A DNA stretch of 64,000 nucleotides. It comes from Candidatus Zhuqueibacter pondensis (lineage in GTDB: Bacteria; Zhuqueibacterota; Zhuqueibacteria; Zhuqueibacterales; Zhuqueibacteraceae). Position 1 is the first letter of the stretch; every line of letters begins with the position of its first letter. The notes below the pieces were generated by a model. That model was not told where the DNA came from and did no database searches. It worked only from the letters and a program-made list of their open reading frames with translations. This document shows positions 1 to 64,000 of this stretch, piece after piece. The translations under genes were made by a program, and so were the position numbers. The DNA is taken from NCBI GenBank assembly GCA_034505955.1, contig JAPDQK010000031.1, positions 2,320-66,319 of the forward strand, in the 5' to 3' direction.

Positions 1-297
1 GCTCAAAGCGATGAAGAGGCCGGAATAGGCCGTAAGGCGAACAGATGCAGAACAAAATTCTGAGAGTTGTAAACTTTTAGCCGTCTGAGCATCGCCTTAA
101 CTCAAAATGTCATTTCGTGGTAATATTTCTACTTTTTAAGGAGACATCTACAAATCCGTAAAAAGATTCTTACAGAATGACACCCTTTTCAGTTGGCTAA
201 ACTTTTACCGAGATTTTTAGCCAACGAATGAAAGCAGCCAACAGATAGATTGCGTGCGTAGGAAATAACTCAACAGATAAGAAAAGGGAGAATTAAA

Positions 298-1683
298 TTG
301 CATAAACGAGCTTGTAGTCTCGCCGACTCACGGCAAAGGGTGTGTGTTTTTGCTTGGATCGTTTTTGCAGTATGCGCAATACCCTTCCCGGCGAGTGGGC
401 AATATCGTGTCGTGGCGTATTATCCGGGATGGATGAAAACCAAATTGCCAGCGAACAAAGTCAAATTCGAATATATCACCCATATCAATCACGCCTTCGC
501 GTGGCCGCTGGCCGATGGCAGCATCACCGGCTACAGCGAGATCAACCATCCCGAGCTGATTGCCGAAACTCACAAGGCCGGCAGGAAAATACTCATTTCG
601 CTCGGCGGCTGGGGCCAATCCGCCGGCTTTGCGCCGATGGCGGCGGATTCGACTACACGAAAAAAATTTATTCAAAACCTGGTGAATTACTGCCAAACAC
701 GTGGTTACGATGGCGCAGACTTCGATTGGGAGTTTCCGCAAAACGCGGTGGAGCGCGCCAATCTCACCACGTTGATCAAGGAAACGGCTCAGGCCTTCAC
801 GGCACTCAATCCGCCTTTGCTGCTCACCATGGTGGCCGTGGCCTCCAACTATGCTGGTCAATGGCATGACTATGCGGCGCTGGCGCGCCACGTCGAATGG
901 TTCAATCTAATGGCTTATGACTTTCACGGCAGTTGGACCAATCACGCCGGGCACAATGCACCATTGTATGCACCTGCCACGGACTACGACGGCTCAGCCC
1001 ATCAGGGCGTTCAATATTTACGCAATCAAAGAGGAATTCCGCCGGAGAAAATTCATTTGGGCATGCCCTTTTACGGCAAAGAGTGCAACGCCTCGCGATT
1101 GTATGGCCCGGCCAGCGGCTGGAGTGATCTCGAATATACCGCAGTAGCGCCGCGACTGAGCTCCGGCTGGGATTATTTCTGGGACGAGGTTTCCAAGGTA
1201 CCCTATTTGCTCAATGCCAACCGGACAAAAATTGTCACTTTCGACGACTCGCTTTCTCTCAGCCTCAAATGCGAATACGCCAAAACCAACGGCCTCGGCG
1301 GTGTGATGATTTGGGCGCTTGGCCAGGATGCTTTCGTCAATGCCCAGCCATTGCTGGAAGCAGTGGGAATCGCCATGGGAAAGGCGACCGCAGTCGCCAA
1401 GACAGAGTATCCCCGTGCAAAGGATTTTGAGTTGTTCAATAATTACCCCAATCCCTTCAATGCGGTGACGACGATCGAATTTCGACTCGAGCGTGACATG
1501 CCGGTCAAATTATCCGTCTACACGCTGACCGGAGAATTGGTTACGGTTTTAAAGAACGGTATGGCCGCAAGGGGGAGGAATAAGTTGACTTGGGATGCAA
1601 CCAGCCAAGCCAGCGGAGTCTATTTCGCCAAACTCGAGGCCGCGGGTTTCAGTGATACGAAAAAAATGATTTTGGTCAGATAG
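298..1683 (+). CDS. Secreted GH18 chitinase-like glycoside hydrolase with C-terminal T9SS/FlgD-Ig-like sorting domain (CTD)
   Basis: 461-aa ORF with a hydrophobic N-terminal signal-like segment. GH18 catalytic motif DGADFDWEFP (DxxDxDxE). C-terminus NYPNPFNAVTTIEF...GVYFAKLEA...KKMILVR matches the CTD pattern seen in five other proteins here. TTG start preceded by GGGAGA. Confidence 0.85.
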   Translation: MHKRACSLADSRQRVCVFAWIVFAVCAIPFPASGQYRVVAYYPGWMKTKLPANKVKFEYITHINHAFAWPLADGSITGYSEINHPELIAETHKAGRKILISLGGWGQSAGFAPMAADSTTRKKFIQNLVNYCQTRGYDGADFDWEFPQNAVERANLTTLIKETAQAFTALNPPLLLTMVAVASNYAGQWHDYAALARHVEWFNLMAYDFHGSWTNHAGHNAPLYAPATDYDGSAHQGVQYLRNQRGIPPEKIHLGMPFYGKECNASRLYGPASGWSDLEYTAVAPRLSSGWDYFWDEVSKVPYLLNANRTKIVTFDDSLSLSLKCEYAKTNGLGGVMIWALGQDAFVNAQPLLEAVGIAMGKATAVAKTEYPRAKDFELFNNYPNPFNAVTTIEFRLERDMPVKLSVYTLTGELVTVLKNGMAARGRNKLTWDATSQASGVYFAKLEAAGFSDTKKMILVR

Positions 1684-1721
1684 GCGCTCAATAAATTCTA
1701 ACGGCCGATCGTAATGCAGAC

Positions 1722-1759
1722 TCCCTACGGGCGTAGCCCATGGGCTACGCCCGTAGGGA
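1722..1759. terminator. Perfect 38-bp palindrome built from two inverted REP-like units, a likely bidirectional terminator between convergent genes
   Basis: tccctacgggcgtagccca|tgggctacgcccgtaggga forms a 19-bp perfect stem. It lies between the 3' ends of the chitinase (+) and lipid kinase (-) genes. Confidence 0.6.
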
Positions 1760-1809
1760 AGCTTGCGCTACAAAATCATTACGATCGTGATGGTTTTTCG
1801 AGATTAGCA

Positions 1810-2742
1810 CTATACCATGAAACGGAGCTTGCCGGGAAGTATCTCCACCTCTATGGGGGTATTGCCGAGGGTCTCGCCATCCGGCGTGAGCAGACACGGC
1901 GGATCGGTCTCCACGCGGAGTTGTCGCGTCCGAAATACTTCGACCTCCGGATGAGACGTGTGCCTGCCAGAGAAAACTTTTGGGAAAGTACGCACCAGTT
2001 CCCAGCGGGAGAACGAATTCGCCAGCACCACATCAATCATACTGTCGCTGATGTTGGCCTCCGGCGCGATTTTCATGTTGCCGGCAGTGTAGCGGGAATT
2101 GCAAATGGCGACAAAGGTATTCGCGCGCTCCACTGTTTTGCCATCCAGATCCAATCGCAAGCGACAAGGTCGCAAGGCCGCCAGAGTGGCAAAAACACCG
2201 ACGGCATATCCCAGCATCCCCAATTTTTTGAAGCGCTGCGAACGCACGTTGACTTCGGCAACAAAGCCGGTGCCCAGCATATTGACAAAATAAAACTCAT
2301 TTTTGTACCAGCCTCGCCCGCCGGCAAGGCTGTTGGAAAAATGACAGCGCGCGACGTCCACCGGCTGCGGCGTGCCATGCAAGGATTTTTGCAAAAAATC
2401 TTCGAGATTGTCAGCCGGCAAATCCTTCGAAAATGAATTGCCGGTGCCGCTCGGAATCAATGCCAGCGGCGTGGGGAACGGCGCGACGCCATCGCCGCTC
2501 ATGGTATCGAGGCAGAGATTGAGCACCTCGAAGAGCGTGCCATCGCCGCCGACCACTACAATCTTTTGCCAGTTATCCTCGAGCAGTGGCGGCAGGGCCT
2601 CCAGGAGATGCCCGGCGTATTGTGAGATGACAGTTTGCGTTTCGATACCCTTTTGCGCAAACCAGGCCACGGCTCGCTCCATCACCAGCCGGCCTCTGCC
2701 CAGCGCCGAAGCGGGATTGGCCACGATGAGAAATGGTTTCAT
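1810..2742 (-). CDS. Diacylglycerol/lipid kinase family protein (YegS/BmrU-like)
   Basis: 310 aa. Contains the VVVGGDGTLFEV (GGDGT) nucleotide-binding motif and has DAGK-catalytic-like length and layout. Confidence 0.8.
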   Translation of the reverse strand: MKPFLIVANPASALGRGRLVMERAVAWFAQKGIETQTVISQYAGHLLEALPPLLEDNWQKIVVVGGDGTLFEVLNLCLDTMSGDGVAPFPTPLALIPSGTGNSFSKDLPADNLEDFLQKSLHGTPQPVDVARCHFSNSLAGGRGWYKNEFYFVNMLGTGFVAEVNVRSQRFKKLGMLGYAVGVFATLAALRPCRLRLDLDGKTVERANTFVAICNSRYTAGNMKIAPEANISDSMIDVVLANSFSRWELVRTFPKVFSGRHTSHPEVEVFRTRQLRVETDPPCLLTPDGETLGNTPIEVEILPGKLRFMV

Positions 2743-2876
2743 ACTCCCTCCGTGATGTGATTGTCGAAAATCAAGACTCGGGGAAAAACAGCCATTTTTA
2801 CAAAGGCGGAATCTTTTCCCAATTCAAAAAGATGCTTTGCATGACAAATCCGAGGTTTTCGGGCAGACTCCGGGTA

Positions 2877-3833
2877 TTATCCATCATCCATCTCCAATCT
2901 TCGATTCTTCGATTCGCATTTTTTCTCTCCTCCAAATTCGGACAAAAGCACCATCGCCACTCCGAGCAATGTCACGATGCCACCAACGACTGTCAACCCA
3001 CCAATGCGCTCACCAAGCAAGAGATAAGCCAGGATGCTCGCTCCGACAGGTTCTCCCAAAAACATGACAGACACGGTTGGTGCAGAGAAATGCTTTAGTG
3101 CCCAATTGAAACTCGTGTGGCCGATGACTTGCGGAACCAGCGCAATGAGAATGAACATGCCGAAAATCTTGGAGGAAAATCCGGCAAGCGGCGCCCGCAG
3201 CCCAAGCGCTCCGAAAAACAACGCGAGCGCTGCGGTGCTGTAACTCAGCAACACGTATGCGGATGTTCCCAACTGCCGGCGCAAAATTCTGCCAGCAAGC
3301 AAATAAACCGCGACTGCCAGCGCGCCTGCCAGCGCCAGCGCATCACCCCGAATGGAACCATGACCGCCGCCGGCATCAGCCAACGCGATGATGGCCGCAC
3401 CACCGATTGCGATGCCCAACCCCACAAAGAGCAAAGGCCGCATCGGCTCCCGCAGAATGAAGCGCGTGCCGAGCGCCACAAAAATGGGCGAGGTGCTGAC
3501 CAGGACCACGGAACTGGCAACAGTAGTGTGGAAAAGCGAGGTGATCCATGTCGCAAAATGCGCAGCCAGTCCGATACCGGAAATCAGCCCCAGGCTGAAG
3601 GCTGTGGATGGCATATTTCGCCATTCGCGCACGGCCTGCCTGCCCGTGAACAACCCAAAGAACAGCGAAGCAAACAGCAAACGATAAAAGGCAATTGACA
3701 GCGCCGGCGCCGGACACCAGCGGATCAAAATCGAAGCGAAGGAGACCGCGATGATGCCGATGGCTGGCACAGCCATCACACGAGCGGTGATTTGTGACCT
3801 CACCGTTACCTCCTGGTTCATATTTTCCGACAT
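2877..3833 (-). CDS. EamA/DMT-superfamily permease
   Basis: 318 aa, about 10 hydrophobic helices in two internally similar halves, Gly/Ala-rich TM segments typical of EamA repeats. Confidence 0.7.
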   Translation of the reverse strand: MSENMNQEVTVRSQITARVMAVPAIGIIAVSFASILIRWCPAPALSIAFYRLLFASLFFGLFTGRQAVREWRNMPSTAFSLGLISGIGLAAHFATWITSLFHTTVASSVVLVSTSPIFVALGTRFILREPMRPLLFVGLGIAIGGAAIIALADAGGGHGSIRGDALALAGALAVAVYLLAGRILRRQLGTSAYVLLSYSTAALALFFGALGLRAPLAGFSSKIFGMFILIALVPQVIGHTSFNWALKHFSAPTVSVMFLGEPVGASILAYLLLGERIGGLTVVGGIVTLLGVAMVLLSEFGGEKKCESKNRRLEMDDG

Positions 3834-3988
3834 GGACTGCTTGTTGCAGGAATTACCGTGACCTTTCGCTCTTCATCCTGGAGACTGGGTGAGGCAAAAG
3901 ATAATGCATAAAGTTTCAAAAAGCAAGAGGAGTAATTGGGTTGATGAAATGCGGCCGGGTTCAAAGCTTTCACATATGGCGAATTAAG

Positions 3989-4050
3989 AGCGTGTTTGAA
4001 AAGTCAACTTTTGTTCAGCCCCAGAGGCTGCGTCCGTAGGGGGGTGCGAC
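3989..4050. repeat. Partial copy of foldback repeat family 3
   Basis: gagcgtgtttgaaaagtcaacttttgttcagccccagaggc... aligns with the arm of the element at 45871-45969. Confidence 0.45.
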
Positions 4051-4116
4051 CTAACGTTTGTTATTAGCTGTGCCCGGTGGAATTATAACTGAGTCCCCAA
4101 TATCACCCGAAGCTAA

Positions 4117-4280
4117 CCTGGATTATTCATAAAACTTAAACCACCAAGACACAAAGACACGAAGAGAAAAGACTTGTCAAGCTTCAAGGGAAAAAACTGA
4201 ATTTTCATAGCCACTCTGCTAGTCATTCTCTAAAATCAAACTTTGTGTCTTCGTGCCTTTGTGGTTAAGAATAATTCACG
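4117..4280 (+). mobile_element. MITE family 1, copy A (~164 bp foldback element)
   Basis: Near-identical to the reverse complement of 19333-19497, with only a few mismatches or indels. Terminal inverted repeats tgGATTATTC.../...GAATAATTCa. Subterminal inverted repeats ccaccaagacacaaagacacgaag / cttcgtgcctttgtgg. No coding capacity. Confidence 0.85.
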
Positions 4281-4469
4281 CTAAAAAAGTGAACGAAGAA
4301 AAAGAATTAAATACAGATTGAATACATCTTGGGAAATTACAAGGTGGGGAATAATAATCCGGTAGAACTGGGGAGAATTACACCGGCAATGAGAGAGAAA
4401 CCAGCATACCGTGATGGGAAAAAAGTTGTGGACGTGCGCTGATAATTGTGGGAATTCAGAGAATAGCCG

Positions 4470-4498
4470 TTGACAAAAGCAAATAGAGTTTTTATATT
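4470..4498 (+). promoter_or_regulatory. Sigma-70-like promoter candidate for the SEC-C motif gene
   Basis: TTGACA (4470-4475), 17-nt spacer, TATATT (4493-4498), about 125 nt upstream of the ATG at 4625. Confidence 0.4.
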
Positions 4499-4624
4499 TC
4501 ACTATGTCAAATGCCGTGCTGGAGATGCCATGCCACAACAGAAATGGCAGAGAATTTCAGAAAAGCCTTTTATCCCGACTTTGAGGTCATGCATCACTCG
4601 GCTGAATCATAACAAAGGAATCCT

Positions 4625-5080
4625 ATGGGCAAAACCCGTTTGAATGATCCCTGTCCATGCGGATCGGGCAAGAAATACAGATTCTGCTGCCATAAAGTGA
4701 AGTATCAGAAGATTTCGCCCCCCAAAATAACTGCTCACTTTACTCTCGATAACGGACAAAAGATATCCCAACCGATTACTCCACTGGATTCGATTCCGAC
4801 CCACAACAAGAATGGATTGACACCGGATATTACAACCGAGCAAATGATGAATCTCTGCCTGGATCAGATTTTCGGAATTCTTCAATTGGAAACGGTCGGC
4901 ATGACACATGATTTGGTTGATCGTGTCGTGCGAGAAATGGACATCGTGCCCACTTTTACATACAGACAGATATCAGAGAGAATGACACGCGATGGCAGGT
5001 TCGAGGTGTGCCACCATCAGATCTGCAGTCTGCGCGGTACCGACCCTGTCAGCCTGCTTGCGGAAAAACTTGCCGGTTGA
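4625..5080 (+). CDS. SEC-C motif domain protein
   Basis: 151 aa. N-terminal DPCPCGSGKKYRFCC is the canonical SEC-C metal-binding motif. AAGGAA RBS upstream. Confidence 0.7.
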   Translation: MGKTRLNDPCPCGSGKKYRFCCHKVKYQKISPPKITAHFTLDNGQKISQPITPLDSIPTHNKNGLTPDITTEQMMNLCLDQIFGILQLETVGMTHDLVDRVVREMDIVPTFTYRQISERMTRDGRFEVCHHQICSLRGTDPVSLLAEKLAG

Positions 5081-5204
5081 GGAGAATCCGAAAAGATCGG
5101 TTGCATCATTCGGAATTTGTGTTATATTTAAAAGCAGCATCGTGTCAGCTTGAATTCGGATTGAACTCACAGCCGAAATTTTAACCAATCGAAAACATTG
5201 ACTC

Positions 5205-7511
5205 ATGCGGAAATATCCAATCATCACCAGTTTACTTTTCGCCGCTTTTTGTTTTTCGCATCACACCCTTGCGCAGGAACAGCTCTGGCAGTCATTCACC
5301 AACATGCGCACGATCAGAGGTTATCATGATCCAGGTTCGAACACTTACACCTTTTCCCGCCTTCTGATCAGTTCTCCGCAAGGAGTATGGGCGGCAACAA
5401 CCGGTGGCGTCTTGCTGTGGGATGCCAACCGCAAAGCTTTCCGCAAATTTACCAACACCGATGGGCTTAGACAGAATATAACGAAGGCCGTTGGCCGCGA
5501 TCAGCGCGGCCGTATTTGGATCGTGCTGGCAACCGGCACGATTGCACAACCCACCGGCCTCATTGATGTGTATGATCCCGCAAAAAATGTTTTTACGCGT
5601 ATCGACGATTATGTCAATCGGAATATTTTTGACTTCGCGACCCGCGGCGATTCCATGTACCTTGCGCTGGATCTGGGCATCAGCTTGTACGATGTGGGTA
5701 GAAACGAGGTGAAGGAAACCTATCAGAACCTCGGCAAAAAATTTCCGCGCGCCACGGCAGTGACCGCACTTTTCATTGATGATCGTGAATTGTGGGCGGC
5801 CACCAACATGGGCATCGCCCGCACTTCCCTGGATCTGCCCAATCTTTTGGCACCAGAGAGTTGGACGAATTATACCATCCAGGATGGCTTGCCCTCAGCG
5901 CTCGTGCGCGGCTTCGCCAAATTCTCCCAAAACATCGTTGCTGCCACCTCTCAGGGCGTGGTGGCTTTTAATGGCGCGCGCTGGACCAATGTATCCGGAA
6001 ACATCGGCGAACGCAATATCCTGCAATTGGTGGTCTCCAAAGAGGACAACAAAGCGGTGTTGTATGCTGCGACTCCCTCCGGCGTCTATCGATCCGAAAC
6101 GCTTGGCACCTGGGCATTAGTGGGAACCAGCATTTACGTCATTACGGGCATACTCGTTGACAGCGCCGGTACTCTTTGGATTTCCACTTACGACGACGGT
6201 CTTTATGAGTTTGACCGCAGCGCTCAGGTTTGGCTCCGGCATGAGCCGGAGGGCCCGGCAACCAATTCGTTTACTTCCGTATCTCTGGACAATGAAGGCA
6301 ATCTTTGGTGCAGCTCGAGCTATAATGGTTTTCAAATCTACGACGGTGCGCGCTGGTATAACTACAGCCCCAAAACTTTTCCAATTGTGGATGAGATTCG
6401 CCAGATCATTCATCCGGCTAACGGCGAGCATTGGTTGGCGACTTGGGGAGGCGGCATCTACGTGTTGACCGGCAAACCGGATGCGCTCACCATTAAAGAC
6501 CATATTGATACCACGCGAGGCGCACTTTCGTCCGCGCTTAGTGAGAGAAACTATCCGGCCATTCCTTTTCTCAAACAGGATGATCAAGGCAACATCTGGA
6601 TTCTCAATTTCAATGCGGTAAACACCAATGGATTGGTGGCCCGCAATCCCCAAGGCCAATATGTGCACTTTTCAACGAGTGATGGTCTGCGCAGTCTGGA
6701 CGTTTCGGTATTGGAAATCGAGAAAACAATCACAAACGATCGTATCTGGGTTGGCACCTCGAGCAACGGGGTGAGCGTGCTGGATCACCGGGGCACCGTG
6801 CTCAACAAAGCGGATGACGATTTCAGCGGCGAGCTCAATTTGGATGACAATCTGTTGAGCAACCGGATTGCGTCGCTGGCACAGGACCGTGATGGTTACA
6901 TGTGGATTGGCACGGACAAAGGTCTCAATTATTGGTTTGCCGGCAAGGTCAATGATCGATTTTGCTACAGCCTGATCAGCGATGACATCAAAGTGGTTCG
7001 GGTTGACCCCCGCAACAACAAGTGGATTGGCACCAGCGCTGGCATTTCGGTGCTTTCCGGCCAGGACAATTGCTCCCTGACGCATTACACGGTCGAAAAC
7101 AGCCCGCTGGTCGGCAATTTCGTTACTTGCATCACGTTCAATCCCAAAACCGGTGATGCCTGGATCGGCACGACCACCGGACTGTCGCGCTATCGCACGC
7201 CATTTACCGAACCGAAACCGGATCTGAGCCAGCTTACGGGATATCCGAATCCATTCCGGATTGGTGCCAAGAAAACCGGCAGTTGTTTTTCCATCACCAA
7301 TCTGGCGGAAGACAGCGCGGTGAAAATTTATAATATTGCCGGTGAATTGATCCGCAGTTACTCGGTCGAGCAAGTGCCGGGCGCCGAAGCTTGTTGGGAT
7401 GGGCGCGATGAGTCAGGGAAATTGGTACCAAGTGGCATTTATCTTTTTGTTGCCTATATCGAAGCAACAGGCGCCAGTGCGGTCGGCAAAGTGGCGGTGA
7501 TCAGGGAATAA
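5205..7511 (+). CDS. Secreted beta-propeller protein (two-component-regulator-propeller-like repeats) with CTD
   Basis: 768 aa with a signal peptide ending HTLAQ. Many W(I/V)GT..G(L/I) propeller repeats. C-terminus GYPNPFR...IYNIAGELI...WDGRDESGKLVPSGIYLFV...VAVIRE is the CTD pattern. Confidence 0.75.
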   Translation: MRKYPIITSLLFAAFCFSHHTLAQEQLWQSFTNMRTIRGYHDPGSNTYTFSRLLISSPQGVWAATTGGVLLWDANRKAFRKFTNTDGLRQNITKAVGRDQRGRIWIVLATGTIAQPTGLIDVYDPAKNVFTRIDDYVNRNIFDFATRGDSMYLALDLGISLYDVGRNEVKETYQNLGKKFPRATAVTALFIDDRELWAATNMGIARTSLDLPNLLAPESWTNYTIQDGLPSALVRGFAKFSQNIVAATSQGVVAFNGARWTNVSGNIGERNILQLVVSKEDNKAVLYAATPSGVYRSETLGTWALVGTSIYVITGILVDSAGTLWISTYDDGLYEFDRSAQVWLRHEPEGPATNSFTSVSLDNEGNLWCSSSYNGFQIYDGARWYNYSPKTFPIVDEIRQIIHPANGEHWLATWGGGIYVLTGKPDALTIKDHIDTTRGALSSALSERNYPAIPFLKQDDQGNIWILNFNAVNTNGLVARNPQGQYVHFSTSDGLRSLDVSVLEIEKTITNDRIWVGTSSNGVSVLDHRGTVLNKADDDFSGELNLDDNLLSNRIASLAQDRDGYMWIGTDKGLNYWFAGKVNDRFCYSLISDDIKVVRVDPRNNKWIGTSAGISVLSGQDNCSLTHYTVENSPLVGNFVTCITFNPKTGDAWIGTTTGLSRYRTPFTEPKPDLSQLTGYPNPFRIGAKKTGSCFSITNLAEDSAVKIYNIAGELIRSYSVEQVPGAEACWDGRDESGKLVPSGIYLFVAYIEATGASAVGKVAVIRE

Positions 7512-7884
7512 ACGCGCAGGATGGATTTCTCATTACAAGTCTGTAACTTGCCGCTTCACGTGCCATTTTCCATCCCGCACAATTCAAAAAACGTACTTAC
7601 AATTTTGTATTTTCGATTATCTGACTGTCTCATCTTGGAACGATGAGGGCTGGATGTATCAAGTGCCAGGATGATTCGTAATCGGTTTGAAGCCATGGAG
7701 GGAACTTCTCCATTCGCGGAGCAATTAATGGGTTCGTGGTATCTTCAATAATTACTTGCTTGCCATACAATCCGATTTTACTTCTTGCCGGTATGCTGGC
7801 GTGATATTAACATTACCTGCCGGCTGTCATGCGTGAAAGCAAAAGCAGGCATGGACTTTGCAAATCATTTATCGGTCCCGGACC

Positions 7885-9609
7885 ATGTTACAAACTTTTT
7901 CGCTGTACAATTATGCGCTTGTTGATCGCGTTGAATTGACGCTGGGTTCAGGATTGAACGTCTTCACGGGTGAGACCGGGGCTGGCAAGTCGATTCTCAT
8001 CGGCGCCATGGCGGCTTTATTAGGAGAAAAAGCCGCTTTTCATTATCCTCGTGATCCTGAGAAAAAAGCGATCATCGAAGGGCTCTTTGTCAACTGTCTC
8101 TCTCCCCGGCTGAGGCAATTCTTGCGTGAGAACGCGCTCGAGGTGAGTGATGATGGCGCTTTTCTGCTGCGCCGCGAATTTATGCCGAACGGACGCAGTC
8201 GCGCCTTTTTGAATGATTCACCCATCTCCTCGACGACTCTGGATGCACTGAGTGAAATGCTGGCAGACTTGCACGGCCAGCACGAACATCAATCGCTGTT
8301 GCAAACCCGTTCGCATCTTCGTTATCTCGATGCTTACGGCGGACTGGAAGAGCTGGCGGCCAAAACAGCCGAAGCATACGCCGAGGTACGCGCGACGCAA
8401 AACAGCTATCTGGAATGGCTGTCCCGGCAGAAAGAGTTGCAGGAGAAACGCGAATTCAATATGTTTCAATTGCAGGAAATCAAAAGCGTTGATCCGCAGC
8501 CGGGTGAAGAGGAGAGCCTGGTTCAGGAAGAACGTCTGTTGAGCAGCGCGGAGCGCAGAGTCGAACTGAGCGCAAAAATTTATCAGCTGCTTTACGAAGC
8601 CGAAGGGGCGGTGCCCGTAGTGGCTCAGCTCAAGTCCGTCTTGTCGTCGCTCGAGGAACTGAGCGGTATTGATCCGTCATTACGGGCTTTGCATAAAGAT
8701 TGCGAGGCTGCCGGATTGGCGCTGCAGGAAGCAGCGCAGGAAATCCAGCGTTACCGAAATCGCATAGAATTCAATCCGGCGCGTCTCGAACAGGTACGGC
8801 AACGATTGGCGAGCTTCAACAAGCTTAAACGCAAATACGGTGGCTCCATGGAAGGAGTATTTGAACGCCGTGCCGCCCTCGAAGCTTCACTCTCCGATCT
8901 GGAAAATTTCGAAGAAAAAGTCGCCGCCTTGGAAAAACAGCTCAAGGTGGCGAGAGCGCATTGCGCAGAATTATGTTTGGAATTATCCTCGCGGCGCCGA
9001 CAAGTCGCCAAGGATTTGGAGGCGACCGTACCGGCTGTTCTTGCGGATTTGGGAATGGCCGGCAGCCGTTTTGAGGTCGTCATCACGACCCAGCCGGACA
9101 GCGCGAGTTATGTGACAGTCGATGGACAACCGGTAAGGGTCAGCGCCACAGGCATTGATCATGTTGAATTCTTTATTTCCGCGAATCCGGGTCAGGCGCC
9201 GGCGCCGTTGTCCAAAGTCGCCTCCGGCGGAGAGATTTCGCGCATTATGCTGGCACTAAAATCGATTCTTGCCGAGCGTGACGATATTCCGGTTTTAATT
9301 TTCGACGAGATCGATGCCGGAGTTTCCGGTCGGGTGGCACAAGCAGTCGGCAGGAAGTTGCAGCAACTGGCGCAATCACACCAGATTATTTGCATCACGC
9401 ACCTGCCGCAGATTGCCAGTGCCGGCGCACATCATTTCCTGGTGGAAAAAAATGTTATCGGTGGCAAATCCGTGACCGGCGTGCGGCGCTTGCACAGTTC
9501 GCAGCGGCCGGAAGCGATTGCCCGACTCTTGGGCGGTGAAATCATTTCTGAAGCGCATTTGGCCGGCGCCCGCGACCTTCTGATTGAAAGCGGGCAGCAG
9601 GTTCTTTAG
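7885..9609 (+). CDS. recN: DNA repair protein RecN
   Basis: Walker A GETGAGKS, coiled-coil middle region, SMC signature SGGEISRIMLAL, Walker B VLIFDEIDAGV. Start trimmed to the ATG at 7885 (MLQTFSLYNYALVD), the usual RecN N-terminus. The ORF track begins at a TTG at 7858. Confidence 0.92.
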   Translation: MLQTFSLYNYALVDRVELTLGSGLNVFTGETGAGKSILIGAMAALLGEKAAFHYPRDPEKKAIIEGLFVNCLSPRLRQFLRENALEVSDDGAFLLRREFMPNGRSRAFLNDSPISSTTLDALSEMLADLHGQHEHQSLLQTRSHLRYLDAYGGLEELAAKTAEAYAEVRATQNSYLEWLSRQKELQEKREFNMFQLQEIKSVDPQPGEEESLVQEERLLSSAERRVELSAKIYQLLYEAEGAVPVVAQLKSVLSSLEELSGIDPSLRALHKDCEAAGLALQEAAQEIQRYRNRIEFNPARLEQVRQRLASFNKLKRKYGGSMEGVFERRAALEASLSDLENFEEKVAALEKQLKVARAHCAELCLELSSRRRQVAKDLEATVPAVLADLGMAGSRFEVVITTQPDSASYVTVDGQPVRVSATGIDHVEFFISANPGQAPAPLSKVASGGEISRIMLALKSILAERDDIPVLIFDEIDAGVSGRVAQAVGRKLQQLAQSHQIICITHLPQIASAGAHHFLVEKNVIGGKSVTGVRRLHSSQRPEAIARLLGGEIISEAHLAGARDLLIESGQQVL

Positions 9610-9638
9610 GTCAAGCCTTACAACTTGGAGTTTGCATC

Positions 9639-10541
9639 ATGACCAAAATGAGAAAAATTATTGGCACCTCGATGTTGACGTTATCGCTGGTCGTCGTGGG
9701 TTTGTTTATGGTCTGCAGTGGCCGCATGCAGCGGGTGCAGCTGGAAGATGATTCTTACGGCCAGGCTGAGGATGAAGCGTATAAGGAAGATTTATTGAAA
9801 AGATTGGATGTTCTCGACAACGAAGGCCAGGAAGGGGATGCCCAGGAGAGTGCCGAGAGCAAAAGTAACGCTGAAGCGCAGAGCAGCAACAGTGACGACG
9901 CCACGTTCGCCAGTTCGGAGAGCCGTACCTCCAAAGCCAATGAAGCCGAAAGTTTTCTGACCCCGGAACTTTTCCAGGGAATGAATGCAGAGGTCAAACA
10001 ACTCGAGACGCTGAAGGCAGACAAGGATCGCACGATTGACAGTCTGCGCGCTGAAATGGAAGAGAAAAACTATCAAGCCGCCGCGTTGCAGACAACATTC
10101 AAGACCAAAAAAATTACCAGCAAGCCTCTGCCTGGTGATGCTGATAATTCCGCGCTTTATAATTCCGATTACGGCCTGGCCTATCAGGATGCGCTGGACG
10201 ATTTTTATGTGCGCCGTTTTGACAGCGCGATTCGCAAGTTCCGTGAATTGCTCCGGACTAATGACCGGCACCAATTGGCCGACAACTGCCAGTACTGGAT
10301 CGGCGAATGCTATTTCGCCATGGGCAAGTACTACGAGGCCGTGGCCGAGTTTCAAAAGGTTTACGTTTTCGAGAACAGTAACAAGACCAATGACGCACAG
10401 CTGATGATCGGCATTGCATTTTTCAAGAGTGGGGAGAAAGACTTGGCCCGAGCCGAACTGAGCATGTTGTTGAGCTTTGGCCCGCAAACCGCCTCTGCCA
10501 AGAAAGCTCAGCGCTATTTGAAAATGCTGGAAAGCGCATAG
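9639..10541 (+). CDS. YbgF/CpoB-like TPR lipoprotein with coiled-coil linker
   Basis: 300 aa. Signal/lipobox-like LFMVCSG, acidic low-complexity region, coiled coil. The C-terminal TPR block (ADNCQYWIGECYFAMGKYYEAVAEFQKV...DAQLMIGIAFFKSGEKDLARAEL) resembles YbgF. Confidence 0.55.
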   Translation: MTKMRKIIGTSMLTLSLVVVGLFMVCSGRMQRVQLEDDSYGQAEDEAYKEDLLKRLDVLDNEGQEGDAQESAESKSNAEAQSSNSDDATFASSESRTSKANEAESFLTPELFQGMNAEVKQLETLKADKDRTIDSLRAEMEEKNYQAAALQTTFKTKKITSKPLPGDADNSALYNSDYGLAYQDALDDFYVRRFDSAIRKFRELLRTNDRHQLADNCQYWIGECYFAMGKYYEAVAEFQKVYVFENSNKTNDAQLMIGIAFFKSGEKDLARAELSMLLSFGPQTASAKKAQRYLKMLESA

Positions 10542-10587
10542 GAAAAGCGCCTTTTGCCCAAAGATAACTTTAAACACCTCTCTTACG

Positions 10588-10616
10588 AGCCAGGTCAGCA
10601 TTGCCTGGCTTTTTTG
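10588..10616 (+). terminator. Rho-independent terminator after the YbgF-like gene
   Basis: Stem agccagg / cctggct followed by a tttttg run. Confidence 0.6.
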
Positions 10617-10850
10617 TTATTGCCATGGAATTGTTGTTGCAATTGCGCAAAATCTTTTTTATTTTTCAAGGAGTCGGGCAAAATCAACGCCTGATCGGCC
10701 AGCGCACTTGGATCGCTGTCATTCTGTAGGCTGCACCTGCAGGGAATCTCCATTGTTCCCTGAGTGTAAAAAGAGGCTTCCGGAATGACAACTTGGGTGG
10801 GCGGCAAAAAATATGAAAAGAATTCCCGGTCCATCAACTCTGCAAGGGTC

Positions 10851-13800
10851 ATGCTAAGTTTCGTCCATCTGCACAATCATTCGCATTACAGTTTGCTCGA
10901 CGGTGCGTGTCGCATCGAAGATCTGGTTGAAGCCGCGAAGCGCTGCAACATGCCGGCACTGGCGCTTACTGATCACGGCAACATGTTTGGCACGATCGAG
11001 TTTTATAAAACCTGCCGGAAAGCCGGCATCAAGCCCGTGATCGGCGTCGAGGCCTATATGGCCCCACGCAGCCGCAAGGAGAAAACCGTTCAGAAAGGTA
11101 ATGTTTCCGATGCCTCCTATCACCTGCTGCTGCTTGCCAAAAATCTGCAAGGCTACAAAAATTTGATGCGGCTGGTTTCCATCGGTTTTCTCGAGGGCTT
11201 CTATTATCGGCCGCGCATTGACCGCGAGGTGCTGGCGAAATATCGCGAGGGGATCATTGTGCTGTCCGCCTGCTTGAAAGGGGAGGTGGCGAACAAACTG
11301 CTCAATGAAGGCTATGAAGCCGCGCGAAAAGTGGCGCTCGAGTATCGCGAAATTTTCGGCGATGATTATTATCTCGAGATTCACAATCACCATATTCCCG
11401 AAGAAGACAACGTCCGCGAAGGTGTGCTCCAGCTCAGCCGCGATCTGAGCATTCCGGTAGTGGCGACGAACGATACGCATTATCTCAAGCGTGAGCACGC
11501 CATGCCTCATGACGTGCTGCTATGCCTGCAAACCGGCAAAGATCGCGACGACCCCAACCGGCTGCGATACACAACCGATGAGATCTATTTCAAGAGTGTC
11601 GAGGAAATGCAAGCCTCCTTTCCAGAAAATCCGGAGGCGCTCAATCTCAGCGTGGAGATTGCCGACAAGTGCAACCTCGAGCTGGATTTCAAATCGATTC
11701 ACCTGCCGACGTTCAAAATTCCCGAGCCACACAGCAACAGAAGCCTGGATGAATATCTCGAACAGCTTGCCTTCGAGGGCGTCAAAAAGCGCTATAAACA
11801 AGTCACACCCGAGATTGATCAGCGCCTGCGCCACGAGCTCGAGGTGATCAAGCAAACCGGCTATGCCGGCTACTTTCTGATCGTACAGGATTTCATTCAA
11901 TATGCCCGTTCGGCCGGGATTCCAGTGGGACCGGGGCGGGGCTCTGCTGCCGGGAGTTTGGTGAGTTACTGCATCGGCATCACCAATATCGATCCGCTCA
12001 AATACAACCTGATTTTCGAGCGTTTTCTCAATCCCGAGCGCATCACGATGCCCGATATCGACATCGACTTTTGCTACGAGCGCCGCGAGGAGATCATCGA
12101 TTATGTCCGGCAAAAATATGGCGAGAACAACGTCACCCAGATCATCACGTTTGGCACCATGGCCGCGCGTGCCGTGATTCGTGACGTTGGGCGGGTGCTC
12201 AAGCTGCGTTACAGTGACGTCGACAAAATTGCCAAAATGATTCCCGCAGCCCCCGGCATTACCCTCGATAAGGCTCTGGAAACGGTTTCCGAGCTGCGCG
12301 CGCTTGTCAATAGTGATGCAACGCACCGGCAGCTGATCGACTACTCTCAAGTCCTGGAAGGACTGGCGCGCCATGCTTCCACACACGCCGCCGGCGTGGT
12401 CATCACCCCGGATGAATTGACCAACTACACGCCGCTTTACAAATCCAACACCGGCGATGTGACCACGCAGTACGACATGAAAGCGCTCGAGCTTGTTGGT
12501 GTGCTCAAGATGGATTTTCTCGGCCTGCGCACGCTCACGGTGATGGACAAAACCGTCAAGATGCTCCGCCAAAAAGGTGTCGAGATCGATCTCGACCACC
12601 TGCCGCTCGATGACCCCAGAACTTATGAGCTTTTTGGCAACGGTGAGACCATCGGCCTGTTCCAGTTTGAAAGCTCGGGCATGCGCGAGTATCTCAAAAA
12701 GCTCAAGCCCCAATGTTTGGATGATCTTATCGCCATGAATGCGTTGTATCGCCCCGGGCCGATGGAGATGATCGATGATTTTATTGCCCGCAAGCACGGT
12801 CTCAGGAAAATTGAGTATTTGCATCCGGCGCTCGAGCCGATTTTGCGCGAGACCTACGGCGTCATCGTTTATCAGGAACAGGTCATGCGTATCGCGAGCG
12901 AGCTGGCTGGTTTCACATTGGGCGGCGCCGATCTTTTGCGTCGTGCCATGGGAAAGAAAATCCCCGAGCTGATGGCCGAGCAGCGCAAGCAATTTGTCAG
13001 CGGCGCAAAGGAGCGCGGCGTTTCAGAGCATGTTGCGAACCAGATTTTTGATGTGATGGACAAATTTGCCGGCTACGGTTTTAATAAGTCGCATGCCGCC
13101 GGCTACTCCCTGGTGGCGTATCAAACCGGCTATTTGAAGGCGCATTTTCCGGCGGAGTTCATGGCCGCCACGCTGACCAGCGAAATGACCAGCACCTCTC
13201 GGATCGTGACACTGATAGAAGAATGCCGGCGACTGGGAGTGCCGGTCCTGCCGCCGGACGTGAATGAAAGTTTTGCCGAATTTGTCGTCATTGATGATGC
13301 GCATGTCGTGACCGAGCCCAAATCGAGTAAACCGAATGGCACCTGTGCCAATGTCGCGCAAAAAGCCATTCGCTACGGTCTTGGCGCGATTAAAAATGTC
13401 GGTTTGGGTGCCATTGAAAGCATCGTTAAAGCGCGCCAAACGAAGGGCAAATTCAGTTCACTCTTTGATTTCTGCAGCCGGGTCGATCTTCGGCTGGTCA
13501 ACAAAAAAGTTTTGGAAAGCTTGATCCAGGCTGGTGCGATGGATTCGCTTGCACCGAAAGGTAATCGCAATCAACTATTCCAAGCCATCGATCTCGCCAC
13601 CGCTTACGCGCAACGCTTCCATGACCAACGTTCCCGCGGCCAGGTTTCGATTTTCGATCAAGGCAGTACCGAAATGATCACCGAGCCGCCATTGCCGGAA
13701 TTCCAGGATTGGCCCGAAGCCGAACGACTGAATCGGGAAAAAGATTTTCTCGGCCTCTATCTTTCCAGTCATCCGTTGCAGCGTTTTCGTGAAGAAGTCA

Positions 13801-14420
13801 GCCTTTTTTCCAGCACACCTTTGCAGGATTTGGAAGGCCTGCCCGACGGCGCGCAGATCATGATCTGCGGGATCATCACCAACATCAAAACGATTGTGGA
13901 TCGCAAAGGTGCGAGCATGGCTTTCCTCACCTTTGAAGATTTTGCCGGCAGCACGGAGGCCATTGTCTTTAGCGATACCTATGCGGCCCATCGCGAACGG
14001 CTGCAACCGGAAGCCGTCGTTGTGCTCGTGGGCCGTACTTCGACGCGCGAAGATGAGCCAACAAAAATCTTGGTTGAAAAAGTGATGAGCCTGGAGGAGG
14101 CGTGGCAGGAGATTCCCAAAAAATTGACCCTGGAGATTCCGGTGCAGCAGATGAACGACACGACATTGCAACAACTGTTGAAATTACTTCGTGCCAATCA
14201 GGGATCATGCCAGCTGTTTTTTCGACTCCGCGGCGAGGATGCGTCGAATTACCACTTTCGCTCCCGCGCGCTCAAAGTGCGGCCGAATGCAAGTTTATTG
14301 CAACGCGCCAGAGAATTTTTGGGTCCCAATATGGTACGAGTCGACGTCGCCATCCCGAACGGCCGGCTCAATAATCGCGGTCGACCCGAATTTTCACATG
14401 AGCAAGCCCTGTACCACTGA
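10851..14420 (+). CDS. dnaE: DNA polymerase III alpha subunit
   Basis: PHP domain HLHNHSHYSLLDG, polymerase core GPGRGSAAGSLVSYCIGIT and FERFLNPER..MPDID, C-terminal OB-fold region. Start trimmed to the ATG at 10851 (MLSFVHLHNH). Confidence 0.95.
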   Translation: MLSFVHLHNHSHYSLLDGACRIEDLVEAAKRCNMPALALTDHGNMFGTIEFYKTCRKAGIKPVIGVEAYMAPRSRKEKTVQKGNVSDASYHLLLLAKNLQGYKNLMRLVSIGFLEGFYYRPRIDREVLAKYREGIIVLSACLKGEVANKLLNEGYEAARKVALEYREIFGDDYYLEIHNHHIPEEDNVREGVLQLSRDLSIPVVATNDTHYLKREHAMPHDVLLCLQTGKDRDDPNRLRYTTDEIYFKSVEEMQASFPENPEALNLSVEIADKCNLELDFKSIHLPTFKIPEPHSNRSLDEYLEQLAFEGVKKRYKQVTPEIDQRLRHELEVIKQTGYAGYFLIVQDFIQYARSAGIPVGPGRGSAAGSLVSYCIGITNIDPLKYNLIFERFLNPERITMPDIDIDFCYERREEIIDYVRQKYGENNVTQIITFGTMAARAVIRDVGRVLKLRYSDVDKIAKMIPAAPGITLDKALETVSELRALVNSDATHRQLIDYSQVLEGLARHASTHAAGVVITPDELTNYTPLYKSNTGDVTTQYDMKALELVGVLKMDFLGLRTLTVMDKTVKMLRQKGVEIDLDHLPLDDPRTYELFGNGETIGLFQFESSGMREYLKKLKPQCLDDLIAMNALYRPGPMEMIDDFIARKHGLRKIEYLHPALEPILRETYGVIVYQEQVMRIASELAGFTLGGADLLRRAMGKKIPELMAEQRKQFVSGAKERGVSEHVANQIFDVMDKFAGYGFNKSHAAGYSLVAYQTGYLKAHFPAEFMAATLTSEMTSTSRIVTLIEECRRLGVPVLPPDVNESFAEFVVIDDAHVVTEPKSSKPNGTCANVAQKAIRYGLGAIKNVGLGAIESIVKARQTKGKFSSLFDFCSRVDLRLVNKKVLESLIQAGAMDSLAPKGNRNQLFQAIDLATAYAQRFHDQRSRGQVSIFDQGSTEMITEPPLPEFQDWPEAERLNREKDFLGLYLSSHPLQRFREEVSLFSSTPLQDLEGLPDGAQIMICGIITNIKTIVDRKGASMAFLTFEDFAGSTEAIVFSDTYAAHRERLQPEAVVVLVGRTSTREDEPTKILVEKVMSLEEAWQEIPKKLTLEIPVQQMNDTTLQQLLKLLRANQGSCQLFFRLRGEDASNYHFRSRALKVRPNASLLQRAREFLGPNMVRVDVAIPNGRLNNRGRPEFSHEQALYH

Positions 14421-14543
14421 AGCCGGAAATATTGATTCCGAAGCATTTTCATGTTTGTCCGTTCTGCCAGATCGAAAGCATTTCCAATGGCAGGCATAAT
14501 TGGGCAGGATCCAATTCCCCGAACCAAACTGAGACGTATTGCG

Positions 14544-15011
14544 ATGACCGTACTTTCCGTGGAGAAAATCCTTCGTCAAACCCGCGCCAAACTGTGGCAG
14601 GTTGTTTCGCAGTTTTCCCAAGCCGCGAAGTGGGCCGACGGCGTGGAAAAAACGGAACATGTTTCAGGTGAGGCGGCCAATGTCGGCGGCGTGTGGCGTG
14701 TGCACCTGCGATGGGATGACTCTTATCAAATTGTTGATCTCGAGATTACCGAGTGGCTTGAAGGTGAGCGGTTCGGCTTGCGTCCTCTGGGCACGCCGCG
14801 GGCAGATGACGACATCGTACTCTATCAGATCGTCTTTAATCTCAAGGCGTTGCCAGATGGTCAAACACAAATTGGCTTGCAGTGCGAATATGCCCCGCGC
14901 AAGCGTATGGCCAAAATCAAAAATCTTGCCTTCCTGCGCCGGCAATATTTGCATCGTTTGCAAGCCAGTCTGGAAGCGCTGGAACGGTTCACGAGCGAGA
15001 GGGTCTTGTAA
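14544..15011 (+). CDS. SRPBCC (START/polyketide-cyclase-like) family protein
   Basis: About 155 aa from the ATG at 14544. The pattern of alternating beta strands plus a long C-terminal helix and the KLWQVVSQFSQAAKWADGVEK segment resemble SRPBCC proteins. Assignment is weak. Confidence 0.45.
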   Translation: MTVLSVEKILRQTRAKLWQVVSQFSQAAKWADGVEKTEHVSGEAANVGGVWRVHLRWDDSYQIVDLEITEWLEGERFGLRPLGTPRADDDIVLYQIVFNLKALPDGQTQIGLQCEYAPRKRMAKIKNLAFLRRQYLHRLQASLEALERFTSERVL

Positions 15012-15017
15012 GCCACA

Positions 15018-17459
15018 ATGATTAGAATAAAGTCTCATTATCCTGCCGCTTGTTTTTTAAATTTGATGCTGTTTGCCGTCGCAGTTGACGTTGCCCTGCT
15101 CCACGCGCAAATTACCGTTTCCGTCAACCCGGCCAACATGCAGGATGCACGGGTTCTCCTGACTAATCCTGCGGCGGCTTCCATGCCAGAGGCACGCGCA
15201 TACCTCGGCTTGAAATTGATTTATCCCGGTGCTGTCCCGCAAAACACCTTTGCGCTGAAAGCATCATACTTCAACATCTCTGTTCCCCGTCTTGGCCGAT
15301 ATGATTTTGCAGCCGGCTTGCATGGCCGTTATTTCAACACCCCACTTTTTCAAGAAGGGCGGTTCGGCGCCATCGTTGCGCGCCAGTTCACGGAACGAGT
15401 GTTCATTGGGGTGGACCTGGCGCTGCTCTTTGAAAGCTACAACAAGGAAAATTTCGATTTGGTTGATGCCAACGATCCGGTTTTTCGTCGTGGCACTTCA
15501 GCCGCCGCGTTTGATTTGGGAATCGGTGTTCTGGCGAAATTGCACGAAAAGCTCACGCTCGCAACCTCAGTTTCTCATCTCACCCAACCTGACGTAGCAC
15601 TCGGCGGTGCACCCTTCAAGCTGCCATTTGAATCGCTGCTCGGATTGCGCTTCGTTCAAAATTTTTTGCGCTTCGATGTCGGGGCTCACCTTTGGCGGGA
15701 GCAAATCTACCCGATTGGTGGCGCCGAAATTTTTTCGTCACGCAGCGATCGGCTTCGTCTCGGTTACGGCTTGAACAACTTTTTGTTCGAAGGAAAAATC
15801 TTGCTGCGGGGCAACGCCTCATTCTTTTATTGTTTCAATTTGCCAACCAATGATCTCGGCCTGTTGAGCGCCGGTTCGCATGAAGTGGGATTCATCTATG
15901 CGTTTGGCGCGCAGCCTCGCAGCAGGCTCGAGCGCGAAGCCCATGATTTCACGCTGCACAGCGACGCGGATCTGCAAACCATCGAGTTCAATGAACCGGT
16001 GGTATACCGAATCAGCCTCGCGCCGAGAGGGCAAATGACCAGCCGTATACGGTTGGGAATTCGCGATCTGCCGGCAAATATCGCAGCCGAGTTTGTTCCA
16101 TCTGAAATCGGCCCTCATGAAATCTCCCGGCTAACGCTGCGACCTCAGCCGAATTTAGTGCCGGGTGAATATGTCATTCATGTCGAAGGACGTCCCCTGG
16201 CTCGGACAGAGACGACACGCCTGCTGCCGCTGCGACTCAGGGTAAAGGCCAAACCTCGCCTGCTCGCCGCCGTGCGTGCCACCGTTGATACCGTGCTGTT
16301 CACCGAACTGCGCGAAGTACAAGAAGAACTTCCGATTATTCCGCGTATTTTTTTTCCGCGAAATTCTGCTGAATTGGCGCCAACGCGGTATGACCTTCTC
16401 ACGCCCAGGCAACAGAGCATGTTTTCCAGCGATGTGCGGGAGATCAATGCCGCCTATCGCAATCTGCTGAATATTATTGCCGATCGTTTACGCGCCAATC
16501 CCGCGATGCAAGTGACACTCAAAGGATACAGCTCCGGTGCAACGATCGAGAACGATCCCGGCGAGCTTTCGCGCCAGCGTGCTGAAAAAGTTCGTGATTA
16601 TCTCGTGCGCAGCGCTGGTGTCAATCCCCATCAAGTCCGGGCCGAAGCCGGTGAAATCGATGCACGCGAAGCCGGCGCCCGTGACCCGTTGCGCCTGGAG
16701 GAATTGCAGCGTGTCGATATTGAAGTGCGCAGCGAAGACGAGGAAAAACTGCTCGCGCCCATCACCTTTGAGAAAAAAGAAATCGATGCCATGCCGAAGC
16801 GTTGCGGGTTTCTTACGCATGCGTCTTTCGCCGAGGCAGGTTTGGAAAATTGGCGGCTGTTCCTCCTCGCAGACCGCGACACGGTCGGTGTTCTGGCGGG
16901 AAAACAAACTTTGCCCGACACGATTTGGTGGGATTGGCAATTCGGGCCGGCATGGAGCAATCGGCAGACGAAATTTTGGCAGGAAGTTCGTTATTCGTTG
17001 TGGCTGCAAGATCGCGCTGGGCAAGTGAGCGCCACGCCGTGGCAAAATATTCGTAGCCGCCGGGTTCAGCAGGAATCCATTCACATCGAAAGAATTCCCA
17101 TCATTCTCTTTGCCTTTGATGAGTATGAGCTCGACCGAACCTCACGGCGTTTGCAGACCAAGCTCCGGCAAATTGCCGATAAGCTGCGCAGCGACCCGGC
17201 CGCTGTCGCTCAACTCTATGGCCACACCGATGCCATCGGCACACCCGAGCATAACAAACAACTTTCCATTCAGCGCGCCCAGCATGTTTCTGCGGAATTG
17301 GTGAAAATGGGCATCTCCAGCGCGCGGCTTTTCGCTTATGGCTTCAGTGAAACTCAGCCCCTGGCGGACAATCGTCTGCCGGAAGGACGCATGATGAACC
17401 GGCGGGTGGAGGTGCATATTCGGCATTCGAGCGACCTCACCAACAAGAGCAGACGATGA
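15018..17459 (+). CDS. Outer-membrane protein: N-terminal PorP/SprF-like beta-barrel (tentative) plus two OmpA-like peptidoglycan-binding domains
   Basis: 813 aa with a signal peptide ending LLHAQ. Barrel-like N-terminal ~300 aa with an NPAAAS motif. One degenerate OmpA-like domain (res ~470-560). One canonical OmpA domain at the C-terminus (YGHTDAIGTPEHNKQLSIQRAQHVSAELV...NRRVEVHI). Confidence 0.7.
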   Translation: MIRIKSHYPAACFLNLMLFAVAVDVALLHAQITVSVNPANMQDARVLLTNPAAASMPEARAYLGLKLIYPGAVPQNTFALKASYFNISVPRLGRYDFAAGLHGRYFNTPLFQEGRFGAIVARQFTERVFIGVDLALLFESYNKENFDLVDANDPVFRRGTSAAAFDLGIGVLAKLHEKLTLATSVSHLTQPDVALGGAPFKLPFESLLGLRFVQNFLRFDVGAHLWREQIYPIGGAEIFSSRSDRLRLGYGLNNFLFEGKILLRGNASFFYCFNLPTNDLGLLSAGSHEVGFIYAFGAQPRSRLEREAHDFTLHSDADLQTIEFNEPVVYRISLAPRGQMTSRIRLGIRDLPANIAAEFVPSEIGPHEISRLTLRPQPNLVPGEYVIHVEGRPLARTETTRLLPLRLRVKAKPRLLAAVRATVDTVLFTELREVQEELPIIPRIFFPRNSAELAPTRYDLLTPRQQSMFSSDVREINAAYRNLLNIIADRLRANPAMQVTLKGYSSGATIENDPGELSRQRAEKVRDYLVRSAGVNPHQVRAEAGEIDAREAGARDPLRLEELQRVDIEVRSEDEEKLLAPITFEKKEIDAMPKRCGFLTHASFAEAGLENWRLFLLADRDTVGVLAGKQTLPDTIWWDWQFGPAWSNRQTKFWQEVRYSLWLQDRAGQVSATPWQNIRSRRVQQESIHIERIPIILFAFDEYELDRTSRRLQTKLRQIADKLRSDPAAVAQLYGHTDAIGTPEHNKQLSIQRAQHVSAELVKMGISSARLFAYGFSETQPLADNRLPEGRMMNRRVEVHIRHSSDLTNKSRR

Positions 17460-17499
17460 CGCGTTTTCTTACACGGGTTTCTTTGGTTGCCTTCAGGAG

Positions 17500-18846
17500 T
17501 CAACCCACCTGATCCGGCTCTGTGATCCAATGCTTCCCTTGTGCATTCAGCATTCCATGAATCAGATTTGGTGGTGACACAGGTTCCGGGCCGATTGCAA
17601 AACATGCTCGCATCTTCTGCGGAAAATGATGAGCGGGCGGCTGCTGCGAATTTTGCAGCGTAACGAGCGGCTCACCGGGCTGAACACGATCTCCCACCTT
17701 TTTGTGAATCAAAACTCCGGCGGTATAATCAATCGTGTCTGCCAGCCGATTGCGTCCGGCGCCGAGCAACATGCAGAGCCGCCCGATTTCCCGCGTGTTG
17801 ATGGCAGTGACATAGCCTTCGAGTTCGGCGATCACCTCGCAAGAAAATTTGGGCGCCGGATACTTGTTTGGGTTCTCTACAAACGTTACCTCGCCTTCTT
17901 GTGCATTCACCACTTCCAGGAATTTTTTCCAGGCTGCACCATTCTGGAGCAAAGTACGAAGTTGTGCCATGCCGATGTTCAAATCTTTGGCTTTGCCAGC
18001 AAGCTGCAACATGAGCGCACCAAGCACAAGCGTCACTTTTCGGAGATCCTCCGGCCCGCCTCCTTTGAGCACCTCGATGGCTTCGCAGACTTCGACCCAG
18101 TTACCCGCCGCCACACCGAGCGGTTGTGACATGTCGGTGAGCAATGCGACGCTTTTCAAATTGAACGCGGTGGCAGTGCGAATGAGATGTTCGGCGAGTT
18201 TCTCCGCCATGTTGGCGTCTTCAAAGATGGCACCGTTTCCGACCTTGACATCCAGCACCAGGGCATCGAGGCCTTCTGCGAGCTTTTTACTGAGAATGCT
18301 GCCGCAGATCAACGGAATCGATTGCACCGTGGCCGTGGCATCGCGCAGCGCGTAGATTTTGCGATCAGCCGGACAGATTTCTTCGGTTTGGCCGATCAAG
18401 CACGTGCCAATTTCTTCAACTTGCTTTTTAAAACGAGACATCGGAAGCCTGGTTTTGAAGCCCGGGATGGATTCGAGCTTGTCGAGGGTGCCGCCGGTGT
18501 GCCCGAGTCCACGGCCGGAAATCATGGGAACATAAACGCCCGCCGCTGCCACAAGTGGCGCGAGAATCAACGATACTTTATCACCGACGCCACCGGTACT
18601 GTGTTTGTCAACTTTGGCGCCGGGAAGATGTGACCAGTCGACGACTTCGCCGGAATCGCGCATGATGCGCGTGAGCGCCACAGTTTCGTCAAAATTCATG
18701 CCTCGAAAATAAATCGCCATGAGCAGGGCCGACATCTCGTAGTCGGCTATCTCGCCTCTCAAGTACGCCTGCACGAAAAAGTTGATTTCACTTTCGGCCA
18801 GCGCATTGCCATCCCGTTTCTTTTGAATGATCTCGCGTGCCGTCAT
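17500..18846 (-). CDS. deoA: Thymidine / pyrimidine-nucleoside phosphorylase
   Basis: 448 aa with the KHSTGGVGDK phosphate-binding motif. N-terminal MTAREIIQKKRDG... is typical of the family. Confidence 0.9.
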   Translation of the reverse strand: MTAREIIQKKRDGNALAESEINFFVQAYLRGEIADYEMSALLMAIYFRGMNFDETVALTRIMRDSGEVVDWSHLPGAKVDKHSTGGVGDKVSLILAPLVAAAGVYVPMISGRGLGHTGGTLDKLESIPGFKTRLPMSRFKKQVEEIGTCLIGQTEEICPADRKIYALRDATATVQSIPLICGSILSKKLAEGLDALVLDVKVGNGAIFEDANMAEKLAEHLIRTATAFNLKSVALLTDMSQPLGVAAGNWVEVCEAIEVLKGGGPEDLRKVTLVLGALMLQLAGKAKDLNIGMAQLRTLLQNGAAWKKFLEVVNAQEGEVTFVENPNKYPAPKFSCEVIAELEGYVTAINTREIGRLCMLLGAGRNRLADTIDYTAGVLIHKKVGDRVQPGEPLVTLQNSQQPPAHHFPQKMRACFAIGPEPVSPPNLIHGMLNAQGKHWITEPDQVG

Positions 18847-18969
18847 GTATGCTCCGCTTGGGTTTTTACGAAATTACTCTGCTGATTCATGATTTCAAAA
18901 GATAGGCAAATCACAATGAAAAAGCAAGTCTGGCAGCAGAGGTGGGAAGATTTTTGGGCGATAGTGAAG

Positions 18970-19177
18970 TATACTGGTTTAGGGTTAGTTTTTGCATGCT
19001 ACCAAACTCGTCTGTCATTCTGGAAGACTGCGTCCGTAGACTACGCCCGCAGGGAATCTTTTTCAGCATCAACTAAGACGTTAGAAATTCACGCTTTACT
19101 TCATGCGTAAAAATATTCCCTACGGGCGTAGCGTCCTGAATGACATTGCAGTGAAATTTTCACCCTAAACGAGTATA
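18970..19177 (+). mobile_element. MITE family 2, copy a (foldback element with TATACTSGTTTAGGGT terminal inverted repeats)
   Basis: tatactggtttagggt...accctaaacgagtata. The interior carries two inverted REP-like units (ctacgcccgcagggaatc / gattccctacgggcgtag). Near-identical inverted copy at 35665-35886 and a shorter copy at 44063-44227. Confidence 0.85.
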
Positions 19178-19332
19178 ACAGGAGTCGAATGGCCGGCAGG
19201 CAAAAAATCCCGAGGGGACCACCGGCACGGTCACAGACTCATCATCGTATCAATCACCAGGAGAGCGGTGCGGAAGTACCCCAGTTATAGTATTACCCTG
19301 AAAAAATTCTCACAACCCCGAAGATTTTCTAA

Positions 19333-19497
19333 CGTGAATTATTCTTAACCAAAAAGGCACGAAGACACAAAGTTTTGATTTTAGAGAATGACTGGCAGAG
19401 TGGCTATGAAAATTCAGTTTTTTCCCTTGAAGCTTGACAAGTCTTTTCTCTTCGTGTTTTTGTGTCTTGGTGGTTTAAGTTTTATGAATAATTCAGG
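19333..19497 (-). mobile_element. MITE family 1, copy B (inverted relative to copy A)
   Basis: The reverse complement aligns end to end with 4117-4280. Confidence 0.85.
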
Positions 19498-19569
19498 CTA
19501 AAGACAAAATGATTAACGATAAAATTATTTTGTCGTCAAATTATTTTGTGGGTTACGGCAAAAGCTGCT

Positions 19570-21888
19570 TTATGAATCAATTTCAAAGACCTTGCCATCC
19601 GGTGCACGCATGAACAAAACCGGCGCGGCCCAGTCTTGATGATCCAGGCCGGTCTTCGTCATGATGTAATGACGTGCTTCCGCGACGGCGGCATCAATGG
19701 AATTGCTTCTGAAGAGTGTCGGATAAAACACTTTGGAAAACCAAAGAGCAGATACATCCAGAATTTTATGCTGCATGGCAACGACCGCGGGCACACCGAC
19801 TTTCACAAGATTTTGTGCGATGCCGGTAAAAGCATTGGTGCTCGAGGCCGCGGCTGTTTCACAGCTGTTCAGAACCACGAGGTTAACGGAACGCTCTTGC
19901 AGCATGATCGCGAGGGTCTCCGCATCCACCTGATTACGTTCTTTCGTTTCAGATTCCAGAAGCAGAAAAGCCCTGCTGGTTTCAACATCAAATTCGCCGT
20001 GGCCGATGAAATGCAAAACATGTGGATGATGTTTCAATTCCTCCGCCAATTTCTCCGGGGTGGCATTTTCACAAAATCTCAAACGAATATCCCCGGCCCA
20101 GCGGTACGGGCGGAGTGATTTCTTGATTATTTTCTTTTCCCGTTCGACATCCAACGGCGGCAAATCCAAAGGCGCCGCAATGACCACCAATATTTTCAGG
20201 GGAATGCGGAATCGGCGTTTGGGAATGGGTTGTTCGACTTTCAAATAGCGTGTCAGGGAGATGCGCTTGTGAAATGCCATGAAACCCGGCGGCAACTCGG
20301 CACTGCGCAGAAGTTCCCAGGGCAGACAAATCAATTCCGCCGGATCTATTCTCAATTGAAGACGCAGGATTTTCTCTTCGTGCTTGGCGTCCTGGATGCT
20401 CGCCTTCAGAATATTGTAAACCTTCTCGTGAAAAAGGGCATTAAAGAGTTTTGTACCCATCCATTCGAGCTCGTCACGGCTCGCGCGCAAGTCTCGGACT
20501 TTGCGGAGCGTTTCCAGGAAATTTTCCTCCTCCAGGAATGATTGAAAAGTTAAATTGCCCTCCTCTTCGCCGACCGAAGATTCGAAAACATGGATCGGAT
20601 AAATTCCGTCTTGACTTTCCAAAATGCCGACACCCAAATTCTTGTAATTCGGCTGCGGTGCCGTCATCATACGATAATATTTTGCGCGCACGACCAACAT
20701 GCTGACATTGAACGCGGAAAGGGGCACGACCAACCCCAGCCATTGACGATTCAAATTCAACAACAGAAAAATGAGCAAAATAAACAACAGGCTGCCGGTG
20801 ATAAAGATCCATCGGGTTTTGCGCCATTTTTTGGCCAAACGCGGCGTGACAAACAACAACCAGATCAAACCAAGGAAAACCAGCAAAGCACTGTAGAAGG
20901 CCGGATCTGAAAGAACGCGGGCCTCAACCGGGCGATTGAGCAAAAGCTGGCTGACGAGCGAGGCGAGAATCGCCCAACGCGGATAAGGTCCGACAGGACA
21001 TTGCACCGGGGTCTCAGCCGAGGGATTGACGATCAGGACAATTTTATCGCGATAGTGGTGGGAGTTGGATTGAAAATATTGGGTCGTATCCTTCCAGGGA
21101 TAGTGATAGTAAAACGGCTGGAATTCTTCAACGGGTATGAAATTCACCAGCAATTGCCCGTCGCCGTCCAAATTTTGCTCGATCATGCGAAACAGGCTGT
21201 CCGGTGGCTTGAAATAGTGTTGCGCAATTTCAACCGGAAGAGACGCATAACATTTCCGGTTGCCTTGAAAGGTCAGGACCGGAGGAAAATGATGGTATTC
21301 CGAGATCAGCGAATTGATATACCCGACATGCTGCGTCACGAGAAAAAGACTGTCATAAGGCAGATCAACCCCTCGATCGGCAATATTCATGGGAAGGAGA
21401 TTACGACAGGCGGCCTCCGGAAGCGCCAGCCGTGCGAAGTGCTCGAGTTTCCTCATGATGGCAGGTGTCATCTCGTGAGGCGAGGGGCTCCAATCCCCCG
21501 CGAAGTCGATGGACAAGATGACTTCAGGACATTCGGCCACACTTCGTGCGAGCGCTTGATCTCCTTGTCGATCATCCTCATGCTCGCCAACGAAACGGAT
21601 GTCGAAGGCAATCCATTTCGCGCCGGCGTGGTGGAGCTGGCGGATCATTCTGGCATAGTCCGATCGGCGAAGGCGCTCATGCGGATCATCGCAGTCAAGT
21701 ATGACAAGATCAGGGTGAGGACGAAGGGTCGGATGGAAAAAGATGTCATAGAACGCCATGTCGATGCTTTTGGTCAGGGTGCGGGTTGGGGACAGCCATT
21801 TCACAAAGACAGCAATGACCAACGTTGCCGCCAGGCTGCATGCAAACCCGATCATTATAAGCTGCAATTTTTTGCTGATCGGTAACAC
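19570..21888 (-). CDS. CHASE2-like membrane sensor fused to a CHAT (caspase-like) protease domain
   Basis: 772 aa. One N-terminal TM helix, a ~300-aa extracytoplasmic region (DLVILDCDD...WIAFDIRF, a divergent CHASE2 signature), then three TM helices (res ~330-400). Cytoplasmic CHAT domain with His (HVLHFIGHGEF) and Cys (VVLNSCETAAAS) dyad. GTG start with AAGGAG RBS directly after the upstream stop. Confidence 0.8.
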   Translation of the reverse strand: MLPISKKLQLIMIGFACSLAATLVIAVFVKWLSPTRTLTKSIDMAFYDIFFHPTLRPHPDLVILDCDDPHERLRRSDYARMIRQLHHAGAKWIAFDIRFVGEHEDDRQGDQALARSVAECPEVILSIDFAGDWSPSPHEMTPAIMRKLEHFARLALPEAACRNLLPMNIADRGVDLPYDSLFLVTQHVGYINSLISEYHHFPPVLTFQGNRKCYASLPVEIAQHYFKPPDSLFRMIEQNLDGDGQLLVNFIPVEEFQPFYYHYPWKDTTQYFQSNSHHYRDKIVLIVNPSAETPVQCPVGPYPRWAILASLVSQLLLNRPVEARVLSDPAFYSALLVFLGLIWLLFVTPRLAKKWRKTRWIFITGSLLFILLIFLLLNLNRQWLGLVVPLSAFNVSMLVVRAKYYRMMTAPQPNYKNLGVGILESQDGIYPIHVFESSVGEEEGNLTFQSFLEEENFLETLRKVRDLRASRDELEWMGTKLFNALFHEKVYNILKASIQDAKHEEKILRLQLRIDPAELICLPWELLRSAELPPGFMAFHKRISLTRYLKVEQPIPKRRFRIPLKILVVIAAPLDLPPLDVEREKKIIKKSLRPYRWAGDIRLRFCENATPEKLAEELKHHPHVLHFIGHGEFDVETSRAFLLLESETKERNQVDAETLAIMLQERSVNLVVLNSCETAAASSTNAFTGIAQNLVKVGVPAVVAMQHKILDVSALWFSKVFYPTLFRSNSIDAAVAEARHYIMTKTGLDHQDWAAPVLFMRAPDGKVFEIDS

Positions 21889-21900
21889 CGTATCTCCTTG

Positions 21901-24588
21901 TCAGTAAATCCACGCCAGCAAGGCCACCCGGACTTCATCGACTTCGCCGCGCGCCTTGGCGCCATAGCGATCCAGAACAATTCCCCGGACTTCACGGCTT
22001 TGCAGATATTTTTTGAAACTCTTGTCCACAAAATTTTTGACTTTCGCGATCTGTTTTTTGACTTTATCAGAGAGATTCCCGGCTTTCACGTCGGTACGCT
22101 CCTCGGGAAACTGGAGAAGGGTAAAGGCACTGAGAGAATCCCCTTCCAAAATCTGGGCTGCGGCCAAAAGTGCGGCCTCGGATTTGTGCTGGTATTCAAT
22201 CGTATCCTTCGGCGCGAGTCCCGGTTTCATCAGTTGACAGAGTATCGCCAAATTCAGATACGTGCCCCGACTATAACGATTACACTCCAGAGCCTTTTGG
22301 TAAGCCTTTTCCGCCTCGGTAAAATTGCCGGAGATGAATTCGACATTTCCCAAATTATTCCACGCCGGAGCAAAAGTGGAGGAATCCTGCAAAATTTTTT
22401 TGAATTGCTTTCTGGCCCGATCATATTCGTCATTCTGTCCGAGCAAAATGCCATACATGTTTCGTCTTCGGACGGCGTCAAGAGTTGGCAGGCCCGGCAC
22501 CAGCATTCCCTCGACTTGTTGCAGCCATTGCGTTTTCATGGTTTCCATTGCCATCAAGTCTTTTTGCATGGCGGAAGTAAAGTCTGGAACAGGCTTCAGC
22601 GTATCGGAAAGATGAAATACCACTGGTGGATACTTTGCCTGATGGGCCGCCACTTCGTAGATTCGACACGAAGGGTCGATGGCCTCTGCGGCAGTAGTCC
22701 ACGCCTCGCTGAAACTCGATGAGGGGATCATTGTCGTTTCAATCGGTATCCAAAGGGTTTCCCTCCATTTGACAAAAAGCTTCGGTGAAACCGGCAGGCT
22801 TGTGCTCCGCGAAGTGTCAATCCGGGTGTCGAACATCATGAAAATGTGACCGGGCACACTGATCAACGCCGTGGGCAGGCCGGCATTTTGAAGCAGACTG
22901 GCGTACAACACGGCGAGATCGTCACAGTCACCGAACTGTTCTTTTTTACTCAAAAGCTGGGCCGGATATTTAACCATGTCCAACCGGTAATGGGCGCCGC
23001 GAAGGGTGTCTGCCAATGAAGGGAAAGGCGTCACCGGATCCGGGCGATATTTGATTCCATAAGTCTGCAAGGCACAAAAAAGTTTCAAAGCATCGGTCAT
23101 GCGGTAGCGGGAAAACCACTGCGCTACGCCAGGCTCGGATTCTCTTTCGGTGACTTTGTCAACAAATGCCTTTACCAAAGGATCCTCCGGGGTGATGAAT
23201 GCCGCCGCCTTGCCTGGGTCATCCCAGGTCATGTAATTCTTGCCGTACAGCGCAAAATCCACACCTGCCGTAGCAGCATGTTGGTTTCTTTGGTACTCAT
23301 AAGTTACTTTCACTTCACCGGTCAGCCGGCTTTCCCTGGCGTTGAATATTGTAGAGTCGAAAACCGCTCGCAACGGGAAGTCAATGCGGCGTCCCGGCGG
23401 AACAACGACCATGTCTGTCGCCTGCGGTTTGGGCTGCATGTATCGGCTGGCCTGAAATGAAATCGCTGCAATCAATGTGTCGTTGGACACATTCTTGAGT
23501 TTTATGGATCCGACCTTCGCACCTGGCAGCCCATAGTGCTGATATAGAGAGGCGAAGACATTGTCAATATGTGCGCCTTCGATTCTGAGCAAGCGGGGAT
23601 TGTCTTTTAAAATAAGCGATCCGCCGAATTGCTTGTTGGTATTGGGCAGCACCGGCGAATCGGTCAGCGCATAATCGACTGTCACTCCGGGATAATCCTT
23701 CAACGCCTTTTTAAAGCCGAGGCCGAAGGAGAAAGTGGCGTTTTCATCGGTGTGCAAATCCTTTTGCAGTCCGGCCCGCAATGCCAACGTGTGTGCCAGC
23801 CAAAATTCCAACCCCAGGTGTATCCGGTCGTCAAAATCGATGGCCAGGACCGGATCGGAAAGGGGGATTTTTTTGCCTGGCCATTCTTCAAATGGCCGGT
23901 AGCTCAAGCCCCAGCGGATATTCTGACGCTGGATCAACTCTTTTCTTTTGGTTTCATGTTTCACCCACGTTCCACCGCCGGCGTCATGCACCATGAGACC
24001 CCAATTGATTCCCTCGGGTAGATAAGGTACCGCACCCAAATTGTAGAGAATGCCGAAATCCCAGCCCCAGCCGCTGGCGTCAGCTTCGAGGTGTGTGAAG
24101 AGTTTCGGATCAAGTTTCGCTTGCAGCTTCAAATATTTGGCATTCGCCCCGATACTGAGATCACGAAGATGGGGCCAGCTTTGAGGCGGCTTAAAAGCCA
24201 AAGCAAAAGTAAATTGATCGCGTGTAAATTCGAACTCTTCGTCGCCGGTATTTATTCCGGACCAATCCACACCAAAAGCCAGATAATCGGTCAGCGGTGG
24301 GATAAAGTAAACCCGTGAAAGGAAGTTGGCGTAATAACTATCAATATTGAGGCCAAAAAGATCGGCATAATTGAAACTTGCCTGGATATGTTCCATCCGC
24401 GCCAGGCCTGCGGGGTTCCAGGAGATGGCATTGCCGTCATCTGCGACCGCGACAAAGGCTTCGCCCATGCTCAGCGGCCGCGTGCCGACGGGAATCTGGT
24501 TGCGGATCTGCGCGTTCGATGGTTTTGCGAAGAAAAGCAAAGAAGCAAGTGCAAGAATGAATGAGGTGAATTTAGGTGATCGTTTCAT
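21901..24588 (-). CDS. Outer-membrane beta-barrel (PorV/FadL-like, tentative) fused to a transglutaminase-like cysteine protease core and C-terminal TPR repeats
   Basis: 895 aa with a signal peptide ending PSNAQ. Barrel N-terminus with the motif LSMGEAFVAVADDGNAISWNPAGLA. Transglutaminase-like Cys (FGDCDDLAVLYASLL), His (VPGHIFMMF) and acidic (WIPIETT) residues. TPRs (APAWNNLGNVEFISGNFTEAEKAYQKALE...). Confidence 0.75.
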   Translation of the reverse strand: MKRSPKFTSFILALASLLFFAKPSNAQIRNQIPVGTRPLSMGEAFVAVADDGNAISWNPAGLARMEHIQASFNYADLFGLNIDSYYANFLSRVYFIPPLTDYLAFGVDWSGINTGDEEFEFTRDQFTFALAFKPPQSWPHLRDLSIGANAKYLKLQAKLDPKLFTHLEADASGWGWDFGILYNLGAVPYLPEGINWGLMVHDAGGGTWVKHETKRKELIQRQNIRWGLSYRPFEEWPGKKIPLSDPVLAIDFDDRIHLGLEFWLAHTLALRAGLQKDLHTDENATFSFGLGFKKALKDYPGVTVDYALTDSPVLPNTNKQFGGSLILKDNPRLLRIEGAHIDNVFASLYQHYGLPGAKVGSIKLKNVSNDTLIAAISFQASRYMQPKPQATDMVVVPPGRRIDFPLRAVFDSTIFNARESRLTGEVKVTYEYQRNQHAATAGVDFALYGKNYMTWDDPGKAAAFITPEDPLVKAFVDKVTERESEPGVAQWFSRYRMTDALKLFCALQTYGIKYRPDPVTPFPSLADTLRGAHYRLDMVKYPAQLLSKKEQFGDCDDLAVLYASLLQNAGLPTALISVPGHIFMMFDTRIDTSRSTSLPVSPKLFVKWRETLWIPIETTMIPSSSFSEAWTTAAEAIDPSCRIYEVAAHQAKYPPVVFHLSDTLKPVPDFTSAMQKDLMAMETMKTQWLQQVEGMLVPGLPTLDAVRRRNMYGILLGQNDEYDRARKQFKKILQDSSTFAPAWNNLGNVEFISGNFTEAEKAYQKALECNRYSRGTYLNLAILCQLMKPGLAPKDTIEYQHKSEAALLAAAQILEGDSLSAFTLLQFPEERTDVKAGNLSDKVKKQIAKVKNFVDKSFKKYLQSREVRGIVLDRYGAKARGEVDEVRVALLAWIY

Positions 24589-24690
24589 TGAAAAACCGCC
24601 TTGTCCATTGAATGGAATACCAAGGGTGTACAGATACTGTTTAATGGTGGCTCATATTCGAGTATGCCGCACCGCGTCTGCGGTTTTTGT

Positions 24691-27636
24691 TCATTCATTG
24701 AGCACCATCACTTTCTTTTGGGCCTTGAGCACCGCGCTTTCGATGGTCAGAATATAGAGTCCTGTCGGACAAATCCGGCGATCCCGATCCCGGCCATTCC
24801 AGGCCACGGCATTGACACCGGTGCTCATGGGTTTATCCCAGATCGTATCCACCAATCTCCCGGCGAGATTGTAGACGCTGACACGAACATGCGCGTCTTG
24901 CTTTAAATAGAAAGAAAGCGTGGTTTCCTGACCGTGGCCGCCGCCAGCCGGGGAGAAGATACGCGGCTGGGCATTGACACCGGCAATCTCCTGAGGTCGA
25001 GGCACCTCTCCTTGTGGCGCCGCAGTACGCACCGAGTAGCGCCCCAAGCGATGAATTGGCGTTGACAGGCACACGGTATCGCCTTGGGTTTCTGAGGTGC
25101 CACCGAGCCGTGCTGCCTGGGGTTGTTCGCGATGAATCGCCAGCGGCTGCCCTCTGATGCTGTCATTTAAAGGAAAAGAGAAGGTAAGCTTCACCGGCTT
25201 GATCAGAGAATCCAATCGCGAATCTTGAAACTTCAGATCATAGGCCAACACGGTATGTGCATCTAATGAGTCAACAGGGACCGGCCGGATGGTGATTTTG
25301 GTATTCAGACCGAACTGATTATTCGGCGGCCAAAAAAGGATGATCTTCACCGGGCGCAAACCGCGGAATCCGCTGGCGTCGGTGAATGCTGTGGCGCTGC
25401 CGGTGTCCGGCGCAACTTTATAGAAAGACTTGGTAGCCCAGTTGGGGACGTCCTCATTATTATCTCGGTCAATTGCTTTCACATGGAAAGTATGCAGTCC
25501 ATTCCTGGTGACTTTGAGGCGGGCAAAAGTGTCGGACGTATATTCTGACCATGAATCGTTATCCAATTTATATGAATAGCGCAGCAAGCTTTTTGCGGTA
25601 TTCAAATCTCTGCCGATGAAACGAAAAAACACTTCCGGCTGAGTGGTGACATCAATGGCTTCTATGATCTCCGTATCCGGGAGCCCCTTTTGTCGCCGGT
25701 ATCTGGTCACACCGTCAGCGCGGGTCCCGAACCAAATCTCTCCTTTGCTTGTATCCAGGAGGAGATGCCGCACGTGATTGTCAGCGAGGCCGTCTATTGT
25801 GGTATAATTTGTCCATCGTCCTGTGCTGTCACGATAACTCACACCACCGCCGGTGGCAAACCAGATCTCGCCGTGCTTGCCAATGATTATGTCTTCAACG
25901 AAGTCATCAATAAGGCCATCCCTTGTCGTGATCTTTTTCCATGTTTCGTTCATGAAGCTGCTGGCACCGCCGCCCAACGTACCGAACCAGATTTGACCAC
26001 TGGTCGGATCAACCGTGATGGAGCTGATATTGTTGTTGCCAAGGCCTTGTGGAATGCTATTCGTGGTAAAGCTTTTCCATGCGCCATCATAACGGCTGAT
26101 ACCAACAGCGGTGCCGCACCACAGCCGGCCTTGTTTATCCACGGCAAGCGCCTTGATTTGGTCACTGAGCAAACCGCCTCGAGTGTTTTTTATGGTGAAA
26201 GTCGCATCCCAGGTTTTTGTGTCACCTCGAATATGGAGACGACACAATCCGCCTGTCGTGCCAAACCAGATGAACTCATTATCGATTGCGATGGCCTGAA
26301 TTTCGTCGCTCACCAGGCCGCTGTCGGTGCTTTGGGTGGTGAAACTTTCTATTTGGTCCGCATTGGGTTTGATCCGGATGACCCCTCCTCCGAAGGTGCC
26401 CAACCACAAGGTGGTATCGCTGGCAATTGCGATTGCCGTTATTTTATTTCTAATATCGGTGGGGTCGTTCGGGAAGTAAGCTCTCGGATGCCAGGTGTTG
26501 CTTGTGTAACGCGCGATGCCACTCTTGGTACCGATCCAAATCTGTCCAAGTTGATCTCTTGCCATGACAAACGTTTCATCGTTGAGGATGTTGTCACCGA
26601 AGGCGGTCGAGAATGTGGTCCAATTGGCAGTGTATTTGGTTACGCCAGAGGGGGCGAACGATCCGAACCAGAGATCGCCATCGTCATCGACCGCGATACT
26701 GGAAATCACTTTGCGGTCGAGATCCGGCGAGCCTGGCGTACATCGCCAGTTCAGACTCAAGGGATCGAGGATTAACACGCCGACATCGGTACCAAACCAA
26801 AGAAGGCTCTCATTGTCGGCAACGATTGCTCGGATGGATACCCCGCTTTTTATGTCCAGCCGTTGACAAGCTGGCACTTTGACCGATTTCAAACTCAGTG
26901 TTGTGCCGGTATCAACCAGTTTGTGGACAAGTGTCGTATCCGAAAACCCGAAGGCGCCGAACCATTTATTGTTTTTTTGGTCAACGCCAATACACAACAC
27001 GTTGCTGATTGCAAAACTGGTATCCCAATGGGCGTTGGCATTGAGTTTTGAAACGCCTCTAGATGTGCCAAACCAAAGATTGCTCGAGGAGTCGGCGGCA
27101 ACGGCATTGATAAAATTGCTCAACAATTTGCCGCCACTGTTTTTGACGGTAAAAGTATCAATGACCGAGCCATGGGGATCGATCTTAATGACACCCCCAC
27201 CGTTGGTTCCCAGCCAGACATACCCAATGTCGTCTACTGCAATGCTGTTGACTTGATTATTGGTAAGGCCATTGGAGGTATCGTAGAAATCCCAGGTGTT
27301 TTTATCGGGATTAAAGCGGCCAGCCCCCCGACTCTGCGTGCCAACCCACAGGTTGCCGAAATGATCCATGGCAAGTGAGCGGATGAAATTCTCACGCAAC
27401 TTGCTGTTGGCGGTATTGTACTCGACAAATCCGTTGCCATCAAAGCCGATCAACCCGCTGCTTTGGGTTCCAAACCAGATGATTTTTCGGTTGTGTTTGG
27501 AGTCGGAGACAATCGCCCGAATATCTCTTCCGGTGAGATATTCGGTAAAAACGTCTGCCATTACCTCGTATTGAGGAATAATGGCAGCTATCAATATGAG
27601 TTGCCGGATGAACGAATTCTTCAACTTGCTTTTCAT
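24691..27636 (-). CDS. Secreted multi-propeller protein (Reg_prop-like repeats) with Ig-like region and CTD
   Basis: 981 aa. More than 12 repeats of the LW(F/V)GT..G(V/L) type, a Y_Y_Y-like/Ig-like region, and C-terminal CTD (SFYLKQDAHVRVSVYNLAGRLV...WNGRD...GLYILTIES...KKVMVLNE). Confidence 0.75.
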   Translation of the reverse strand: MKSKLKNSFIRQLILIAAIIPQYEVMADVFTEYLTGRDIRAIVSDSKHNRKIIWFGTQSSGLIGFDGNGFVEYNTANSKLRENFIRSLAMDHFGNLWVGTQSRGAGRFNPDKNTWDFYDTSNGLTNNQVNSIAVDDIGYVWLGTNGGGVIKIDPHGSVIDTFTVKNSGGKLLSNFINAVAADSSSNLWFGTSRGVSKLNANAHWDTSFAISNVLCIGVDQKNNKWFGAFGFSDTTLVHKLVDTGTTLSLKSVKVPACQRLDIKSGVSIRAIVADNESLLWFGTDVGVLILDPLSLNWRCTPGSPDLDRKVISSIAVDDDGDLWFGSFAPSGVTKYTANWTTFSTAFGDNILNDETFVMARDQLGQIWIGTKSGIARYTSNTWHPRAYFPNDPTDIRNKITAIAIASDTTLWLGTFGGGVIRIKPNADQIESFTTQSTDSGLVSDEIQAIAIDNEFIWFGTTGGLCRLHIRGDTKTWDATFTIKNTRGGLLSDQIKALAVDKQGRLWCGTAVGISRYDGAWKSFTTNSIPQGLGNNNISSITVDPTSGQIWFGTLGGGASSFMNETWKKITTRDGLIDDFVEDIIIGKHGEIWFATGGGVSYRDSTGRWTNYTTIDGLADNHVRHLLLDTSKGEIWFGTRADGVTRYRRQKGLPDTEIIEAIDVTTQPEVFFRFIGRDLNTAKSLLRYSYKLDNDSWSEYTSDTFARLKVTRNGLHTFHVKAIDRDNNEDVPNWATKSFYKVAPDTGSATAFTDASGFRGLRPVKIILFWPPNNQFGLNTKITIRPVPVDSLDAHTVLAYDLKFQDSRLDSLIKPVKLTFSFPLNDSIRGQPLAIHREQPQAARLGGTSETQGDTVCLSTPIHRLGRYSVRTAAPQGEVPRPQEIAGVNAQPRIFSPAGGGHGQETTLSFYLKQDAHVRVSVYNLAGRLVDTIWDKPMSTGVNAVAWNGRDRDRRICPTGLYILTIESAVLKAQKKVMVLNE

Positions 27637-27667
27637 GATCCTTCCCTGATCATTCTAACAGTGCTCG

Positions 27668-30600
27668 TTATTTCAGCAATGCCAATTTCCGTACTTGTGA
27701 AAATTTGCCGGCTTCGAGGCGGATGATGTAGACGCCCGTGGACAAACTTCGATCGTTTTGATCCCGTCCATTCCATGCCAAGTGATAATACCCGGCCTCC
27801 TGCTGCTTGTCAACAAGGGTAATCACCGATTGGCCGAGCACATTGAAGATCTGCAAGCGAACTCGTGCTTCCACAGGCAGGCCGTAGGCGATTGTGGTTG
27901 CCGGATTTCCCGCGAAGCGCGGGATCTGCGAAAATGGATTGGGATAGTTTTGTGACAAAAAGAATTCCTTCGGAATCTTTTTTATCAAGCTGATTCGCGC
28001 CGATGCCTCCATGACAGGGCCATCGTTCACGGAGAATTTTTTCAATTCCAACAAGCTGCTCTCACCCACCTTGCCCGTAGCCCGAAAAGTGACAATCGCA
28101 ACTTCCCCGGCGCTGGGGGCCGGGCCAACACTTGACAATACGGCTTCCAGTCGTCCGGGCTTTTGCTGATAGTTCAGCTTGCCGGTTTCCAGAGGTTTGC
28201 ATTTGGCGACGGCAAGCATTTCAAGTTGCGTCGGATCGAAGGCCAAATCAATGCGAGCGGAATATATTCGCTGCTCGGGTGCGATCCTTAATGGCAAATT
28301 AAAAACTTCTCCAGGAGCAACCTCCAGGTCATGCAGGAATGGATAAATCGTCTGATTGGACTCAGTGGCGATCCGAGAACTCGACGACGGTATCCAGTTC
28401 CCGTCTATATCTCCTAAAAGCAAGGCAACAAAATCCTGGCTTTGATTTGAATTGAGCGACTGATAAGTTTTGCAAACAGGGTCGAAACGCCATTGCCCGG
28501 TGTAACCGACACCCAATTGCACTTGGCCACCAATAAAATGCTTGAGCAAAGTGCTATCTTCCGGATCGACAATCTGGTTTTGGTTAACGTCAGCCAACAG
28601 ACTTTGCCAATTGTTCAGCGGTTGTCCCGAAAAATGTTTTCGCAACAAAGTCAAATCCGCGCTATTTATTGCCGAGCCGATGCCACCGGTCTTGGAAGGA
28701 GTAACAATGTAAGTGTTGCCACCGAGAACACCCAAGAACCGATAGATACCGTCGGCGGCTGTCGTAAGTTTATCAAAGCTGCCTCCGTCCAGCGTGACTT
28801 CAGTGTTTCCAACCGGTATGCCGGTTGATTGGGCATATCTGACGGTTCCGGTTATATCAAAATGAGCACAGGTTGTCGTGTTTTCGAGACTCGCGCCAAG
28901 ATTGGCGTCTCCGTTGACATCGCCATACAGAATTCCGACAAAATTCAATCCCTGAAAGTTATAATTTTGTAAGACAAATGTCAAGTTGTCCGTAGGGGTG
29001 GCAACTTTGCTGGGATCGACACTGGTAATCGGGTCGATGAAAATCCAGTCTTTCCCAACCGGAAATCGGTCACAAGGAGATTTGCGATTGTTTATTCTCG
29101 TAACATCATTTAGAGTTACGCTACCACTACCATCGACATCAGCAGCGATTCTGGCGTACACTTCTTCGTTATTTCCTGTACAGGAGCCTTGACGACCAGG
29201 CTGAGTATCGGCTAAGTCCATAGCCCTGTTTACATCATCAGAGCTAATGGCATTAACAGGGACACCGGAATGGGTTACAGTAATCTTGTAAGTGCCGGCG
29301 TCGCTCTTCATCGTGTGGAATACAAATTCTCCATTCGAACCCGTGGTTTGGGAATCTCTCAGCCTGCCCTGTGTCACCAGCTTCACCCTCGCCCCTTGCA
29401 CGCGTTTCGCATCGAGGTTGAAGTATTTGATCGCGCCCCGAACCTCGAACGATTCAAGCGGCTCCCACTTAAAATCAAGCTGCCGAGTCACGCGGTTTCC
29501 TCCTCCTTGTCCTTCATACCAGGAAAATTCAAACTTGATAGCAGGCGCTTCCGTGCCCAGAAACGGTACTTTGGTGACAAATTTAAACACAGGGGGTGGC
29601 TCCATCATAGTTGGTTGATTAGGAGCCAGATCACCATAAAAAAGGGTAGACCCTGTTATATCATATTCTATCAGATCGTGATTGAAATCCAGGACCCTGC
29701 CTGTGATGGTTGCCGCTGTTGCCCCGCTTTGCAGGATATGTTTCAACTGGTGCGCTATTTGTAACAAGGTGTCCTGACATTGGATCACGAGGGTCGGCAC
29801 GATATTGATCATTTTGAGGGAAACATTGTCACCAGGCAGCCCGAAGACAACATTGGTAACATTGTCCGAAGGCGGAGTGGCAGCCACGTTCATCTCGAAG
29901 CTCTTTTGCAGCCCGGGAGAGGTTTTCTGAATGACCAGCAGAATAAAATGGAGTGTATCCGGCAGAGGCGCGTTCGCAGCGGTGAACTCATAAATGTCAT
30001 TGGAAAATACCGAATCGCCGGGAGCGATGTTATTAAAGGTGGAAACACTATCCGGGCCGATGGTAATGGTTGGCTCAAAAGTTTTCAATATGGAAAAGAG
30101 CGGGCCGGTGTCTTCGGAGCCGTAATTTTTTAGTCTTATTTTCAGCGCAATCTTTTCGCCCGGGTTGACGACGCCGTTGGCCTCACCATTGACGACCGTT
30201 TCTGTTATGGCGCTGCCGGCATACTCGAGGTCAAGCCCTTTAGTCCCCTTGTTCGGCGTGGCGAGCGCCTCGAAAAAGGCACAACCAAGATTTTCGCTGA
30301 TCTCATTGTGTCCGGCCAGGCCATTGCCACCTCGAAGGATTTCATCAAATTCGCGCGGATCGGGCCGGCGTTGCCAGGATTTCAGCAAGCTATGCTGCGA
30401 AAGAGGCGAACATTTCCCCAGAGGAATCATCGCTATACCATGAAATATTGGAATGACCCGTTCCCCATCACTGCCGTAAACTGAGGGAATGGCGTCAGCA
30501 TCCATGCCATCAATGGCCAGGCCGGTTTTGTTAATTTCCTCACCGGATCGTGGAGTTGAATTCCAAACCACATAGTCGACGTCATCCACGAGATCGCTGG

Positions 30601-33217
30601 AATCAGCCGCAACCCATTTGAAAAGGATAACCACATCATTCGAATCTTTCAAACCAATGGTGCCGCTGCCGAGCTTGTCAACGACCATATTGTTGCCCAC
30701 ATTGAAATCGGTATCGAAGATTTCATAAGTCGGCTTCACGCCATATCGCTTAAAAAACCTGTCGGCGCGAAAGGCAATGGTTTGGTATTGGCGCGGGCCG
30801 ATTTTCGCGCCATCGGGGAAGTGAACAAAGAAATCATCCTCGTCCACCTCCAGGGAATCACGGCCCTTGACGATACGGGTGTAGCTGTTTCTCCGTAATT
30901 TGCCATTCGGCATTCTATAATCACCATTATCGGCCAGAAAGTAATTGGCAAGCTCAATTGTTTTTGAGGAAGAAGGATTAAAGATTTCAATGAACTCAGC
31001 CGAAGCCGGCCACACACAAACTTCCGAAATCAGCAAATGCTCCTGAGGCAAAAAAGGGCCGGGCCCAACAGGATTTCTGAAGCCAATGGAAGGTTTGGTG
31101 CGGCTGATAAAGCTGCCAGGATCTGTCAGGATGCTGCCGGTAGAGTCGGGATTGAGTTCGTAAGAAAATCCTTCCTTCGCAAAGGCAACAAATTTGCCTT
31201 TCGGCCACAGCCTGGCTTGTACGGCAATGTTTTCAATCTTTGTCACACGACCGCCAATTTGGATGAAATCAACCATGCGGCAGGGCTCGTCAAAACCGGC
31301 AACTTCACCCGTCGTGATCTGCTGCACCAGCGCGATCGCAAACGGAAAGGTGTTGATGTTCCCGGGACCTCCCAAAGTCATGTTGGTTGCCGAAGTACTG
31401 TTATTCCCCCAAAATCGAAAAGGTTCTAAAACTAAAGTTTTGGAAGGCAGACCTGTGAATACATTTCCTCGATCGTTTTTACCTTGCCCCAGCCAGTGAA
31501 CCACTAACAGACCACCCGGCGCCAATCGAATGCCCTGGGGAAATGCCCAGTAAGTATCCAGCACACCACGCCTGATCCACAGCGCAAAACCATCCAGTGA
31601 AATCGTGTCGGCTGTGCTAATATTCTTCAATTCGATCTTTTCTGTGCCGAATTCAAATCGTAAACCTGGGCCCTGTCCCAAAGTGTCCACAACAAAGTCA
31701 TTGAAATTGGGATCATACAGGATTTCATTGATGACGACCTCATGAATGCTGGGGAACGCAGAAATCGTAAGGGAATCGACACCAACGGCTTGGTTGCCAA
31801 GAGCATCAACCACAGTGCAAGATGCGATCAATTTATTATTACCGGAAGACAATGGCACCCTCACCATCACCATGGTGTCAGAGCTGGCCGGCTGAATGCC
31901 ATTCACATTATATTGAATCGTGTAGGGAGGAATACCACCGGTTATGCGAGTGACCGCGGTGACGGTGACACTGTCGTCACAGACAAATGCACTATCACGC
32001 GGGGAAATAATGGTGAGCTGACATGACAGGTTTTCTTCGAGACTGAAGAGATAAACGGCTCCGGCGTTGGATGCTTCCGTATCGTCGAAAGGTGCCCCGA
32101 TCAAGACTTTGTTACCAACGGCTGCTATTGAGTATCCGAACTTGTCTTCGGTGGCAGGAGTCGGGTTCTGGAAAGTTCCAAGCAGCGTGCCAGTCGCAGC
32201 ACTGAAACGGTGGACAGCCCCGGCGTCGGTTGCGCCGGCGTCATCGCTGGGCGCTCCAATGAGAATCATGTCACCAATTGTTGTAATCGCAGCACCGAAT
32301 TCATCTCCGGTATCAGGAGTGGGATTCGGAAAATTTTCGAGCACACTTCCCGTGGTGGCATCAAAGAGATAAACCACTCCAGCACCGGTTGCACCCATGT
32401 CATCAAAAGGCGCTCCGAGGAGAACGTTGTCACCAAAGGCTGCGACGGAAAAGCCCAATCCGCTGCCGCCAACTCGAGGCTGATTCATGAAAATGTTCAT
32501 CAATTGACCGCTGTAACCATCAAAGAGATAAGCAGCGCCGGCGTCGGTTACTGCTTTGTCACGATCGAAAGGTGCTCCAACGACGAAGTTGCTGCCAACA
32601 GCAGTAAGGGAATATCCGAAGCGATCACCGCCACCCGGAAACGGATTGGGGATCGTTAGGAGACGTTCACCGGTAGTGGCATCGAATACATAGACCGTTC
32701 CGGCATCAGGAGCGCTGGTGTCATCAAAAGGGGCTGCAATGATGATCTTGTTACCAACAACAGCGATCGAAGAGCCAAAGCGATCGAACACATTTGGAAA
32801 CGGATTCCGGATGGTCAGAAGTTGCTCGCCGGAGGTACCATCGAAAAGATAGACCGCACCGGCATCTGTTGAATCCGTATCGTCAAATGGCGCTCCGATA
32901 AGGATCTTGCTGCCGAGCGTGGCGACTGAGTAGCCGAATTGGTCATCGTTGTCAGGAGTCGGATTCAGAAAAGTCCGCAGGTGCGCGCTGGTTCCGCCAT
33001 CAAAGAGATATGCGGCTCCGGCTATGATTTCGCCGATAGTGTCGCCGGGCGCGCCGATGAGGAGATTATCATCAACGGTCGTGACCGCATAACCGAATCG
33101 GCCCGAGGCCGTGCGATTAGGGCTGAAGAACGTTTGCAGCGGCTGTGGCATTTGCGCCAGCGCATGGCCGGCAAGCACGAATAAGGCCGCAAGAACGAGG
33201 AAAGTTGTCTTGTTCAT
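27668..33217 (-). CDS. Giant secreted surface protein: 7-bladed FG-GAP (integrin-alpha-like) propeller, two lamin-tail domains, CARDB/Ig-like and carboxypeptidase-regulatory-like domains, dockerin-like Ca-binding loops, a cohesin-like domain and CTD
   Basis: 1849 aa with signal MNKTTFLVLAALFVLAGHALAQ. Seven FG(Y/S)S(V/I)A..G..(L/I)IGAP.DD....DAGAVYLFD repeats. LTD motifs VVINEILYDPN and LLISEVCVWPASAEFIEIFNPS. DVDGSGSVTLNDV and DVNQNQIVDPED loops. Cohesin-like LEVAPGEVFNLPLRI...IDLAFDPTQLE. CTD NYPNPFS...IFNVLGQSV...WNGRD...GVYIIRLEA...KLALLK. Confidence 0.8.
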   Translation of the reverse strand: MNKTTFLVLAALFVLAGHALAQMPQPLQTFFSPNRTASGRFGYAVTTVDDNLLIGAPGDTIGEIIAGAAYLFDGGTSAHLRTFLNPTPDNDDQFGYSVATLGSKILIGAPFDDTDSTDAGAVYLFDGTSGEQLLTIRNPFPNVFDRFGSSIAVVGNKIIIAAPFDDTSAPDAGTVYVFDATTGERLLTIPNPFPGGGDRFGYSLTAVGSNFVVGAPFDRDKAVTDAGAAYLFDGYSGQLMNIFMNQPRVGGSGLGFSVAAFGDNVLLGAPFDDMGATGAGVVYLFDATTGSVLENFPNPTPDTGDEFGAAITTIGDMILIGAPSDDAGATDAGAVHRFSAATGTLLGTFQNPTPATEDKFGYSIAAVGNKVLIGAPFDDTEASNAGAVYLFSLEENLSCQLTIISPRDSAFVCDDSVTVTAVTRITGGIPPYTIQYNVNGIQPASSDTMVMVRVPLSSGNNKLIASCTVVDALGNQAVGVDSLTISAFPSIHEVVINEILYDPNFNDFVVDTLGQGPGLRFEFGTEKIELKNISTADTISLDGFALWIRRGVLDTYWAFPQGIRLAPGGLLVVHWLGQGKNDRGNVFTGLPSKTLVLEPFRFWGNNSTSATNMTLGGPGNINTFPFAIALVQQITTGEVAGFDEPCRMVDFIQIGGRVTKIENIAVQARLWPKGKFVAFAKEGFSYELNPDSTGSILTDPGSFISRTKPSIGFRNPVGPGPFLPQEHLLISEVCVWPASAEFIEIFNPSSSKTIELANYFLADNGDYRMPNGKLRRNSYTRIVKGRDSLEVDEDDFFVHFPDGAKIGPRQYQTIAFRADRFFKRYGVKPTYEIFDTDFNVGNNMVVDKLGSGTIGLKDSNDVVILFKWVAADSSDLVDDVDYVVWNSTPRSGEEINKTGLAIDGMDADAIPSVYGSDGERVIPIFHGIAMIPLGKCSPLSQHSLLKSWQRRPDPREFDEILRGGNGLAGHNEISENLGCAFFEALATPNKGTKGLDLEYAGSAITETVVNGEANGVVNPGEKIALKIRLKNYGSEDTGPLFSILKTFEPTITIGPDSVSTFNNIAPGDSVFSNDIYEFTAANAPLPDTLHFILLVIQKTSPGLQKSFEMNVAATPPSDNVTNVVFGLPGDNVSLKMINIVPTLVIQCQDTLLQIAHQLKHILQSGATAATITGRVLDFNHDLIEYDITGSTLFYGDLAPNQPTMMEPPPVFKFVTKVPFLGTEAPAIKFEFSWYEGQGGGNRVTRQLDFKWEPLESFEVRGAIKYFNLDAKRVQGARVKLVTQGRLRDSQTTGSNGEFVFHTMKSDAGTYKITVTHSGVPVNAISSDDVNRAMDLADTQPGRQGSCTGNNEEVYARIAADVDGSGSVTLNDVTRINNRKSPCDRFPVGKDWIFIDPITSVDPSKVATPTDNLTFVLQNYNFQGLNFVGILYGDVNGDANLGASLENTTTCAHFDITGTVRYAQSTGIPVGNTEVTLDGGSFDKLTTAADGIYRFLGVLGGNTYIVTPSKTGGIGSAINSADLTLLRKHFSGQPLNNWQSLLADVNQNQIVDPEDSTLLKHFIGGQVQLGVGYTGQWRFDPVCKTYQSLNSNQSQDFVALLLGDIDGNWIPSSSSRIATESNQTIYPFLHDLEVAPGEVFNLPLRIAPEQRIYSARIDLAFDPTQLEMLAVAKCKPLETGKLNYQQKPGRLEAVLSSVGPAPSAGEVAIVTFRATGKVGESSLLELKKFSVNDGPVMEASARISLIKKIPKEFFLSQNYPNPFSQIPRFAGNPATTIAYGLPVEARVRLQIFNVLGQSVITLVDKQQEAGYYHLAWNGRDQNDRSLSTGVYIIRLEAGKFSQVRKLALLK

Positions 33218-33224
33218 AAAAACC

Positions 33225-35273
33225 TCACCGGATCAACGCCATTTTCTTCGTCACTTGTGTTCCTCCGGCACGCAAGCTGTAGACATACACACCGGCCGCC
33301 ACCTGACGGCCAGATTCATCGCGGCCATCCCACTCGGCGCGATGCGAGCCGGTTGGCAGGTCGGCATCAACCAGCGTGCGCACCAATTGGCCGAGCAGGT
33401 TGTAAATTTTCAGCTCGATCATCCCCGCTGTGGCTGGTTGAACTTCATACGGCGGGACATCGAAGTAAATCGTGGTGGCGCTGCGAAAGGGATTGGGCCA
33501 GTTTTGACTGAGCGCAAAATTTTGCGGCACTGGCGTGAGATCCAGAACCAAATCAACGCGCCCTTTAAGGATCATATCCGATACCACCACATCCGCCCGG
33601 CTGCCTTCCGGACCTTCAAAGGCTATATTCATCGTATTTGTGCCTTCTTGCATATAGCGGATCATATCAATCGTCATTTCACCATGGATCGGCATCGTGA
33701 AAGTATTGTTTGTTTGGCGTCCGGTATTGAGTTCGGCGCTCAAAGTGAATTCGTGACCATTCAGATTCACCACGATACGGCGCACGCCCTGATTATTGAG
33801 GTAGAAGTAACGATCGGCTGAGACCAGCTCCACCTGATACTCGAAGATGCGAAGTTCCGGCCGCAGCGTCAGGAAAACCGGATCATACATGATCTGATTG
33901 CCGCACATGTCGACCACGCGCAGAGAGAATCGAAACGGCTGGGTCTCATCAATGACGGAGGCAACGACATGTACGGGATTGGTATCGCCGGTCGGAAACC
34001 GTGGTATATCAACATTGGCGTTGACAACATCCTGGTAGCGCAAAAGGCGAATCCCACTGCCAACATCTTGCGCCACCATCTCAAAACTCTTCGGCGGTCC
34101 GAGATTGATTGCCACCAGCTCACAGGTCGGAGGATCGGAATCGAAGATCGCCGGTATAACGCCGGGCAAAGTGGCAAAGATTGCCTGCGTGACTTGTATG
34201 GAATCTCCGGGTGAGATCGAGAGCGCGTTTTCGCGAGTAGCGCCCCAGAAATATTGGATCGCATTATCGCCACCCACCAGGCCGGCATTGGGGTCAGCTT
34301 TGGTCGTAACATTTAAATCAGGATGAATTGTATAATCAAAGGCCTTGAAATAGGCCAGCAGCCAGGAGACTTGCTGCATGCGAACCGGCTGAAACGGCGA
34401 TCGCATCAGGTTGGGTGGCGTCAGCCCCGAGCCATAAACATTGTACGCCGGCGGCGCGGCGTTGATGGAATCATTGGCCTCGGCCATATAGAAAGCGAAA
34501 TTGATCCAATCAAAATTAGCTTCATTCTCGCCAAAACTGCTGTTGAGAGCTTTCTCGCTCAGCAGCGGCCCATCATCGCCGGCAACAGCCAAGTCCCAAA
34601 AATAGCGGATACCAATATCGATGGAGCGCTTGCCGGTGTTCTTGACGATCGTGGTGATTTCCACCCATGAGTCGTTGAAGTTGCTGCCATGCACATCGAT
34701 CTGCTGCGTAATTTCCATGGTGTCCGGAACCGAGGCCAGACCCGGCAGCGAATATTTAGTTCTATAGCCGGTGTTGTTCATTCCGGTGATGATCGGCGTC
34801 ATGAAATTGTCTGCGCTCGCGATCGAGTCTTCGTTGAAGAAAACGCTGTCAAGCCAGACGGGATTGAATGGAGCGGCGCTGGTGGCAAACTCGGATTGAA
34901 CATAGTCCCGGTTCGAGCGGTAGGAGCGAATCGTGGTGTAACTGGTGCCGGTTTGACCCTTGCTGCCGCCCACCAGCAGGTCTTGCTTTATTTTCTGTGG
35001 ATTGCTGCGCGCATCTGTCGTGATCGGGTGTTCGGAGCCGGTTCTGACTGAATACAAGCCAACGCCTGCTCCAACAATATCCTCGACCACAATCTCATAA
35101 ACCTGGTTGCCGGCAGTCTTACTAACCTGGCTGAGGTATTTCGCCTTATTTAATTTTTGTGCCTGCGCCGGCAAATTATGCGCCACCGCGACCACAAGCA
35201 CGAGAAGCCAGAAGAGCCCGCGACATGAGCTGCGCAAACAAAGGTGCATTTTCCTGAGCGAGAATACTGGCAT
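33225..35273 (-). CDS. Secreted protein of unknown function with CTD, first gene of the five-gene operon
   Basis: About 682 aa from the ATG at 35273, which has an AGGAGA RBS 7 nt upstream. The ORF track extends to 35369. Signal-like LFWLLVLVVAVAHNLPAQAQ. No motif I can place. CTD NWPNPFRSATTIYF...IYNLLGQLV...WDGRDESGRQVAAGVYVYSLRA...KKMALIR. Confidence 0.7.
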   Translation of the reverse strand: MPVFSLRKMHLCLRSSCRGLFWLLVLVVAVAHNLPAQAQKLNKAKYLSQVSKTAGNQVYEIVVEDIVGAGVGLYSVRTGSEHPITTDARSNPQKIKQDLLVGGSKGQTGTSYTTIRSYRSNRDYVQSEFATSAAPFNPVWLDSVFFNEDSIASADNFMTPIITGMNNTGYRTKYSLPGLASVPDTMEITQQIDVHGSNFNDSWVEITTIVKNTGKRSIDIGIRYFWDLAVAGDDGPLLSEKALNSSFGENEANFDWINFAFYMAEANDSINAAPPAYNVYGSGLTPPNLMRSPFQPVRMQQVSWLLAYFKAFDYTIHPDLNVTTKADPNAGLVGGDNAIQYFWGATRENALSISPGDSIQVTQAIFATLPGVIPAIFDSDPPTCELVAINLGPPKSFEMVAQDVGSGIRLLRYQDVVNANVDIPRFPTGDTNPVHVVASVIDETQPFRFSLRVVDMCGNQIMYDPVFLTLRPELRIFEYQVELVSADRYFYLNNQGVRRIVVNLNGHEFTLSAELNTGRQTNNTFTMPIHGEMTIDMIRYMQEGTNTMNIAFEGPEGSRADVVVSDMILKGRVDLVLDLTPVPQNFALSQNWPNPFRSATTIYFDVPPYEVQPATAGMIELKIYNLLGQLVRTLVDADLPTGSHRAEWDGRDESGRQVAAGVYVYSLRAGGTQVTKKMALIR

Positions 35274-35664
35274 GGTCCGATCTCCTAAAAGTAAATAGGG
35301 GGCAAATCTCCGAACCTCCCAAATTTTAAAAAGAATCTTGTTCAAAGACTTCCTACCTTTTATAGACACAAAAACAGTGAATTCTCTCCTGACTTTAAAA
35401 AAATTTTACCCCTGACTTCAGGTTTACATCGGCGGCCATAAGCTCTACGGCCATGCGTTTCAGAAGCAAACTATGGATAAATTGAGGTGCGGGGGGAAAC
35501 GATCTTGCGCTCTATTTGCTTTTTTACAACGAAAATTAGCTCATCTCAGAGAAGTTAAGGGGAAAAATGTAACAAAATGTACATAACTCGAGCGCAAAAG
35601 TCAAGCTTCAAATCAACTCAGGAACGAGGTTTTTAAATTGGAAAGACAGAAACTTCCTAGTTTT

Positions 35665-35886
35665 TATACTCGTTTAGGGTGAAAATTTCGCTGCGATGTC
35701 ATTCAGGAGGCCTGCGGCTGTAAGCTACGCCCGCAGGGAATCTTTTTACGCATGAAGTAAAGCGTGAATTTCTAACGTGTTAGTTGATGCTGAAAAAGAT
35801 TCACTGCGGGCGTAGTCTACAGACGCAGTCTTCCAGAATGACAGACGAGTTTGGTAGCATGCAAAAACTAACCCTAAACCAGTATA
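35665..35886 (-). mobile_element. MITE family 2, copy b (inverted relative to copy a)
   Basis: tatactcgtttagggtg...accctaaaccagtata. The reverse complement aligns with 18970-19177 apart from a few substitutions and one ~14-nt indel. Confidence 0.85.
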
Positions 35887-36202
35887 ACTTTTATCTGAAA
35901 CGGAGGTGATCACAACAGAGCGGGGAGCGTGATCAAATCAAGAACAGACCCCATCCCCGGAAACTCACGAGCCATGAGCAGAGACAACACTTCTTCCTTG
36001 TATTTTCCAATAGATAAACTACGCACACCGGGATTAGCCTGCGGAAAATCGCCGTTTCGTGAGCCGCGTCTCGGTAAATTTCAAATTGAACAAAGCAACA
36101 ATTTACTTCGTCTTTCGTAAGAGACACTGGTCTTCAAAAAACATGACACAGAAGTCATTCATCCAACCCAATCAAATAATCAGGAAGGAGGCAGTGAAGT
36201 CC

Positions 36203-38944
36203 ATGCAAAAAAACCACATCATGACGTTTTTCCTGCTGTTGAGCTTGCCGGTGTTGGCGTTCGCAATGCCACAAGCCAGCCAGGAGATCGACATTCCCTA
36301 CCAGAAATTCGTTCTCCCCAATGGGTTGACGCTCATCGTTCACGAGGATCATAAAGCGCCAATTGTGGCGGTGAATGTCTGGTATCATGTCGGCTCCAAA
36401 AACGAAAAGCCCGGCAAGAGTGGCTTTGCGCACCTGTTCGAGCATCTGATGTTCAACGGCAGCGAAAATTTCAATGATGATTATTTCAAGGCGATGGAGA
36501 GAATTGGGGCCACGGATTTGAACGGCACCACCAACGAAGATCGCACCAATTATTTTCAGAATGTGCCCACTTCGGCGCTCGACATCGCGCTGTGGATGGA
36601 ATCCGATCGCATGGGGCATTTGCTGGGTGCCATCGACCAAGCCAAGCTCGATGAGCAGCGCGGCGTGGTGCAAAATGAGAAGCGGCAATACGAAAACGAG
36701 CCTTATGGCGTGACCGAAGAACTCATCACCAAGAGCACCTGGCCAGCCGGCCATCCCTATTCCTGGACCGTGATCGGCTCGATGGAAGATCTCAATGCCG
36801 CCTCTCTCGATGACGTCAAGGATTGGTTCAAGACATATTATGGCCCGGCCAATGCGGTCCTCGTTGTAGCCGGTGACATCGACGCCGCAACGGCCAAGGC
36901 GAAAGTGGAAAAATATTTTGGTGATATTCCCTCCGGCCCGCCGATTGCGAAACATGACGTGTGGATTGCCAGGCGCACCGGCACGCAGCGCCAACAGGTG
37001 CAGGATCGCGTGCCACAAGCACGCATTTTCAAAGTATGGAATGTTCCTCAATGGGGCTCGGCGGAGAACGATTATCTCACGCTCGTGGCCAGAGTATTGA
37101 GCGACGGCAAAACCTCGCGCCTGTACAAACGTTTGGTTTACGACGATCAAACGGCGACCAATGTGTCGGCATACATCGATTCCCGGGAAATCGCCGGACA
37201 ATTTTATATCGATGCGATGGCCAAGCCCGGCCAAGATTTGGCCAAGATAGAAAAAGCTATTGATGAAGAGTTGGCCAAATTTTTGGCTGAAGGCCCGACT
37301 GAGGTCGAGCTGCAACGTGTGAAAACGCAGTACGAAGCCCGCTTCGTTCGCGGCATCGAGCGCATCGGCGGCTTCGGCGGCAAGTCCGATATTCTGGCGA
37401 TGAATCAAGTTTATGGCGGCAGTCCGGATTATTACAAAACCACGCTGCAACGCGTGCGCGAGGCGACGGCGCAAAATCTGCTTACCGCTGCCAAACAATG
37501 GCTCACCGATGGTGTTTACATTCTCGAAGTGCATCCGTTCCCGGAATACAAAACCGCCAAGTCCGAGGTCGATCGGTCAAAGTTGCCAACTGCCGGTGCG
37601 GCGCCGGAGGTGAAATTCCCGACATTGCAGCGCGCGACCCTGTCGAACGGATTGAAGATTATTTTGGCCGAGCGGCCCTCCATTCCGGTCGTCAATTTCA
37701 ACCTGCTCGTCGATGCCGGTTATGCCGCGGATCAGTTGGCTGTTCCAGGCACTGCAAGTCTGGCGATGGATATGCTGGATGAAGGCACGAAGACCAGAAC
37801 TTCGCTGCAAATCAACGAACAGTTGGCCTTGCTTGGCGCCAATCTCGGCACCGGCTCCAATCTGGATGTCTCCTCGGTTTCGCTCTCGGCCCTTAAATCC
37901 AATCTCGATGCTTCGTTGGACATCTATGCCGATGTGATCCTCAATCCTTCGTTTCCGGAGGCTGATTTCGCGCGATTGCAAAAGCTCCAGATTGCCCGCA
38001 TTCAACAGGAGCAAGCTTCGCCATTCTCCATGGCGCTGCGGGTTCTCCCCAAACTGATATATGGAAAAGACCATGCGTATGGAAATCCGTTCACAGGTTC
38101 CGGCACGGCAGAATCCGTTGCCAAGTTGACACGCGCCGATTTGATCAAATTCCATCAGACCTGGCTCAAGCCGAACAATGCGACCTTGATCATTGTCGGT
38201 GCCACCACGATGGCGGAGATCAAGCCGAAATTGGAGAAGCTGTTCAGCGCCTGGAAGCAAGGCGAGGTGCCCAGGAAAAATATCGGCACGGTGGCGATGC
38301 CGGCCAAATCGGTGGTGTATCTGATGGATCGTCCCGGTTCTCTGCAATCGGTCATCATCGCCGGGCACGTGGCACCGCCGAGCAATAATCCTGATGAGAT
38401 TGCAATCACGACCATGAACCGAATTCTCGGCGGCGAGTTCACCTCGCGCGTCAACATGAACCTGCGCGAAGACAAGCATTGGTCGTATGGGGCGCGGACG
38501 ATAATCCAAGGCGCTCGCGGCCAACGCCCGTTTCTCGGCTATGCGCCCGTACAATCCGATAAAACCAAAGAATCGCTGTCGGAAATGTTGAAGGAATTGC
38601 GCGACATCGTCGGCAGCCGTCCCATCACCAATGAGGAGTTTGTCAAAGTGCAAAGCAATCAGACGCTTCAGCTCCCGGGTCGATGGGAGACCATGGCCGC
38701 GGTGGGTGGTGCCATCAGCCAGATCGTCCAATATGGCTTGCCGGACAATTATTTCCAGACTTATGCGGAAAAAGTTCGCGCGTTGAAGCTTGCGGATGTC
38801 TCTGCGGCTGCGAAGAAAGTGGTTCATCCCGACAATCTCGTGTGGGTGGTCGTCGGCGACCGCTCCAAAATCGAAGCCGGTGTGCGCGAGCTGGGATTGG
38901 GGGAAATTCGGTTTATTGATACCGAGGGCAATCTGGTTCAATAG
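36203..38944 (+). CDS. M16 (pitrilysin/insulinase) family zinc peptidase, fused two-pair form
   Basis: HxxEH zinc motif HLFEHLMFNGS with downstream NEDRTNY. Second inactive M16-like half. Signal peptide MQKNHIMTFFLLLSLPVLAFA. Start chosen at the ATG at 36203 behind AGGAAGGAGG. The ORF track begins at 36059. Confidence 0.88.
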   Translation: MQKNHIMTFFLLLSLPVLAFAMPQASQEIDIPYQKFVLPNGLTLIVHEDHKAPIVAVNVWYHVGSKNEKPGKSGFAHLFEHLMFNGSENFNDDYFKAMERIGATDLNGTTNEDRTNYFQNVPTSALDIALWMESDRMGHLLGAIDQAKLDEQRGVVQNEKRQYENEPYGVTEELITKSTWPAGHPYSWTVIGSMEDLNAASLDDVKDWFKTYYGPANAVLVVAGDIDAATAKAKVEKYFGDIPSGPPIAKHDVWIARRTGTQRQQVQDRVPQARIFKVWNVPQWGSAENDYLTLVARVLSDGKTSRLYKRLVYDDQTATNVSAYIDSREIAGQFYIDAMAKPGQDLAKIEKAIDEELAKFLAEGPTEVELQRVKTQYEARFVRGIERIGGFGGKSDILAMNQVYGGSPDYYKTTLQRVREATAQNLLTAAKQWLTDGVYILEVHPFPEYKTAKSEVDRSKLPTAGAAPEVKFPTLQRATLSNGLKIILAERPSIPVVNFNLLVDAGYAADQLAVPGTASLAMDMLDEGTKTRTSLQINEQLALLGANLGTGSNLDVSSVSLSALKSNLDASLDIYADVILNPSFPEADFARLQKLQIARIQQEQASPFSMALRVLPKLIYGKDHAYGNPFTGSGTAESVAKLTRADLIKFHQTWLKPNNATLIIVGATTMAEIKPKLEKLFSAWKQGEVPRKNIGTVAMPAKSVVYLMDRPGSLQSVIIAGHVAPPSNNPDEIAITTMNRILGGEFTSRVNMNLREDKHWSYGARTIIQGARGQRPFLGYAPVQSDKTKESLSEMLKELRDIVGSRPITNEEFVKVQSNQTLQLPGRWETMAAVGGAISQIVQYGLPDNYFQTYAEKVRALKLADVSAAAKKVVHPDNLVWVVVGDRSKIEAGVRELGLGEIRFIDTEGNLVQ

Positions 38945-38996
38945 CAGTAGCCCCGATTTTCTTTTAATATTTCAAAAAAATCGGGGCAGTTGCATT

Positions 38997-39033
38997 AGCC
39001 CGTTTCGGCTGAGCTGAGGCGGGCTTTTTTTTA
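38997..39033 (+). terminator. Rho-independent terminator after the M16 peptidase gene
   Basis: agcccg...cgggct stem followed by a T8 run. It is preceded by a second hairpin gccccgatttt/aaaatcggggc at 38950-38987. Confidence 0.7.
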
Positions 39034-39063
39034 TTACGTGCAATGGGCGAAATGAAAACCTGC

Positions 39064-39092
39064 TTGACTTTTTGGTGCGAGTGATGTATTTT
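39064..39092 (+). promoter_or_regulatory. Sigma-70-like promoter candidate for the MNT-HEPN cassette
   Basis: TTGACT (39064-39069), 17-nt spacer, TATTTT (39087-39092). Confidence 0.35.
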
Positions 39093-39281
39093 GTGTTAAA
39101 GTGACTTTCTAAAGAGTTTATATGGCAGCAATCAAAACACACAATTTCAACAAGCGTCGTTGCATTCATAAGCGGGCCGTCCGTACCGTGGTAAAACAAA
39201 TCGCCGAAAAATTCCAAGCACGAGAATGGATTGACAAAACTGATGGCGAGGTCCATACATAAGATCAATCGACGAACATCC

Positions 39282-39602
39282 ATGACTACGACGGAAACAA
39301 CTGATAAGATCACCCAACGAATTGTGGAGCTTTTTCATCCACTTCGCGTCATTCTATTTGGTTCTCGAGCTCGCGGCGACGCGCGGATTGACAGCGACTT
39401 CGACTTGCTTATCATTGCGCCATCAGATAAACCTCGCTGGCAGCGAACCGTGCCGGTGTATCGTGCATTGGCAGGGATGGGTGTTCCCAAAGATATTGTG
39501 TGGTGGACGCCGGAAGAGATTGAAGAGTGGAGTAGTGTGAAGTCACATTTTATTAATACGGTGCTTCGCGAAGGTAAGGTACTCTATGAAAACTCCAATT
39601 GA
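39282..39602 (+). CDS. MNT-type nucleotidyltransferase (antitoxin of HEPN/MNT module)
   Basis: LFGSRARGDARIDSDFDLLI matches the GSxxRG...SDxD minimal nucleotidyltransferase motif. The 3' end overlaps the HEPN gene by 17 nt. Start uncertain (39243 or 39282). Confidence 0.8.
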   Translation: MTTTETTDKITQRIVELFHPLRVILFGSRARGDARIDSDFDLLIIAPSDKPRWQRTVPVYRALAGMGVPKDIVWWTPEEIEEWSSVKSHFINTVLREGKVLYENSN

Positions 39603-39999
39603 CAACGCGAAAGCACTCTTACAAAAAGCGGCAAATGATTTGATAGCGGCACAAGCCACAATGGCCACAGGGCAAGCGCTGGATACTGTCTGCTTTCATG
39701 CCCAGCAAGCCGTTGAGAAGAGCTTGAAGGCGATACTTGCGCTGCATGACGTAGAATATCCGCGACGACACGATTTGGCTGAATTGATAGAGCTGGTCAA
39801 GCCGCGTTTAGCGGAGATTGCGCTCTATGAAAATCGCATCAACAGCTTGACCCCTTTCGCCGTGGAAATTCGATATGACACCGCATTCGATCCAACAAGT
39901 GAAGAGGCCAATGAAGCGGTGAACCTCGCCGTGGAGTTTCACATATTTATCAGCAAAATTGTCGAATCCTCGCGCCCCGATATCCAAAGGACCACCTAG
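39586..39999 (+). CDS. HEPN domain protein (toxin of HEPN/MNT module)
   Basis: 137 aa, all-helical, with the conserved EYPRRHDLAELIE segment typical of HEPN partners of MNT. Overlapping gene pair. Confidence 0.8.
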   Translation: MKTPIDNAKALLQKAANDLIAAQATMATGQALDTVCFHAQQAVEKSLKAILALHDVEYPRRHDLAELIELVKPRLAEIALYENRINSLTPFAVEIRYDTAFDPTSEEANEAVNLAVEFHIFISKIVESSRPDIQRTT

Positions 40000-40493
40000 G
40001 GCTTGAAAACAAGATTGCGACGAGTAAACCTCCAGCCTATTTTACCTTTACCGAAGCGAGTTTTTTGTTTTGACAATCAATGCGCACGATATAATGTCAG
40101 AGCGGACTTGGGGAAGTTCATCAGCAAAACGTTCTTTTAGAAGTACGCGCCCCCAACGGGCATGACTTCAGAAGCGTAGCCGGTGGCTATCGCCACTTTG
40201 ATTGAATAAGATTCCAGCTTGAACCGATGATCACCGGCTACACCCATCGAGATTTAGTTTCGCAAATATTTTTGACAGACGAACGGCCTATCTCTTCGGC
40301 CCTGCCTTTCTCACCTCAATCGGACATTCCGCCTCGAACTTCTTGAAGTTCTCAATGAAGCGTAAATCCCTGGTGATTCAGTACAGCTCGCAGTTCTTTT
40401 GCTTCCTGCGCAATTCGGTGGAATATGATCAGGGCCATCACATAAATATACACGGGAAATGAGGCAATCGGTGGTCAAGTTCTTCCGCTGCCA

Positions 40494-42707
40494 TTACAGT
40501 TTCTGCAACTCTGTCAAGGCACAAACAGCGCTCAATGCTTCGGCAAACGCCTTGGCGGTCGAAAAACGTTTGGCCTTGTCTTTGGCCATCGCTTGCACGA
40601 GCACGGCATCGAGCGCTGGGGACAATGCGGGATTGAGATCGGAGACCAGAATCGGCATCTGCGAGAGTATACGGTTGGAAATGGTCGCGATCGATTCGCC
40701 CAGAAACGGTCGATGGCCGGTGGCCATTTCATAAACGATCACGCCGAGCGAAAAAATGTCGGATTGGCCGTCGACTTTTTCGCCGCGAATTTGCTCGGGC
40801 GACATGTAACTTGGCGTTCCCAACACCGCGCCCTCCTGCGTCAACGTCGAGTACGCCACATGCGCAATGCCGAAGTCCATCACTTTTACCACGCCGTCGT
40901 TGGTGATCATGATATTCGCCGGCTTGATGTCGCGATGCACGACACCGTTGCGATGCGCGTAATCGAGCGCCTCGCAAATCGGCATGACGAGACGGCAGAT
41001 CTCTTCCAGCGGCAGCGGCGCGCGTTTGGCGATAATTTGCTCGAGGGTTTCACCTTCCAGAAATTCCATTGCGATAAACGAGTACGGCCCGGCCTCATCG
41101 GCTTGGTAAATGGTAACAATGTTGGGATGACTCAGCGCACCGGCGGCTTGCGCTTCGCGGAGAAAACGTTGGCGCAGACGTTCACCGCCGATCTCCGCCA
41201 TGTCGGTACGAATCGTTTTGATCGCCACCCGGCGATTGATGGTGGGATCATAGCCCTCATAAATTTTGCCCATGGCGCCGGCGCCAATCTCGCCGATGAT
41301 GTCGAAGCGTCCGAGGCGCACCAGTTGTCCCCGGGTGTCGGTGAGCACGACTTTTGTCTCGGCGCCGAGTGCAAAGACACGGTGACGATGCAGCCCCAGT
41401 TGTTTTCGGAGCAGCGCGGTTATCCCGCCGGTGGTTATCACCGCGAGAATCATCCCCATGCTTTTGAACCAAATGTGGCCGAGTGTGAAAAATCCGAACG
41501 CGCTCACCCACGCCAGCAGCACCAGTGCCAATAACGCGACGCCCACATACAATCGTGGTAAACGCAACGCTGCAAACGCCGCCACCAACCCGAAGACCAA
41601 CAGCGCCAAAAGCTCGACAATCTCGACAGCGGCATGACGGATCAACAACTCCTGCTGCAAAATGTTCGAGATCGAAGTCGCGAGCTTTTCAACACCGGGC
41701 AGACGAGTGGCAAATGGCGTTTGCAAAAAATCTTGCGTTCCGGCCGCAGTCACACCAATGCAAACTAATTTACCGGCAAGTTTTGGAGTCTCCTGTAGTA
41801 AAACGGTGGCAGCAGAAGTTTGCGGAAAAGCACCGGTGGCACCATAGTAATTAATCAAACTCCAACCACGTCGATCCGTGGGCACAAGGATTTCGCCGAT
41901 TTGAATGCCGGCACCGACTTTAACCTGCACCTGCGCCCGCGTCAGTTGCAAGTAATTCATCACCGCTTGCACGGGCAACGACGGGAAGTATGACTCCCCA
42001 TAACGCACAATCTGCGCCTCCCAACGGATCGTCGCATCGCCAAAGTGTTCTTCCGGAAAAAGATTGATGTGACCACCGGGTCGACTCGCCGCCAGCAATG
42101 CGGCAGCCGAATAGTGGATGGCTCCGGCTGTGACTGGCGGATAACTGGAAAATTTTCCGGGAAAGTCAAACAGCAGGTAAGCGCTCGCCGCCAGATTTTC
42201 TGGGAGCACAACTGTTTCCACACGCCTGCCCAAATCTGAAAAATAATAGGGGAACAGCACTTTCCCGGAAGCGGCGGCAACGTCCGCCAGCGCCTGGGTA
42301 CCGGCAGCATCTTCCGGTTTATCCGGCAGCATGAGATCACAAACCACCAACTTGGGATTGCCGGCTACAATGCGCTCGAGCAGTTGCGCCAGCTTCTGGC
42401 GCGGCCATGGCCAGCCTCCGACTTCTTGCAGGCTGCGATCATCAATCGTGACGAGATGAATGCGTTTGTCCGGCGCGATCGGTCCGCGCAGTCGAAAGAA
42501 AAGATCGAGATTGCTTCGCTCCAGGCGCTCGAAATTTTCGGCAAGAGGAACGAGGTGAAGATGAATCATCGCCACCAGCAGGAGGACCGCGCTCCCGGCA
42601 ATCAACGGCAACCGGTTTCGCACCAAATGGGAGTGGCCGCGCGAAATTTTTGCGGGACGCGACGAAAGAGATTCTGACGGCGCGGGATTCACGTTAACGT
42701 TCGGCAT
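40494..42707 (-). CDS. CHASE2 sensor domain Ser/Thr protein kinase
   Basis: Canonical CHASE2 signature IHLVTIDDRSLQEVGGWPWPRQKLAQLL...VVCDLMLPD, three TM helices, and a Hanks kinase (VAIKTI, HRDIKPANIMI, DFGIA, GTPSYMSPEQ). Start set to the ATG at 42707, a 14-nt overlap with the upstream gene. The ORF track extends to 42806. Confidence 0.85.
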   Translation of the reverse strand: MPNVNVNPAPSESLSSRPAKISRGHSHLVRNRLPLIAGSAVLLLVAMIHLHLVPLAENFERLERSNLDLFFRLRGPIAPDKRIHLVTIDDRSLQEVGGWPWPRQKLAQLLERIVAGNPKLVVCDLMLPDKPEDAAGTQALADVAAASGKVLFPYYFSDLGRRVETVVLPENLAASAYLLFDFPGKFSSYPPVTAGAIHYSAAALLAASRPGGHINLFPEEHFGDATIRWEAQIVRYGESYFPSLPVQAVMNYLQLTRAQVQVKVGAGIQIGEILVPTDRRGWSLINYYGATGAFPQTSAATVLLQETPKLAGKLVCIGVTAAGTQDFLQTPFATRLPGVEKLATSISNILQQELLIRHAAVEIVELLALLVFGLVAAFAALRLPRLYVGVALLALVLLAWVSAFGFFTLGHIWFKSMGMILAVITTGGITALLRKQLGLHRHRVFALGAETKVVLTDTRGQLVRLGRFDIIGEIGAGAMGKIYEGYDPTINRRVAIKTIRTDMAEIGGERLRQRFLREAQAAGALSHPNIVTIYQADEAGPYSFIAMEFLEGETLEQIIAKRAPLPLEEICRLVMPICEALDYAHRNGVVHRDIKPANIMITNDGVVKVMDFGIAHVAYSTLTQEGAVLGTPSYMSPEQIRGEKVDGQSDIFSLGVIVYEMATGHRPFLGESIATISNRILSQMPILVSDLNPALSPALDAVLVQAMAKDKAKRFSTAKAFAEALSAVCALTELQKL

Positions 42708-43677
42708 CGAGATCGCGATCGCGTTGTTGGTTCCATCGCACCCAATCGAGGTCCGCGCCGTGATCGACAAAACGACTCGGCTCGGAGGAACGGCCATCCC
42801 GGCCAATCACTACTTGTTGCTGCGCGCGCACCAACTTGACCCAGGTTTCCAAAGGGACCCGTTGCGGCCCGGGAACCTGTTGCGGCGGTGGCACTTGTTG
42901 CGGCGGACCGACTTGTTGCGGACGAATGAGACTGCTGCCGCCGCGCACTTCCACCGTGCCTTCATAAACCCGCACATTGGTTGTACTGTCGGCGGCAACG
43001 GTGGCGCGATAAGCCGTGCCTTGCACACCGGCAATCGCGGTCGGGAATTTGACCTCGACTTTGGGCTGGCGGCTGAAAATTTTGGTGACGCGTGTCCACA
43101 ACGAACCCAAAGAAAGATCGAACTGGGCTTGTGCCGGTGGTGCATGGGCATGGAGTGTTTGGGCGCGCAAGAGTTTGGTAATTTTCAAATGTGAATTGGC
43201 GGCAAGACGCATGACGCTGCGATTATCCAACACCAATTCAGCCCGTGCCTTTGCGCCGGTTTGGATTTCATCGCCGGGACCCAAAAACAAATTCGGTTGC
43301 ACTGGAATAAAATCACCCTGGTTGCCACGACGATATTGCACCGGTCCATCGTAAAAAGTGACAACTGCCTGCAGCGCTGCGGTGCGAAGCTGCTCCGAAC
43401 TCGGCTCCGGCGCCGAGCGCAGGGGAAAAATCAACGAGTCGCCGGGATGAATCAGGTTGAGGTTGGCGAGGTGAGAATTGGCCTGTTTCAAAACCGTGAA
43501 CAGCGAATCATTGAAAAAACCGTAATAGCGCACGGCAAGATAACTCACCGTATCGCCACGGCGAACAATGAACGTCTTGTGGGAAATTGGTGAGTGGCTG
43601 GAGAACATAAAGGGGGAGACAAGAATGCCAGTCACCACCAGCAGAGATCTAAACATTGGCGGAGATTGGGATCTCAT
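42694..43677 (-). CDS. Secreted LysM domain plus FecR-like domain protein
   Basis: 327 aa with a signal-like N-terminus. LysM (FIVRRGDTVSYLAVRYYG...NLIHPGDSLIFP). FecR-like beta-rich region (ELVLDNRSVMRLAANSHLKI...VKFPTAIAGVQGTAYR...VRVYEGTVEV). Pro/Gln-rich tail. Confidence 0.7.
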   Translation of the reverse strand: MRSQSPPMFRSLLVVTGILVSPFMFSSHSPISHKTFIVRRGDTVSYLAVRYYGFFNDSLFTVLKQANSHLANLNLIHPGDSLIFPLRSAPEPSSEQLRTAALQAVVTFYDGPVQYRRGNQGDFIPVQPNLFLGPGDEIQTGAKARAELVLDNRSVMRLAANSHLKITKLLRAQTLHAHAPPAQAQFDLSLGSLWTRVTKIFSRQPKVEVKFPTAIAGVQGTAYRATVAADSTTNVRVYEGTVEVRGGSSLIRPQQVGPPQQVPPPQQVPGPQRVPLETWVKLVRAQQQVVIGRDGRSSEPSRFVDHGADLDWVRWNQQRDRDLDAER

Positions 43678-44062
43678 AATACTGTAATTTGGTAAATTTT
43701 CTCGTGCTTTTTAAAATAATGTTCGCAAACAGTTTTTTTGTCTGCCTGCGCCCGCAGGTTCCGTTTGGAATAATGAAACGGACTTCGTCTTGACTTCCCG
43801 GCAAGAAGCCACAACAGGTGTCCACTCAATGACAGTGGATGACTCAGAAAAGTTCACCGTGCTCGTATGTCAGCCATCGAACAACACATAAACCGGCATC
43901 TGCATTGGCAGGCACGTGTTTGAGTTTGCGAAGAGTATTCTTGCGCAGATACAGTCCGGAACAAAACGCTTGCCACAGGTCATGTGGACGGTGATAAAGG
44001 CCACCCCGTATTCAAACTCACGCCCTTCATGTGTATCGAAATGCCAACCGCTCACCTCGAAG

Positions 44063-44227
44063 TATACTGGTTTAGGGTAATTCTTGTATGCTACCAAACT
44101 CGTCTGTCATTCTGGAAGAATCTTTTTTAGCATCAAGTAAAACGTTAGAAATTCAGGCTTTACTTCATGCGTAAAAAGATTCCTCCTGAAAGACATCGCA
44201 GTAAAATTTTCACCCTAAACGAGTATA
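44063..44227 (+). mobile_element. MITE family 2, copy c (shorter, lacks one REP-like unit)
   Basis: tatactggtttagggt...caccctaaacgagtata, same termini and core as copies a and b. Confidence 0.8.
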
Positions 44228-44601
44228 GAGACTGGTTTTGGGCTTGGCGCTTTTAGAATCGTCAATACTAATGGTGAGACACTCAGGATTGGCGCGTTTT
44301 GGTTCTCTTCCAACACCCGGCGCGTGAGCGGATGCAAACAACAGCGCCGGAGGTCTTGAACCTCCCATGAGCTGCAGGTGAAAAAATCCGTGAACGGGGA
44401 TTGAGCCGTTGCATTCGGGATCAAACGATTGAGCTTGGCAATCGTCCTTGTGCCAGTGCAGGCCAAATCGACCTCGCTGAAATTCTTGAGATGGCGTTGC
44501 CGCGGCTCACTCAAATGCAATTTGAGAAAGAACAAAATTTTGCCGGCGCACAGAAAATATAGGTCGCGCAAGAGACAAAAGCAAGAACAAGGTTTTGTCA
44601 A
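44215..44601 (-). pseudogene. N-terminal fragment of a DDE transposase (IS701/IS4-like), truncated at a MITE
   Basis: The 128-aa ORF LHLSEPRQRHLKNFSEVDLACTGTRTIAKLNRL...QSPFTDFFTCSSWEVQDLRR resembles the N-terminal ~100 aa of IS701-type transposases. There is no DDE core, and the reading frame runs into MITE copy c. Confidence 0.4.
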
Positions 44602-44626
44602 ATGCGAGACCGGCTTTGACTTCTTT

Positions 44627-45481
44627 TCAATTCTTGATCACCAAATACAACCCGCCAGCGACACGAACCACATCCAGGATCGGTCGCGCCCATTTCGATA
44701 ATTCAATGCGATGATCGCGGCCATGCAGGTCAAAAATAACGATGCCATCATTTCTGTATTGTCTCTTGTAATCGAACCAGACATTGTGCAGCGATTTGTC
44801 ATAAACAATATTCTGAATAAACCAGTAAATCATCACCGAGCCGATCATCCTGACTGCATAGCGTTTTATTGTTACTTTTCTCTGGCCAAACTCCATGCCC
44901 GCGGCAAAGCCTGAAGTCAGGTAGCCGAGATGTGCGAGATTTTTGATAAAATGCCAATGCCGGTAATTTGCATTGAAAATATAACTCTGGTGATTGGGCG
45001 CATCCTGAATCGCATCCTGATAATGATCGAAAAAAGCCGCCCACCAAAAGGCACCCAGCCCCAGCCATTTGAGTAACGAAGAGGATTGGCGTTGAGCCGA
45101 GGAACTGCTCGATGGCAATATCAAAGAACTCCATGGTAAAATTGATGCATCCAAAGGAGTAAAGCAAGCAATTTGTTTCAACGACGGTTGCGTCGCAGGA
45201 AGACCGTGCGTTCCGAAATACAGCAGATTGATGGGAACGGGATCGGGCTCGCAAAACTTATATTGAATGGAAAAGGGATGACGTTGAGATTTCAGGCTGA
45301 GCTGAGGATGCCGACGCGTATTTTCCCCGGGAATCGCGGGTTGTTGAAAAAAACAGACAGCGGTTGAAATGAGTGTCGTTGATGAATCTGTTGAAACAAT
45401 CTGCGGTCTTGAGTAGGTGGCTCCTGTGCTCGCCAACAACCAGAGCGATATTAACCGGAGAAAGACCTCGAACGCTTTCAT
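44627..45481 (-). CDS. Hypothetical secreted/membrane protein
   Basis: About 284 aa from the ATG at 45481 (MKAFEVFLRLISLWLLASTGATYS, signal-like). No recognisable motif. Confidence 0.45.
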   Translation of the reverse strand: MKAFEVFLRLISLWLLASTGATYSRPQIVSTDSSTTLISTAVCFFQQPAIPGENTRRHPQLSLKSQRHPFSIQYKFCEPDPVPINLLYFGTHGLPATQPSLKQIACFTPLDASILPWSSLILPSSSSSAQRQSSSLLKWLGLGAFWWAAFFDHYQDAIQDAPNHQSYIFNANYRHWHFIKNLAHLGYLTSGFAAGMEFGQRKVTIKRYAVRMIGSVMIYWFIQNIVYDKSLHNVWFDYKRQYRNDGIVIFDLHGRDHRIELSKWARPILDVVRVAGGLYLVIKN

Positions 45482-45637
45482 AGTTGATTCCATGACAAGT
45501 AAGAGTTGAATTGAAGGCGTAACAAATGAAAACAATATACGAAACCGAAGAAAAATTTCCAAGTACGCAATGAAGGTTTGAGTAATTCCCTCGGTGATTG
45601 GTGGATCATATAGCCTGCCCCGTCATGCCTGCCCCCC

Positions 45638-45676
45638 CTACGGGCGTAGCCTACGGGCGTAGCCTACGGGCGTAGC
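45638..45676. repeat. Three perfect tandem copies of the 13-nt REP-like unit CTACGGGCGTAGC
   Basis: ctacgggcgtagc ctacgggcgtagc ctacgggcgtagc, read directly from the sequence. Confidence 0.95.
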
Positions 45677-45738
45677 CAGCCGCAGGCCGGGGCTCGTAAG
45701 CATCTTCATTAACATGAGCAATGTTCTTGTACTTAAGA

Positions 45739-45788
45739 AGATTCCCTACGGGCGTAGCCTTCGGACGCAGTCTTTACACAATGACAGG
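45739..45788 (-). repeat. Partial MITE family 2 core fragment
   Basis: agattccctacgggcgtagccttcggacgcagtctt..atgacagg matches the reverse complement of the gtcattctggaagactgcgtccgtag...cagggaatct core. Confidence 0.6.
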
Positions 45789-45870
45789 CGTGGGAATTAT
45801 CCATTCCCCCAGTAAGCGAGGCATTACAGGGTTGACATTGAAGCAGGAGCTAATTATCTTTCTCTAAAAA

Positions 45871-45969
45871 GTGTTCGAGAAGTCGACTTTTGTTCAGTCC
45901 CAGAGGCCACGCCCGTAGCTTACGGGCGTAGCCTCTGGGCGTGGTCATCGGGACTTTTCAAATACGCTC
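45871..45969. repeat. Foldback repeat family 3, full hairpin copy
   Basis: gtgttcgagaagtcgacttttgttcag...cagaggccacgcccgtagcttacgggcgtagcctctg...gggacttttcaaatacgctc. The central long palindrome contains the REP-like unit. Confidence 0.6.
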
Positions 45970-46016
45970 CAAGATCATTAAAGATTGCATGATGAATTTT
46001 ACTTCATGGCGATTTT

Positions 46017-47330
46017 ATGTTTTCCGCTCATTATCATTGTCTCAACCATTGCCTCGGTGAATACCGCCTCGATACCATCATCTACAACTGTCCGCATTGT
46101 GGTGATCTGCTCGAAGTGCGACACGATCTCGATGCACTGCGGCAAAAATCTGCCGCGGAATGGAAGATGCTATTCGATCAGCGTTATCGGGGCATGCAAT
46201 GGCCGTACAACTTCGGCGTTTGGGGCAAAAAAGAATGGGTTAATCCCCACGTTGCCGACGAGAATATCGTCTCGCTCGGTGAAGGCGGCACGCATCTGTT
46301 TCGCGCCGAACGTTTTGGCAAATGGATCGGCCTGGACAATCTTTGGGTGAAGCAATGCGGCAACAGCCACACCGGCTCGTTCAAAGATTTGGGCATGACC
46401 GTGCTTGTTTCGCAAGTCAGGCAGATCCTTGCCAACGGCAAAAAGATTCGTGCCGTGGTTTGTGCTTCCACTGGCGACACCTCGGCCTCGCTGGCGGCGT
46501 ATTGTGCGGCCGCCGGCATTCCCGCGGTGGTTTTATTACCTAAAGAGAAGATCAGTCCCGCACAGCTCATCCAGCCCATCGCCAACGGCGCATTGACGCT
46601 GGCGCTTGATACGGATTTCGATGGTTGCATGGCGATTGTGAAAGAGTTGGCCAGGCGACCGGATATCTATCTTGCCAACTCGATGAACTCGCTGCGTCTC
46701 GAAGGACAGAAAACCATCTCGATCGAGATCACGCAACAACTCGGTTGGGAAGCACCGGACTGGGTGATCGTGCCCGGCGGCAATCTCGGCAACATCTCCG
46801 CCATTGGCCGAGGCTTTCTCATGATGCGTGATCTCGGCTTGATTGATTGCCTGCCGCGACTCGTCTGCGCACAGGCCGAAAAAGCCAATCCATTGTATGA
46901 AAGCTACAAAACCGGCTTTCGCGAATTCCATCCCAGGAAGGCCGCGCCGACAGTCGCGAGCGCCATTCAAATCGGTAATCCCGTGAGTGTAAAAAGAGCC
47001 ATCGCAATGCTGAAAGAGTTTGATGGCATCGTCGAACAGGCGAGCGAGGACGAACTTGTCAACGCCGCGGCACTCGGCGACAAAGCTGGACTCTTCAACT
47101 GTCCGCACACCGGCGTCGCGCTGGCGGCGCTCATCAAACTCATCGAGCGTGGTGAGATCAAAAGGAATCATCGCGTGGTGGTGATCTCGACGGCGAACGG
47201 TCTGAAGTTTCCAGAGTTCAAAGTGCGTTACCATCTCGGGCAGTTGGCGGAAGTGAAACCGCGACACCGCAACGGCCTGGTGGAGGTTCCGGCAGATTTG
47301 GAGATGGTGATGGAAGCGATCGCGCGATAA
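46017..47330 (+). CDS. thrC: Threonine synthase
   Basis: 437 aa with an N-terminal Zn-ribbon-like CLNHC...CPHCG, the PLP-lysine motif GSFKDLGMT, and the fold-type II PLP layout. Confidence 0.9.
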
Positions 47331-47350
47331 CAGGCTGATTATGAAAAAGC

Positions 47351-47378
47351 TTGACTTTTGCCAGGAATTTTCTAATTT
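47351..47378 (+). promoter_or_regulatory. Sigma-70-like promoter candidate for the small two-gene cassette
   Basis: TTGACT (47351-47356), 16-nt spacer, TAATTT (47373-47378). Confidence 0.3.
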
Positions 47379-47411
47379 TTAGGATGAACATTTTCTCAAA
47401 AAGAATCAGCC

Positions 47412-47624
47412 ATGATCTACATTCAGATACCAGAAAAACAGGATGCCAAAGGACTCTATGTGCTGATGACCAATGGCACTGTAAAATGCTTGCCGGACAA
47501 CGTTTACATTATCAACAAGGATCAGCTCAAACTGCTTGATAAACATAAGATTCGTTATAAACGGCTCAAGCCAGGGGATGTGAAGCTTACTGAGCCAAAG
47601 GCCTATGGCAATGAGGAAATATGA
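47412..47624 (+). CDS. Small hypothetical protein (70 aa), first gene of an overlapping pair
   Basis: ATG start in an AT-rich region. Lys-rich. Overlaps the next ORF by 14-20 nt. Confidence 0.5.
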   Translation: MIYIQIPEKQDAKGLYVLMTNGTVKCLPDNVYIINKDQLKLLDKHKIRYKRLKPGDVKLTEPKAYGNEEI

Positions 47625-47925
47625 GGTTTATCTGCCCATCAAGTACAATGATGGGACAGACATTGAGCCGGAAAAATTTCGTCAAGTTAAAGTTGAGCTT
47701 TCGGCGATATTTGGTGGTCTCACTATGAGCCCCGTGGCTGCACCTTTTGAGGGGATATGGATTCATCAAGGAGTTGAATATCGGGATATGGTCATCAAGC
47801 TGGAGATTATCACTTCTGATGATGAAAAAATTGAAAAATTTTTCAGAGATTACAAGGAAATACTCAAAGAGGTTTTTCAGCAAAAAGAAATTTTAATAAC
47901 CATTCAGGAAGTACGAACTCTTTAA
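47605..47925 (+). CDS. Small hypothetical protein (104-106 aa), second gene of an overlapping pair
   Basis: MRKYEVYLPIKYNDGTDIEPEKF...FGGLT... looks like a compact alpha/beta domain. I recall similar unannotated proteins but cannot name a family. Confidence 0.55.
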   Translation: MAMRKYEVYLPIKYNDGTDIEPEKFRQVKVELSAIFGGLTMSPVAAPFEGIWIHQGVEYRDMVIKLEIITSDDEKIEKFFRDYKEILKEVFQQKEILITIQEVRTL

Positions 47926-49004
47926 AATGCTTTATGACTTCCACGCCATCTTATCACCAAATCCACCACATCCGTGTAATTCTCCACCCCACCTTCCACT
48001 TTGTTCGCGCGCAGGTAAAGGTCATAGCCCTTTTGTGAAAGCCCGGCAACCCGACCCATATATTTTTCGATCCGGCTTTGCACCGAATCGAAATCGGCAA
48101 TAACCTCCGGACGGATGAGTCGTGTCAATGAATCCGTATTGGCAAAACGGTGGTAACGCGCCATGAAAGGACCGATCAGTGAAAAATATGCGGAATAATG
48201 CAACGCCCGGTTCGGACTGCGCAGGCAAACCAGCACCGCCAGAAAACTGGCCTCGGATTCCCTCGCAAAGCCTCTACCGTGCGCTTTTTCATGCGCCAGA
48301 ATAATCGGCATTTCCATCGGCAGCAGATGTGAATTGAGATGCACTTCATGAAAAAAAGGCCCGAAGATGCCGGAAGTCAACGTGTAATCCAATGTTGCCG
48401 GTATTACCGGAAACTTCGGCGGCCACCGGCCGGAAATGGGGGGCAAGCTCATTTCCTGATAAACTTTGGAATAGCTGCGTTCGATCTCGTCGTTGAGCTC
48501 CCGCAGATTCCACATCGACAAAGGCTGCCACGTTTCGTTGGCACTTTCGATGCACCAAAGAAGATTTTCTCGCAACGTCAAGCTATCCGGCTCGACTTTG
48601 GCAAGCTGAAGTTGCTGCTCGATTTTGGGCCGGAAGTAGTTGAAGCCCCAAGCAAAATAAAACCACAAAACGAGTACCGTAACACCGGCAAGCAATTCGA
48701 GCGCGCTGCGTAAAAAGCGTCGCCGCCAGATTCCGCGCACAATCCAAAACAATGCCGCCAGGATCGCCAGGTAAAGCGAAATTTCGGAAAGTGAAAATGG
48801 CAGGGTTGCGGACAACGAGGAAAGGACTCGCGTCAGCCATTTGTAAAGACCACGGCTGTACCACAATTCTACAAGCTGAGGAGAACGGGCAAGAAAACGC
48901 AGCAGGCCGAACAGGGTGATGCTCGAGAGGATCAGCCATGCCAGGGCGAAATGCTTTTGTAGAACAGTCTGAAAGCGGCGAATAAAGCTCATCATGACAC
49001 CCAA
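47922..49004 (-). CDS. DUF3810-like membrane metalloprotease-like protein
   Basis: 360 aa with N-terminal TM helices. The motif ILAHEKAHGRGFARESEASFLA resembles the HExxH-like signature I associate with DUF3810. Confidence 0.5.
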   Translation of the reverse strand: MGVMMSFIRRFQTVLQKHFALAWLILSSITLFGLLRFLARSPQLVELWYSRGLYKWLTRVLSSLSATLPFSLSEISLYLAILAALFWIVRGIWRRRFLRSALELLAGVTVLVLWFYFAWGFNYFRPKIEQQLQLAKVEPDSLTLRENLLWCIESANETWQPLSMWNLRELNDEIERSYSKVYQEMSLPPISGRWPPKFPVIPATLDYTLTSGIFGPFFHEVHLNSHLLPMEMPIILAHEKAHGRGFARESEASFLAVLVCLRSPNRALHYSAYFSLIGPFMARYHRFANTDSLTRLIRPEVIADFDSVQSRIEKYMGRVAGLSQKGYDLYLRANKVEGGVENYTDVVDLVIRWRGSHKAF

Positions 49005-49121
49005 ATGATGTTCACAGAGATTCCGAATTCAATCCTGAAAATACACAACCGGGATGAAATTGCCAAAGGAATTTTTTCAATTGGTGCCTTTGATAATCCC
49101 TCAGTCTCGGGTGGGGGCTAA

Positions 49122-49163
49122 CTGTCATTCTGGAAGACTGCGTCCGCAGGAATCTTTTTTCAA
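49122..49163 (+). repeat. Partial MITE family 2 core fragment
   Basis: ctgtcattctggaagactgcgtccgcaggaatctttttt matches the left core of family 2. Confidence 0.6.
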
Positions 49164-49489
49164 ACCAGCACTGTGCTTCATAGCAACAAGATACTTCCAG
49201 TATGACATGGATTGTACTCCACCGGTAAGTGAGGCATCACTGCCTTTGTTTTTTTTCTCCTTGACTTTTAAGCGCCGGAAAGATACTTTTTGATGAAAAC
49301 TGCCAAAGCCGAGACCTCGCGAATGTCGTTTGTTCAAGCTCTTCGTACCGCGGCTTTCACGCCGCGGCCGAAATTTTTTGAACACTGATGAGCGCAGCCC
49401 AACGCTGTTTTTTAATATGCGTTGATCTCGGAAAATCCGCCTCTCAAACTATTTGCGGTTGCGATGGTTTTTCAAGAGTTACTCTTCAT

Positions 49490-51175
49490 ATGAACCCTGC
49501 CAGCACAAATTTTTCCAGTCCTGATCCGGTTCACAGGTTTCGTGATTTGTCGTGCCGGATTTTGTATTGCGCGAATCACGGCTTTTTGCGCACCGACTTC
49601 CTGCGGGAAGTTTTAAAGCTGCTTCTGGATTTCTCCGGTGCTGATGCGGTGTTGTTGCATTTGAAGGAAAACAGCAAGTATTTTCTTGGCAAGTGCACAC
49701 GCCCAGAGTCAACTTTCAGCATCGAAATCGCACCGTGTGCCAACGCTGAAATCATTCCGGCCTCGGCAAATGATTCCGGGATGCAACGTTTGCGCCGAGA
49801 GGTTGCTGCAGGTCAATTTGATCCGGCCTCACCTTTTTTCACTTCCAAAGGCAGTTTTTGGACTGGCGACGCGGCAAGCGCCCTGCACACAGACAACGAC
49901 AGTCATCATCGATCGCTTGCCCTGATTCCGCTCATAACCAATGACGGAAAAAACGAAAGAATCGGATTGCTGGAATTGCGGAGCGCGCACCAAAACTTCT
50001 TTTCCAAAAGGGAAATTGAATTTTATGAAGGCATCGCTCAAATTCTCAGCGTGGCTCTGGCGCACCGGCGTGCACAAGTGAATTTGCGCGAGCGCGTCAA
50101 GGAGCTGACCTGCCTTTATGAAATCGCGCAGGTGGTCGAGCGACCCGGAGTGGAAATGGAGGAAATGCTGCAAAGCATTGTGGAGCTGCTTCCGCCGGCG
50201 TGGTTATATCCCGAGATCGCCTGTGCCAGGATCATCGTCGATGGTCGCGCATACTACACAACAGGATTTGAAGAGGTTTGGCACAAACAAACTGCGGACA
50301 TCATTGTGAATGGCGAGCGGCGCGGCGAAGTGGCTGTGGTTTATGTGGAACACAAACCGGAGCAGGACGAAGGGCCATTTCTCAAGGAGGAGCGCAATTT
50401 GATCGAGGCGGTGGCGAGGGAGTTGGCACTCCTGATAGAACGAAAGAAAGCCGAGGATGATAAAGTCCGGTTGCAAGAACAGCTCAGACATGCCGATCGG
50501 CTGGCAACCATCGGGCAGCTTTCTGCCGGCGTGGCGCATGAGCTAAACGAGCCGCTGGGAAGTATTTTGGGGTTCGCGCAATTGGCAAAAAAGTGTCCCG
50601 ATCTGCCCAAGCAGGCCGAACAGGACATCGAAAAAATCGTGCATGCTTCCCTCTATGCGCGGGAGATCATCCGCAAGCTCATGCTTTTTGCCCGCCAAAT
50701 GCCGCAGCAGAGGAGCCGTGTCAATTTGAATCAGTTGGTCATCGAAGCTCTTTCTTTTTTTGAATCGCGTTTCGCGAAGGAGGGAATCACGCTCGTGCGC
50801 GCGCTGGCGCCGGATCTTCCGGTGATCACTGCCGATCCTTCACAGTTGACCCAGGTTCTGGTCAATTTGGTGGTCAATGCCATTCAGGCGATGCCTCAAG
50901 GCGGCACGCTCACCGTCGGCACATGTTTTGACGAAGTGCATGTCATATTATTTGTGGCAGACACGGGCATCGGCATGAGCGAAGAAATCAGGAAGCAAAT
51001 CTTTGTGCCTTTTTTCACAACCAAGGAAGTGGGGCAAGGAACGGGTTTGGGCTTGTCCGTTGTTCACGGCATTGTGACTGCACATGGCGGTACGATCACA
51101 GTTGAGAGCGAAGTCGGTCGAGGCTCGCGATTCGAAATTCGACTACCGGTAACTTTATCAAGTGGCGCAAAATGA
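49490..51175 (+). CDS. Cytoplasmic GAF-domain sensor histidine kinase
   Basis: H-box AGVAHELNEPLGSI, N/G boxes (VNLVVNAIQAM, DTGIGM, GTGLGLSVV), two GAF-like regions upstream, no TM helix. Start set to the ATG at 49490. Confidence 0.8.
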   Translation: MNPASTNFSSPDPVHRFRDLSCRILYCANHGFLRTDFLREVLKLLLDFSGADAVLLHLKENSKYFLGKCTRPESTFSIEIAPCANAEIIPASANDSGMQRLRREVAAGQFDPASPFFTSKGSFWTGDAASALHTDNDSHHRSLALIPLITNDGKNERIGLLELRSAHQNFFSKREIEFYEGIAQILSVALAHRRAQVNLRERVKELTCLYEIAQVVERPGVEMEEMLQSIVELLPPAWLYPEIACARIIVDGRAYYTTGFEEVWHKQTADIIVNGERRGEVAVVYVEHKPEQDEGPFLKEERNLIEAVARELALLIERKKAEDDKVRLQEQLRHADRLATIGQLSAGVAHELNEPLGSILGFAQLAKKCPDLPKQAEQDIEKIVHASLYAREIIRKLMLFARQMPQQRSRVNLNQLVIEALSFFESRFAKEGITLVRALAPDLPVITADPSQLTQVLVNLVVNAIQAMPQGGTLTVGTCFDEVHVILFVADTGIGMSEEIRKQIFVPFFTTKEVGQGTGLGLSVVHGIVTAHGGTITVESEVGRGSRFEIRLPVTLSSGAK

Positions 51176-52518
51176 TGTCTCCGGCAAAAAGAGAGTGTAT
51201 TCTGGTGGTTGATGACGCCAGGGATACGTTGGAAGTGCTGCAAAGAAATTTGACGGCGCAGCGATACCAGGTCTTTACGGCCACGAGTGTCGTTGAGGCC
51301 ATCAATATACTTGATACGGCCGACGTTGACCTGGTCATCACCGACCTGAAAATGCCCGAGATCAGCGGCATGGACCTGATCCGTCATGTTCGTGAAAATT
51401 TCAAAGATACCGAAGTGATCATGATGACCGGTTACCCTTCGATTGAGGGGGCGGTCACGGCGGTCAAAAGCGGCGCCGAAGAGTATTTGACAAAACCGTT
51501 TACAGACGAAGAGTTGTTTGCGGCGGTACGGCGAACGCTCGACAAGCTGCTCATCCGTCGTGCCACGCAAGTGCAATCATATCAGCCGCCGGCAACGCCG
51601 CACGGCTTGCTTGGTGAATCGGAAAGCATGCGCCGGGTCTTGCGCGCCATTACCAAGGCTGCATCCACTTCCGCCACCATTCTCATTACCGGAGAGAGCG
51701 GCACGGGCAAGGAGCTGGTCGCGCGCTCGATTCATTACAGCAGCCCGCGTGCCGCAGCGCCGTTTGTGCCCATCAACTGCGGCGGCATTCCGGAACAACT
51801 GCTGGAAAGCGAACTTTTCGGGCACGTCAAGGGCGCTTTCACCGGTGCAGTGGAAACGCGCGCTGGTTTCTTTCAAACCGCCGATGGGGGCACAATTTTT
51901 CTGGATGAAATCAGCGAAACTTCGCTCGCAATGCAGGTCAAACTGCTCCGCGTTCTGCAGGACAAGGAGGTTTGCATGGTTGGTTCGACGCGCGCCCGAA
52001 AAGTGGATGTGCGAATCATTGCCGCCACCAACAAGGATTTGCTTGCGTTGGTGAAGAAAAACGCCTTCCGTGACGATTTGTTCTATCGTCTCAACGTCAT
52101 TACGATCGATTTGCCGCCTCTGCGCGAACGCAACCATGACATTCTGCTGTTGACGCAGCACTTCGTCAAAGTCTATGCCGAGGAGGCAGGCAAGCCGGTG
52201 CCGCGCTTTTCGGATCAGGTTCTCCAGATCTTCAAAAATTACGATTGGCCGGGAAACGTGCGAGAGCTGCAAAATGTGATTCAACGTCTGGTGGTGATGA
52301 CGGAAAGCGATGTCATTGATGTTCCCGACCTGCCGGCACTCATGCGTTTCTCAGCGCAACGGGGAACGGGTCTCCAACGAACCCTGGCTGAAATGGAAGC
52401 CGAACATATCCGCAACGTTCTCGCCAGTGTGAATGGCAACAAGACGCGGGCTGCGGAGATTCTCGGAATCGATCGCAAAACCTTGCGTGAAAAATTGAGG
52501 CATTACTCGATAAGTTAG
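51172..52518 (+). CDS. Sigma-54-dependent response regulator (NtrC family)
   Basis: Receiver (LVITDLKMPEISG), AAA+ domain with Walker A GESGTGKE and the GAFTGA sigma-54 contact loop, C-terminal Fis-type HTH (NKTRAAEILGIDRKTLREKL). ATGA overlap with the kinase gene. Confidence 0.92.
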   Translation: MMSPAKRECILVVDDARDTLEVLQRNLTAQRYQVFTATSVVEAINILDTADVDLVITDLKMPEISGMDLIRHVRENFKDTEVIMMTGYPSIEGAVTAVKSGAEEYLTKPFTDEELFAAVRRTLDKLLIRRATQVQSYQPPATPHGLLGESESMRRVLRAITKAASTSATILITGESGTGKELVARSIHYSSPRAAAPFVPINCGGIPEQLLESELFGHVKGAFTGAVETRAGFFQTADGGTIFLDEISETSLAMQVKLLRVLQDKEVCMVGSTRARKVDVRIIAATNKDLLALVKKNAFRDDLFYRLNVITIDLPPLRERNHDILLLTQHFVKVYAEEAGKPVPRFSDQVLQIFKNYDWPGNVRELQNVIQRLVVMTESDVIDVPDLPALMRFSAQRGTGLQRTLAEMEAEHIRNVLASVNGNKTRAAEILGIDRKTLREKLRHYSIS

Positions 52519-52581
52519 ATGCCCGCTCAAAGCTGCAGCGGCATGCGCTTTTGATTACAATTTGCGTCGAGGGAGGTCATC

Positions 52582-53700
52582 ATGCCTGTACAGGTAGGGC
52601 AAATCGTCGACCGCAAAGAGTTGAAGGCATTCATTTATTTGCCGGCGGCGATTCATCGTAACCATGCACTGTGGGCACCACCGATTTATCAGGAGGAGTG
52701 GCGTTTTTTCAATCCGCAGAAAAATCGGGCATTTTCATATTGTGATGCGACGCTCGCATTGGCACGACGCGATCACGAGCCTGTCGGGCGCATTATGGGC
52801 ATCATCAACAGGCGACACAATGAAATCACGAACCAAAAAACTGCGCGATTTGGCTACCTGGAATGCCTGGAAGATCAAGAAATCATCCACGCCCTGCTCA
52901 ATTATGTAGAAGCCTGGGCGCGGGACAAGGGGATGAACAAGATTGTCGGACCGATGGGTTTCACCGATCAAGATCCGGAAGGTTTCATGATCGAGGGCTT
53001 TGAGCATGGCCCAACGATCGCCACCTACTACAACACCCCGTCCTTCATTCACCTGCTTGAAGCCGAGGATTATACCAAGGAAGTGGATTATGTGGTGTAC
53101 AAAATAAAAGTGCCTGACCGCATTCCGGAGTTCTATGAAAAAATCTACAGAAGAATATCGAAGCAGCAGGAATTTACCCTGGTCGAGTTCAGCAGGCGGA
53201 AAGAGCTGAAAGCGTACATTCGTCCGGTGCTCGGCCTCTTGAACGAAACCTTTGAGCACATTTACGGCTTCGCCCCACTCGATGAAAAGGAGATGGAAAA
53301 CCTCGCCAGCCAGTATTTGCCAGTATTGGATCCGCGATTTGTAAAAGTCGTAAAAAGAGATCACCAGGTCATTGCATTTATTATTGGCATCCCGAATATG
53401 ATTGATGGGATCCGCAAAGCGAAGGGTCGCCTTTTTCCTTTTGGCATATTTCAGATCATCCGTGCCACAAAAAAGACCAAGCAACTGGATTTGCTGCTCG
53501 GTGGCATTAAACAGGAATACCGCGGGCGCGGCTTGGATGTATTGATGGGGCGCGCCATGCTGAAGTCGGCCATGCAAGCCGGATTCGAATACATGGACAG
53601 CCATCACGAGTTGGAAACCAATACGAGCATCCGCGCCGAAATGGAGCGTGCCGGCGGGCAGGTTTATAAACGCTACCGCATTTTTCAGAAATCACTCTGA
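52582..53700 (+). CDS. GNAT-like N-acyltransferase family protein (long ~370-aa form)
   Basis: The layout (conserved N-terminal ...LWAPPIY.E....FNP.KN..F, then VGRI..I... and GF.D.DPEGF.IEGF) matches a widespread long GNAT-like family. No catalytic residues could be verified. Confidence 0.5.
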   Translation: MPVQVGQIVDRKELKAFIYLPAAIHRNHALWAPPIYQEEWRFFNPQKNRAFSYCDATLALARRDHEPVGRIMGIINRRHNEITNQKTARFGYLECLEDQEIIHALLNYVEAWARDKGMNKIVGPMGFTDQDPEGFMIEGFEHGPTIATYYNTPSFIHLLEAEDYTKEVDYVVYKIKVPDRIPEFYEKIYRRISKQQEFTLVEFSRRKELKAYIRPVLGLLNETFEHIYGFAPLDEKEMENLASQYLPVLDPRFVKVVKRDHQVIAFIIGIPNMIDGIRKAKGRLFPFGIFQIIRATKKTKQLDLLLGGIKQEYRGRGLDVLMGRAMLKSAMQAGFEYMDSHHELETNTSIRAEMERAGGQVYKRYRIFQKSL

Positions 53701-54024
53701 ATCGCTTCTGTAACGTGCAATACTGCCGCAATCAAATCTTCGGACACTTGTGTCACAGATTTGTGCTGACATATATTTGCAATGATCTGCCAAAAGCTGT
53801 GTCCTAAAATTTTTTTAGTTTTATAGTTTTTCCAGGGTAATGCTCAGTACTCACGTTCTGGGGAATTCCGCCCCGCTGGTTCAAACCTCCCCAACATTTT
53901 TGCTCAATTTCCCCCAAAGAGCTTGTCATCAGCTTTTAATTTGGTGAATTTTTCTCTCTGATTTTTTGTGACTTATCGCGGTCGGATCCTCTCTTTATCG
54001 ATTGACAGCTGCTCGAGGTACCCG

Positions 54025-54040
54025 TGGCACGGGAATCGCG
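54025..54040 (+). promoter_or_regulatory. Sigma-54 (-24/-12) promoter
   Basis: TGGCACgggaaTCGCg has GG (54026-27) and GC (54038-39) separated by exactly 10 nt. It matches TGGCAC-N5-TTGC except for one base. It lies about 40 nt upstream of the ATG at 54080 and downstream of an NtrC-family activator gene. Confidence 0.6.
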
Positions 54041-54079
54041 TTGTTCTCCCAGTGGTATGACCGAAAAATGGAGGTCATT

Positions 54080-54457
54080 ATGCATACCACCCAACCGATG
54101 AGCAGGAGCAGTGAGGCAATATCGGCACGACAAAAACCGCCGACAAAAACCTCAGAGCCTTCTGTGGTTTCATCGAAAGAGAAATATCCTGGCATCTGCA
54201 AAATATGCCAATCTGCTCCAGGCTGTATTTTTAGAGAACAGTCCACGGGGCCAATCTTGCAATGCGATGAGTTCCGTGGATACACCGTCATTTCGGAGAA
54301 ATCGACTGTCAAAACTTCTTTGCCGGCAATTGAAGTCGTCAGCGCAGCAAAGGCTGCGGGTACCTACTTGGGTCTGTGCAGTAATTGCAAAGTTCGTGAA
54401 AATTGCATCTATCCCAAACCCGAAGGGGGTGTTTGGCATTGCGAGATGTATGAATGA
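54080..54457 (+). CDS. Cys-rich small protein with an internally duplicated 4-Cys module
   Basis: 125 aa from the ATG at 54080, with a GGAGG RBS 5 nt upstream. Two repeats: YPGICKICQSAPGCIF...GPILQCDEF and YLGLCSNCKVRENCIY...GGVWHCEMYE. The ORF-track start at 54002 would overlap the promoter. Confidence 0.55.
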   Translation: MHTTQPMSRSSEAISARQKPPTKTSEPSVVSSKEKYPGICKICQSAPGCIFREQSTGPILQCDEFRGYTVISEKSTVKTSLPAIEVVSAAKAAGTYLGLCSNCKVRENCIYPKPEGGVWHCEMYE

Positions 54458-54493
54458 ATCATCCGTGCATGATGTTTGCGTGGAAAAGACAAG

Positions 54494-55342
54494 ATGAATA
54501 CAGAAACCATCCTGAACGTCGTCGGAAAACATCGCGGGGAGCGCGGTGCGCTGATCGCGATCCTTCAAGACATCCAGTCGAAATATGGCTATCTTCCCGC
54601 GGAGGCGCTAAAGATTGTCGCCAGCGAAACCGGTCACACGATGGTCGACATTTATGGGATTGCGACTTTTTATCGCTCCTTCCGCTTGAAACCCCGGGGT
54701 AAACACATGGTTTCCGTTTGCCTCGGCACTGCCTGCCATGTGCGCGGCGGACCGATCATCGCTGAGGAATTTGAGCGGCAATTGGACACCCGGGTTGGCG
54801 GAACGACGACAGACAAGGAGTTTTCCTTGGAGACCGTCAACTGTTTGGGTGCCTGCGCGTTGGGCCCGATTGTTGTCATTGATGGCCATTATTTCTCGAA
54901 TGTCGATACCGCCAAAGTCAAGCAGCTTGTAAGAAAGGCACGGGCCGGACTGGATAAAGTCGGGATGAAAGGCGAACAAACAATTTTTCCTGTTGAAGTG
55001 AGCTGCCCGCGTTGCAATCACAGTTTGATGAATGCAAAGCACCTGCTCGACGGTTACCCTGTGATCCATGTGACGATATCATTCGGGCATCAACACGGGT
55101 GGTTGAGGTTGTCCAGTCTGTACGGTAGTTACACCATCGAATCCGAACATGAAATCCCAATGGATGCGGTAGTCAATATCTTCTGTCCTCATTGCCATGC
55201 CGAGCTGGTTGGCGCCTCGAATTGCACCGAGTGCGAGGCGCCGATGGTGCCGATGATTGTTCGCGGCGGCGGCATCGTGCAGATTTGCTCACGCCGCGGC
55301 TGCAAATCACACATGCTGGATTTGAATGGCGTGAATTTGTGA
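54494..55342 (+). CDS. NuoE/HydC-like [2Fe-2S] thioredoxin-like subunit with C-terminal 4x CxxC extension
   Basis: NuoE core (LPAEALKIVA...IATFYRSFRLKP.GKH...VCLGTACHVRG...VNCLGACALGP). About 115 extra C-terminal residues carry CPRC, CPHC, CTEC and CSRRGC. Confidence 0.85.
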   Translation: MNTETILNVVGKHRGERGALIAILQDIQSKYGYLPAEALKIVASETGHTMVDIYGIATFYRSFRLKPRGKHMVSVCLGTACHVRGGPIIAEEFERQLDTRVGGTTTDKEFSLETVNCLGACALGPIVVIDGHYFSNVDTAKVKQLVRKARAGLDKVGMKGEQTIFPVEVSCPRCNHSLMNAKHLLDGYPVIHVTISFGHQHGWLRLSSLYGSYTIESEHEIPMDAVVNIFCPHCHAELVGASNCTECEAPMVPMIVRGGGIVQICSRRGCKSHMLDLNGVNL

Positions 55343-55447
55343 CGGTCGCGAGGTTTAATTCCTTTGATCACGCAAATTTCAACATTCATTGATGATATTG
55401 GACCTTCATATATTGTCTGAGACTGTTTGACCAATCCGCGTTCAAGC

Positions 55448-57310
55448 ATGCACAAATTAAAATCACTGGAGGAGTTCAACGCACTCCAAAAACGGCTGAT
55501 CGCCGAACAAGACTCCAGCGTGCCGACCATCATCATTTCGGCGGGCACATGCGGACAAGCGAGCGGCGCCAATGATCTCATTCGCCTCACCAAACGTGAG
55601 CTGCTCCTCAAAGAGCTGACGGATAAAGTCCACTTGCGCATCACCGGCTGCCATGGATTCTGCGAGATGGAGCCCTCGGTGCTCGTCGAGCCGCAGCGAA
55701 TCTTTTATCCCAATGTTGTTCCCCGCGACATGGCACGAATTGTCAATGCCGTCGCTCGCGGTGAGGTGCTGGAAGATTTGCTGTTCAAAGATGAAAAAAC
55801 CGGAGACCGCATCAAATGTCAGGACGATTTGCCGTTCTTTCGGAAGCAAGTTCGGACCATTCTCGCGCGCAACGAGAAAATCGATCCCATCCGCATTTAC
55901 AATTACATTGAAAATGGCGGCTACGCGGCCATGTGCAAAACGGTTCAAACGGGTAATCCCGAATGGGTGATCAATGAGGTGAAGGCCTCGGGATTGCGTG
56001 GGCGTGGTGGCGCCGGATTTCCCACCGGCTTGAAGTGGGAATTGCTGGCCAGGCAACGAAGTGGTAATGGCAAATTTCTCGTGTGTAACGCGGATGAGGG
56101 CGATCCCGGTGCGTACATGGACCGCAGCGTGCTCGAAGGCAATCCACACAGCATCATCGAGGGCATGCTTATCGGTGCCTACGCCACGGGCGCGACCGAA
56201 GGTGTGATTTACGTCCGCACTGAATATCCACTCGCCATTAAACATTTGATCATTGCATTACGGCAGGCGCACGAGTTGGGCCTGCTCGGCGAAAATATTC
56301 TGGGAACGGGCTTTTCATTTGATATTCATCTCGTGCGCGGCGCCGGCGCTTTCGTCTGCGGTGAAGAAACCGCGCTGATGCGCTCGGTTGAAGGTAAAAT
56401 CGGCGAGCCGCGCCAGCGGCCACCGTATCCGGTGCAGCGAGGGATCGAGGGCAAGCCGACAGCGATCAATAATGTTGAAACCTGGGCCAACATTCCCATC
56501 ATCATCGAGCGCGGCGGTGCGGAATTCGCCAAGGTTGGAACGCCAAACAATTCCGGCACCAAAATTTTCAGCCTCGTCGGCAAAGTCAAATACACCGGCC
56601 TGGTCGAAGTGCCGATGGGTATGACCATCGGGGAGATCGTCAATGATATTGGCGGGGGGCCGATCAACAACGCGAAAATCAAGGCGGTACAGACCGGCGG
56701 ACCTTCCGGCGGCTGCATTCCCACCGAACGCTTTGATCTGCCCATTGATTACGACAGCTTATCGCAAGCCGGCTCGATCATGGGTTCCGGCGGCATGATC
56801 GTGATGGATGATCACACCTGCATGGTCGATGTCGCGAAGTATTTTATGAACTTCTTGAAGGATGAGTCGTGCGGCAAGTGTTTCACCTGCCGCAAAGGCA
56901 CGCAGCGCATGCATGAGATTCTCGATGATATTTCGAAAGGGAAAGGCACGCTGGCGCAGCTGCAACTGCTCGAAGAGCTTGCGCTGGTCGTGAAAGACAC
57001 CACCATGTGCGGTTTGGGGCAGACGGCATCGAACCCGGTGCTGTCCACGCTGCGTTATTTCCGCGAGGAATATCTGGACCACATTCAGCACAAGCACTGC
57101 CCCGCCGGTGTATGCCGCGAGCTGATCACCTATTTTATTACCGAAAACTGTACCGGCTGTCAAATCTGCTTCCGCGGTTGCCCGGCGCATGCCATCCTCG
57201 GGAAAAAACAGGAACGTCACGTGATCGACACCAGCAAATGCATCAAATGCGGAAATTGCAAAACCGTCTGCAAGTTCGATGCGGTTGAGACGAGAGCGCA
57301 GTTTACTTAG
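55448..57310 (+). CDS. NuoF/HydB-like NAD(H)-binding FMN/Fe-S subunit with extra N-terminal [2Fe-2S] and C-terminal 2x[4Fe-4S] domains
   Basis: GRGGAGFPTGLKW (FMN/NADH site) and SCGKCFTCRKG (N3-type cluster). N-terminal Trx-like region with CGQ...CHGFC. C-terminal CTGCQICFRGCP and CIKCGNCKTVC ferredoxin motifs. Confidence 0.9.
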   Translation: MHKLKSLEEFNALQKRLIAEQDSSVPTIIISAGTCGQASGANDLIRLTKRELLLKELTDKVHLRITGCHGFCEMEPSVLVEPQRIFYPNVVPRDMARIVNAVARGEVLEDLLFKDEKTGDRIKCQDDLPFFRKQVRTILARNEKIDPIRIYNYIENGGYAAMCKTVQTGNPEWVINEVKASGLRGRGGAGFPTGLKWELLARQRSGNGKFLVCNADEGDPGAYMDRSVLEGNPHSIIEGMLIGAYATGATEGVIYVRTEYPLAIKHLIIALRQAHELGLLGENILGTGFSFDIHLVRGAGAFVCGEETALMRSVEGKIGEPRQRPPYPVQRGIEGKPTAINNVETWANIPIIIERGGAEFAKVGTPNNSGTKIFSLVGKVKYTGLVEVPMGMTIGEIVNDIGGGPINNAKIKAVQTGGPSGGCIPTERFDLPIDYDSLSQAGSIMGSGGMIVMDDHTCMVDVAKYFMNFLKDESCGKCFTCRKGTQRMHEILDDISKGKGTLAQLQLLEELALVVKDTTMCGLGQTASNPVLSTLRYFREEYLDHIQHKHCPAGVCRELITYFITENCTGCQICFRGCPAHAILGKKQERHVIDTSKCIKCGNCKTVCKFDAVETRAQFT

Positions 57311-57550
57311 GTTTACTTATACAGTCAAAGTTAGAAAAAACTCTGAGAGTTTTATACTCCCCAACTGATAGATGAACCCGACTGTTTAAAACCATCCATT
57401 GGGTTCATCCATCAATTGAAAACGCTTTACACGCTAATTTTTTTCTTTTTGAGCATAGATTTCAAAAGACAAAATAATTTTTGACAAAATGATTTAAAAT
57501 TTTTTTGTCTTTGAAATTGATAACGGTTATCCCACGCTGGATATATTGCA

Positions 57551-58222
57551 ATGATCACTCTTGTCATCAATGGTTTGCCTGTTAGGGTCGAAGAAGGCAC
57601 AACTCTGCTCGAAGCGGCAAAATTCATCGGCTTCCCGATTCCGACGCTGTGCCACCTGGAAGGTCTTTCGCCATACGGCGCCTGCCGGCTATGCGTGGTG
57701 GAAATCGGCGAAGGCCCGAAAGCGAAATTGGTTTCTTCATGCACCTATCCCGCTGAAGAAGGGTTGAAAGTACGAACGGCGTCAGCAAGAGTCGTGCGTG
57801 CGCGCAAAATGATTCTCGAGTTGCTGCTGGCCTCGTGCCCACAGTCGAAAACGATTCAGGACCTCGCCGCAGCCCATGAAGTGCGTCAACAGCGCTTTCG
57901 GCAGGAATATGAAGACTGCATTCTCTGCGGCTTGTGTGTGCGCATGTGCGCCGCGCAGATGATGGCCAATGCCATCGGCTTCCGTGGTCGCGGCGAGCAT
58001 CGCAGCATCGGCACCCCGTTCGACATCAAATCCGAGCGTTGCCGGTTGTGCGGCGGCTGCATGTATATTTGTCCGGCTTGCCAACTCCGCTGTACCTACA
58101 CCGAGCCGGAAAAGGCCATTTGTGGAGCCTGCGCCAATCTCAGCCCACCGTGTCTTCTGAAAAAGCAATTTGATGATATGATGTGTTACATGGAACCGTG
58201 CGTGGCTTGTGAGATAAAGTAG
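57551..58222 (+). CDS. NuoG/HydA N-terminal-like [2Fe-2S] plus [4Fe-4S] ferredoxin protein, no catalytic domain
   Basis: MITLVINGLPVRVEEGTTLLEAA...PTLCHLEGLSPYGACRLCVVEI (2Fe-2S). CILCGLCVRMC and CRLCGGCMYICPAC (4Fe-4S). Only 223 aa. Confidence 0.8.
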   Translation: MITLVINGLPVRVEEGTTLLEAAKFIGFPIPTLCHLEGLSPYGACRLCVVEIGEGPKAKLVSSCTYPAEEGLKVRTASARVVRARKMILELLLASCPQSKTIQDLAAAHEVRQQRFRQEYEDCILCGLCVRMCAAQMMANAIGFRGRGEHRSIGTPFDIKSERCRLCGGCMYICPACQLRCTYTEPEKAICGACANLSPPCLLKKQFDDMMCYMEPCVACEIK

Positions 58223-58591
58223 CAGTCGCAGCAGTAGTAGCAATAGCAGTCATAGATAAATATTGTCTCCATGTCATTAAGTTAAGTCGAAACCTATTTG
58301 TGAAGTCCCGAAAGGGAAGAATGAGAACGGCTTGTCTACATCATTGCGATCGTTCTTTTTCAACCGTCTCTTACGGGACTCGCGAGGCATTTACGGATAA
58401 TGCTTTCCCAACAAAAAATTGTTGGGCTATTATCGTTTGTCCCCTACAGGCGCAGCTTTCGGGACACTTATGGGCTTAATTTAATGGCATGGGATAATAT
58501 CTGCGTGCTACTGCCACTGCCGATTGCTTCTGATACTTTTGCAAAAACATCCGTGTTTGAATAGTCAGATTTTAATTTTAAGGAGATTCCC

Positions 58592-60175
58592 ATGTCTCTC
58601 TCCAGAATAAATGCCTCCGCGGCAACGTTGACAAAAAATCGAACCGAAGGCTCGATCGTGCCGGCCTCCGGCATGTGTGTCACCTGTGTGGACGGCTGCA
58701 TCGGCATGTGCGAGATCGGCAAATCCGCCTATCGCGGGCACGAGGTGATATACCCGCAGCCGTTTGGCGTGATCACGACGGCCGCCGAGAAGAACTATCC
58801 GATCGATTACTCGCATTTCAACATCATGGGTACCGTTGTGGGTGCGTTTGGCGTCGAAGCGGACAGCGACAAGGCGATCTTTCCAGCCGTCAATCTTGAA
58901 GTCGCTTTCGGTCATGACCACGGCCTGAAGTTTCGTTATCCGTGGATCATCCCCGGCATCGGCTCGACGGATATTGCCAAGAACAACTGGGAAGGCCTGG
59001 CCATCGGCTCGGCACTTGCTGGCACCGGCTTGACCATTGGAGAGAATGTCGTGGGCATGGATCCCAATGCGGTCATCAAGAATGGACGCGTAGTCGATAC
59101 GGTGGATTTGAAGCGCCGCGTGCGACTTTACACGGATTATCAACGTGACGGTTATGGCGCCATCATTGTACAGTCAAACATCGAGGACACTCGTCTCGGC
59201 GTGCACGAGTATGCGATCGACAAGCTCGGCGTCATGTGTGTTGAGCTGAAGTGGGGACAGGGTGCAAAAAATATCGGTGGCGAGGTCAAGATCCGAGATT
59301 TGAGAAAAGCACAAATGCTGTACGAGCGCGGCTACATCGTGCTGCCGAATCCCACCGATCCTCATGTCATCAAAGCCTTCGAGCGTGGAGCATTCAAAGA
59401 ATTCGAGCGGCACTCGCGCGTCGGCATGGTTACCGAAGAGTCGTTTGCCAAACGAGTGGAAGAACTGCGTCGAGCCGGCGCCAAGTATATTTTCCTCAAG
59501 ACCGGCGCGTATCGTCCTGCGGATTTGGCACGCGCCGTCGTGTTTGCCTCCAAATACAAATTGGATCTGCTCACGGTTGACGGGGCAGGTGGCGGTACCG
59601 GTATGAGTCCGTGGCGGATGATGAACGAATGGGGCGTGCCGCCGGTGGAATTGCATGCGCTGCTGTATCACTATGCCAAACGGTTGGCGCAGAAAAAAAT
59701 GTATTTGCCGGCCCTGGCGGTTGCCGGTGGATTCACGTTCGAGGATCAAATTTTCAAAGGCCTCGCCTTGGGCGCGCCGTTCGTGAAGCTCGTGGGCATG
59801 GCACGCTCGCCGATTGCCGCGGCCATGGTCGGCAAAACCATCGGCCGCGCCATCGAAGAGAATCAGCTTCCCGTGTACATTGAGCGCTTCGGCCATACGA
59901 AGGATGAAATCTTTGTGACCGCCAGTGTGCTGCGCAAGGAATTGGGCGATGAGGATTTTGAGAAAATCCCGGCTGGTGCACTCGGGCTTTACACTTATTA
60001 CGAGCGCCTCGCCCAGGGTTTGCGGCAACTCATGGCGGGCAGTCGTAAATTTTCGTTGGCATATATCACCCGCGATGATATTGCGGCGCTCACTCGTGAA
60101 GCTGCGGAGATTAGCGGCATCAAATATGTGATGGAAGTCGATCAGGAAGAAGTCGAGAAAATTCTCAATTCTTGA
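58592..60175 (+). CDS. Stand-alone GltB-like (glutamate synthase FMN-domain family) protein with N-terminal Cys cluster
   Basis: 527 aa. N-terminal CVTCVDGCIGMCEIG. TIM-barrel FMN-domain motifs (VELKWGQGAKNIGGEVK, TVDGAGGGTGMSP). No amidotransferase or GXGXG domain. Confidence 0.8.
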   Translation: MSLSRINASAATLTKNRTEGSIVPASGMCVTCVDGCIGMCEIGKSAYRGHEVIYPQPFGVITTAAEKNYPIDYSHFNIMGTVVGAFGVEADSDKAIFPAVNLEVAFGHDHGLKFRYPWIIPGIGSTDIAKNNWEGLAIGSALAGTGLTIGENVVGMDPNAVIKNGRVVDTVDLKRRVRLYTDYQRDGYGAIIVQSNIEDTRLGVHEYAIDKLGVMCVELKWGQGAKNIGGEVKIRDLRKAQMLYERGYIVLPNPTDPHVIKAFERGAFKEFERHSRVGMVTEESFAKRVEELRRAGAKYIFLKTGAYRPADLARAVVFASKYKLDLLTVDGAGGGTGMSPWRMMNEWGVPPVELHALLYHYAKRLAQKKMYLPALAVAGGFTFEDQIFKGLALGAPFVKLVGMARSPIAAAMVGKTIGRAIEENQLPVYIERFGHTKDEIFVTASVLRKELGDEDFEKIPAGALGLYTYYERLAQGLRQLMAGSRKFSLAYITRDDIAALTREAAEISGIKYVMEVDQEEVEKILNS

Positions 60176-60194
60176 AATAGATCATTTTTTTGAT

Positions 60195-60226
60195 GAATTC
60201 GGCGTGCCACGGCATACGCCGAATTT
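60195..60226 (+). terminator. Rho-independent terminator after the GltB-like gene
   Basis: aattcggcgt / acgccgaatt 10-bp stem followed by tttt. Confidence 0.6.
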
Positions 60227-60259
60227 TCTCATTCTGTTTGGAATGCCCCTCCTATTAAA

Positions 60260-60290
60260 GATCGCCCGGCGGTGGTTCAGCCGGGCGATC
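60260..60290 (-). terminator. Hairpin downstream of the minus-strand glycosidase-like gene
   Basis: gatcgcccgg cggtggttcag ccgggcgatc is a 10-bp GC-rich stem, 28 nt past the stop at 60318. Confidence 0.45.
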
Positions 60291-60317
60291 CGATTTTGAA
60301 GAATCCTCTCTTGTGCG

Positions 60318-62360
60318 CTACCGTACCATTATGAGTTTACGCGTTTGTAAGAAGTTACCCGTTTTCATCACCACCAAATACACGCCGCTTTGAACCGGTT
60401 TGCCCGCCTCATCCCGGCCATCCCAAACGACTTGATGCCGCCCGGCGTCAGAACGGCGGTCGAGGAGTGTGCGCACTTTTTGGCCGAGGGCATTGAAGAT
60501 GGTGAGCGTGACGTGCGTCGTTTTGGGTAAACTAAAAGCGATGGTTGTGCTCGGGTTTCCCGTTGAACGGGATTTCGCTGCGCTCAAAAAAGGATTGGGA
60601 TAATTCTGCTCGAGCGCAAATGCAATCGGCAACGATGACGGCGGCCGCGTGGCAATGCCGACAACTCTTGCATTTTCTAAAAAAATCGGCTCGTAGCCCA
60701 ATTGCATCGTGACCCGCCGATTTTGAGTAACGAGCGTTTCCACTTCTGGCGTCGTATTCACCGTGTCCGTGATAATGTGGGTTAATAACAATGTATCGCT
60801 TTCAACTCCGAAGGTCACGGTTTCGCCGTTGGGCTTGCTGTAATCAAGATCCGGTGGAGCCTCGCCGGTTTCGCTCCATGCAATATAGACTGGGCCGCGG
60901 GGGCGCTCAAATTTGTAAACCCGCGTGCGCGGATTTGAGCTCACCGGAATTTCAGTTGCTGCAATGAAATCATGCAATTTTTCGACCAGCAATTTATAGG
61001 TATGATATTGCGGCTTCTCGAAGTAGTTCTCGTCGCGGGTGCCAGTGAGATTGATCCAGCCGAGTGAAGTGCCGCGGCCGATGAGCAGCCCCCAAATTGG
61101 CTCGTCGCGCGCGACATCGTTGGTACCGGAAAAGCAAGCAACAATGGCGCCTTCGCCAAAAGCAGAGACAAGGGATTTCACCAGGCGCCGGGCGCCATTG
61201 GCAGAGTACCAATTCAAAACCGCCTGATCGTCATTCGTCAATTTCTGATTGAGCTCGTCATAAGGATTGATCGAGGTGAAGAGCGCGTTGGGGAAATCGC
61301 CGTTGATCCTCTTCACCCAATCCGTACCGGCGAAGGGATTGGCAGGGGCGTTGAATTGCGCCGCGCCGGGAATGTTCCCGAGGTATGGCCGGAAATAACC
61401 ATTGGCAAAAAGGTTCGTCCACATATCATCGACGTAGATGGGCTTGTTCCCCGCACGGGCGTGGATAAGCTTGAACTCCTGATCAATCACGCGCCAATTG
61501 AAATGAGGGTGCCAACCGATGTAGTCGCACTCGATGCCATCCGCATCATTGCCGAAGCTATCCAACATCTTTTTGAGACTGTCCCAGCCCGCCGTGTAGG
61601 TGCTGCCGCGATAGTTTTCTCCTCGGAGCCGTCGCTGGACCTTGCTGTTGGGATCTACCGGATCAAATTCCGGATAGTCCGGGAAATCGGCATAGAGGTC
61701 CCAGAGCACAGCGCCGCTGGAAACCACTTTGGAGTTACCTGTGGGATCGGCTTCGTGAACCGCCTGGTAGGTCAGACGGTGCAGCCGCAGAAGATTGTCG
61801 ATGGTGTCGGCCCAGAAGGGTCCCTTTTCATCATCGCCGGTTCCCGTCATGCCAAACTTGATCTCGCCTGGCAGGATGTAATGTCGAATGGGCTGCTGCA
61901 GGCCAGGCATGTCGTTTACACCATCGCCATCGTAGCGCTCAACAACGGCTTTGACATAATTGATCCAGTCCTGCTCGAAGGCGGGCTCGGGTAAACATGC
62001 CCCATGCCGACCTGCACCGCAGTCGGGCTTGTTGGGAAAGGCCCATAACACGTTGGGCGTGAAGTACCAGGCCAGAGAAAATCCGTGCCGTCCCAAAAGT
62101 TTGACGAGTGAATCGGTTTCCGTAAATTCTATTGGAGCATTCGGGCCAGAACGCTGCATACCGAACCAAGCGGTAACAGCGTTCACGTTGATGTCTCCCC
62201 GCTGAGTGATTTTCTCCAATTTACTGAGCAAGAGCTCATGTTTCGGATGTGTTCCGGCTTCATTATATTCGAAGCCGAAGCGGCTTGCGAGCTGGGCGTT
62301 GGCCGAGGGCACGGCTGCCCACAGAGTAACCGTCAGTGTGAAAAAGAGCATTCGCTTCAT
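60318..62360 (-). CDS. Secreted putative glycoside hydrolase-like (TIM-barrel-like) protein with CTD
   Basis: 680 aa with signal MKRMLFFTLTVTLWAAVPSANAQ. CTD (NYPNPFLSAAKS...IFNALGQKV...WDGRDEAGKPVQSGVYLVVMKT...KLIMVR) is clear. The catalytic family is not identifiable by eye. Confidence 0.5.
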   Translation of the reverse strand: MKRMLFFTLTVTLWAAVPSANAQLASRFGFEYNEAGTHPKHELLLSKLEKITQRGDINVNAVTAWFGMQRSGPNAPIEFTETDSLVKLLGRHGFSLAWYFTPNVLWAFPNKPDCGAGRHGACLPEPAFEQDWINYVKAVVERYDGDGVNDMPGLQQPIRHYILPGEIKFGMTGTGDDEKGPFWADTIDNLLRLHRLTYQAVHEADPTGNSKVVSSGAVLWDLYADFPDYPEFDPVDPNSKVQRRLRGENYRGSTYTAGWDSLKKMLDSFGNDADGIECDYIGWHPHFNWRVIDQEFKLIHARAGNKPIYVDDMWTNLFANGYFRPYLGNIPGAAQFNAPANPFAGTDWVKRINGDFPNALFTSINPYDELNQKLTNDDQAVLNWYSANGARRLVKSLVSAFGEGAIVACFSGTNDVARDEPIWGLLIGRGTSLGWINLTGTRDENYFEKPQYHTYKLLVEKLHDFIAATEIPVSSNPRTRVYKFERPRGPVYIAWSETGEAPPDLDYSKPNGETVTFGVESDTLLLTHIITDTVNTTPEVETLVTQNRRVTMQLGYEPIFLENARVVGIATRPPSSLPIAFALEQNYPNPFLSAAKSRSTGNPSTTIAFSLPKTTHVTLTIFNALGQKVRTLLDRRSDAGRHQVVWDGRDEAGKPVQSGVYLVVMKTGNFLQTRKLIMVR

Positions 62361-62451
62361 GAGGTTCTTCTCAAAGAATTGACTGGTACGAATCGCAACG
62401 CGGCCTGCAGCCGCAACCCACCGACTGATGAAATGACGTTTCGTCGTCGTG

Positions 62452-62522
62452 CCCTACGGGCGTAGCCTTCAGACACCGTGCGATAGTGAGCGCCCGGCTC
62501 CTGAAGGCCTACGCCTGTAGGG
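62452..62522. repeat. REP-like long hairpin between two minus-strand genes (probable terminator)
   Basis: ccctacgggcgtagccttcag ... ctgaaggcctacgcctgtaggg are ~21-bp arms with one or two mismatches and a ~28-nt loop. Confidence 0.6.
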
Positions 62523-62550
62523 AGCTACTACAAAAGTTATTTTCAGAGGA

Positions 62551-64000
62551 CTATAATGCAATCCGCAACCCGAAGCCCAGTGTCAGGGTTTCAACCAGAT
62601 TCGGCAGCTTGCGTTCCTCCAAGCCCTCGGATTCTTCCTTCACCTGATTGAATGCCGCAGGGATAATCGAAGAACGGACGCCGACCTGTAGCTCCACCGG
62701 CTGGTGAAGAGAGGGAATGAGGCGCTGCACTCCAAAGCGGATGGAAGTACCCGCCGTGAGGTGAAACACGGATCGCAGCGGAACAACATCCTCCTCTTTG
62801 GTGTAAATGAAATCCATACGTTGCAGAAAGCCGGCACGTATATTGACGGGGGCAATCAATGCCGGAAGGTCGATATAGCCGCCGAAATAGGAAGAACCGA
62901 AATCGGGAGAGTCGCGGGGAATCTCCGCTCCTGCATAGAAACCGAAAATCAGAAACTGGAGGCCGCCGGCAACCCCGGTGTAGCCACCGATCGCCACCTC
63001 TCCGGCCTCTTCAAAGAAAAGACTGTCCTTTTCAAAGTCGCGAAGAGTGAGATTGGCATTGCCTTCCACACGCGGCAGCTTGGTGACATCCAATGCCACA
63101 TCGTGCAGGTCCGGATTGACAGGCGGCCCGGCCGTATGCACGACTCGAATCCGGTAAGAACCCTCCAGTTTATCGCGATAACCTCGTTCAACAGTCAGCC
63201 CCAACTTGAACAGTTTCAGATCGAGGCTGGAGCCGGCCATTATCGCCCAGCGACTGCCCTTCACGCCCAACTGATAATCTGCCTCGAAGGGTTTGTCCTC
63301 AAATTGGACCGAAGCCCGCATCGTGCCCGTCCAGGGCTGCTTGGTGATGGGATCCACGCCGTAAGGAGTGCCCACGATATTGGCAGTGCCCCGAAGACTT
63401 GTCGTCACCGAAGCCACTTCATTGCTCGAGGAAATGTGCAGGTATTTGGCGCCCACACCGAATGACAAAGCCCTCCAGCGATATGCAGCACCAAAAAACA
63501 TTGGGAGTGTCGATAGATAGATTTCCGCAGGTCTGCTGAACAGTTCCAAATCGGTTTGAGCCTCGACTTGCCATTGCATGGGAATGGACGCTACCGGCAA
63601 GTCGGGCACCATTTCGCGGGTGATCGGCTCGTTGACCTCAAAATGAAACTGCATGCTGGTTTTACCGCTGGCGGACAGTCGCACGCCGGCGCGCCGAGGC
63701 TGCATGAAGCCAAAGCCCAGCACAAATTTTCCCACCTGCCGTCCGATGGCGAAAGCCGCAAGGCCTCCTCGTTCTTTCATCTCGATCTCACTTTGCAGAT
63801 TCACAGCTTCGTACTCCTTGGTGGAATCGAGCAACTGCAGGTCAAAACTGCCCCGGTCACTGTGAGAAAATCCAATGGCGAATCCCAACTCGGTCTTGCG
63901 CACCGAAGCCAGCGCCGCGGGATTGGTGATCAGACCGATGGCTCCCTGGGCCGTTGCCGGATTCAGGTAGCCGGGATTCAGTGCGAACAGGCTGGCCTCG
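62551..64000 (-). CDS. Outer-membrane beta-barrel-like protein, partial: the N-terminus lies beyond the window end
   Basis: The reading frame stays open upstream of the GTG at 63903 to the window edge (EASLFALNPGYLNPATAQGAIGLITNPAALASV...). The NPAALA-type motif resembles the barrel N-terminus of the 21901-24588 protein. Alternating beta-strand pattern with an aromatic C-terminus. Confidence 0.5.
   Translation of the reverse strand, partial: EASLFALNPGYLNPATAQGAIGLITNPAALASVRKTELGFAIGFSHSDRGSFDLQLLDSTKEYEAVNLQSEIEMKERGGLAAFAIGRQVGKFVLGFGFMQPRRAGVRLSASGKTSMQFHFEVNEPITREMVPDLPVASIPMQWQVEAQTDLELFSRPAEIYLSTLPMFFGAAYRWRALSFGVGAKYLHISSSNEVASVTTSLRGTANIVGTPYGVDPITKQPWTGTMRASVQFEDKPFEADYQLGVKGSRWAIMAGSSLDLKLFKLGLTVERGYRDKLEGSYRIRVVHTAGPPVNPDLHDVALDVTKLPRVEGNANLTLRDFEKDSLFFEEAGEVAIGGYTGVAGGLQFLIFGFYAGAEIPRDSPDFGSSYFGGYIDLPALIAPVNIRAGFLQRMDFIYTKEEDVVPLRSVFHLTAGTSIRFGVQRLIPSLHQPVELQVGVRSSIIPAAFNQVKEESEGLEERKLPNLVETLTLGFGLRIAL

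Follow-up and report, generated by a model that had tools for sequence, protein, structure and literature searches.

What connects a set of predicted cell-surface proteins with a caspase-like protease in the cytoplasm? The question is raised by five genes of Candidatus Zhuqueibacter pondensis, an uncultured KSB1 organism, that lie co-directionally on the minus strand within the window, the 64,000-nt stretch of DNA that was analysed. ORF calling reproduced the five genes given in an earlier note on this DNA, together with the gaps of 7, 31, 102 and 12 nt that separate them from gene 5 to gene 1. All features described below are on the minus strand. Gene 5 (33225..35273) encodes a predicted secreted protein of 682 aa, counted from the ATG at 35273, which is also NCBI's start (the longest ORF, 33225-35369, reaches 35369), and gene 4 (27668..33217) another of 1849 aa. 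Gene 3 (24691..27636) encodes a 981-aa protein with a Reg_prop double propeller and a PorZ-like architecture; gene 2 (21901..24588), an 895-aa predicted outer-membrane protein with a signal peptide, a PorV-like 14-strand barrel, an Ig-like sandwich, a transglutaminase-like domain and TPRs; and gene 1 (19570..21888), a 772-aa predicted inner-membrane protein that combines CHASE2 and CHAT. The 12-nt junction between genes 2 and 1 (21889..21900) reads TGA-CAAGGAGATACG-GTG, and the Shine-Dalgarno sequence of gene 1 does lie within CAAGGAGATACG, directly after the stop codon of gene 2, as had been noticed before. In homologous loci this junction varies between an overlap of 4 nt and a spacing of about 200 nt.

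Architecture of the encoded proteins

Gene 1 is predicted to encode a membrane receptor of the CHASE2 type whose output domain is CHAT. Its CHASE2 ectodomain (residues 27-340, 20869..21810) matches PF05226 well above the gathering score (81.1 bits, cut-off 26.3, E 1.3e-22), lies between a single N-terminal hydrophobic segment at residues 7-33 (TM1 about 9-29) and several transmembrane segments clustered at about 328-400, and is combined with an output domain, as in other CHASE2 receptors. The latter, a CHAT (caspase-fold) domain predicted to be cytoplasmic (residues 487-758, 19615..20430; PF12770, 112.3 bits, cut-off 24, E 3.9e-32), carries the His/Cys dyad, H630 (19999-20001) and C676 (19861-19863), both invariant in 21 homologues, and is a predicted protease. 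The GTG start is supported because the N-terminus MLPIxKKL is kept in the 21 homologues, and the 761-aa database version of the protein is probably 11 codons short. Few proteins have the full-length CHASE2-CHAT order: 1.84 billion representatives include about 25 such clusters, and each of those with readable context adjoins a gene 2 homologue. An identity with the cell-division protease HetF was rejected, since the match to NF045509 (87 bits, E 1e-24) covers the CHAT domain only and compares with an equivalog cut-off of 1200. The CHASE2 domain of gene 1 is highly divergent and no closer to cyclase-linked CHASE2 domains than is that of an unrelated CHASE2-kinase of the window, which is itself paired with a FecR/LysM protein.

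The AlphaFold model of gene 2 (pLDDT 88) begins with a plug motif and a 14-strand β-barrel (residues 28-333, 23590..24507), recognised as PorV/FadL-like by Foldseek and by NF033709. The top PDB matches of the barrel were PorV (8gl6_F, E 2.8e-8, TMt 0.59; 6h3i_F, E 8.6e-8, TMt 0.65), followed by FadL; it shares with the PorV/PorQ family the FadL-like fold, the 14 strands and the N-terminal plug motif, and can be superposed on PorV. Its scores against the NCBIfam models PorV_fam (NF033709, 74.6 bits, cut-off 90), PorV (NF033710, 18.8, cut-off 250) and PorV2 (NF052325, 42.5, cut-off 325) are all below the cut-offs. Some homologues carry the NCBI name 'PorV/PorQ family protein', and the family occurs as several paralogues per genome.

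The barrel is followed by an Ig-like β-sandwich (residues 334-454, 23227..23589; domain model pLDDT 92.9), for which Foldseek retrieved pilus chaperones and macroglobulin MG domains, by an alpha/beta domain (residues 455-665, 22594..23226; domain model pLDDT 92.9), and by a TPR/helical arm (residues 671-890, 21919..22578) delimited from Pfam TPR matches at 709-783 and the AlphaFold model. A weak NCBIfam match to the anti-phage protein ProA covers residues 385-638. The alpha/beta domain had been described before as a transglutaminase-like Cys-His-acid core. Its predicted model has the papain-like fold shared by transglutaminases, PNGase and the Rad4 TGD, with Foldseek matches, at marginal E-values of 2e-3 to 8e-3, to Rad4 TGD 6ug1_A (probability 0.99), PNGase 3esw_A (0.98) and TG2 9bc2_A (0.69). 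An alignment of 58 family sequences, down to 29% identity, places a candidate triad in canonical order, with C555 (22924-22926) invariant and H581 (22846-22848) and E617 (22738-22740) each at least 90% conserved, the last being Asp in L089. Pfam detected no Transglut_core in the whole protein at E<=0.01, and the domain by itself scored 15.9 bits against PF01841, below the gathering cut-off of 23; 14 of 17 family domain sequences match PF01841 below threshold (best E 1.5e-4), with further matches to DUF553 and Transglut_core2, and a precomputed match to PF01841 exists for the homologue P0076. The fold and the conserved residues of the proposed core are thus retained, a Pfam Transglut_core assignment above cut-off is not, and residues 455-665 are supported by alignment and model only as a distant member of the transglutaminase-like superfamily, and no closer.

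Since the barrel has 14 strands, like PorV, established outer-membrane barrel topology leads us to expect the whole Ig/transglutaminase-like/TPR arm on the periplasmic side. The previous idea that a transglutaminase in the outer membrane acts at the cell surface, cross-linking or trimming the secreted cargo, is not supported.

Genes 3, 4 and 5 have signal-peptide-like N-termini and end in sorting domains of about 80 aa of the type A CTD class, so that secretion by the type IX system (T9SS) is predicted for all three. Their FlgD_ig scores (31.6, 33.3 and 37.5 bits, respectively) exceed the cut-off of 27; against TIGR04183 (cut-off 23), genes 4 and 5 reach 33.2 and 30.0 bits, and gene 3, with 22.0, falls just below. 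Of T9SS components, the part of this genome that was covered, window included, showed CTD proteins and a PorZ-like gene but none of the core genes. In gene 3, Reg_prop propellers (140 bits) precede a C-terminal module (residues 762-981, 24694..25353) made of a pre-CTD domain of about 140 aa and the FlgD_ig/T9SS CTD, and this module is common to the neighbour of the barrel gene in every phylum. Barrel partners match it over its full length (positions about 3-219, 47-240 bits), whereas all other CTD proteins match at positions about 140-217 only (22-46 bits). In KSB1 loci gene 3 lies immediately upstream of the barrel gene. We infer from the module that gene 3 encodes the cognate surface partner of the barrel protein; the tie of gene 2 to CTD proteins is one of genetic linkage. 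Gene 3 was considered as PorZ itself and rejected, as it scores 123 bits against NF052228 (cut-off 260) and has no PorZ_N_b_propeller match, so that the resemblance is architectural only; a better PorZ candidate, carrying the PorZ_N_b_propeller Pfam match, is found in the window at 5205-7511.

Genes 4 and 5, unlike gene 3, have only the generic CTD. Gene 4 matches seven FG-GAP_2 repeats (162 bits), two LTD domains (63), CarboxypepD_reg, Cohesin (28.1), Dockerin_1 (25.4) and the CTD, the last being the only part in common with gene 3, and has homologues at the same position in L001, L002, L087 and L088. In gene 5, about 600 aa without a recognised domain lie between the signal peptide and a T9SS type-A/FlgD_ig CTD, and a search of the PDB found no sequence relative. 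The gene 5 family is confined to contigs of KSB1 type, and gene 2 homologues accompany it on at least 13 of these.

Conservation of the gene set and its linkage to CHASE2

The earlier note had treated the five genes as one system, and a synteny query found them as a unit elsewhere: all five recur in the same order in the KSB1 loci L001 and L002, and the five-gene cassette is present twice in tandem on one 207-kb contig. A core of three genes (propeller-CTD, barrel/Ig/transglutaminase-like/TPR and CHASE2-CHAT) can be followed down to about 31-34% identity in unrelated flanks. Judged from these sequences, the universal core consists of two or three genes rather than five, and genes 4 and 5 can be regarded as KSB1-specific additions outside it. 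The domain assignments of the earlier note, CHAT, CHASE2, PorV-like barrel and TPR, were borne out by profile searches and Foldseek.

The association of the CHASE2 sensor with the barrel gene, also proposed in that note, proved to be conserved more widely than the cassette itself. We surveyed GTDB species representatives from at least seven FCB-group lineages and found 42 barrel-gene loci, phylogenetically non-independent and corresponding to roughly six independent events, with a CHASE2 gene on the same strand at a distance of 1-3 genes (5 in one locus). Nine loci with barrel and partner and adequate flanks have no CHASE2 gene, and CHASE2 was found in none of 19 barrel-less loci. Within ±3 positions of a barrel gene, 34/275 genes encode CHASE2, compared with 1/233 at greater distances (Fisher p = 1e-8), and the linked CHASE2 gene invariably shares the strand of the barrel gene. 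The gene set is thus a conserved unit linked beyond chance, and in other FCB-group phyla the barrel and its partner are linked to CHASE2 receptors whose outputs differ. At least five outputs occur across lineages: CHAT, Guanylate_cyc (nucleotide cyclase), Sigma54_activat (AAA+), HisKA/HATPase and SpoIIE (PP2C phosphatase). Since the CHASE2 gene takes different positions relative to the barrel gene (-2, +1, +2), the linkage appears to have been repeatedly retained, and outputs that are swapped across phyla while the linkage is kept are a classic signature of a shared input. The partner-barrel junction is usually a 4-nt overlap, and the nine loci without CHASE2 suggest that the pair is able to function by itself. 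The TPR arm is longer in CHASE2-linked members of the gene 2 family (median 306 versus 162 residues, p = 4e-4, kinship being ignored).

Resemblance to described systems

The literature that was searched gave no description of this gene set, so that the surface-protein/barrel/CHASE2 module is apparently undescribed, as the earlier note had stated; its parts do have precedents, one of them functional. The gene 2 barrel is structurally nearest to PorV, the T9SS shuttle known, together with the attachment complexes PorV-PorU and PorQ-PorZ, from P. gingivalis and F. johnsoniae, and gene 3, with two Reg_prop propellers and a CTD, resembles PorZ. A CTD protein that stays on a PorV-family barrel is known from PorZ and PorQ (PMC10947112, PMC5562754), an arrangement that gene 3 and its barrel may share. 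Unlike gene 2, PorV and PorQ are barrels only, without the Ig/transglutaminase-like/TPR arm, and have no link to a CHASE2 receptor; the scores of genes 2 and 3 below the cut-offs of the PorV_fam, PorV and PorZ models, the paralogues of gene 2 and the separate PorZ candidate of the window also set the present locus apart. In F. johnsoniae, type B CTD cargo genes are followed by their own PorP/SprF-like barrel genes as cognate pairs of cargo and shuttle, and the C-terminal region of the cargo is specific beyond the generic secretion signal (PMC12618676, PMC9143113). Both features are found here; the present CTDs are, however, type A/FlgD_ig-like, and the gene 2 barrel belongs with PorV/PorQ, is extended by a large arm predicted to be periplasmic, and is linked to a sensor.

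The closest functional precedent, and the only case we found in which experiments support a path from an outer-membrane barrel to CHASE2, is NsrA of S. meliloti, an outer-membrane barrel protein with a large non-surface portion that is needed for the CHASE2 cyclases CyaK, CyaD1 and CyaD2 to perceive an extracellular proteinaceous signal (PMC13001267, PMC7529298). The barrel of NsrA is C-terminal (residues 600-1200), the reverse of the domain order in gene 2, and the likeness is functional, with no evident homology; NsrA also lacks a T9SS partner, is coupled to cyclase output only and belongs to Alphaproteobacteria rather than the FCB group. For the barrel and CHASE2 of the present locus, the corresponding relation is one of conserved gene linkage only. 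The signalling logic proposed below is also that of FecA-FecR-FecI, where a barrel with a periplasmic signalling extension meets the periplasmic domain of an inner-membrane transducer and gives a cytoplasmic output. The contact between FecA and FecR is summarised in PMC5498481. The cassette differs in having no TonB-dependent receptor, no STN domain in gene 2, no FecR and no ECF sigma factor; the Marinimicrobia version of the operon includes an STN-secretin gene.

A T9SS CTD protein as the input of an inner-membrane sensor, tying secretion or surface state to the cytoplasm, is exemplified by PorA, the ligand of the PorXY system (PMC12152298), although PorY is a histidine kinase without CHASE2 and the system has neither a barrel with a periplasmic arm nor a protease output. 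As for the output itself, the CHAT domain of gene 1 resembles those of HetF and SAVED-CHAT in its His/Cys dyad and matches both. Fusions of caspase folds with CHASE2 have been recorded, including cyanobacterial ones and those of EACC2 systems (PMC2853523, PMC8195603), but they differ from gene 1 in having the caspase N-terminal and CHASE2 C-terminal, or in containing Peptidase_C14.

A possible signalling path and its alternatives

Our tentative reading, whose probability falls a little short of even, is that the locus encodes a trans-envelope signalling path leading from a receptor displayed by the T9SS to CHASE2 and the cytoplasmic CHAT domain, by way of the PorV-like barrel with its periplasmic arm. 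Gene 3 would be exported by the T9SS and docked through its C-terminal module on a dedicated barrel, much as PorZ is on PorQ, while the C-terminal arm of the barrel protein would touch the CHASE2 ectodomain in the periplasm; a periplasmic arm fits such a contact better than one at the surface. Events at the propeller, such as ligand binding, contact or loss of the partner, could then be relayed to the inner membrane, where in KSB1 they would activate the caspase-like protease to cleave some target, and in sister lineages lead to cyclic-nucleotide production, to activation of sigma-54 or to phospho-signalling. Genes 4 and 5 could be KSB1-specific secreted accessories, possibly forming a surface scaffold linked by cohesin and dockerin. 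Because the Cys-His-acid triad is conserved, the arm may also be an enzyme, a protease or a transamidase, that possibly processes the partner or the CHASE2 ectodomain during signalling. In favour of this path are the conservation of the cassette, the cross-phylum linkage to CHASE2, the match of the barrel to PorV, the transglutaminase-like fold with its triad, the invariant CHAT dyad, the partner-specific module, the longer TPR arms and the precedents. Against it, the divergence of gene 1 gives no support to barrel-linked CHASE2 domains as a single co-evolving lineage, nine loci have barrel and partner without CHASE2, a pure relay leaves the conservation of the triad unexplained, and T9SS core genes are absent from what was seen of the genome. 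The locus is one form of a conserved module of predicted secreted surface protein, dedicated barrel with an enzyme-like, predicted periplasmic arm and inner-membrane CHASE2 sensor, and points to a protein partner for CHASE2, a sensor domain of largely unknown input.

The same linkage could arise if CHASE2 sensed a separate extracellular cue, such as a small molecule, and controlled the adjacent operon, or were merely co-expressed with it, with no relay through the barrel. We consider this unlikely, although several observations agree with it: a role as a receptor for small molecules has been described for the CHASE2 domain (PMC8195603), the sister outputs (sigma-54 activator, histidine kinase, PP2C, cyclase) are ordinary regulators, and regulators are often encoded beside their targets, the CHASE2 domains do not demonstrably form a single lineage, and barrel and partner occur without them. 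A CHAT protease would, however, be an unusual operon regulator, the linkage has outlasted at least five exchanges of output and persists in several gene orders, which points to the sensor domain rather than the output as the constant partner, the length of the TPR arm tracks the presence of CHASE2, and the CHASE2 cyclases of S. meliloti require an outer-membrane barrel protein for perception (PMC13001267). Rather improbable, in our estimate, is that gene 2 is instead a PorV/PorQ-type shuttle or anchor for gene 3, its transglutaminase-like domain serving to mature, cleave or covalently anchor either cargo or barrel (to the cell wall, for instance), with CHASE2-CHAT either monitoring assembly (quality control, envelope stress) or separate. 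The PorV-like barrel, the cognate module restricted to adjacent partners, the triad, the usual 4-nt overlap and the nine pairs without CHASE2 would all suit such a function, and both cargo that has its own shuttle (PMC12618676, PMC9143113) and PorQ-PorZ (PMC10947112) are established patterns. Yet it leaves the position-specific CHASE2 linkage across phyla unexplained, a periplasmic domain cannot reach surface-exposed cargo after export, and barrel-less Ig/transglutaminase-like/TPR homologues of gene 2 also occur beyond the FCB-group phyla that have T9SS-type CTD cargo, namely in Spirochaetes and Nitrospirae.

Much less probable still is abortive infection, with the surface proteins as sensors of phage contact and CHASE2-CHAT as the trigger of proteolytic cell suicide. 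CHAT proteases are known in defence systems, gene 2 has its weak ProA match, one genome has a tandem duplicate of the cassette, and the L085 genome has, close to an eCIS gene, a decay product related to caspases. A known system of PADLOC-DB was nevertheless rejected, as gene 1 has generic, domain-level CHAT matches only (SAVED_CHAT, 35.6 bits, E 1.2e-9; BovA, 25.4 bits) and genes 2-5 have none. A search of plasmids and phages found no relatives, and the flanks are ordinary metabolic or housekeeping genes rather than defence islands. These readings and the regulated self-destruction proposed in the earlier note become less likely in view of the sister systems, which have housekeeping-type regulators as their outputs.

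The five-gene cassette and its receptor and barrel proteins

The minus-strand operon reported in the earlier note is confirmed. Its five ORFs lie at 33225-35273, 27668-33217, 24691-27636, 21901-24588 and 19570-21888 (genes 5, 4, 3, 2 and 1, respectively), separated by 7, 31, 102 and 12 nt, and the junction between gene 2 and gene 1 reads TGA-CAAGGAGATACG-GTG, as had been claimed. The GTG start of gene 1 is backed by an N-terminus conserved among 21 homologues, and the 761-aa version found in databases is probably too short; gene 5 likely starts at the ATG at 35273, as in NCBI, giving a protein of 682 aa with a signal peptide. The source is a metagenome-assembled genome of candidate division KSB1 (protein matches, 100%), and the flanks of the cassette are ordinary, with a pyrimidine-nucleoside phosphorylase gene downstream and a divergently transcribed M16 peptidase gene upstream. 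Promoter and terminator scans returned sites no more numerous than in shuffled sequence, and since the promoters of this host are probably not of the sigma-70 type, these scans are silent on co-transcription. Rfam and tRNA scans gave no matches. A G+C-rich hairpin at 24666-24684, inside the 102 nt that separate genes 3 and 2, is no terminator for the operon strand because its T-run lies on the plus strand only.

Gene 1 encodes a CHASE2 domain (residues 27-340) and a CHAT domain (487-758), each far over the Pfam cut-off, with an invariant His630/Cys676 dyad in the latter. Its hydrophobic segments match the canonical CHASE2 topology, predicting one N-terminal transmembrane segment, an ectodomain, a transmembrane cluster and a cytoplasmic output. 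The recorded caspase-CHASE2 fusions have the opposite domain order (PMC2853523, PMC8195603), and the CHASE2-to-CHAT architecture is rare, 1.84 billion representatives yielding about 25 clusters (50% identity); among caspase-like proteases, it is a rare example of a membrane receptor coupled directly to a CHAT domain.

In the confident AlphaFold model of gene 2 (mean pLDDT 88), a 14-strand barrel (residues ~67-329) is followed first by an Ig-like sandwich (334-454), then by an alpha/beta domain (458-652) and finally by TPRs (671-890). The best PDB matches of the barrel are PorV of the F. johnsoniae translocon and then FadL. The alpha/beta domain had been called a transglutaminase, which whole-protein Pfam did not report, and a single-sequence PDB search with residues 334-670 found no match. 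As Foldseek on the whole model was swamped by the barrel, the domain was analysed separately, and its own model (pLDDT 92.9) matches Rad4 TGD, PNGase and TG2. Among 58 sequences, down to 29% identity, Cys555 is invariant, while the conservation of His581 and of Glu617 is 90% or higher (one homologue has Asp instead of Glu617). Sub-threshold Transglut_core matches were obtained in 14 of 17 domain sequences, DUF553 and Transglut_core2 being matched too, and a profile of the domain matched one PDB sequence only, a 'Transglutaminase-like domain-containing protein', with which it aligns around the Cys motif. These several independent lines support a distant transglutaminase-superfamily domain, and in this form, based on the triad, the domain model and the sub-threshold matches, the earlier call can be kept. 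The conservation of the triad suggests that the arm carried by the barrel is also an enzyme. In NCBIfam, residues 385-638 (~22675-23436) weakly match the N-terminal end of 'anti-phage protein ProA', a protein of 1903 aa (E 2.5e-9, 35 bits, far under the cut-off), which suggests that the Ig and transglutaminase-like (TG-like) module is also present in a defence protein.

The barrel's cognate partner and the conserved core in KSB1

Genes 3 to 5 have the composition that had been described for them. The architecture of gene 3 is PorZ-like but stays under the PorZ model cut-off, and the window holds a better PorZ candidate at 5205-7511. Gene 3 ends in a 220-residue tail made up of a pre-CTD domain of ~140 aa and the CTD. 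This tail matches full length the proteins encoded beside barrel genes in every phylum, whether their passenger is a Reg_prop or an FG-GAP propeller, while its match to genes 4 and 5, to the other CTD proteins of the window and to the distal CTD genes of the loci is confined to the ~80-aa CTD. Because only barrel-adjacent proteins match the tail full length, gene 3 is the cognate partner of the barrel and genes 4 and 5 are lineage-specific additions. Within the conserved pre-CTD domain, two partner proteins have weak Pfam ZU5 matches (L010 12361-15555, residues 830-899, E 7e-4; Caldithrix L057 4238-7399, residues 816-886, E 5e-5). ZU5-type domains can be autoproteolytic, and this may bear on the processing of the partner.

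Three further genes of the window encode T9SS-type cargo: the PorZ-like protein at 5205-7511 (+), with PorZ_N_b_propeller, Reg_prop and CTD; an enzyme resembling GH18 chitinases that carries a Por_Secre_tail (298-1683, +); and a 680-aa protein with a CTD only (60318-62360, -). This extra cargo suggests an active T9SS in this KSB1 genome. The last of these proteins was considered as a paralogue of gene 5 and rejected, as the two have the CTD alone in common.

More than 60 full-length relatives of gene 2 (34-66% identity) are found in KSB1-type contigs. Among GTDB representatives, six loci (L001-L005 and L008) have CHASE2-CHAT directly 3' of the gene 2 homologue and propeller genes resembling gene 3 on its 5' side. 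In a distant KSB1 genome (34% identity), counterparts of genes 3, 2 and 1 alone are retained, flanked by unrelated genes. The lowest identity of any full-length CHASE2-CHAT recovered was 31%, and this gene has as its 5' neighbour a gene 2 homologue of 32% identity, with a 4-nt overlap. The core is smaller than the five-gene unit proposed in the earlier note and comprises two or three genes. The gene 5 family is confined to KSB1, and on at least 13 contigs it is found together with gene 2 homologues. One 207-kb contig has two complete copies of the five-gene cassette in tandem (L087 and L088; JGI contig Ga0247727_10000079, ~82.6-121.5 kb), and the divergence of these copies, whose gene 2 products are 47% and 62% identical to that of the window, indicates that the duplication of the whole cassette is old.

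The database protein P0062 (858-aa ORF; L085 10001-12577 and L086 2951-5527) consists of the barrel of a gene 2 homologue and the C-terminal two-thirds of a CHASE2-CHAT homologue. As a 'Rosetta stone' barrel-CHAT fusion it was rejected: it is a deletion that joined gene 2 residues 1-355 to gene 1 residues 266-772, and thus evidence for adjacency only. With small gene fragments upstream, its locus looks like a decaying cassette; an eCIS_core gene lies nearby.

Linkage of the barrel family to CHASE2 receptors and its possible meaning

Outside KSB1, the barrel/Ig/TG-like/TPR family is present in Latescibacterota, Gemmatimonadota, Marinimicrobia, Zixibacteria, Eisenbacteria, Calditrichota and Poribacteria. 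The operon differs by lineage, while a gene for a CTD protein nearly always adjoins the barrel gene, usually with a 4-nt overlap. CHASE2 receptors are also encoded in these operons, with varied outputs: an adenylate/guanylate cyclase two genes downstream (Gemmatimonadota, Latescibacterota) or two genes upstream (Marinimicrobia), a sigma-54 AAA+ activator (Caldithrix L057; L015), a histidine kinase (Poribacteria L058), a SpoIIE/PP2C phosphatase (Eisenbacteria L047 and L052) or no recognised output (L007). Linkage was counted with a home-built CHASE2 HMM, and a six-frame HMM search added four CHASE2 genes missed by a simple gene caller. Apart from about 11 barrel loci with flanks too short to judge, a CHASE2 gene on the same strand lies one to three genes away (five genes away in one) in 42 barrel-containing loci and is absent from nine with adequate flanks. 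By position, CHASE2 genes account for 34/275 genes within three of the barrel gene vs 1/233 further out (Fisher p = 1e-8, for loci that are not phylogenetically independent). Despite this non-independence, the variety of outputs and gene orders implies that the linkage was retained on roughly six separate occasions. A single lineage of barrel-linked CHASE2 domains was tested and found unsupported. The stretch after the catalytic acid is mostly 139-165 residues in CHASE2-negative members vs a median of 306 in CHASE2-linked ones, which have longer TPR arms, a difference (p = 4e-4) that is confounded by phylogeny and has exceptions in L058 and L018. In Spirochaetes and Nitrospirae (L060, L062-L066, L068-L078, L080), homologues consist of the Ig/TG-like/TPR part only (query ~330-785), so that the arm stands alone as a module outside the FCB group; a CHASE2 neighbour was found in none of the barrel-less loci (0/19).

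To our knowledge, the inputs of CHASE2, a common bacterial receptor domain, are almost entirely unknown. The best-supported model for the present genes is a relay in which the propeller protein would be exported by the T9SS and docked on its own PorV-like barrel, much as PorZ is on PorQ, the arm of the barrel would extend into the periplasm and contact the CHASE2 ectodomain, and the inner-membrane receptor would drive a lineage-specific output, in KSB1 the CHAT protease, the signal passing inwards. The CHASE2 link proposed in the earlier note is strengthened by these data; the TG-like domain, taken there to act on the secreted cargo, is more plausibly periplasmic than surface-exposed. CHASE2 might instead be an independent local regulator that controls, or is co-expressed with, the adjacent barrel operon, a reading to be set against its retention in operons of at least seven FCB-group lineages, whatever the output. 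The barrel and its partner might also form a pure secretion or anchoring module, as the nine loci lacking a CHASE2 gene could be read, the 42 linked loci standing on the other side. Anti-phage defence is a further, less likely reading, for which the PADLOC matches are to generic CHAT only, and no gene 2 relatives were found in plasmid and phage collections. The relay remains the reading that we prefer. The full claim of a widespread FCB trans-envelope pathway, with a T9SS-displayed propeller receptor on a PorV-like barrel whose arm is a direct and possibly enzymatic CHASE2 input, is tentative and somewhat less likely than not.

The closest functional precedent is NsrA of S. meliloti, an outer-membrane barrel protein (barrel at 600-1200) that CHASE2 cyclases are reported to need to perceive a proteinaceous signal (PMC13001267, PMC7529298). 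No CHASE2 pathway other than this barrel-dependent one is known to have been studied. The closest structural relatives are PorV and PorQ with PorZ, and the closest genetic pattern is the PorP/SprF shuttle gene beside a type B cargo gene (PMC12618676, PMC9143113); a CTD protein serving as sensor ligand is described for PorA/PorXY (PMC12152298). Two known kinds of system are combined here, cargo that has its own barrel and a CHASE2 receptor that takes its input from an outer-membrane barrel, while the predicted periplasmic enzyme/adaptor arm and the protease output are not known to have been described before; our literature search found no paper tying CHASE2 to T9SS, PorV or FG-GAP proteins. The linkage nominates the Ig/TG-like/TPR arm as a protein partner of CHASE2, which would be the first one defined outside rhizobia, and the cognate propeller-CTD protein as its surface input, by which KSB1 would turn a cell-surface event into cytoplasmic caspase-like proteolysis. 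For type IX secretion, the notion that cargo can have a shuttle or anchor of its own now reaches type A-like CTDs from outside Bacteroidota, as well as barrels with predicted periplasmic enzymatic and adaptor domains.

Other gene arrangements deserve mention. At L006 9983-15960, the barrel/TG/TPR gene overlaps by 4 nt the gene that comes after it, which encodes a 1151-aa protein with WD40 and Peptidase_C14 (caspase) domains, and there is no CHASE2 gene. This is a second, independent association of the barrel family with a caspase-fold protease. The Marinimicrobia operon (L021 1626-13171), with a layout repeated in about ten loci, encodes in order an STN-secretin, a CHASE2-cyclase, a 1379-aa FG-GAP CTD protein, the barrel/TG/TPR protein and a ~150-aa protein without a recognised domain. 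The other CHASE2 receptor of the window is a fusion with a Ser/Thr kinase (40494-42806, -) and lies directly 3' of a FecR+LysM gene (42694-43677, -), one more case of a CHASE2 receptor coupled with a predicted periplasmic protein partner. An ordinary overlapping gene pair at 49388-52518 (+), for a histidine kinase of GAF type and its neighbour, a response regulator that depends on sigma-54, indicates that this genome uses sigma-54 signalling.

Repeats around the cassette

A palindromic element of ~205 nt that carries terminal inverted repeats (TATACTGGTTTAGGGT...ACCCTAAACGAGTATA) is dispersed over the window, at 18970-19178 (+), 35659-35886 (-) and 44075-44233 (+, both inner-stem arms missing), with a fragment at 45732-45774. 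It folds as a single long hairpin (-77.6 kcal/mol, z = -7.2), has no match in Rfam and looks MITE/REP-like. Two inverted copies, 97% identical over 163 nt, flank the cassette and were considered as a sign of a mobile or invertible unit; this was rejected because the element is dispersed, with a further copy at 44.1 kb, and gives no evidence of cassette mobility. Two further short intergenic repeat families, one of which adjoins the palindromic element, are represented by an inverted pair (4114-4288 vs 19325-19500, 94-97%) and a direct pair (3992-4039 vs 45871-45918, 85%); the intergenic regions of this genome are repeat-rich.

Follow-up and report, generated by a model that had tools for sequence, protein, structure and literature searches.

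The CHASE2-CHAT gene and its neighbors

We found that the window (the whole stretch of DNA that we analyzed, 64,000 nucleotides from Candidatus Zhuqueibacter pondensis) contains a gene whose product combines a CHASE2 sensor, four predicted transmembrane (TM) helices and a CHAT domain in one polypeptide. The gene and those upstream of it are as follows.

19570-21888, minus strand: CHASE2-4TM-CHAT gene; 772 amino acids in the list of open reading frames, GTG start, stop codon included; Pfam CHASE2 and CHAT
21893-21898, minus strand: Shine-Dalgarno sequence AGGAGA, read directly from the sequence
21901-24588, minus strand: gene for the PorV-like/transglutaminase-like/TPR partner, 895 amino acids (NCBIfam, structural model, Foldseek, Pfam TPR)
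24691-27636, minus strand: first gene of the cassette, PorZ-like, 981 amino acids (Pfam Reg_prop, E 5.7e-43, and FlgD_ig)
27668-33217, minus strand: gene for a giant T9SS-cargo-like protein, 1849 amino acids (Pfam FG-GAP, LTD, cohesin, dockerin and FlgD_ig)

The database record for the identical protein reads 'CHAT domain-containing protein [candidate division KSB1 bacterium]' and gives a length of 761 amino acids, compared to 772 for the open reading frame in the window. The GTG start is supported by AGGAGA 5 nt upstream (5' of the GTG) and by the N-terminus MLPIxKKLQL, which is kept in orthologues. The start in the public annotation is probably 11 residues too late. Only 12 nt separate the GTG start from the stop codon of the upstream gene. 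Downstream of CHASE2-CHAT there is a 720-nt gap in which Rfam gave only sub-threshold chance matches and a scan for consensus promoters and terminators stayed at background level. GC content is even across the locus.

An earlier note on this DNA had described a CHASE2-like sensor fused to a CHAT protease. Both Pfam domains score well above their cutoffs. The match to CHASE2 (PF05226) covers residues 27-340 and profile positions 7-253 of 257 (E 1.3e-22, 81.1 bits; gathering cutoff 26.3), and the match to CHAT (PF12770) covers residues 487-758 and profile positions 13-286 of 289 (E 3.9e-32, 112.3 bits; gathering cutoff 24). The gene divides into the following parts.

21799-21861, minus strand: TM1, residues about 10-30 (hydropathy peak 2.58), preceded by a short, positively charged N-terminus predicted to be cytoplasmic
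20914-21798, minus strand: predicted periplasmic CHASE2 ectodomain, residues 31-325 (Pfam, 81 bits; profile alignment to the CHASE2 of a kinase)
20689-20913, minus strand: TM2-TM4 bundle, residues 326-400 (hydropathy peaks 2.29, 2.71 and 1.73)
20431-20688, minus strand: juxtamembrane/pre-CHAT module, residues 401-486 (three beta-strands plus helices in the model)
19615-20430, minus strand: CHAT caspase-like protease domain, predicted to be cytoplasmic, residues 487-758 (Pfam, 112 bits; Foldseek)
19999-20001, minus strand: codon of predicted catalytic His630 (HFIGHG), from the translation
19861-19863, minus strand: codon of predicted catalytic Cys676 (LNSCETA), from the translation

The sensor is a divergent CHASE2 and is predicted to face the periplasm

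We predicted the topology of the protein from hydropathy and the positive-inside charge pattern. There are four hydrophobic segments, at about residues 10-30, 326-347, 359-379 and 384-400, and the AlphaFold2 model has helices at 4-31, 327-350, 355-379 and 387-407. This is the 1+3 layout that had been proposed. The loop between TM2 and TM3 (TPRLAKKWRKT, predicted to be cytoplasmic) carries a charge of +5 in 11 residues. The charge pattern is the same in all 19 orthologues: +2 to +4 in the N-terminus, +3 to +5 in the TM2-TM3 loop, about 0 in the TM3-TM4 loop and +2 to +5 after TM4. Given four helices and a cytoplasmic N-terminus, the C-terminal CHAT domain is predicted to be inside (cytoplasmic) and CHASE2 outside (periplasmic). 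That is, the charge distribution places the two domains on opposite sides of the membrane, as the earlier note had supposed. The TM2-TM4 bundle is the best-conserved segment of the protein (mean identity 57%).

In the model, the CHASE2 ectodomain has an alpha/beta fold (pLDDT mostly 75-92). It lacks the GxWPWxR stretch that is typical of CHASE2, although this stretch is not a formal criterion for the domain. We compared it to the CHASE2 of a second gene in the window, a CHASE2 + Pkinase gene at 40494-42806 that carries GGWPWPR. In the profile alignment, the GGWPWP of the kinase is an insertion relative to the CHAT-linked CHASE2 family, and Arg75 alone is retained. Arg75 is invariant in CHASE2-CHAT orthologues. 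As judged from these alignments, the CHAT-linked ectodomain is a divergent CHASE2 subfamily without WPW, which agrees with the distinct subfamily that had been suggested. The kinase had also been called paralogous. Its WPW stretch is indeed present, but 'paralogous' is a loose term here: pairwise BLASTP between the two CHASE2 regions gave no significant similarity (E 4.6), and the two are linked at the level of family profiles only (E 1.5e-11).

The CHAT domain has a predicted His/Cys dyad and a caspase-like fold

The dyad strings quoted in the earlier note are present in the translation (FIGHGEFD at 19987-20010 and LNSCETA at 19852-19872). H630 and C676 are invariant in the 19 orthologues and in 68 broader relatives from many phyla, and they align with H862 and C907 of DdvA (PMC11506125) and with the GHG and NAC motifs of SAVED-CHAT. 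The predicted His630/Cys676 dyad is thus intact.

The AlphaFold2 model (pLDDT 82.4) points to the same type of enzyme. Foldseek matched it to the SAVED-CHAT filament 8tl0, which was the best structural match of the CHAT domain, and to Csx29 (7zoq), DdvA (8rot), separases, gingipain R, MALT1 and caspases-4, -9, -6 and -7. E values for the matches to CHAT, separase, gingipain and caspase structures were 1e-11 to 1e-3, with a probability of 1.00. As modeled, the CHAT domain has the caspase-hemoglobinase (clan CD) fold, in line with its earlier description as caspase-like. Pfam gave a weak match to Peptidase_C25 (E 3.1e-4) and none to Peptidase_C14 at E up to 1.

The pre-CHAT module accompanies CHAT in thousands of relatives, and in the CHAT-only hits profile positions 400-757 match as a single unit. 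It is the least conserved segment of the cytoplasmic part (mean identity 46%). Pfam found no SAVED or TPR domain in the 772-residue protein, and Pfam and NCBIfam found no anti-sigma, DNA-binding or other releasable effector domain.

The gene is part of a conserved cassette for envelope proteins

We found that the CHASE2-CHAT gene directly follows a PorV-like/TPR gene in each of the nine loci examined (the window, L001, L081, L082, L083/84, L085, L087, L088 and L089). The spacing is often 9-13 nt, and the linkage is kept even where the partner is just 34% identical. That side is visible in eight loci, and in seven of them a PorZ-like propeller gene comes before the two genes; its position is conserved in L081, L082, L083, L085, L087 and L088. 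One contig of 207 kb holds two tandem paralogous cassettes.

The partner is roughly 865-925 amino acids long across loci. In the window it has a signal peptide, a PorV-like 14-stranded outer-membrane barrel (about residues 31-330), a beta-sandwich (334-450), a transglutaminase-like domain (455-660) with a weak match to Transglut_core and a conserved triad (C555, H581 and E617), and TPRs (670-865). It scores 74.6 bits against NCBIfam PorV_fam (NF033709), below the cutoff of 90 (E 1e-20). With the model of the partner (pLDDT 85), the best Foldseek matches of the barrel were chain F of the SprA translocon entries 8gl6 and 6h3i (target TM-scores 0.59 and 0.65), which we take to be PorV. NCBI names more distant homologues 'PorV/PorQ family protein'. 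The extra ~560 residues (transglutaminase-like and TPR) fall outside the PorV/PorQ family. A sequence search of the PDB with the partner profile returned TPR proteins only; the barrel is recognized by its fold alone. From the general rule for even-stranded barrels, the C-terminal domains of the partner are presumably periplasmic. Homologues of the partner in Marinimicrobia have no CHASE2-CHAT neighbor, so the partner can function without CHASE2-CHAT.

The product of the first gene contains Reg_prop beta-propellers and a C-terminal FlgD_ig/T9SS-type sorting domain. It scores 123.2 bits against NCBIfam PorZ (NF052228), below the cutoff of 260 (E 1.1e-35), and 22 bits against Por_Secre_tail (cutoff 23). 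By sequence it resembles PorZ and is not an equivalog. Giant proteins similar to the 1849-residue protein are encoded upstream in L081, L082 and L085, and we regard this gene as associated with the cassette and outside its core.

Genes downstream of CHASE2-CHAT vary between loci. Across genomes at 45-50% identity the locus keeps its synteny, and it adjoins housekeeping genes for ribosomal protein L28, a pyrimidine-nucleoside phosphorylase and an amino-acid kinase. The CHASE2-CHAT gene is part of a vertically conserved chromosomal cassette, not of a variable island. All conserved neighbors in the cassette encode secreted or outer-membrane proteins, and none is a candidate for a substrate gene. 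The envelope linkage, which the earlier note did not mention, is the most informative feature of this locus.

CHASE2-CHAT fusions are rare

Among 1.84 billion cluster representatives, about 19 are full-length CHASE2-CHAT proteins, and the only organism name on them is candidate division KSB1. The architecture is a rare, real inner-membrane protein of KSB1 bacteria. No paper in the literature searched pairs 'CHASE2' with 'CHAT domain'.

The earlier note had described CHASE2 as a module attached to kinases, cyclases or diguanylate cyclases. The present architecture is uncommon and lacks a functional description, but the underlying concept was already in print and the list of CHASE2 outputs was incomplete: a metacaspase-CHASE2 fusion from Trichodesmium (Peptidase_C14-TM-CHASE2-3TM) was reported in 2010 and 2012, with the proposal that the sensor is outside and the protease inside (PMC2853523, PMC3501461), and a 2020 review draws a path from ligand to CHASE2 to activation of a cytosolic protease (PMC7475262). 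Thus, joining CHASE2 to a caspase homologue is not a new idea. The new point is the genomic context.

We also considered the reverse order, CHAT-CHASE2, for relatives that have ~300-450 residues after CHAT. This was rejected as a general explanation: of 68 relatives with an N-terminal CHAT, Pfam found CHASE2 in three, and the others carry AAA_35, FGE-sulfatase, propellers, CBM9 and other domains instead. One reverse-order gene, in a Blastocatellia metagenome-assembled genome, overlaps a gene for a protein with TPRs and seven PASTA domains. Its CHASE2 was missed by a local HMM of the KSB1 CHASE2 and TM region and was found by a TM scan and Pfam. A search with it gave five relatives only, indicating that the reverse-order architecture is rare too.

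Relatives of the CHAT module are fused to nSTAND1 (STAND NTPases), AAA_35, SIR2_2, EAD1 and COR domains. The STAND NTPase, SIR2 and EAD1 fusions, which are found in close relatives, are typical of conflict systems, and this is a point against a regulatory reading of the protein.

Possible functions of CHASE2-CHAT

Because CHASE2-CHAT is consistently found behind the propeller and PorV-like genes, it probably reports events in the cell envelope, and probably does so by cutting a cytoplasmic protein. The earlier note had spoken of ligand-gated proteolysis, but the strictness of the linkage to envelope genes points to a protein as the partner of CHASE2, not to a small free ligand. There are precedents for such a partner. 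The CHASE2 cyclases of S. meliloti require the outer-membrane barrel NsrA (PMC13001267). In Burkholderia a LysM-FecR gene precedes a CHASE2 kinase (PMC5192318), and the same is true in the window (LysM-FecR gene at 42694-43677, upstream of the kinase gene). The Blastocatellia gene that overlaps the TPR/PASTA gene is a further case. In addition, HetF shows that a membrane-anchored CHAT domain can be a specific regulatory protease (PMC8406250, PMC9457339).

We give about an even chance to the proposal that CHASE2-CHAT is the inner-membrane receptor-protease of an envelope cassette and that its regulatory output is cleavage of a cytoplasmic target or of itself. The cassette would be laid out in the order of its genes: a PorZ-like surface propeller, a PorV-like barrel with a transglutaminase-like/TPR arm, and then CHASE2-CHAT. 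CHASE2 would read the state of the outer-membrane or surface complex, probably through the TPR arm of the partner and not by binding a free small ligand; we infer physical contact between the two from gene order alone. The signal would cross the membrane through the four-TM bundle. Like caspases and other CHAT enzymes, CHAT may then be activated by a change in how the protease domains are arranged or how close they lie, and the activated domain would cut its cytoplasmic target or itself. We likewise infer the mode of activation, the substrate, and a regulatory rather than lethal outcome.

It is possible, though doubtful, that the cassette is a new kind of trans-envelope pathway, running from a T9SS-delivered propeller through a PorV-like barrel and a CHASE2 receptor to a caspase-like protease. 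The propeller would dock on the barrel, the periplasmic transglutaminase-like/TPR arm of the barrel would contact CHASE2, and the only output of the receptor would be the protease, cutting a cytoplasmic regulator.

The target could also be CHAT itself and nothing else. A signal could induce autoproteolysis in the juxtamembrane linker, freeing or destroying a fragment, or CHAT could be mainly a scaffold with no substrate in trans. One of the best structural matches is DdvA, a transmembrane CHAT protein for which self-cleavage in trans, within a dimer, has been proposed (PMC11506125). The low conservation of the pre-CHAT segment and the lack of a linked substrate gene would also fit. However, self-cleavage would free just the protease, because the 772-residue protein contains no effector that could be released (no DNA-binding or anti-sigma domain, for example). 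The dyad and its flanking motifs are invariant over wide distances, which fits real catalysis. We consider it unlikely that CHAT acts only on itself or is mainly a scaffold.

A role in defense or abortive infection had been thought conceivable. CHASE2, alone or with the surface proteins, would detect phage at the envelope, and CHAT would respond by cutting essential proteins or switching on a toxin, so that the cell dies or is arrested. Type III CRISPR and CBASS systems use CHAT proteases as effectors, the best structural match is to SAVED-CHAT, and the relatives fused to nSTAND1, AAA_35, SIR2_2, EAD1 and COR point the same way, as does a protein (P0303) that combines CHASE2 with TIR_2. The partner weakly matches anti-phage ProA (E 2.5e-9, 35 bits; cutoff 1500). 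PADLOC-DB 2.0 gave two weak matches for the CHAT protein, SAVED_CHAT (E 1.2e-9, profile positions 102-270 of 498, the CHAT part) and BovA (E 1.7e-6), and none for the two upstream genes. However, these matches cover the CHAT domain only, and because they are at the level of the domain we do not assign the protein to any defense system. No neighbor matches a defense family; specifically, there are no CRISPR or CBASS genes nearby (Pfam, and PADLOC on the neighbors), and no gasdermin, toxin, nuclease or cyclase gene adjoins CHASE2-CHAT. The synteny, the housekeeping neighbors and the even GC content also argue against a defense island, and the cassette partners are T9SS-type envelope proteins. 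Neither PADLOC nor synteny favors defense, and we regard this role as improbable.

We rejected on predicted topology, as very unlikely indeed, a reading in which an extracytoplasmic CHAT processes T9SS cargo or acts on it as a PorU-like sortase, the PorZ-like and PorV-like neighbors completing an analogue of the PorU/V/Z/Q attachment complex. PorU, whose partners are PorV, PorZ and PorQ, likewise belongs to the gingipain-like proteases of clan CD (PMC5562754, PMC8545088), the protein resembles gingipain R in structure and Peptidase_C25 weakly in sequence, and CHAT can be periplasmic, as in DdvA (PMC11506125); but the charge pattern in 19 of 19 orthologues puts the N-terminus, the TM2-TM3 loop and the region after TM4 in the cytoplasm, all described CHASE2 receptors have a periplasmic CHASE2 and a cytoplasmic output, Pfam finds no T9SS C-terminal sorting domain in the protein, a protein anchored in the inner membrane could not extend to the cell surface, and the C25 match is no more than clan-level homology would give.

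CHASE2 is a widespread sensor domain and, to our knowledge, what it senses has remained largely unknown since 2003. In CHASE2-CHAT its output is a protease, which acts irreversibly, in place of a kinase or cyclase, and the strict link to two recognizable envelope proteins provides a concrete candidate for what a CHASE2 domain reads. If the trans-envelope pathway is real, it would give CHASE2 a defined protein partner and would be a bacterial counterpart of receptor-to-caspase signaling. The protein is also relevant to the regulation of caspase-fold proteases outside eukaryotes: to the soluble defense enzymes (SAVED-CHAT, Craspase) and the proteins that cross the membrane once (HetF, DdvA) among sensor-coupled CHAT proteases, it would add a polytopic receptor whose sensor lies outside the cytoplasm. 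The family has few members, from uncultured KSB1 bacteria, and its immediate reach is therefore limited.

Comparison with known systems

Canonical CHASE2 receptors (Ser/Thr kinases, histidine kinases, class III cyclases and GGDEF/EAL proteins) have the same TM-CHASE2-3TM arrangement with a C-terminal cytoplasmic output. Some depend on secreted or outer-membrane partners, as with CyaD1, CyaD2 and CyaK and NsrA in S. meliloti (PMC13001267) and LysM-FecR and the CHASE2 kinase in Burkholderia (PMC5192318). The kinase at 40494-42806 of the window is a receptor of this canonical type. Their outputs are nucleotide or phosphate signaling enzymes, whereas here the output is a protease and the ectodomain lacks WPW. 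The partners also differ: FecR-LysM or NsrA for canonical receptors, and the PorV-like/transglutaminase-like/TPR protein for CHASE2-CHAT.

A close counterpart is the metacaspase-CHASE2 protein of Trichodesmium erythraeum IMS101 (IMG 638105709), which also joins a caspase-fold protease and TM-CHASE2-3TM in one polypeptide; a sensor outside, a protease inside and ligand-triggered activation were proposed for it (Jiang 2010, PMC2853523; Asplund-Samuelsson 2012, PMC3501461; review PMC7475262). In that protein the protease is a Peptidase_C14 (orthocaspase/metacaspase p20) and is N-terminal to the sensor. Here it is a CHAT domain and is C-terminal. The Trichodesmium fusion is cyanobacterial, and no PorV-like/PorZ-like cassette has been reported for it.

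Two other CHAT proteins are held at the membrane. HetF of Anabaena PCC 7120 is a CHAT protease tethered to the cytoplasmic membrane, with PatU3 as its substrate (PMC8406250, PMC9457339). It is tied to the envelope and division machinery, and in broad terms its N-terminal CHAT module belongs to the type seen here. The NCBIfam HetF model (NF045509) matches residues 476-761 of CHASE2-CHAT at profile positions 72-376 of 836. The score is 87 bits compared to an equivalog cutoff of 1200, and thus CHASE2-CHAT is not a HetF orthologue. HetF consists of CHAT (residues 1-555), one TM helix and TPRs and, unlike the protein here, has no CHASE2. DdvA of Myxococcus xanthus (8rot, 8rw5) is a transmembrane CHAT signaling protein with proposed signal-induced proteolysis (PMC11506125). 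The dyads align and the structures match (E about 1e-9). In contrast, the topology of DdvA is opposite: its periplasmic TPR-CHAT is itself the sensor, and a cytoplasmic zinc anti-sigma domain binds an ECF sigma factor. DdvA controls a CBASS-CRISPR island and crosses the membrane with one TM helix, whereas CHASE2-CHAT has four TM helices and no anti-sigma domain.

By both sequence and structure, the protease domain is closest to SAVED-CHAT (8tl0) and Csx29/TPR-CHAT of Craspase (7zoq, 8eex), in which a fused or bound sensor activates CHAT allosterically. These enzymes are soluble and cytoplasmic, are triggered by cyclic oligoadenylate or target RNA, and are encoded in defense loci.

For the cassette as a whole, the nearest counterpart is the T9SS attachment complex PorU-PorV-PorZ-PorQ of Porphyromonas gingivalis (PMC5562754, PMC8545088, PMC10947112). 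The cassette resembles it in combining a PorZ-like propeller that has a sorting domain with a barrel like that of PorV/PorQ and a cysteine protease of clan CD. All cassette matches are below the NCBIfam cutoffs, and the barrel protein has ~560 extra residues. PorU is a surface sortase, whereas CHASE2-CHAT is predicted to be an inner-membrane protein with a cytoplasmic catalytic domain.

The CHASE2-CHAT protein and its protease domain

We found that the gene at 19570-21888 encodes a polytopic protein that joins CHASE2 to a caspase-fold domain, in which the predicted dyad is intact. The fusion had been proposed in an earlier note on this DNA. The open reading frame is at exactly those coordinates, both Pfam-A domains score above their gathering scores, and the two motifs quoted in the note were found by translation.

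Features of the CHASE2-CHAT gene and protein
19570-21888, minus strand: CHASE2-CHAT gene (ORF list), 772 aa, GTG start
Residues 27-340: CHASE2 domain (Pfam-A, E 1.3e-22, 81.1 bits; gathering score 26.3)
Residues 487-758: CHAT domain (Pfam-A, E 3.9e-32, 112.3 bits; gathering score 24)
19987-20010, minus strand: FIGHGEFD motif (translation)
19852-19872, minus strand: LNSCETA motif (translation)

The GTG start, 12 nt past the stop of the preceding gene, is itself preceded at 5 nt by a Shine-Dalgarno sequence (AGGAGA). The N-terminus that it opens, MLPIxKKLQL, is kept in orthologues. A public copy of the protein (P0001, 761 aa), named 'CHAT domain-containing protein [candidate division KSB1 bacterium]', is 100% identical, with an annotated start 11 codons downstream of the GTG (region 21856-21888, minus strand). 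The DNA is thus from a KSB1 MAG. Because the GTG has a ribosome-binding site and opens the conserved N-terminus, the deposited start is probably wrong.

In an alignment of the 19 full-length orthologues, H626, G629, H630, N674 and C676 were invariant. The equivalent His, Gly, His and Cys were also invariant in 68 broader CHAT relatives from Cyanobacteria, Chloroflexota, Actinomycetota, Acidobacteriota, Gemmatimonadota and others. When a profile was searched against PDB sequences, SAVED-CHAT 8tl0 (E 4.9e-12) and DdvA 8rot (E 0.0037) matched. In this search, H630 and C676 align with H862 and C907 of DdvA, defined as the catalytic dyad in the DdvA structure paper (PMC11506125). The best structural match of the AlphaFold2 model (pLDDT 82.4, pTM 0.59) was SAVED-CHAT (E 1.3e-11, probability 1.00). 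Csx29 in Craspase complexes, DdvA, separases, gingipain R, MALT1 and caspases-4, -6, -7, -9 and -11 also matched, all at probability 1.00. Based on the alignments and the model matches, the C-terminal domain is caspase-like with its His/Cys dyad intact, as the note had supposed. The protein had no Peptidase_C14 match in Pfam, and we ruled out that it is a HetF orthologue (87 bits; cutoff 1200).

Topology and the sensor domain

A Kyte-Doolittle scan gave four membrane-length peaks (~10-30, 326-347, 359-379 and 384-400), and the AlphaFold2 model has helices at 4-31, 327-350, 355-379 and 387-407. In all 19 orthologues the net charge is +2 to +4 at the N-terminus, +3 to +5 in the TM2-TM3 loop (TPRLAKKWRKT), about 0 in the TM3-TM4 loop, and +2 to +5 in the 15 residues after TM4. 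By the positive-inside rule, the 295-residue CHASE2 is predicted to be periplasmic and CHAT cytoplasmic; that is, the two would lie on opposite sides of the membrane, as the note required, in what is predicted to be the canonical CHASE2 layout.

The window encodes another CHASE2 protein (40494-42806, minus strand), with CHASE2 (166 bits) and Pkinase, that carries GGWPWPR. Pairwise BLASTP found no similarity between the ectodomains of the two proteins. An HMM of the CHAT-linked CHASE2 family found the CHASE2 of the kinase (E 1.5e-11). In the profile alignment the WPW stretch of the kinase is inserted with respect to the CHAT-linked family, and of this region the two share just the Arg (R75, invariant in orthologues). 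It is fair to speak, as the note suggested, of a distinct sensor subfamily.

A gene for a secreted LysM and FecR protein (42694-43677, minus strand) overlaps the start region of this Ser/Thr kinase gene. In Burkholderia and Pseudomonas, a LysM-FecR gene with a CHASE2 histidine kinase is a described operon (PMC5192318). The recurrence of this pairing suggests that CHASE2 sensors generally work with a periplasmic partner encoded upstream.

A conserved cassette with envelope proteins

Five genes from 35369 to 19570 are all on the minus strand with short gaps. CHASE2-CHAT is the last, and we refer to the gene directly upstream of it as the partner.

Genes preceding CHASE2-CHAT and segments of the partner
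33225-35369, minus strand: T9SS-tail protein, 714 aa
27668-33217, minus strand: 1849-aa protein with FG-GAP, LTD, cohesin, dockerin and FlgD_ig
24691-27636, minus strand: 981-aa protein with Reg_prop propellers and FlgD_ig
21901-24588, minus strand: partner, 895 aa, with PorV-like barrel, transglutaminase-like domain and TPR
Partner residues 334-450: beta-sandwich
Partner middle domain: C555 and H581 invariant and E617 96% conserved in 52 homologues
Partner residues 670-865: TPR helices

The 981-aa protein is PorZ-like (NCBIfam PorZ, E 1.1e-35, 123 bits, below the cutoff of 260); it scored 22 bits against Por_Secre_tail, below the cutoff of 23. The partner matched NCBIfam PorV_fam at E 1e-20 (74.6 bits, below the cutoff of 90). 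In the partner model (pLDDT 85.2), the best structural matches of the N-terminal barrel were chain F of the SprA translocon entries 8gl6 and 6h3i (E 9e-8 and 3e-7; TM-score on target 0.59 and 0.65), which from its length we take to be PorV; FadL was next. The sole Pfam matches of the middle domain at E ≤ 10 were two transglutaminase-like families (E about 0.015), and one homologue passes the Transglut_core threshold. A PorV-like barrel extended by about 560 residues seems to be undescribed. Partner residues 385-638, spanning the beta-sandwich and the transglutaminase-like region, also weakly match anti-phage ProA (NCBIfam, E 2.5e-9, 35 bits; cutoff 1500).

The linkage of CHASE2-CHAT to these two T9SS-type envelope proteins is strict. 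CHASE2-CHAT directly follows the partner gene in nine of nine loci examined (the window, L001, L081, L082, L083/84, L085, L087, L088 and L089; adjacency in L001 was judged by ORF sizes). Of the eight loci in which the far side of the partner is visible, seven have the PorZ-like gene before it (window 21901-27636, minus strand, L081, L082, L083, L085, L087 and L088). L085 is a second paralogous cassette on the 207-kb contig of L081 (JGI 3300031576, contig Ga0247727_10000079, 85.6-114 kb). There, two whole three-gene cassettes are in tandem; a giant LTD/FG-GAP/FlgD_ig protein comes before each of them, and CHASE2-CHAT of the second has 825 aa. The partner in L087, a KSB1 genome, is only 34% identical. 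CHASE2-CHAT is also next to the partner gene in L088 and L089, which carry the full-length members that diverge most. KSB1 genomes each have several paralogues of the PorZ-like/partner cassette, and Marinimicrobia have homologues of the partner without a CHASE2-CHAT neighbor.

Beyond the cassette are housekeeping genes (e.g., ribosomal protein L28, pyrimidine-nucleoside phosphorylase and amino-acid kinase), partly in common order across genomes. The downstream neighbor of CHASE2-CHAT varies. In the window, the 720-nt stretch downstream (18847-19569) has no ORF >73 aa, and no Rfam family scored above threshold there. The syntenic locus L082 has a 545-aa Por_Secre_tail gene at this position, so the stretch may be a gene remnant.

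Relatives of CHASE2-CHAT

Among 5.8 billion proteins, a word-indexed search picked out 20 with CHASE2 and CHAT (37-100% identity to the query). A full HMMER search of 1.84 billion cluster representatives gave 46,092 matches to the CHASE2-CHAT profile. Only about 19 representatives and a few fragments matched over the whole length; from rank ~26 on, every match was limited to the pre-CHAT and CHAT module (profile positions about 400-757). GTDB species representatives had only two full-length loci, L001 (44% identity) and L002 (31%). All organisms that a source names are of candidate division KSB1. One protein, P0038 (858 aa), matches CHASE2-CHAT profile positions 253-756 and, at 61% identity, 44% of the length of the partner. 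It is either a real fusion/deletion of the two neighboring genes or an artefact, of assembly or of a frameshift.

The CHAT module is very common (9,654 representatives at E ≤ 1e-30). It is usually N-terminal, followed by AAA_35, FGE-sulfatase, WD40/PD40 propellers, TPR, COR, SIR2, EAD1, nSTAND1, HD-CE or REC. In many relatives, CHAT is followed by one TM helix and an extracytoplasmic domain (FGE-sulfatase, YNCE/PD40 propellers, CBM9 or Big_2); so it is in the closest CHAT relatives from many phyla (loci L005-L080, e.g., L007, L022, L044, L051 and L066). Thus, receptor-like membrane-anchored CHAT proteins appear to be widespread and largely unstudied.

An 859-aa protein with the reverse order, CHAT-TM-CHASE2-3TM, is encoded in a Blastocatellia MAG (L070, UBA11740). 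Its gene shares 4 nt with a gene for a 1223-aa protein that has TPR and seven PASTA domains (L070 9947-16194). Here, independently and for a second time, CHASE2-CHAT is paired with a TPR protein associated with the envelope. A search with the L070 CHASE2 found two close relatives of the reverse-order protein. It also turned up P0303 (ENA metagenome, 591 aa), with precomputed Pfam CHASE2 and TIR_2; here a CHASE2 sensor is fused to a domain characteristic of systems for conflict or cell death.

A possible signaling pathway and alternatives

As a general rule, an outer-membrane barrel with an even number of strands has both of its termini on the periplasmic side. By this rule the C-terminal domains of the partner would be periplasmic, and they would contact CHASE2. 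The signal would then pass through the 4-TM bundle, the best-conserved segment of CHASE2-CHAT (57% mean identity), and a changed arrangement of the CHAT domains would lead to cleavage of a cytoplasmic target. We regard this reading, taken as a whole from partner to cleavage, as evenly balanced between right and wrong. The other known outputs of CHASE2 (histidine and Ser/Thr kinases, class III cyclases and GGDEF) all act as dimers, and caspase-type proteases are typically turned on when they are brought into proximity or when their dyad is aligned allosterically. By analogy, then, a signal that rearranges a dimer could drive a protease equally well. Activation of caspase-type proteases is also treated in PMC11506125.

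There are precedents for a CHASE2 that reads a partner protein: the CHASE2 cyclases of S. meliloti, for which the signal is sensed through the outer-membrane barrel NsrA (PMC13001267), the LysM-FecR/CHASE2 kinase pair, and the gene overlap in L070. HetF is a precedent for a membrane-tethered CHAT as a specific regulatory protease (PMC8406250, PMC9457339).

Going by DdvA, CHASE2-CHAT might cleave only itself, but it contains nothing releasable except the protease itself. The note had also raised a defence or abortive-infection role, and relatives of the CHAT module are indeed often in conflict-type architectures, SAVED-CHAT being the best structural match. This role is not supported: PADLOC found only domain-level similarity for CHASE2-CHAT and none in its neighbors, no toxin or gasdermin is linked to it, and the locus is a vertically conserved chromosomal cassette. 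A PorU-like sortase, tempting given a trio of PorZ-like, PorV-like and clan CD protease, is contradicted by the predicted cytoplasmic CHAT and the absence of a T9SS sorting domain from CHASE2-CHAT (Pfam).

We favor the notion that CHASE2-CHAT is a sensor-coupled caspase-fold protease, a CHASE2 receptor with a new output. The conserved cassette is of most value, as it provides a testable candidate for what this CHASE2 senses.

Comparison with known systems

In the literature searched we found no paper containing both 'CHASE2' and 'CHAT domain'. The concept is less novel than the note had held. A CHASE2-bearing metacaspase of Trichodesmium was listed by Jiang et al. 2010 (PMC2853523). Asplund-Samuelsson et al. 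2012 gave its layout as metacaspase-TM-CHASE2-3TM and proposed an outward-facing receptor with a protease that works on the cytoplasmic side (PMC3501461). A 2020 review drew a ligand on CHASE2 activating a cytosolic p20 domain (PMC7475262). Therefore, the coupling of a sensor to a caspase homologue is already published as a hypothesis for Peptidase_C14. In the Trichodesmium protein, Peptidase_C14 is fused to CHASE2, whereas CHASE2-CHAT has a CHAT protease instead. What is new is the CHAT version, the C-terminal position of the output, as in kinases and cyclases, and the lineage.

Follow-up and report, generated by a model that had tools for sequence, protein, structure and literature searches.

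The closest described relatives of the operon analysed here lie among Bfu-type enzymes and glutamate synthases. WorABCSL, a tungsten aldehyde oxidoreductase-Bfu, is a Type 2 Bfu enzyme (PDB 9MQX; PMC12318220). BfuB subunits are defined by the InterPro domain set Nuo51, SLBB, NADH_4Fe-4S and a C-terminal 2x[4Fe-4S] ferredoxin domain, and they have a "B2"/zinc site (Cys438, His525, Cys531 and Cys536 in A. mobile numbering) whose His is missing in non-bifurcating homologues (PMC9304861). Among glutamate synthases, the putative F420-dependent enzymes FGltS(I/II) of methanogens rest on genomics only and remain uncharacterised (PMC3448663). In the operon reported here, an NADH–ferredoxin electron module of the HydABC/Bfu type is combined with a flavoprotein resembling glutamate synthase. 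A literature search found no published description of it.

The window, that is, the whole 64,000-nt stretch of DNA that was analysed, derives from a MAG of candidate division KSB1 and holds a GAF kinase, a sigma-54 activator and a -24/-12 promoter, followed by five genes; everything in the gene inventory of the first-pass annotation is present, with only small shifts in coordinates. The order 8-Cys protein, NuoE-like, NuoF-like, BfuA-like and GltB-like, all on one strand, recurs in every informative locus among 83 related loci, meaning those with sufficient flanking or upstream DNA. Linkage of the GltB-like gene to the NuoEF-like genes, which the annotation had advised checking in other genomes, is universal in these loci. 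Neighbouring cassette genes overlap or stand ~20 nt apart in most related loci, and no other conserved candidate catalytic gene was found there. The GltB-like gene is present in at least 592 species-level genomes, a lower bound, from about ten phyla. Between phyla, the GltB-like and BfuA-like proteins are ~85% identical, and third codon positions of their genes are 44% identical, near saturation. The operon is real, very widespread and extremely conserved.

Our preferred reading, on which our own belief is evenly divided, is that these genes encode a sigma-54-switched, multi-subunit Bfu-type Fe-S flavoenzyme in which a GltB-like third-substrate module would convert 2-oxoglutarate and ammonia to glutamate. 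That the proteins form one complex is inferred, as are the substrate, the direction of the reaction and any bifurcation or confurcation.

At the upstream end, a cytoplasmic sensor histidine kinase (49490..51175, + strand; Pfam GAF, HisKA and HATPase_c) is followed by an NtrC-family sigma-54 activator (51172..52518, +; Response_reg, Sigma54_activat at 238 bits and a Fis-type HTH_8) with a GAFTGA motif in its AAA+ domain. Both had been recognised from the outset, and both are borne out by Pfam and the sequence. In 45 of the 83 related loci an activator homologue, ~70% identical, lies within the 2.5 kb preceding NuoE, and wherever the regulator is retained a kinase homologue (47-68% identity) adjoins it, upstream of the operon. 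The sigma-54-type -24/-12 promoter TGGCACgggaaTCGC (54025..54039, +) was assigned from its sequence and from equivalents in related loci. A site does exist where a near-consensus promoter had been claimed, but it carries two mismatches against TGGCAC-N5-TTGCW. A window scan for one-mismatch -24/-12 sites returned 5 against 3.4 expected, the operon promoter not among them, and taken alone this promoter is no better than chance in the window. What supports it is comparison: in 31 of 56 related loci the operon is preceded by a site that matches at 9 or more of 10 positions, versus 0 of 112 coding control windows.

A conserved upstream element, CTGGGGAATTCCGCCCCGCTGGTTCAAACCTCCCCA (53858..53893, no strand assigned), was found as a motif in related intergenic regions. 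It is composed of an inverted repeat GGGG-N7-CCCC, GGTTCAAA and a third half-site TCCCC. The inverted repeat appears in 18 of 42 intergenic regions versus no controls, and 27 related loci, spread over several phyla, have the full CTGGGGAATTCCGCCCCGCTGGTTCAAACCTCCCCA-type motif ahead of the operon. In those of them with a detected -24/-12 site, the motif stands 125-184 nt upstream of that site; in the window it stands 147 nt upstream. We regard the element as a candidate activator binding site (enhancer), with binding inferred; a tRNA at 53858-53893 was ruled out. Separately, the repeat TGTCA-N11-TGACA that had been suggested as enhancer-like is indeed found at 53751-53771, but just 1 of 45 related intergenic regions has a repeat of the kind, and we rejected it as not conserved. 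To judge from these sequence features, a sigma-54/bEBP regulon would be complete here, with its GAFTGA activator, -24/-12 promoter and upstream element; activator binding and sigma-54 dependence are inferred.

First behind the promoter is the expected small 8-Cys protein (125 aa; 54080..54457, +), which most likely starts at ATG 54080, with GGAGG 5 nt before it. It is built of two CxxCx5Cx11-12C repeats, and every Cys is 98-100% conserved in 48 homologues despite an overall identity of 27-46%. It has no match in Pfam, NCBIfam or the PDB, and is a candidate Fe-S or zinc subunit or dedicated electron carrier. The BfuC/NuoE-like [2Fe-2S] subunit that follows (54494..55342, +) is confirmed as NuoE-like by a 2Fe-2S_thioredx domain (156 bits), and its cluster residues C76, C81, C117 and C121 are conserved in 51 homologues. 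Absent from the first-pass annotation was its C-terminal tail of ~125 aa, which is zinc-ribbon-like and has 8 invariant Cys (C171, C174, C231, C234, C244, C247, C265 and C270, conserved in 51 homologues) and no match in the PDB. As a predicted NuoE-like [2Fe-2S] subunit encoded beside BfuB, this protein qualifies as BfuC.

The BfuB/NuoF-like NADH-FMN subunit, here in a short form, spans 55427..57310 (+). Its probable true start is ATG 55448, since homologue alignments begin at residue 8. Pfam assigns to the 627-aa protein the FMN/NADH (Nuo51), SLBB and NADH_4Fe-4S domains and a C-terminal 2x[4Fe-4S] ferredoxin domain, and by this set it appears to be a BfuB. Its top PDB matches are all BfuB, led by A. 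mobile NiFe-HydB (7t2r_B, 731 bits); scores are 620-731 bits against solved bifurcating BfuB versus at most 368 bits against the non-bifurcating Nqo1/FdsB. By score it is thus placed, as had been anticipated, with Bfu/HydB proteins. No grouping of the NuoEF pair was seen with enzymes that have their catalytic subunit encoded at another locus. Of the HydB architecture earlier ascribed to it, the C-terminal 2x[4Fe-4S] domain holds, but the N-terminal [2Fe-2S] domain (B5) is present with only three of the four canonical Cys, both in the window and in most relatives. In the alignment Ser38 stands opposite the A. mobile residue C11, and the counterpart of C16 is displaced to C42; C42, C75 and C79 (plus H76) are the sole conserved residues of this kind in the region, and a canonical C-x4-C occurs in about 13-15 of 65 relatives.

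Most relatives have a long form of this subunit. Of 65 complete BfuB genes, 44 include a fused, full-length homologue of GltD (30-34% identical to the E. coli protein), which takes the place of the missing C-terminal ferredoxin-binding domain; this GltD-like half best matches NfnA and StnC. The earlier statement that there is no GltD partner is therefore true of the window's short form, a minority type, and a GltD-type FAD/2x[4Fe-4S] NAD(P)H-oxidising partner is absent from the window, but the statement does not extend to the relatives. The loss of the ferredoxin-binding domain in two thirds of them, together with the non-canonical B5 [2Fe-2S] site, could point to a plain NADH-dependent reductase (NADH/NADPH-dependent in the long form) that does not bifurcate, the 2x[4Fe-4S] domain and the 8-Cys protein serving as wiring or being remnants. 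NADH reduction of 2-oxoglutarate plus ammonium is exergonic under standard conditions, so such an enzyme would have no need of coupling. We consider this unlikely, although it is a serious contender. The His/Cys site that distinguishes BfuB (PMC9304861) is invariant in both short and long forms (C465, H552, C558 and C563, equivalent to C438, H525, C531 and C536, in 65 clade members), as are the short form's C-terminal Cys, and so elaborate an enzyme is hard to explain if a simple GDH suffices.

The next gene (57551..58222, +; Fer2_4 and Fer4_7) encodes a minimal BfuA of 223 aa with sites for one [2Fe-2S] and two [4Fe-4S] clusters and a C-terminal tail bearing 8 more conserved Cys. All of its Cys are conserved in 77 homologues, which are 79-89% identical. 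The His-ligated cluster motif H-x3-C-x2-C-x5-C and a catalytic domain are both absent from it. This agrees with the initial description of a NuoG/HydA-like Fe-S protein lacking a catalytic domain, and its best PDB match is itself a minimal BfuA, WorA (9mqx_A, 247 aa, E = 1.7e-34). With the A3 and A5 clusters apparently missing and the catalytic subunit separate, it would be a Type 2 BfuA.

As that catalytic subunit we propose the GltB-like FMN TIM-barrel protein (527 aa; 58592..60175, +). The suggestion that it is the catalytic partner of a Bfu-type module is supported by the linkage and the Bfu-type scores; the reaction is unproven. Its identity as a GltB FMN-domain homologue with its own Cys cluster rests on PF01645, profile alignment and AF2/Foldseek, and on an N-terminal CxxCxxxCxxxC motif conserved in the family. 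The protein is 83-87% identical across phyla. Its PF01645 match is weak (55 bits, residues 279-400), and single-sequence comparison with GltS covers the FMN-phosphate region only. An hhalign comparison with GltS FMN domains gave a probability of 97.5% over 320 columns at ~25% identity, pairing GE151 with SGE, Q223-G-A-K226 with QGAK, R246 with the arginine of IAxxR, and DGAGGGTGMSP with DGGTGAxP. E151, Q223, K226 and R246 are invariant in 56 sequences. We take the 2-oxoglutarate site of GltS to comprise Glu903, Gln969, Lys972 and Arg992 (numbering of the Azospirillum/Synechocystis enzymes), and on that assumption the alignment would retain the site as E151, Q223, K226 and R246. The equivalent of Gln978 is replaced by an invariant Glu (Glu231). 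Foldseek with the AF2 model (pLDDT 74) gives FMN-barrel matches, with alpha-hydroxyacid oxidases (lactate/glycolate oxidases, flavocytochrome b2) and not GltS in top rank. No Cys is present in GMARSPIAAAMVGK, the region aligned with the [3Fe-4S] motif C-x5-C-x4-C after the barrel, and amidotransferase (Ntn) and GXGXG domains are absent from the protein, from the window operon and from the related loci inspected. Homology to GltS is established, but as far as alignments can tell the similarity is remote. One relative (P0244) has an FrhB/FdhB-like domain fused to it.

The cassette has nitrogen-related genomic surroundings, among which we count the conserved sigma-54 sites. Five loci have GDH beside the cassette, and in a sixth the GltB-like gene is followed by one resembling GS. 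In a related clade, a divergent Bfu plus GltB-like cluster lies beside GDH under NrpR-like control; NrpR senses 2-oxoglutarate. In a sister clade the GltB-like gene stands alone, without the other cassette genes; an NrpR-like gene adjoins it in 6 of 7 loci, and GS, GDH, PII, Amt or flavodoxin genes are found nearby. Independent support for a link to ammonium and glutamate comes from the presumed site residues, the GltD fusion and the nitrogen-gene neighbours, the reaction itself being unproven.

The same complex could, however, use a substrate other than 2-oxoglutarate and ammonia, such as a different 2-oxo or imino acid, a glutamate with an N-substituent, or some unrelated small molecule that the GAF kinase senses. 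The NCBI family name "FMN-binding glutamate synthase family protein" presumably also covers the N-methylglutamate synthase subunit MgsC. The same name appears in connection with a paper on N-methylglutamate production (PMC6237917). The remoteness of the GltS similarity, the invariant Glu in place of Gln978 and the structural matches to lactate/glycolate oxidases and flavocytochrome b2 leave room for such a substrate, as does the complete split GltS plus GDH already encoded in some genomes with family members, beside which a further glutamate-forming enzyme looks redundant. We think it unlikely, without being able to set it aside, in view of the retained Glu, Gln, Lys and Arg of the presumed 2-oxoglutarate site, the full GltD that is the fused partner in most relatives, and the recurrence of GDH, GS, PII and an NrpR-like regulator as neighbours, rather than genes of some other pathway.

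Two long gaps between the window genes, already remarked on in the first-pass annotation, are real. The A+T-rich 240-nt spacer between the NuoF-like and BfuA-like genes (57311..57550, +) contains hairpins at 57362-57418 and 57465-57512 (fold z = -4.1), and no canonical terminator was found in it; the same junction measures -4 to about +40 nt in related loci. The 369-nt spacer between the BfuA-like and GltB-like genes (58223..58591, +) has a very stable sense-strand RNA fold (-131.3 kcal/mol, z = -7.0, versus -104.4 kcal/mol, z = -3.9, for the antisense strand), no match in Rfam, and no second copy in the window or related loci. Both spacers are peculiar to the window and not to the system. They, and the stand-alone sister clade, found once beside a flavodoxin gene and thus suggesting that the fold can use a soluble carrier, would suit two separate co-transcribed enzymes, an NADH:ferredoxin oxidoreductase (NuoE, NuoF and BfuA) and a ferredoxin-dependent GltB-like enzyme, but this is very unlikely given the invariant order and adjacency with frequently overlapping stop and start codons, the equal and exceptional conservation of the BfuA-like and GltB-like proteins, which fits a shared interface, and a BfuA tail with 8 conserved Cys in the position of WorA's catalytic-module adaptor.

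If the genes do encode a single glutamate-forming Bfu-type enzyme, NADH would give up its electrons to the FMN in the NuoF/BfuB-like subunit, which would act jointly with the [2Fe-2S] subunit resembling NuoE/BfuC. Electron exchange with ferredoxin would take place at the C-terminal 2x[4Fe-4S] domain of BfuB, possibly involving the 8-Cys protein; in the long form, the role of ferredoxin would fall to NAD(P)H at the fused GltD domain. Minimal BfuA would relay electrons one at a time through its clusters (one [2Fe-2S] and two [4Fe-4S]), its Cys-rich tail docking the GltB-like subunit as WorA does WorS, and the N-terminal four-Cys cluster of that subunit would hand electrons to its own FMN. There, 2-oxoglutarate and free ammonia would form 2-iminoglutarate and then glutamate, without glutamine. 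Scarce ammonium would lower the effective potential of the glutamate couple towards or below that of NADH, and co-oxidation of NADH and reduced ferredoxin could pull the amination without ATP. In potential, the glutamate couple lies well above the third substrates of known Bfu enzymes; we counted this against the proposal, and the energetic logic would therefore be unlike theirs. Also counted against it were the lack of biochemical or expression data, the remoteness of the GltS similarity, the Foldseek ranking, the apparent redundancy beside GltS and GDH in some genomes, the absence of the [3Fe-4S] motif and of the amidotransferase and GXGXG domains, the Gln978-to-Glu replacement, the three-Cys B5 site and the window spacers.

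The operon may be an unrecognised route from ammonium to glutamate in anaerobes. A more specific proposal, which we hold only tentatively and think rather unlikely, is ATP-independent, high-affinity ammonium assimilation in which NADH and reduced ferredoxin (or NAD(P)H at GltD in the long form) drive the amination of 2-oxoglutarate. If true, it would work at ammonium concentrations in the micromolar range, which are too low for GDH and at which GS-GOGAT consumes ATP. Glutamate would then have a third general pathway, present in at least ~600 anaerobic species, with hosts in Planctomycetota, Zixibacteria, Ignavibacteria, KSB1, WOR-3, Acidobacteriota, Thermodesulfobacteriota and others, and the enzyme would be the first Bfu enzyme with an amino-acid couple as its third substrate.

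It is useful to contrast the cassette with the systems it most resembles. FGltS(I/II), likewise uncharacterised, offer a precedent for a GltS FMN subunit served by a different electron-input module; theirs is F420-dependent and archaeal, and glutamine is assumed to be the nitrogen donor. The FrhB/FdhB-like fusion in the relative P0244 is a point of resemblance to them. With GltBD and the archaeal-type split GltS the cassette shares a homologous FMN TIM-barrel synthase domain, the GE, QGAK, R and DGGTG motifs and a nitrogen-related context, and most relatives, like the bacterial NADPH-glutamate synthase GltBD, have a GltD homologue as redox partner. It differs from them in lacking the amidotransferase, central and GXGXG domains, in having an N-terminal four-Cys motif in place of the [3Fe-4S] motif, and in that electrons would reach the GltB-like protein through the NuoEF/BfuA module. 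The NfnABC/StnABC transhydrogenases (Nfn-Bfu; PDB 9N5U, 9BOV and 8OH5) combine a BfuBC core with a GltD/NfnL-like FAD-NAD(P)H module, as does the long form here. However, their GltD-like module lies within BfuA and is itself the third-substrate site, whereas the cassette's relatives carry GltD at the BfuB C-terminus plus a further GltB-like subunit, and the window version has no GltD-like module. The nearest parallel to the predicted architecture is WorABCSL, with its BfuBC core, its small BfuA without a catalytic domain but with a Cys-rich C-terminal adaptor (WorA, 247 aa), and its separately encoded catalytic module; among solved structures the 223-aa protein matches WorA best, and the NuoF-like subunit has 9mqx_B among its top matches. 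Compared with WorABCSL, the cassette adds an 8-Cys BfuC tail and a separate 8-Cys protein, its catalytic module is an FMN/[4Fe-4S] GltB-like protein rather than a tungstopterin enzyme, and its expected third substrate would be of high rather than low potential.

The five-gene cassette encodes a predicted Bfu-type (HydABC-type electron-bifurcating) enzyme with a proposed new catalytic module, and its relatives add a new fusion of BfuB to GltD. The genes described in the first-pass annotation are all present, each on the + strand. A histidine kinase (49490–51175, GAF/HisKA/HATPase_c) and an NtrC-family activator with a GAFTGA loop (51172–52518) precede the −24/−12 element TGGCACgggaaTCGC (54025–54039). 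The cassette then encodes a small 125-aa 8-Cys protein (likeliest start ATG 54080, with GGAGG ahead of it), a NuoE-like protein (54494–55342), a NuoF-like protein (55427–57310, probable start 55448), a 223-aa BfuA-like protein with Fer2_4 plus Fer4_7 domains (57551–58222), and a 527-aa GltB-like protein with a weak PF01645 match (58592–60175), which has a 100% identical counterpart in a candidate division KSB1 MAG. That account had omitted a C-terminal tail of ∼125 aa with eight invariant Cys on the NuoE-like protein, as well as eight more conserved Cys beyond the two [4Fe-4S] motifs of the 223-aa protein. Neither the 8-Cys protein nor the NuoE tail has relatives in Pfam, NCBIfam, or the PDB. 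An ORF of 372 aa (52582–53700, + strand), matched weakly by GNAT, separates the activator gene from the conserved upstream element; none of the 83 related loci has it, and its position is held by a nitroreductase gene in L001, a locus from a complete Phycisphaerales genome. The DNA that directly follows the cassette in L001 (12935–16414) carries a phage-type integrase and an ISL3 transposase.

We propose that NADH would be oxidized at the FMN of BfuB, and that the C-terminal clusters would exchange electrons with ferredoxin. Single electrons would pass from BfuA through a four-Cys cluster to the FMN of the GltB-like subunit, which would carry out the reductive amination of 2-oxoglutarate by free ammonia. 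The standard potential of the 2-oxoglutarate plus ammonia/glutamate couple lies well above that of NADH. By a rough calculation, micromolar ammonium and a high glutamate pool would bring this couple near −0.34 V, and with a low-potential donor added, assimilation would become possible at no ATP cost. In the short form found in the window, where BfuB ends in a 2x[4Fe-4S] ferredoxin domain, this donor would be ferredoxin; in the long, GltD-fused form, it would be NAD(P)H. The mechanism is inferred, without assay data, and is consistent with control by nitrogen-type regulators.

Searching the PDB directly with the sequence of the GltB-like protein, or with a shallow profile, gave no meaningful match, and in hhalign against E. 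coli GltB alone just the FMN-phosphate region aligned, so that two archaeal-type GltS subunits had to be added. With 1111 representatives at 50% identity (E ≤ 0.001), the family is compact, and full-length relatives extend down to ∼31% identity. Its two-clade profile matched one built from the FMN domain of E. coli GltB and the FMN subunits of two archaeal-type GltS enzymes, with 97.5% probability over 320 columns, pairing GE151NV with SGEGG, VQ194 with QVASG, K220-W-G-Q223-G-A-K226 with IKxxQGAK, R246 with the Arg of IAxxR, and DGAGGGTGMSP with DGGTGAxP. We take the aligned residues to be those lining the 2-oxoglutarate site of Azospirillum and Synechocystis GltS (Glu903, Gln969, Lys972, and Arg992); spacing in the E. 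coli sequence is consistent with this numbering. At the position of Gln978 stands an invariant Glu. Instead of a [3Fe-4S] motif, the protein has a family-wide N-terminal CxxCxxxCxxxC motif, and the amidotransferase and GXGXG domains are absent from the protein. By definition, the cassette enzyme is not a glutamate synthase, although its function may resemble that of an ammonia-dependent one. An AlphaFold model from 20 close homologues was unusable (pLDDT 49). A second, using two clades, gave an FMN TIM barrel (pLDDT 74, pTM 0.80), for which Foldseek ranked lactate and glycolate oxidases and flavocytochrome b2 highest, at query-normalised TM-scores near 0.4. This confirms a generic FMN-barrel fold but not the substrate, and one rival reading is that the GltB-like subunit acts on a different one.

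The genomic context of the relatives bears on that choice. The first-pass annotation had noted the lack of a GltD partner, which is true of the short form in the window but not of the family at large. In 44 of 65 complete relatives, a full-length GltD homologue (Fer4_20 plus Pyr_redox_2) takes the place of the BfuB C-terminal ferredoxin domain, as at L002 6134–9307 and in 43 other loci; it shares 30–34% identity with E. coli GltD, and among solved structures it matches NfnA and StnC best. Therefore, most versions of the enzyme hold both redox halves of an NADPH-glutamate synthase. NrpR is a nitrogen repressor that senses 2-oxoglutarate. A divergent Bfu plus GltB-like cluster (67% identity for the GltB-like protein, 55% for NuoF, and 49% for BfuA) is without the sigma-54 system, is flanked by two NrpR-like regulator genes, and adjoins GDH. 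GDH is also the immediate neighbor of the cassette in four loci spread over different phyla and lies 3 kb off in a fifth; in a sixth, the gene after the GltB-like one is GS-like. A stand-alone sister clade (∼51% identity), which includes Spirochaeta thermophila and Thermodesulforhabdus norvegica, has an NrpR-like neighbor in six of seven loci examined and a GS, GDH, PII, Amt, split GltS, or flavodoxin gene alongside in five of those; it resembles a distinct nitrogen-regulated enzyme, as yet uncharacterised. Its regulator in loci L086–L091 combines WHD_RNase_R with NRD1_2 domains. Given the GltD fusion and the NrpR-like, GDH, GS, and PII neighbors, the family is tied to glutamate and ammonium metabolism. 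No nitrogen genes were found elsewhere in the window among ten large ORFs scanned, all within its first 28 kb.

A second rival holds that the complex is a non-bifurcating reductase. The flavin module itself has Bfu-type sequence signatures. Among solved structures in the PDB, the top nine matches to the NuoF-like protein are all BfuB subunits at 620–731 bits, among them NiFe-HydB 7t2r_B (731 bits), NfnB, HydB, WorB, and StnB, compared with at most 368 bits for the non-bifurcating Nqo1 and FdsB. A His/Cys site typical of bifurcating BfuB is missing in non-bifurcating homologues (PMC9304861); it aligns with C465, H552, C558, and C563 of the NuoF-like protein, which are invariant in 65 clade members. 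The closest solved relative of the 223-aa protein is WorA (9mqx_A, E = 1.7e-34). Thus, judged from sequence, the window system has the anatomy of a “Type 2” Bfu enzyme, with a three-Cys B5 site as its single departure. The extra N-terminal [2Fe-2S] domain ascribed to the NuoF-like protein does exist, but just three of its four canonical Cys are kept. The canonical C-x4-C persists in about 13–15 of 65 clade members; in the others, the window protein among them, position 38 is Pro or Ser and the Cys has moved to 42, giving three Cys plus His76 (residues 38–43 and 75–79 of the 55427–57310 protein, compared across loci L001–L083).

The weakest rival, that the cassette comprises two separate enzymes, meets a conserved linkage whose absence would have refuted the original proposal: across the 83 fetched loci, wherever upstream DNA sufficed to judge, the order 8-Cys, NuoE, NuoF, BfuA-like, GltB-like recurs on a single strand. 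The kinase and activator lie upstream in 45 of the 83. No other conserved genes were found near the cassette in related loci, and because nothing else nearby is conserved, the GltB-like protein is the only candidate catalytic partner. It has thousands of homologues at 84–87% identity, from WOR-3, Planctomycetota, Thermodesulfobacteriota, Eisenbacteria, Ignavibacteriae, and others, and its gene occurs in at least 592 genomes in a scan of one genome per GTDB species. Among related loci, identity to the window is 79–89% for the BfuA-like protein, 61–80% for NuoF, 53–70% for NuoE, about 70% for the activator, 47–68% for the kinase, and 27–46% for the 8-Cys protein. At third codon positions, the GltB-like and BfuA-like genes share only 44% identity with those of the window; therefore, the 85% protein identity represents old divergence under very strong purifying selection. 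Recent horizontal transfer as its source is ruled out by these positions, and is also contradicted by the far more diverged kinase and NuoE-like genes. Such constraint on the two key subunits (∼85% identity across phyla, with synonymous sites saturated) points to an important function.

Regulation is supported by comparison more than by the window. The proposed −24/−12 promoter is not significant taken alone, but 31 of 56 related loci have a site with at least 9/10 matching positions ahead of the operon, versus none of 112 coding controls. The enhancer-like repeat TGTCA-N11-TGACA, proposed alongside it, is unconserved (1 of 45 loci) and is rejected as a conserved site. A different element, cTGGGGAatTtcTCCCCag-GGTTCAAAtcTCCCCa, is conserved in 27 related loci (53858–53893 in the window) and lies 125–184 nt upstream of the promoter site where that site was detected. 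It is likely the binding site of the co-conserved activator, although binding is inferred. A tRNA-like reading of this element, which contains GGTTCAAAT, was discarded, as ARAGORN finds nothing.

Two long spacers are an oddity of the window's lineage, since related cassette genes typically overlap by 4 nt or sit ∼20 nt apart. The 369-nt spacer ahead of the GltB-like gene (58223–58591), missing in related loci, folds at −131.3 kcal/mol on the sense strand (z = −7.0) and −104.4 kcal/mol on the antisense strand (z = −3.9). The 240-nt spacer after the NuoF-like gene (57311–57550) is A+T-rich, with hairpins at 57362–57418 and 57465–57512 (z = −4.1); it might attenuate or terminate transcription, and no canonical terminator was found in it. 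Mobile repeats were rejected: the spacers contain no ORFs and recur nowhere else in the window or among the 83 loci, and neither matches an Rfam family. Elsewhere in the window, a 772-aa CHASE2 plus CHAT domain protein (19570–21888, − strand) adjoins TPR and Reg_prop/FlgD_ig proteins, several large secreted proteins bear T9SS sorting tails, and two small adjacent + strand ORFs (47412–47925; 70 and 106 aa) are bounded by the gene for threonine synthase on one side and a − strand ORF of 360 aa on the other.

The third-substrate module is what defines the classes of Bfu enzymes, and the cassette would add a new functional class; with GltD where the ferredoxin-binding domain would be, its long form would contribute a new architecture. 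The founding survey, whose tree has 57 clades, excluded metagenomic data and left 17–18 clades unassigned (PMC9304861). A GltB-type partner is mentioned neither there nor in later structural papers, full-text literature searches returned no description of a GltB/GOGAT-Bfu enzyme, and the BfuB–GltD fusion was not found in the Bfu literature examined. In MAGs, the GltB-like gene is labeled only “FMN-binding glutamate synthase family protein,” and the cassette is spread over hundreds of uncultured anaerobic lineages. If its substrate is 2-oxoglutarate plus ammonia, it would provide a redox-driven alternative to assimilation by GDH or GS-GOGAT, relevant to energy-limited sediment and subsurface microbes and to metabolic reconstructions from MAGs. 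Two systems bear comparison. In WorABCSL, WorA is likewise a small BfuA, without the A3 and A5 clusters, and its C-terminal part recruits the catalytic module. Finally, one GltB-like relative is fused to an FrhB/FdhB-like domain, which recalls the predicted F420-dependent glutamate synthases (PMC3448663).
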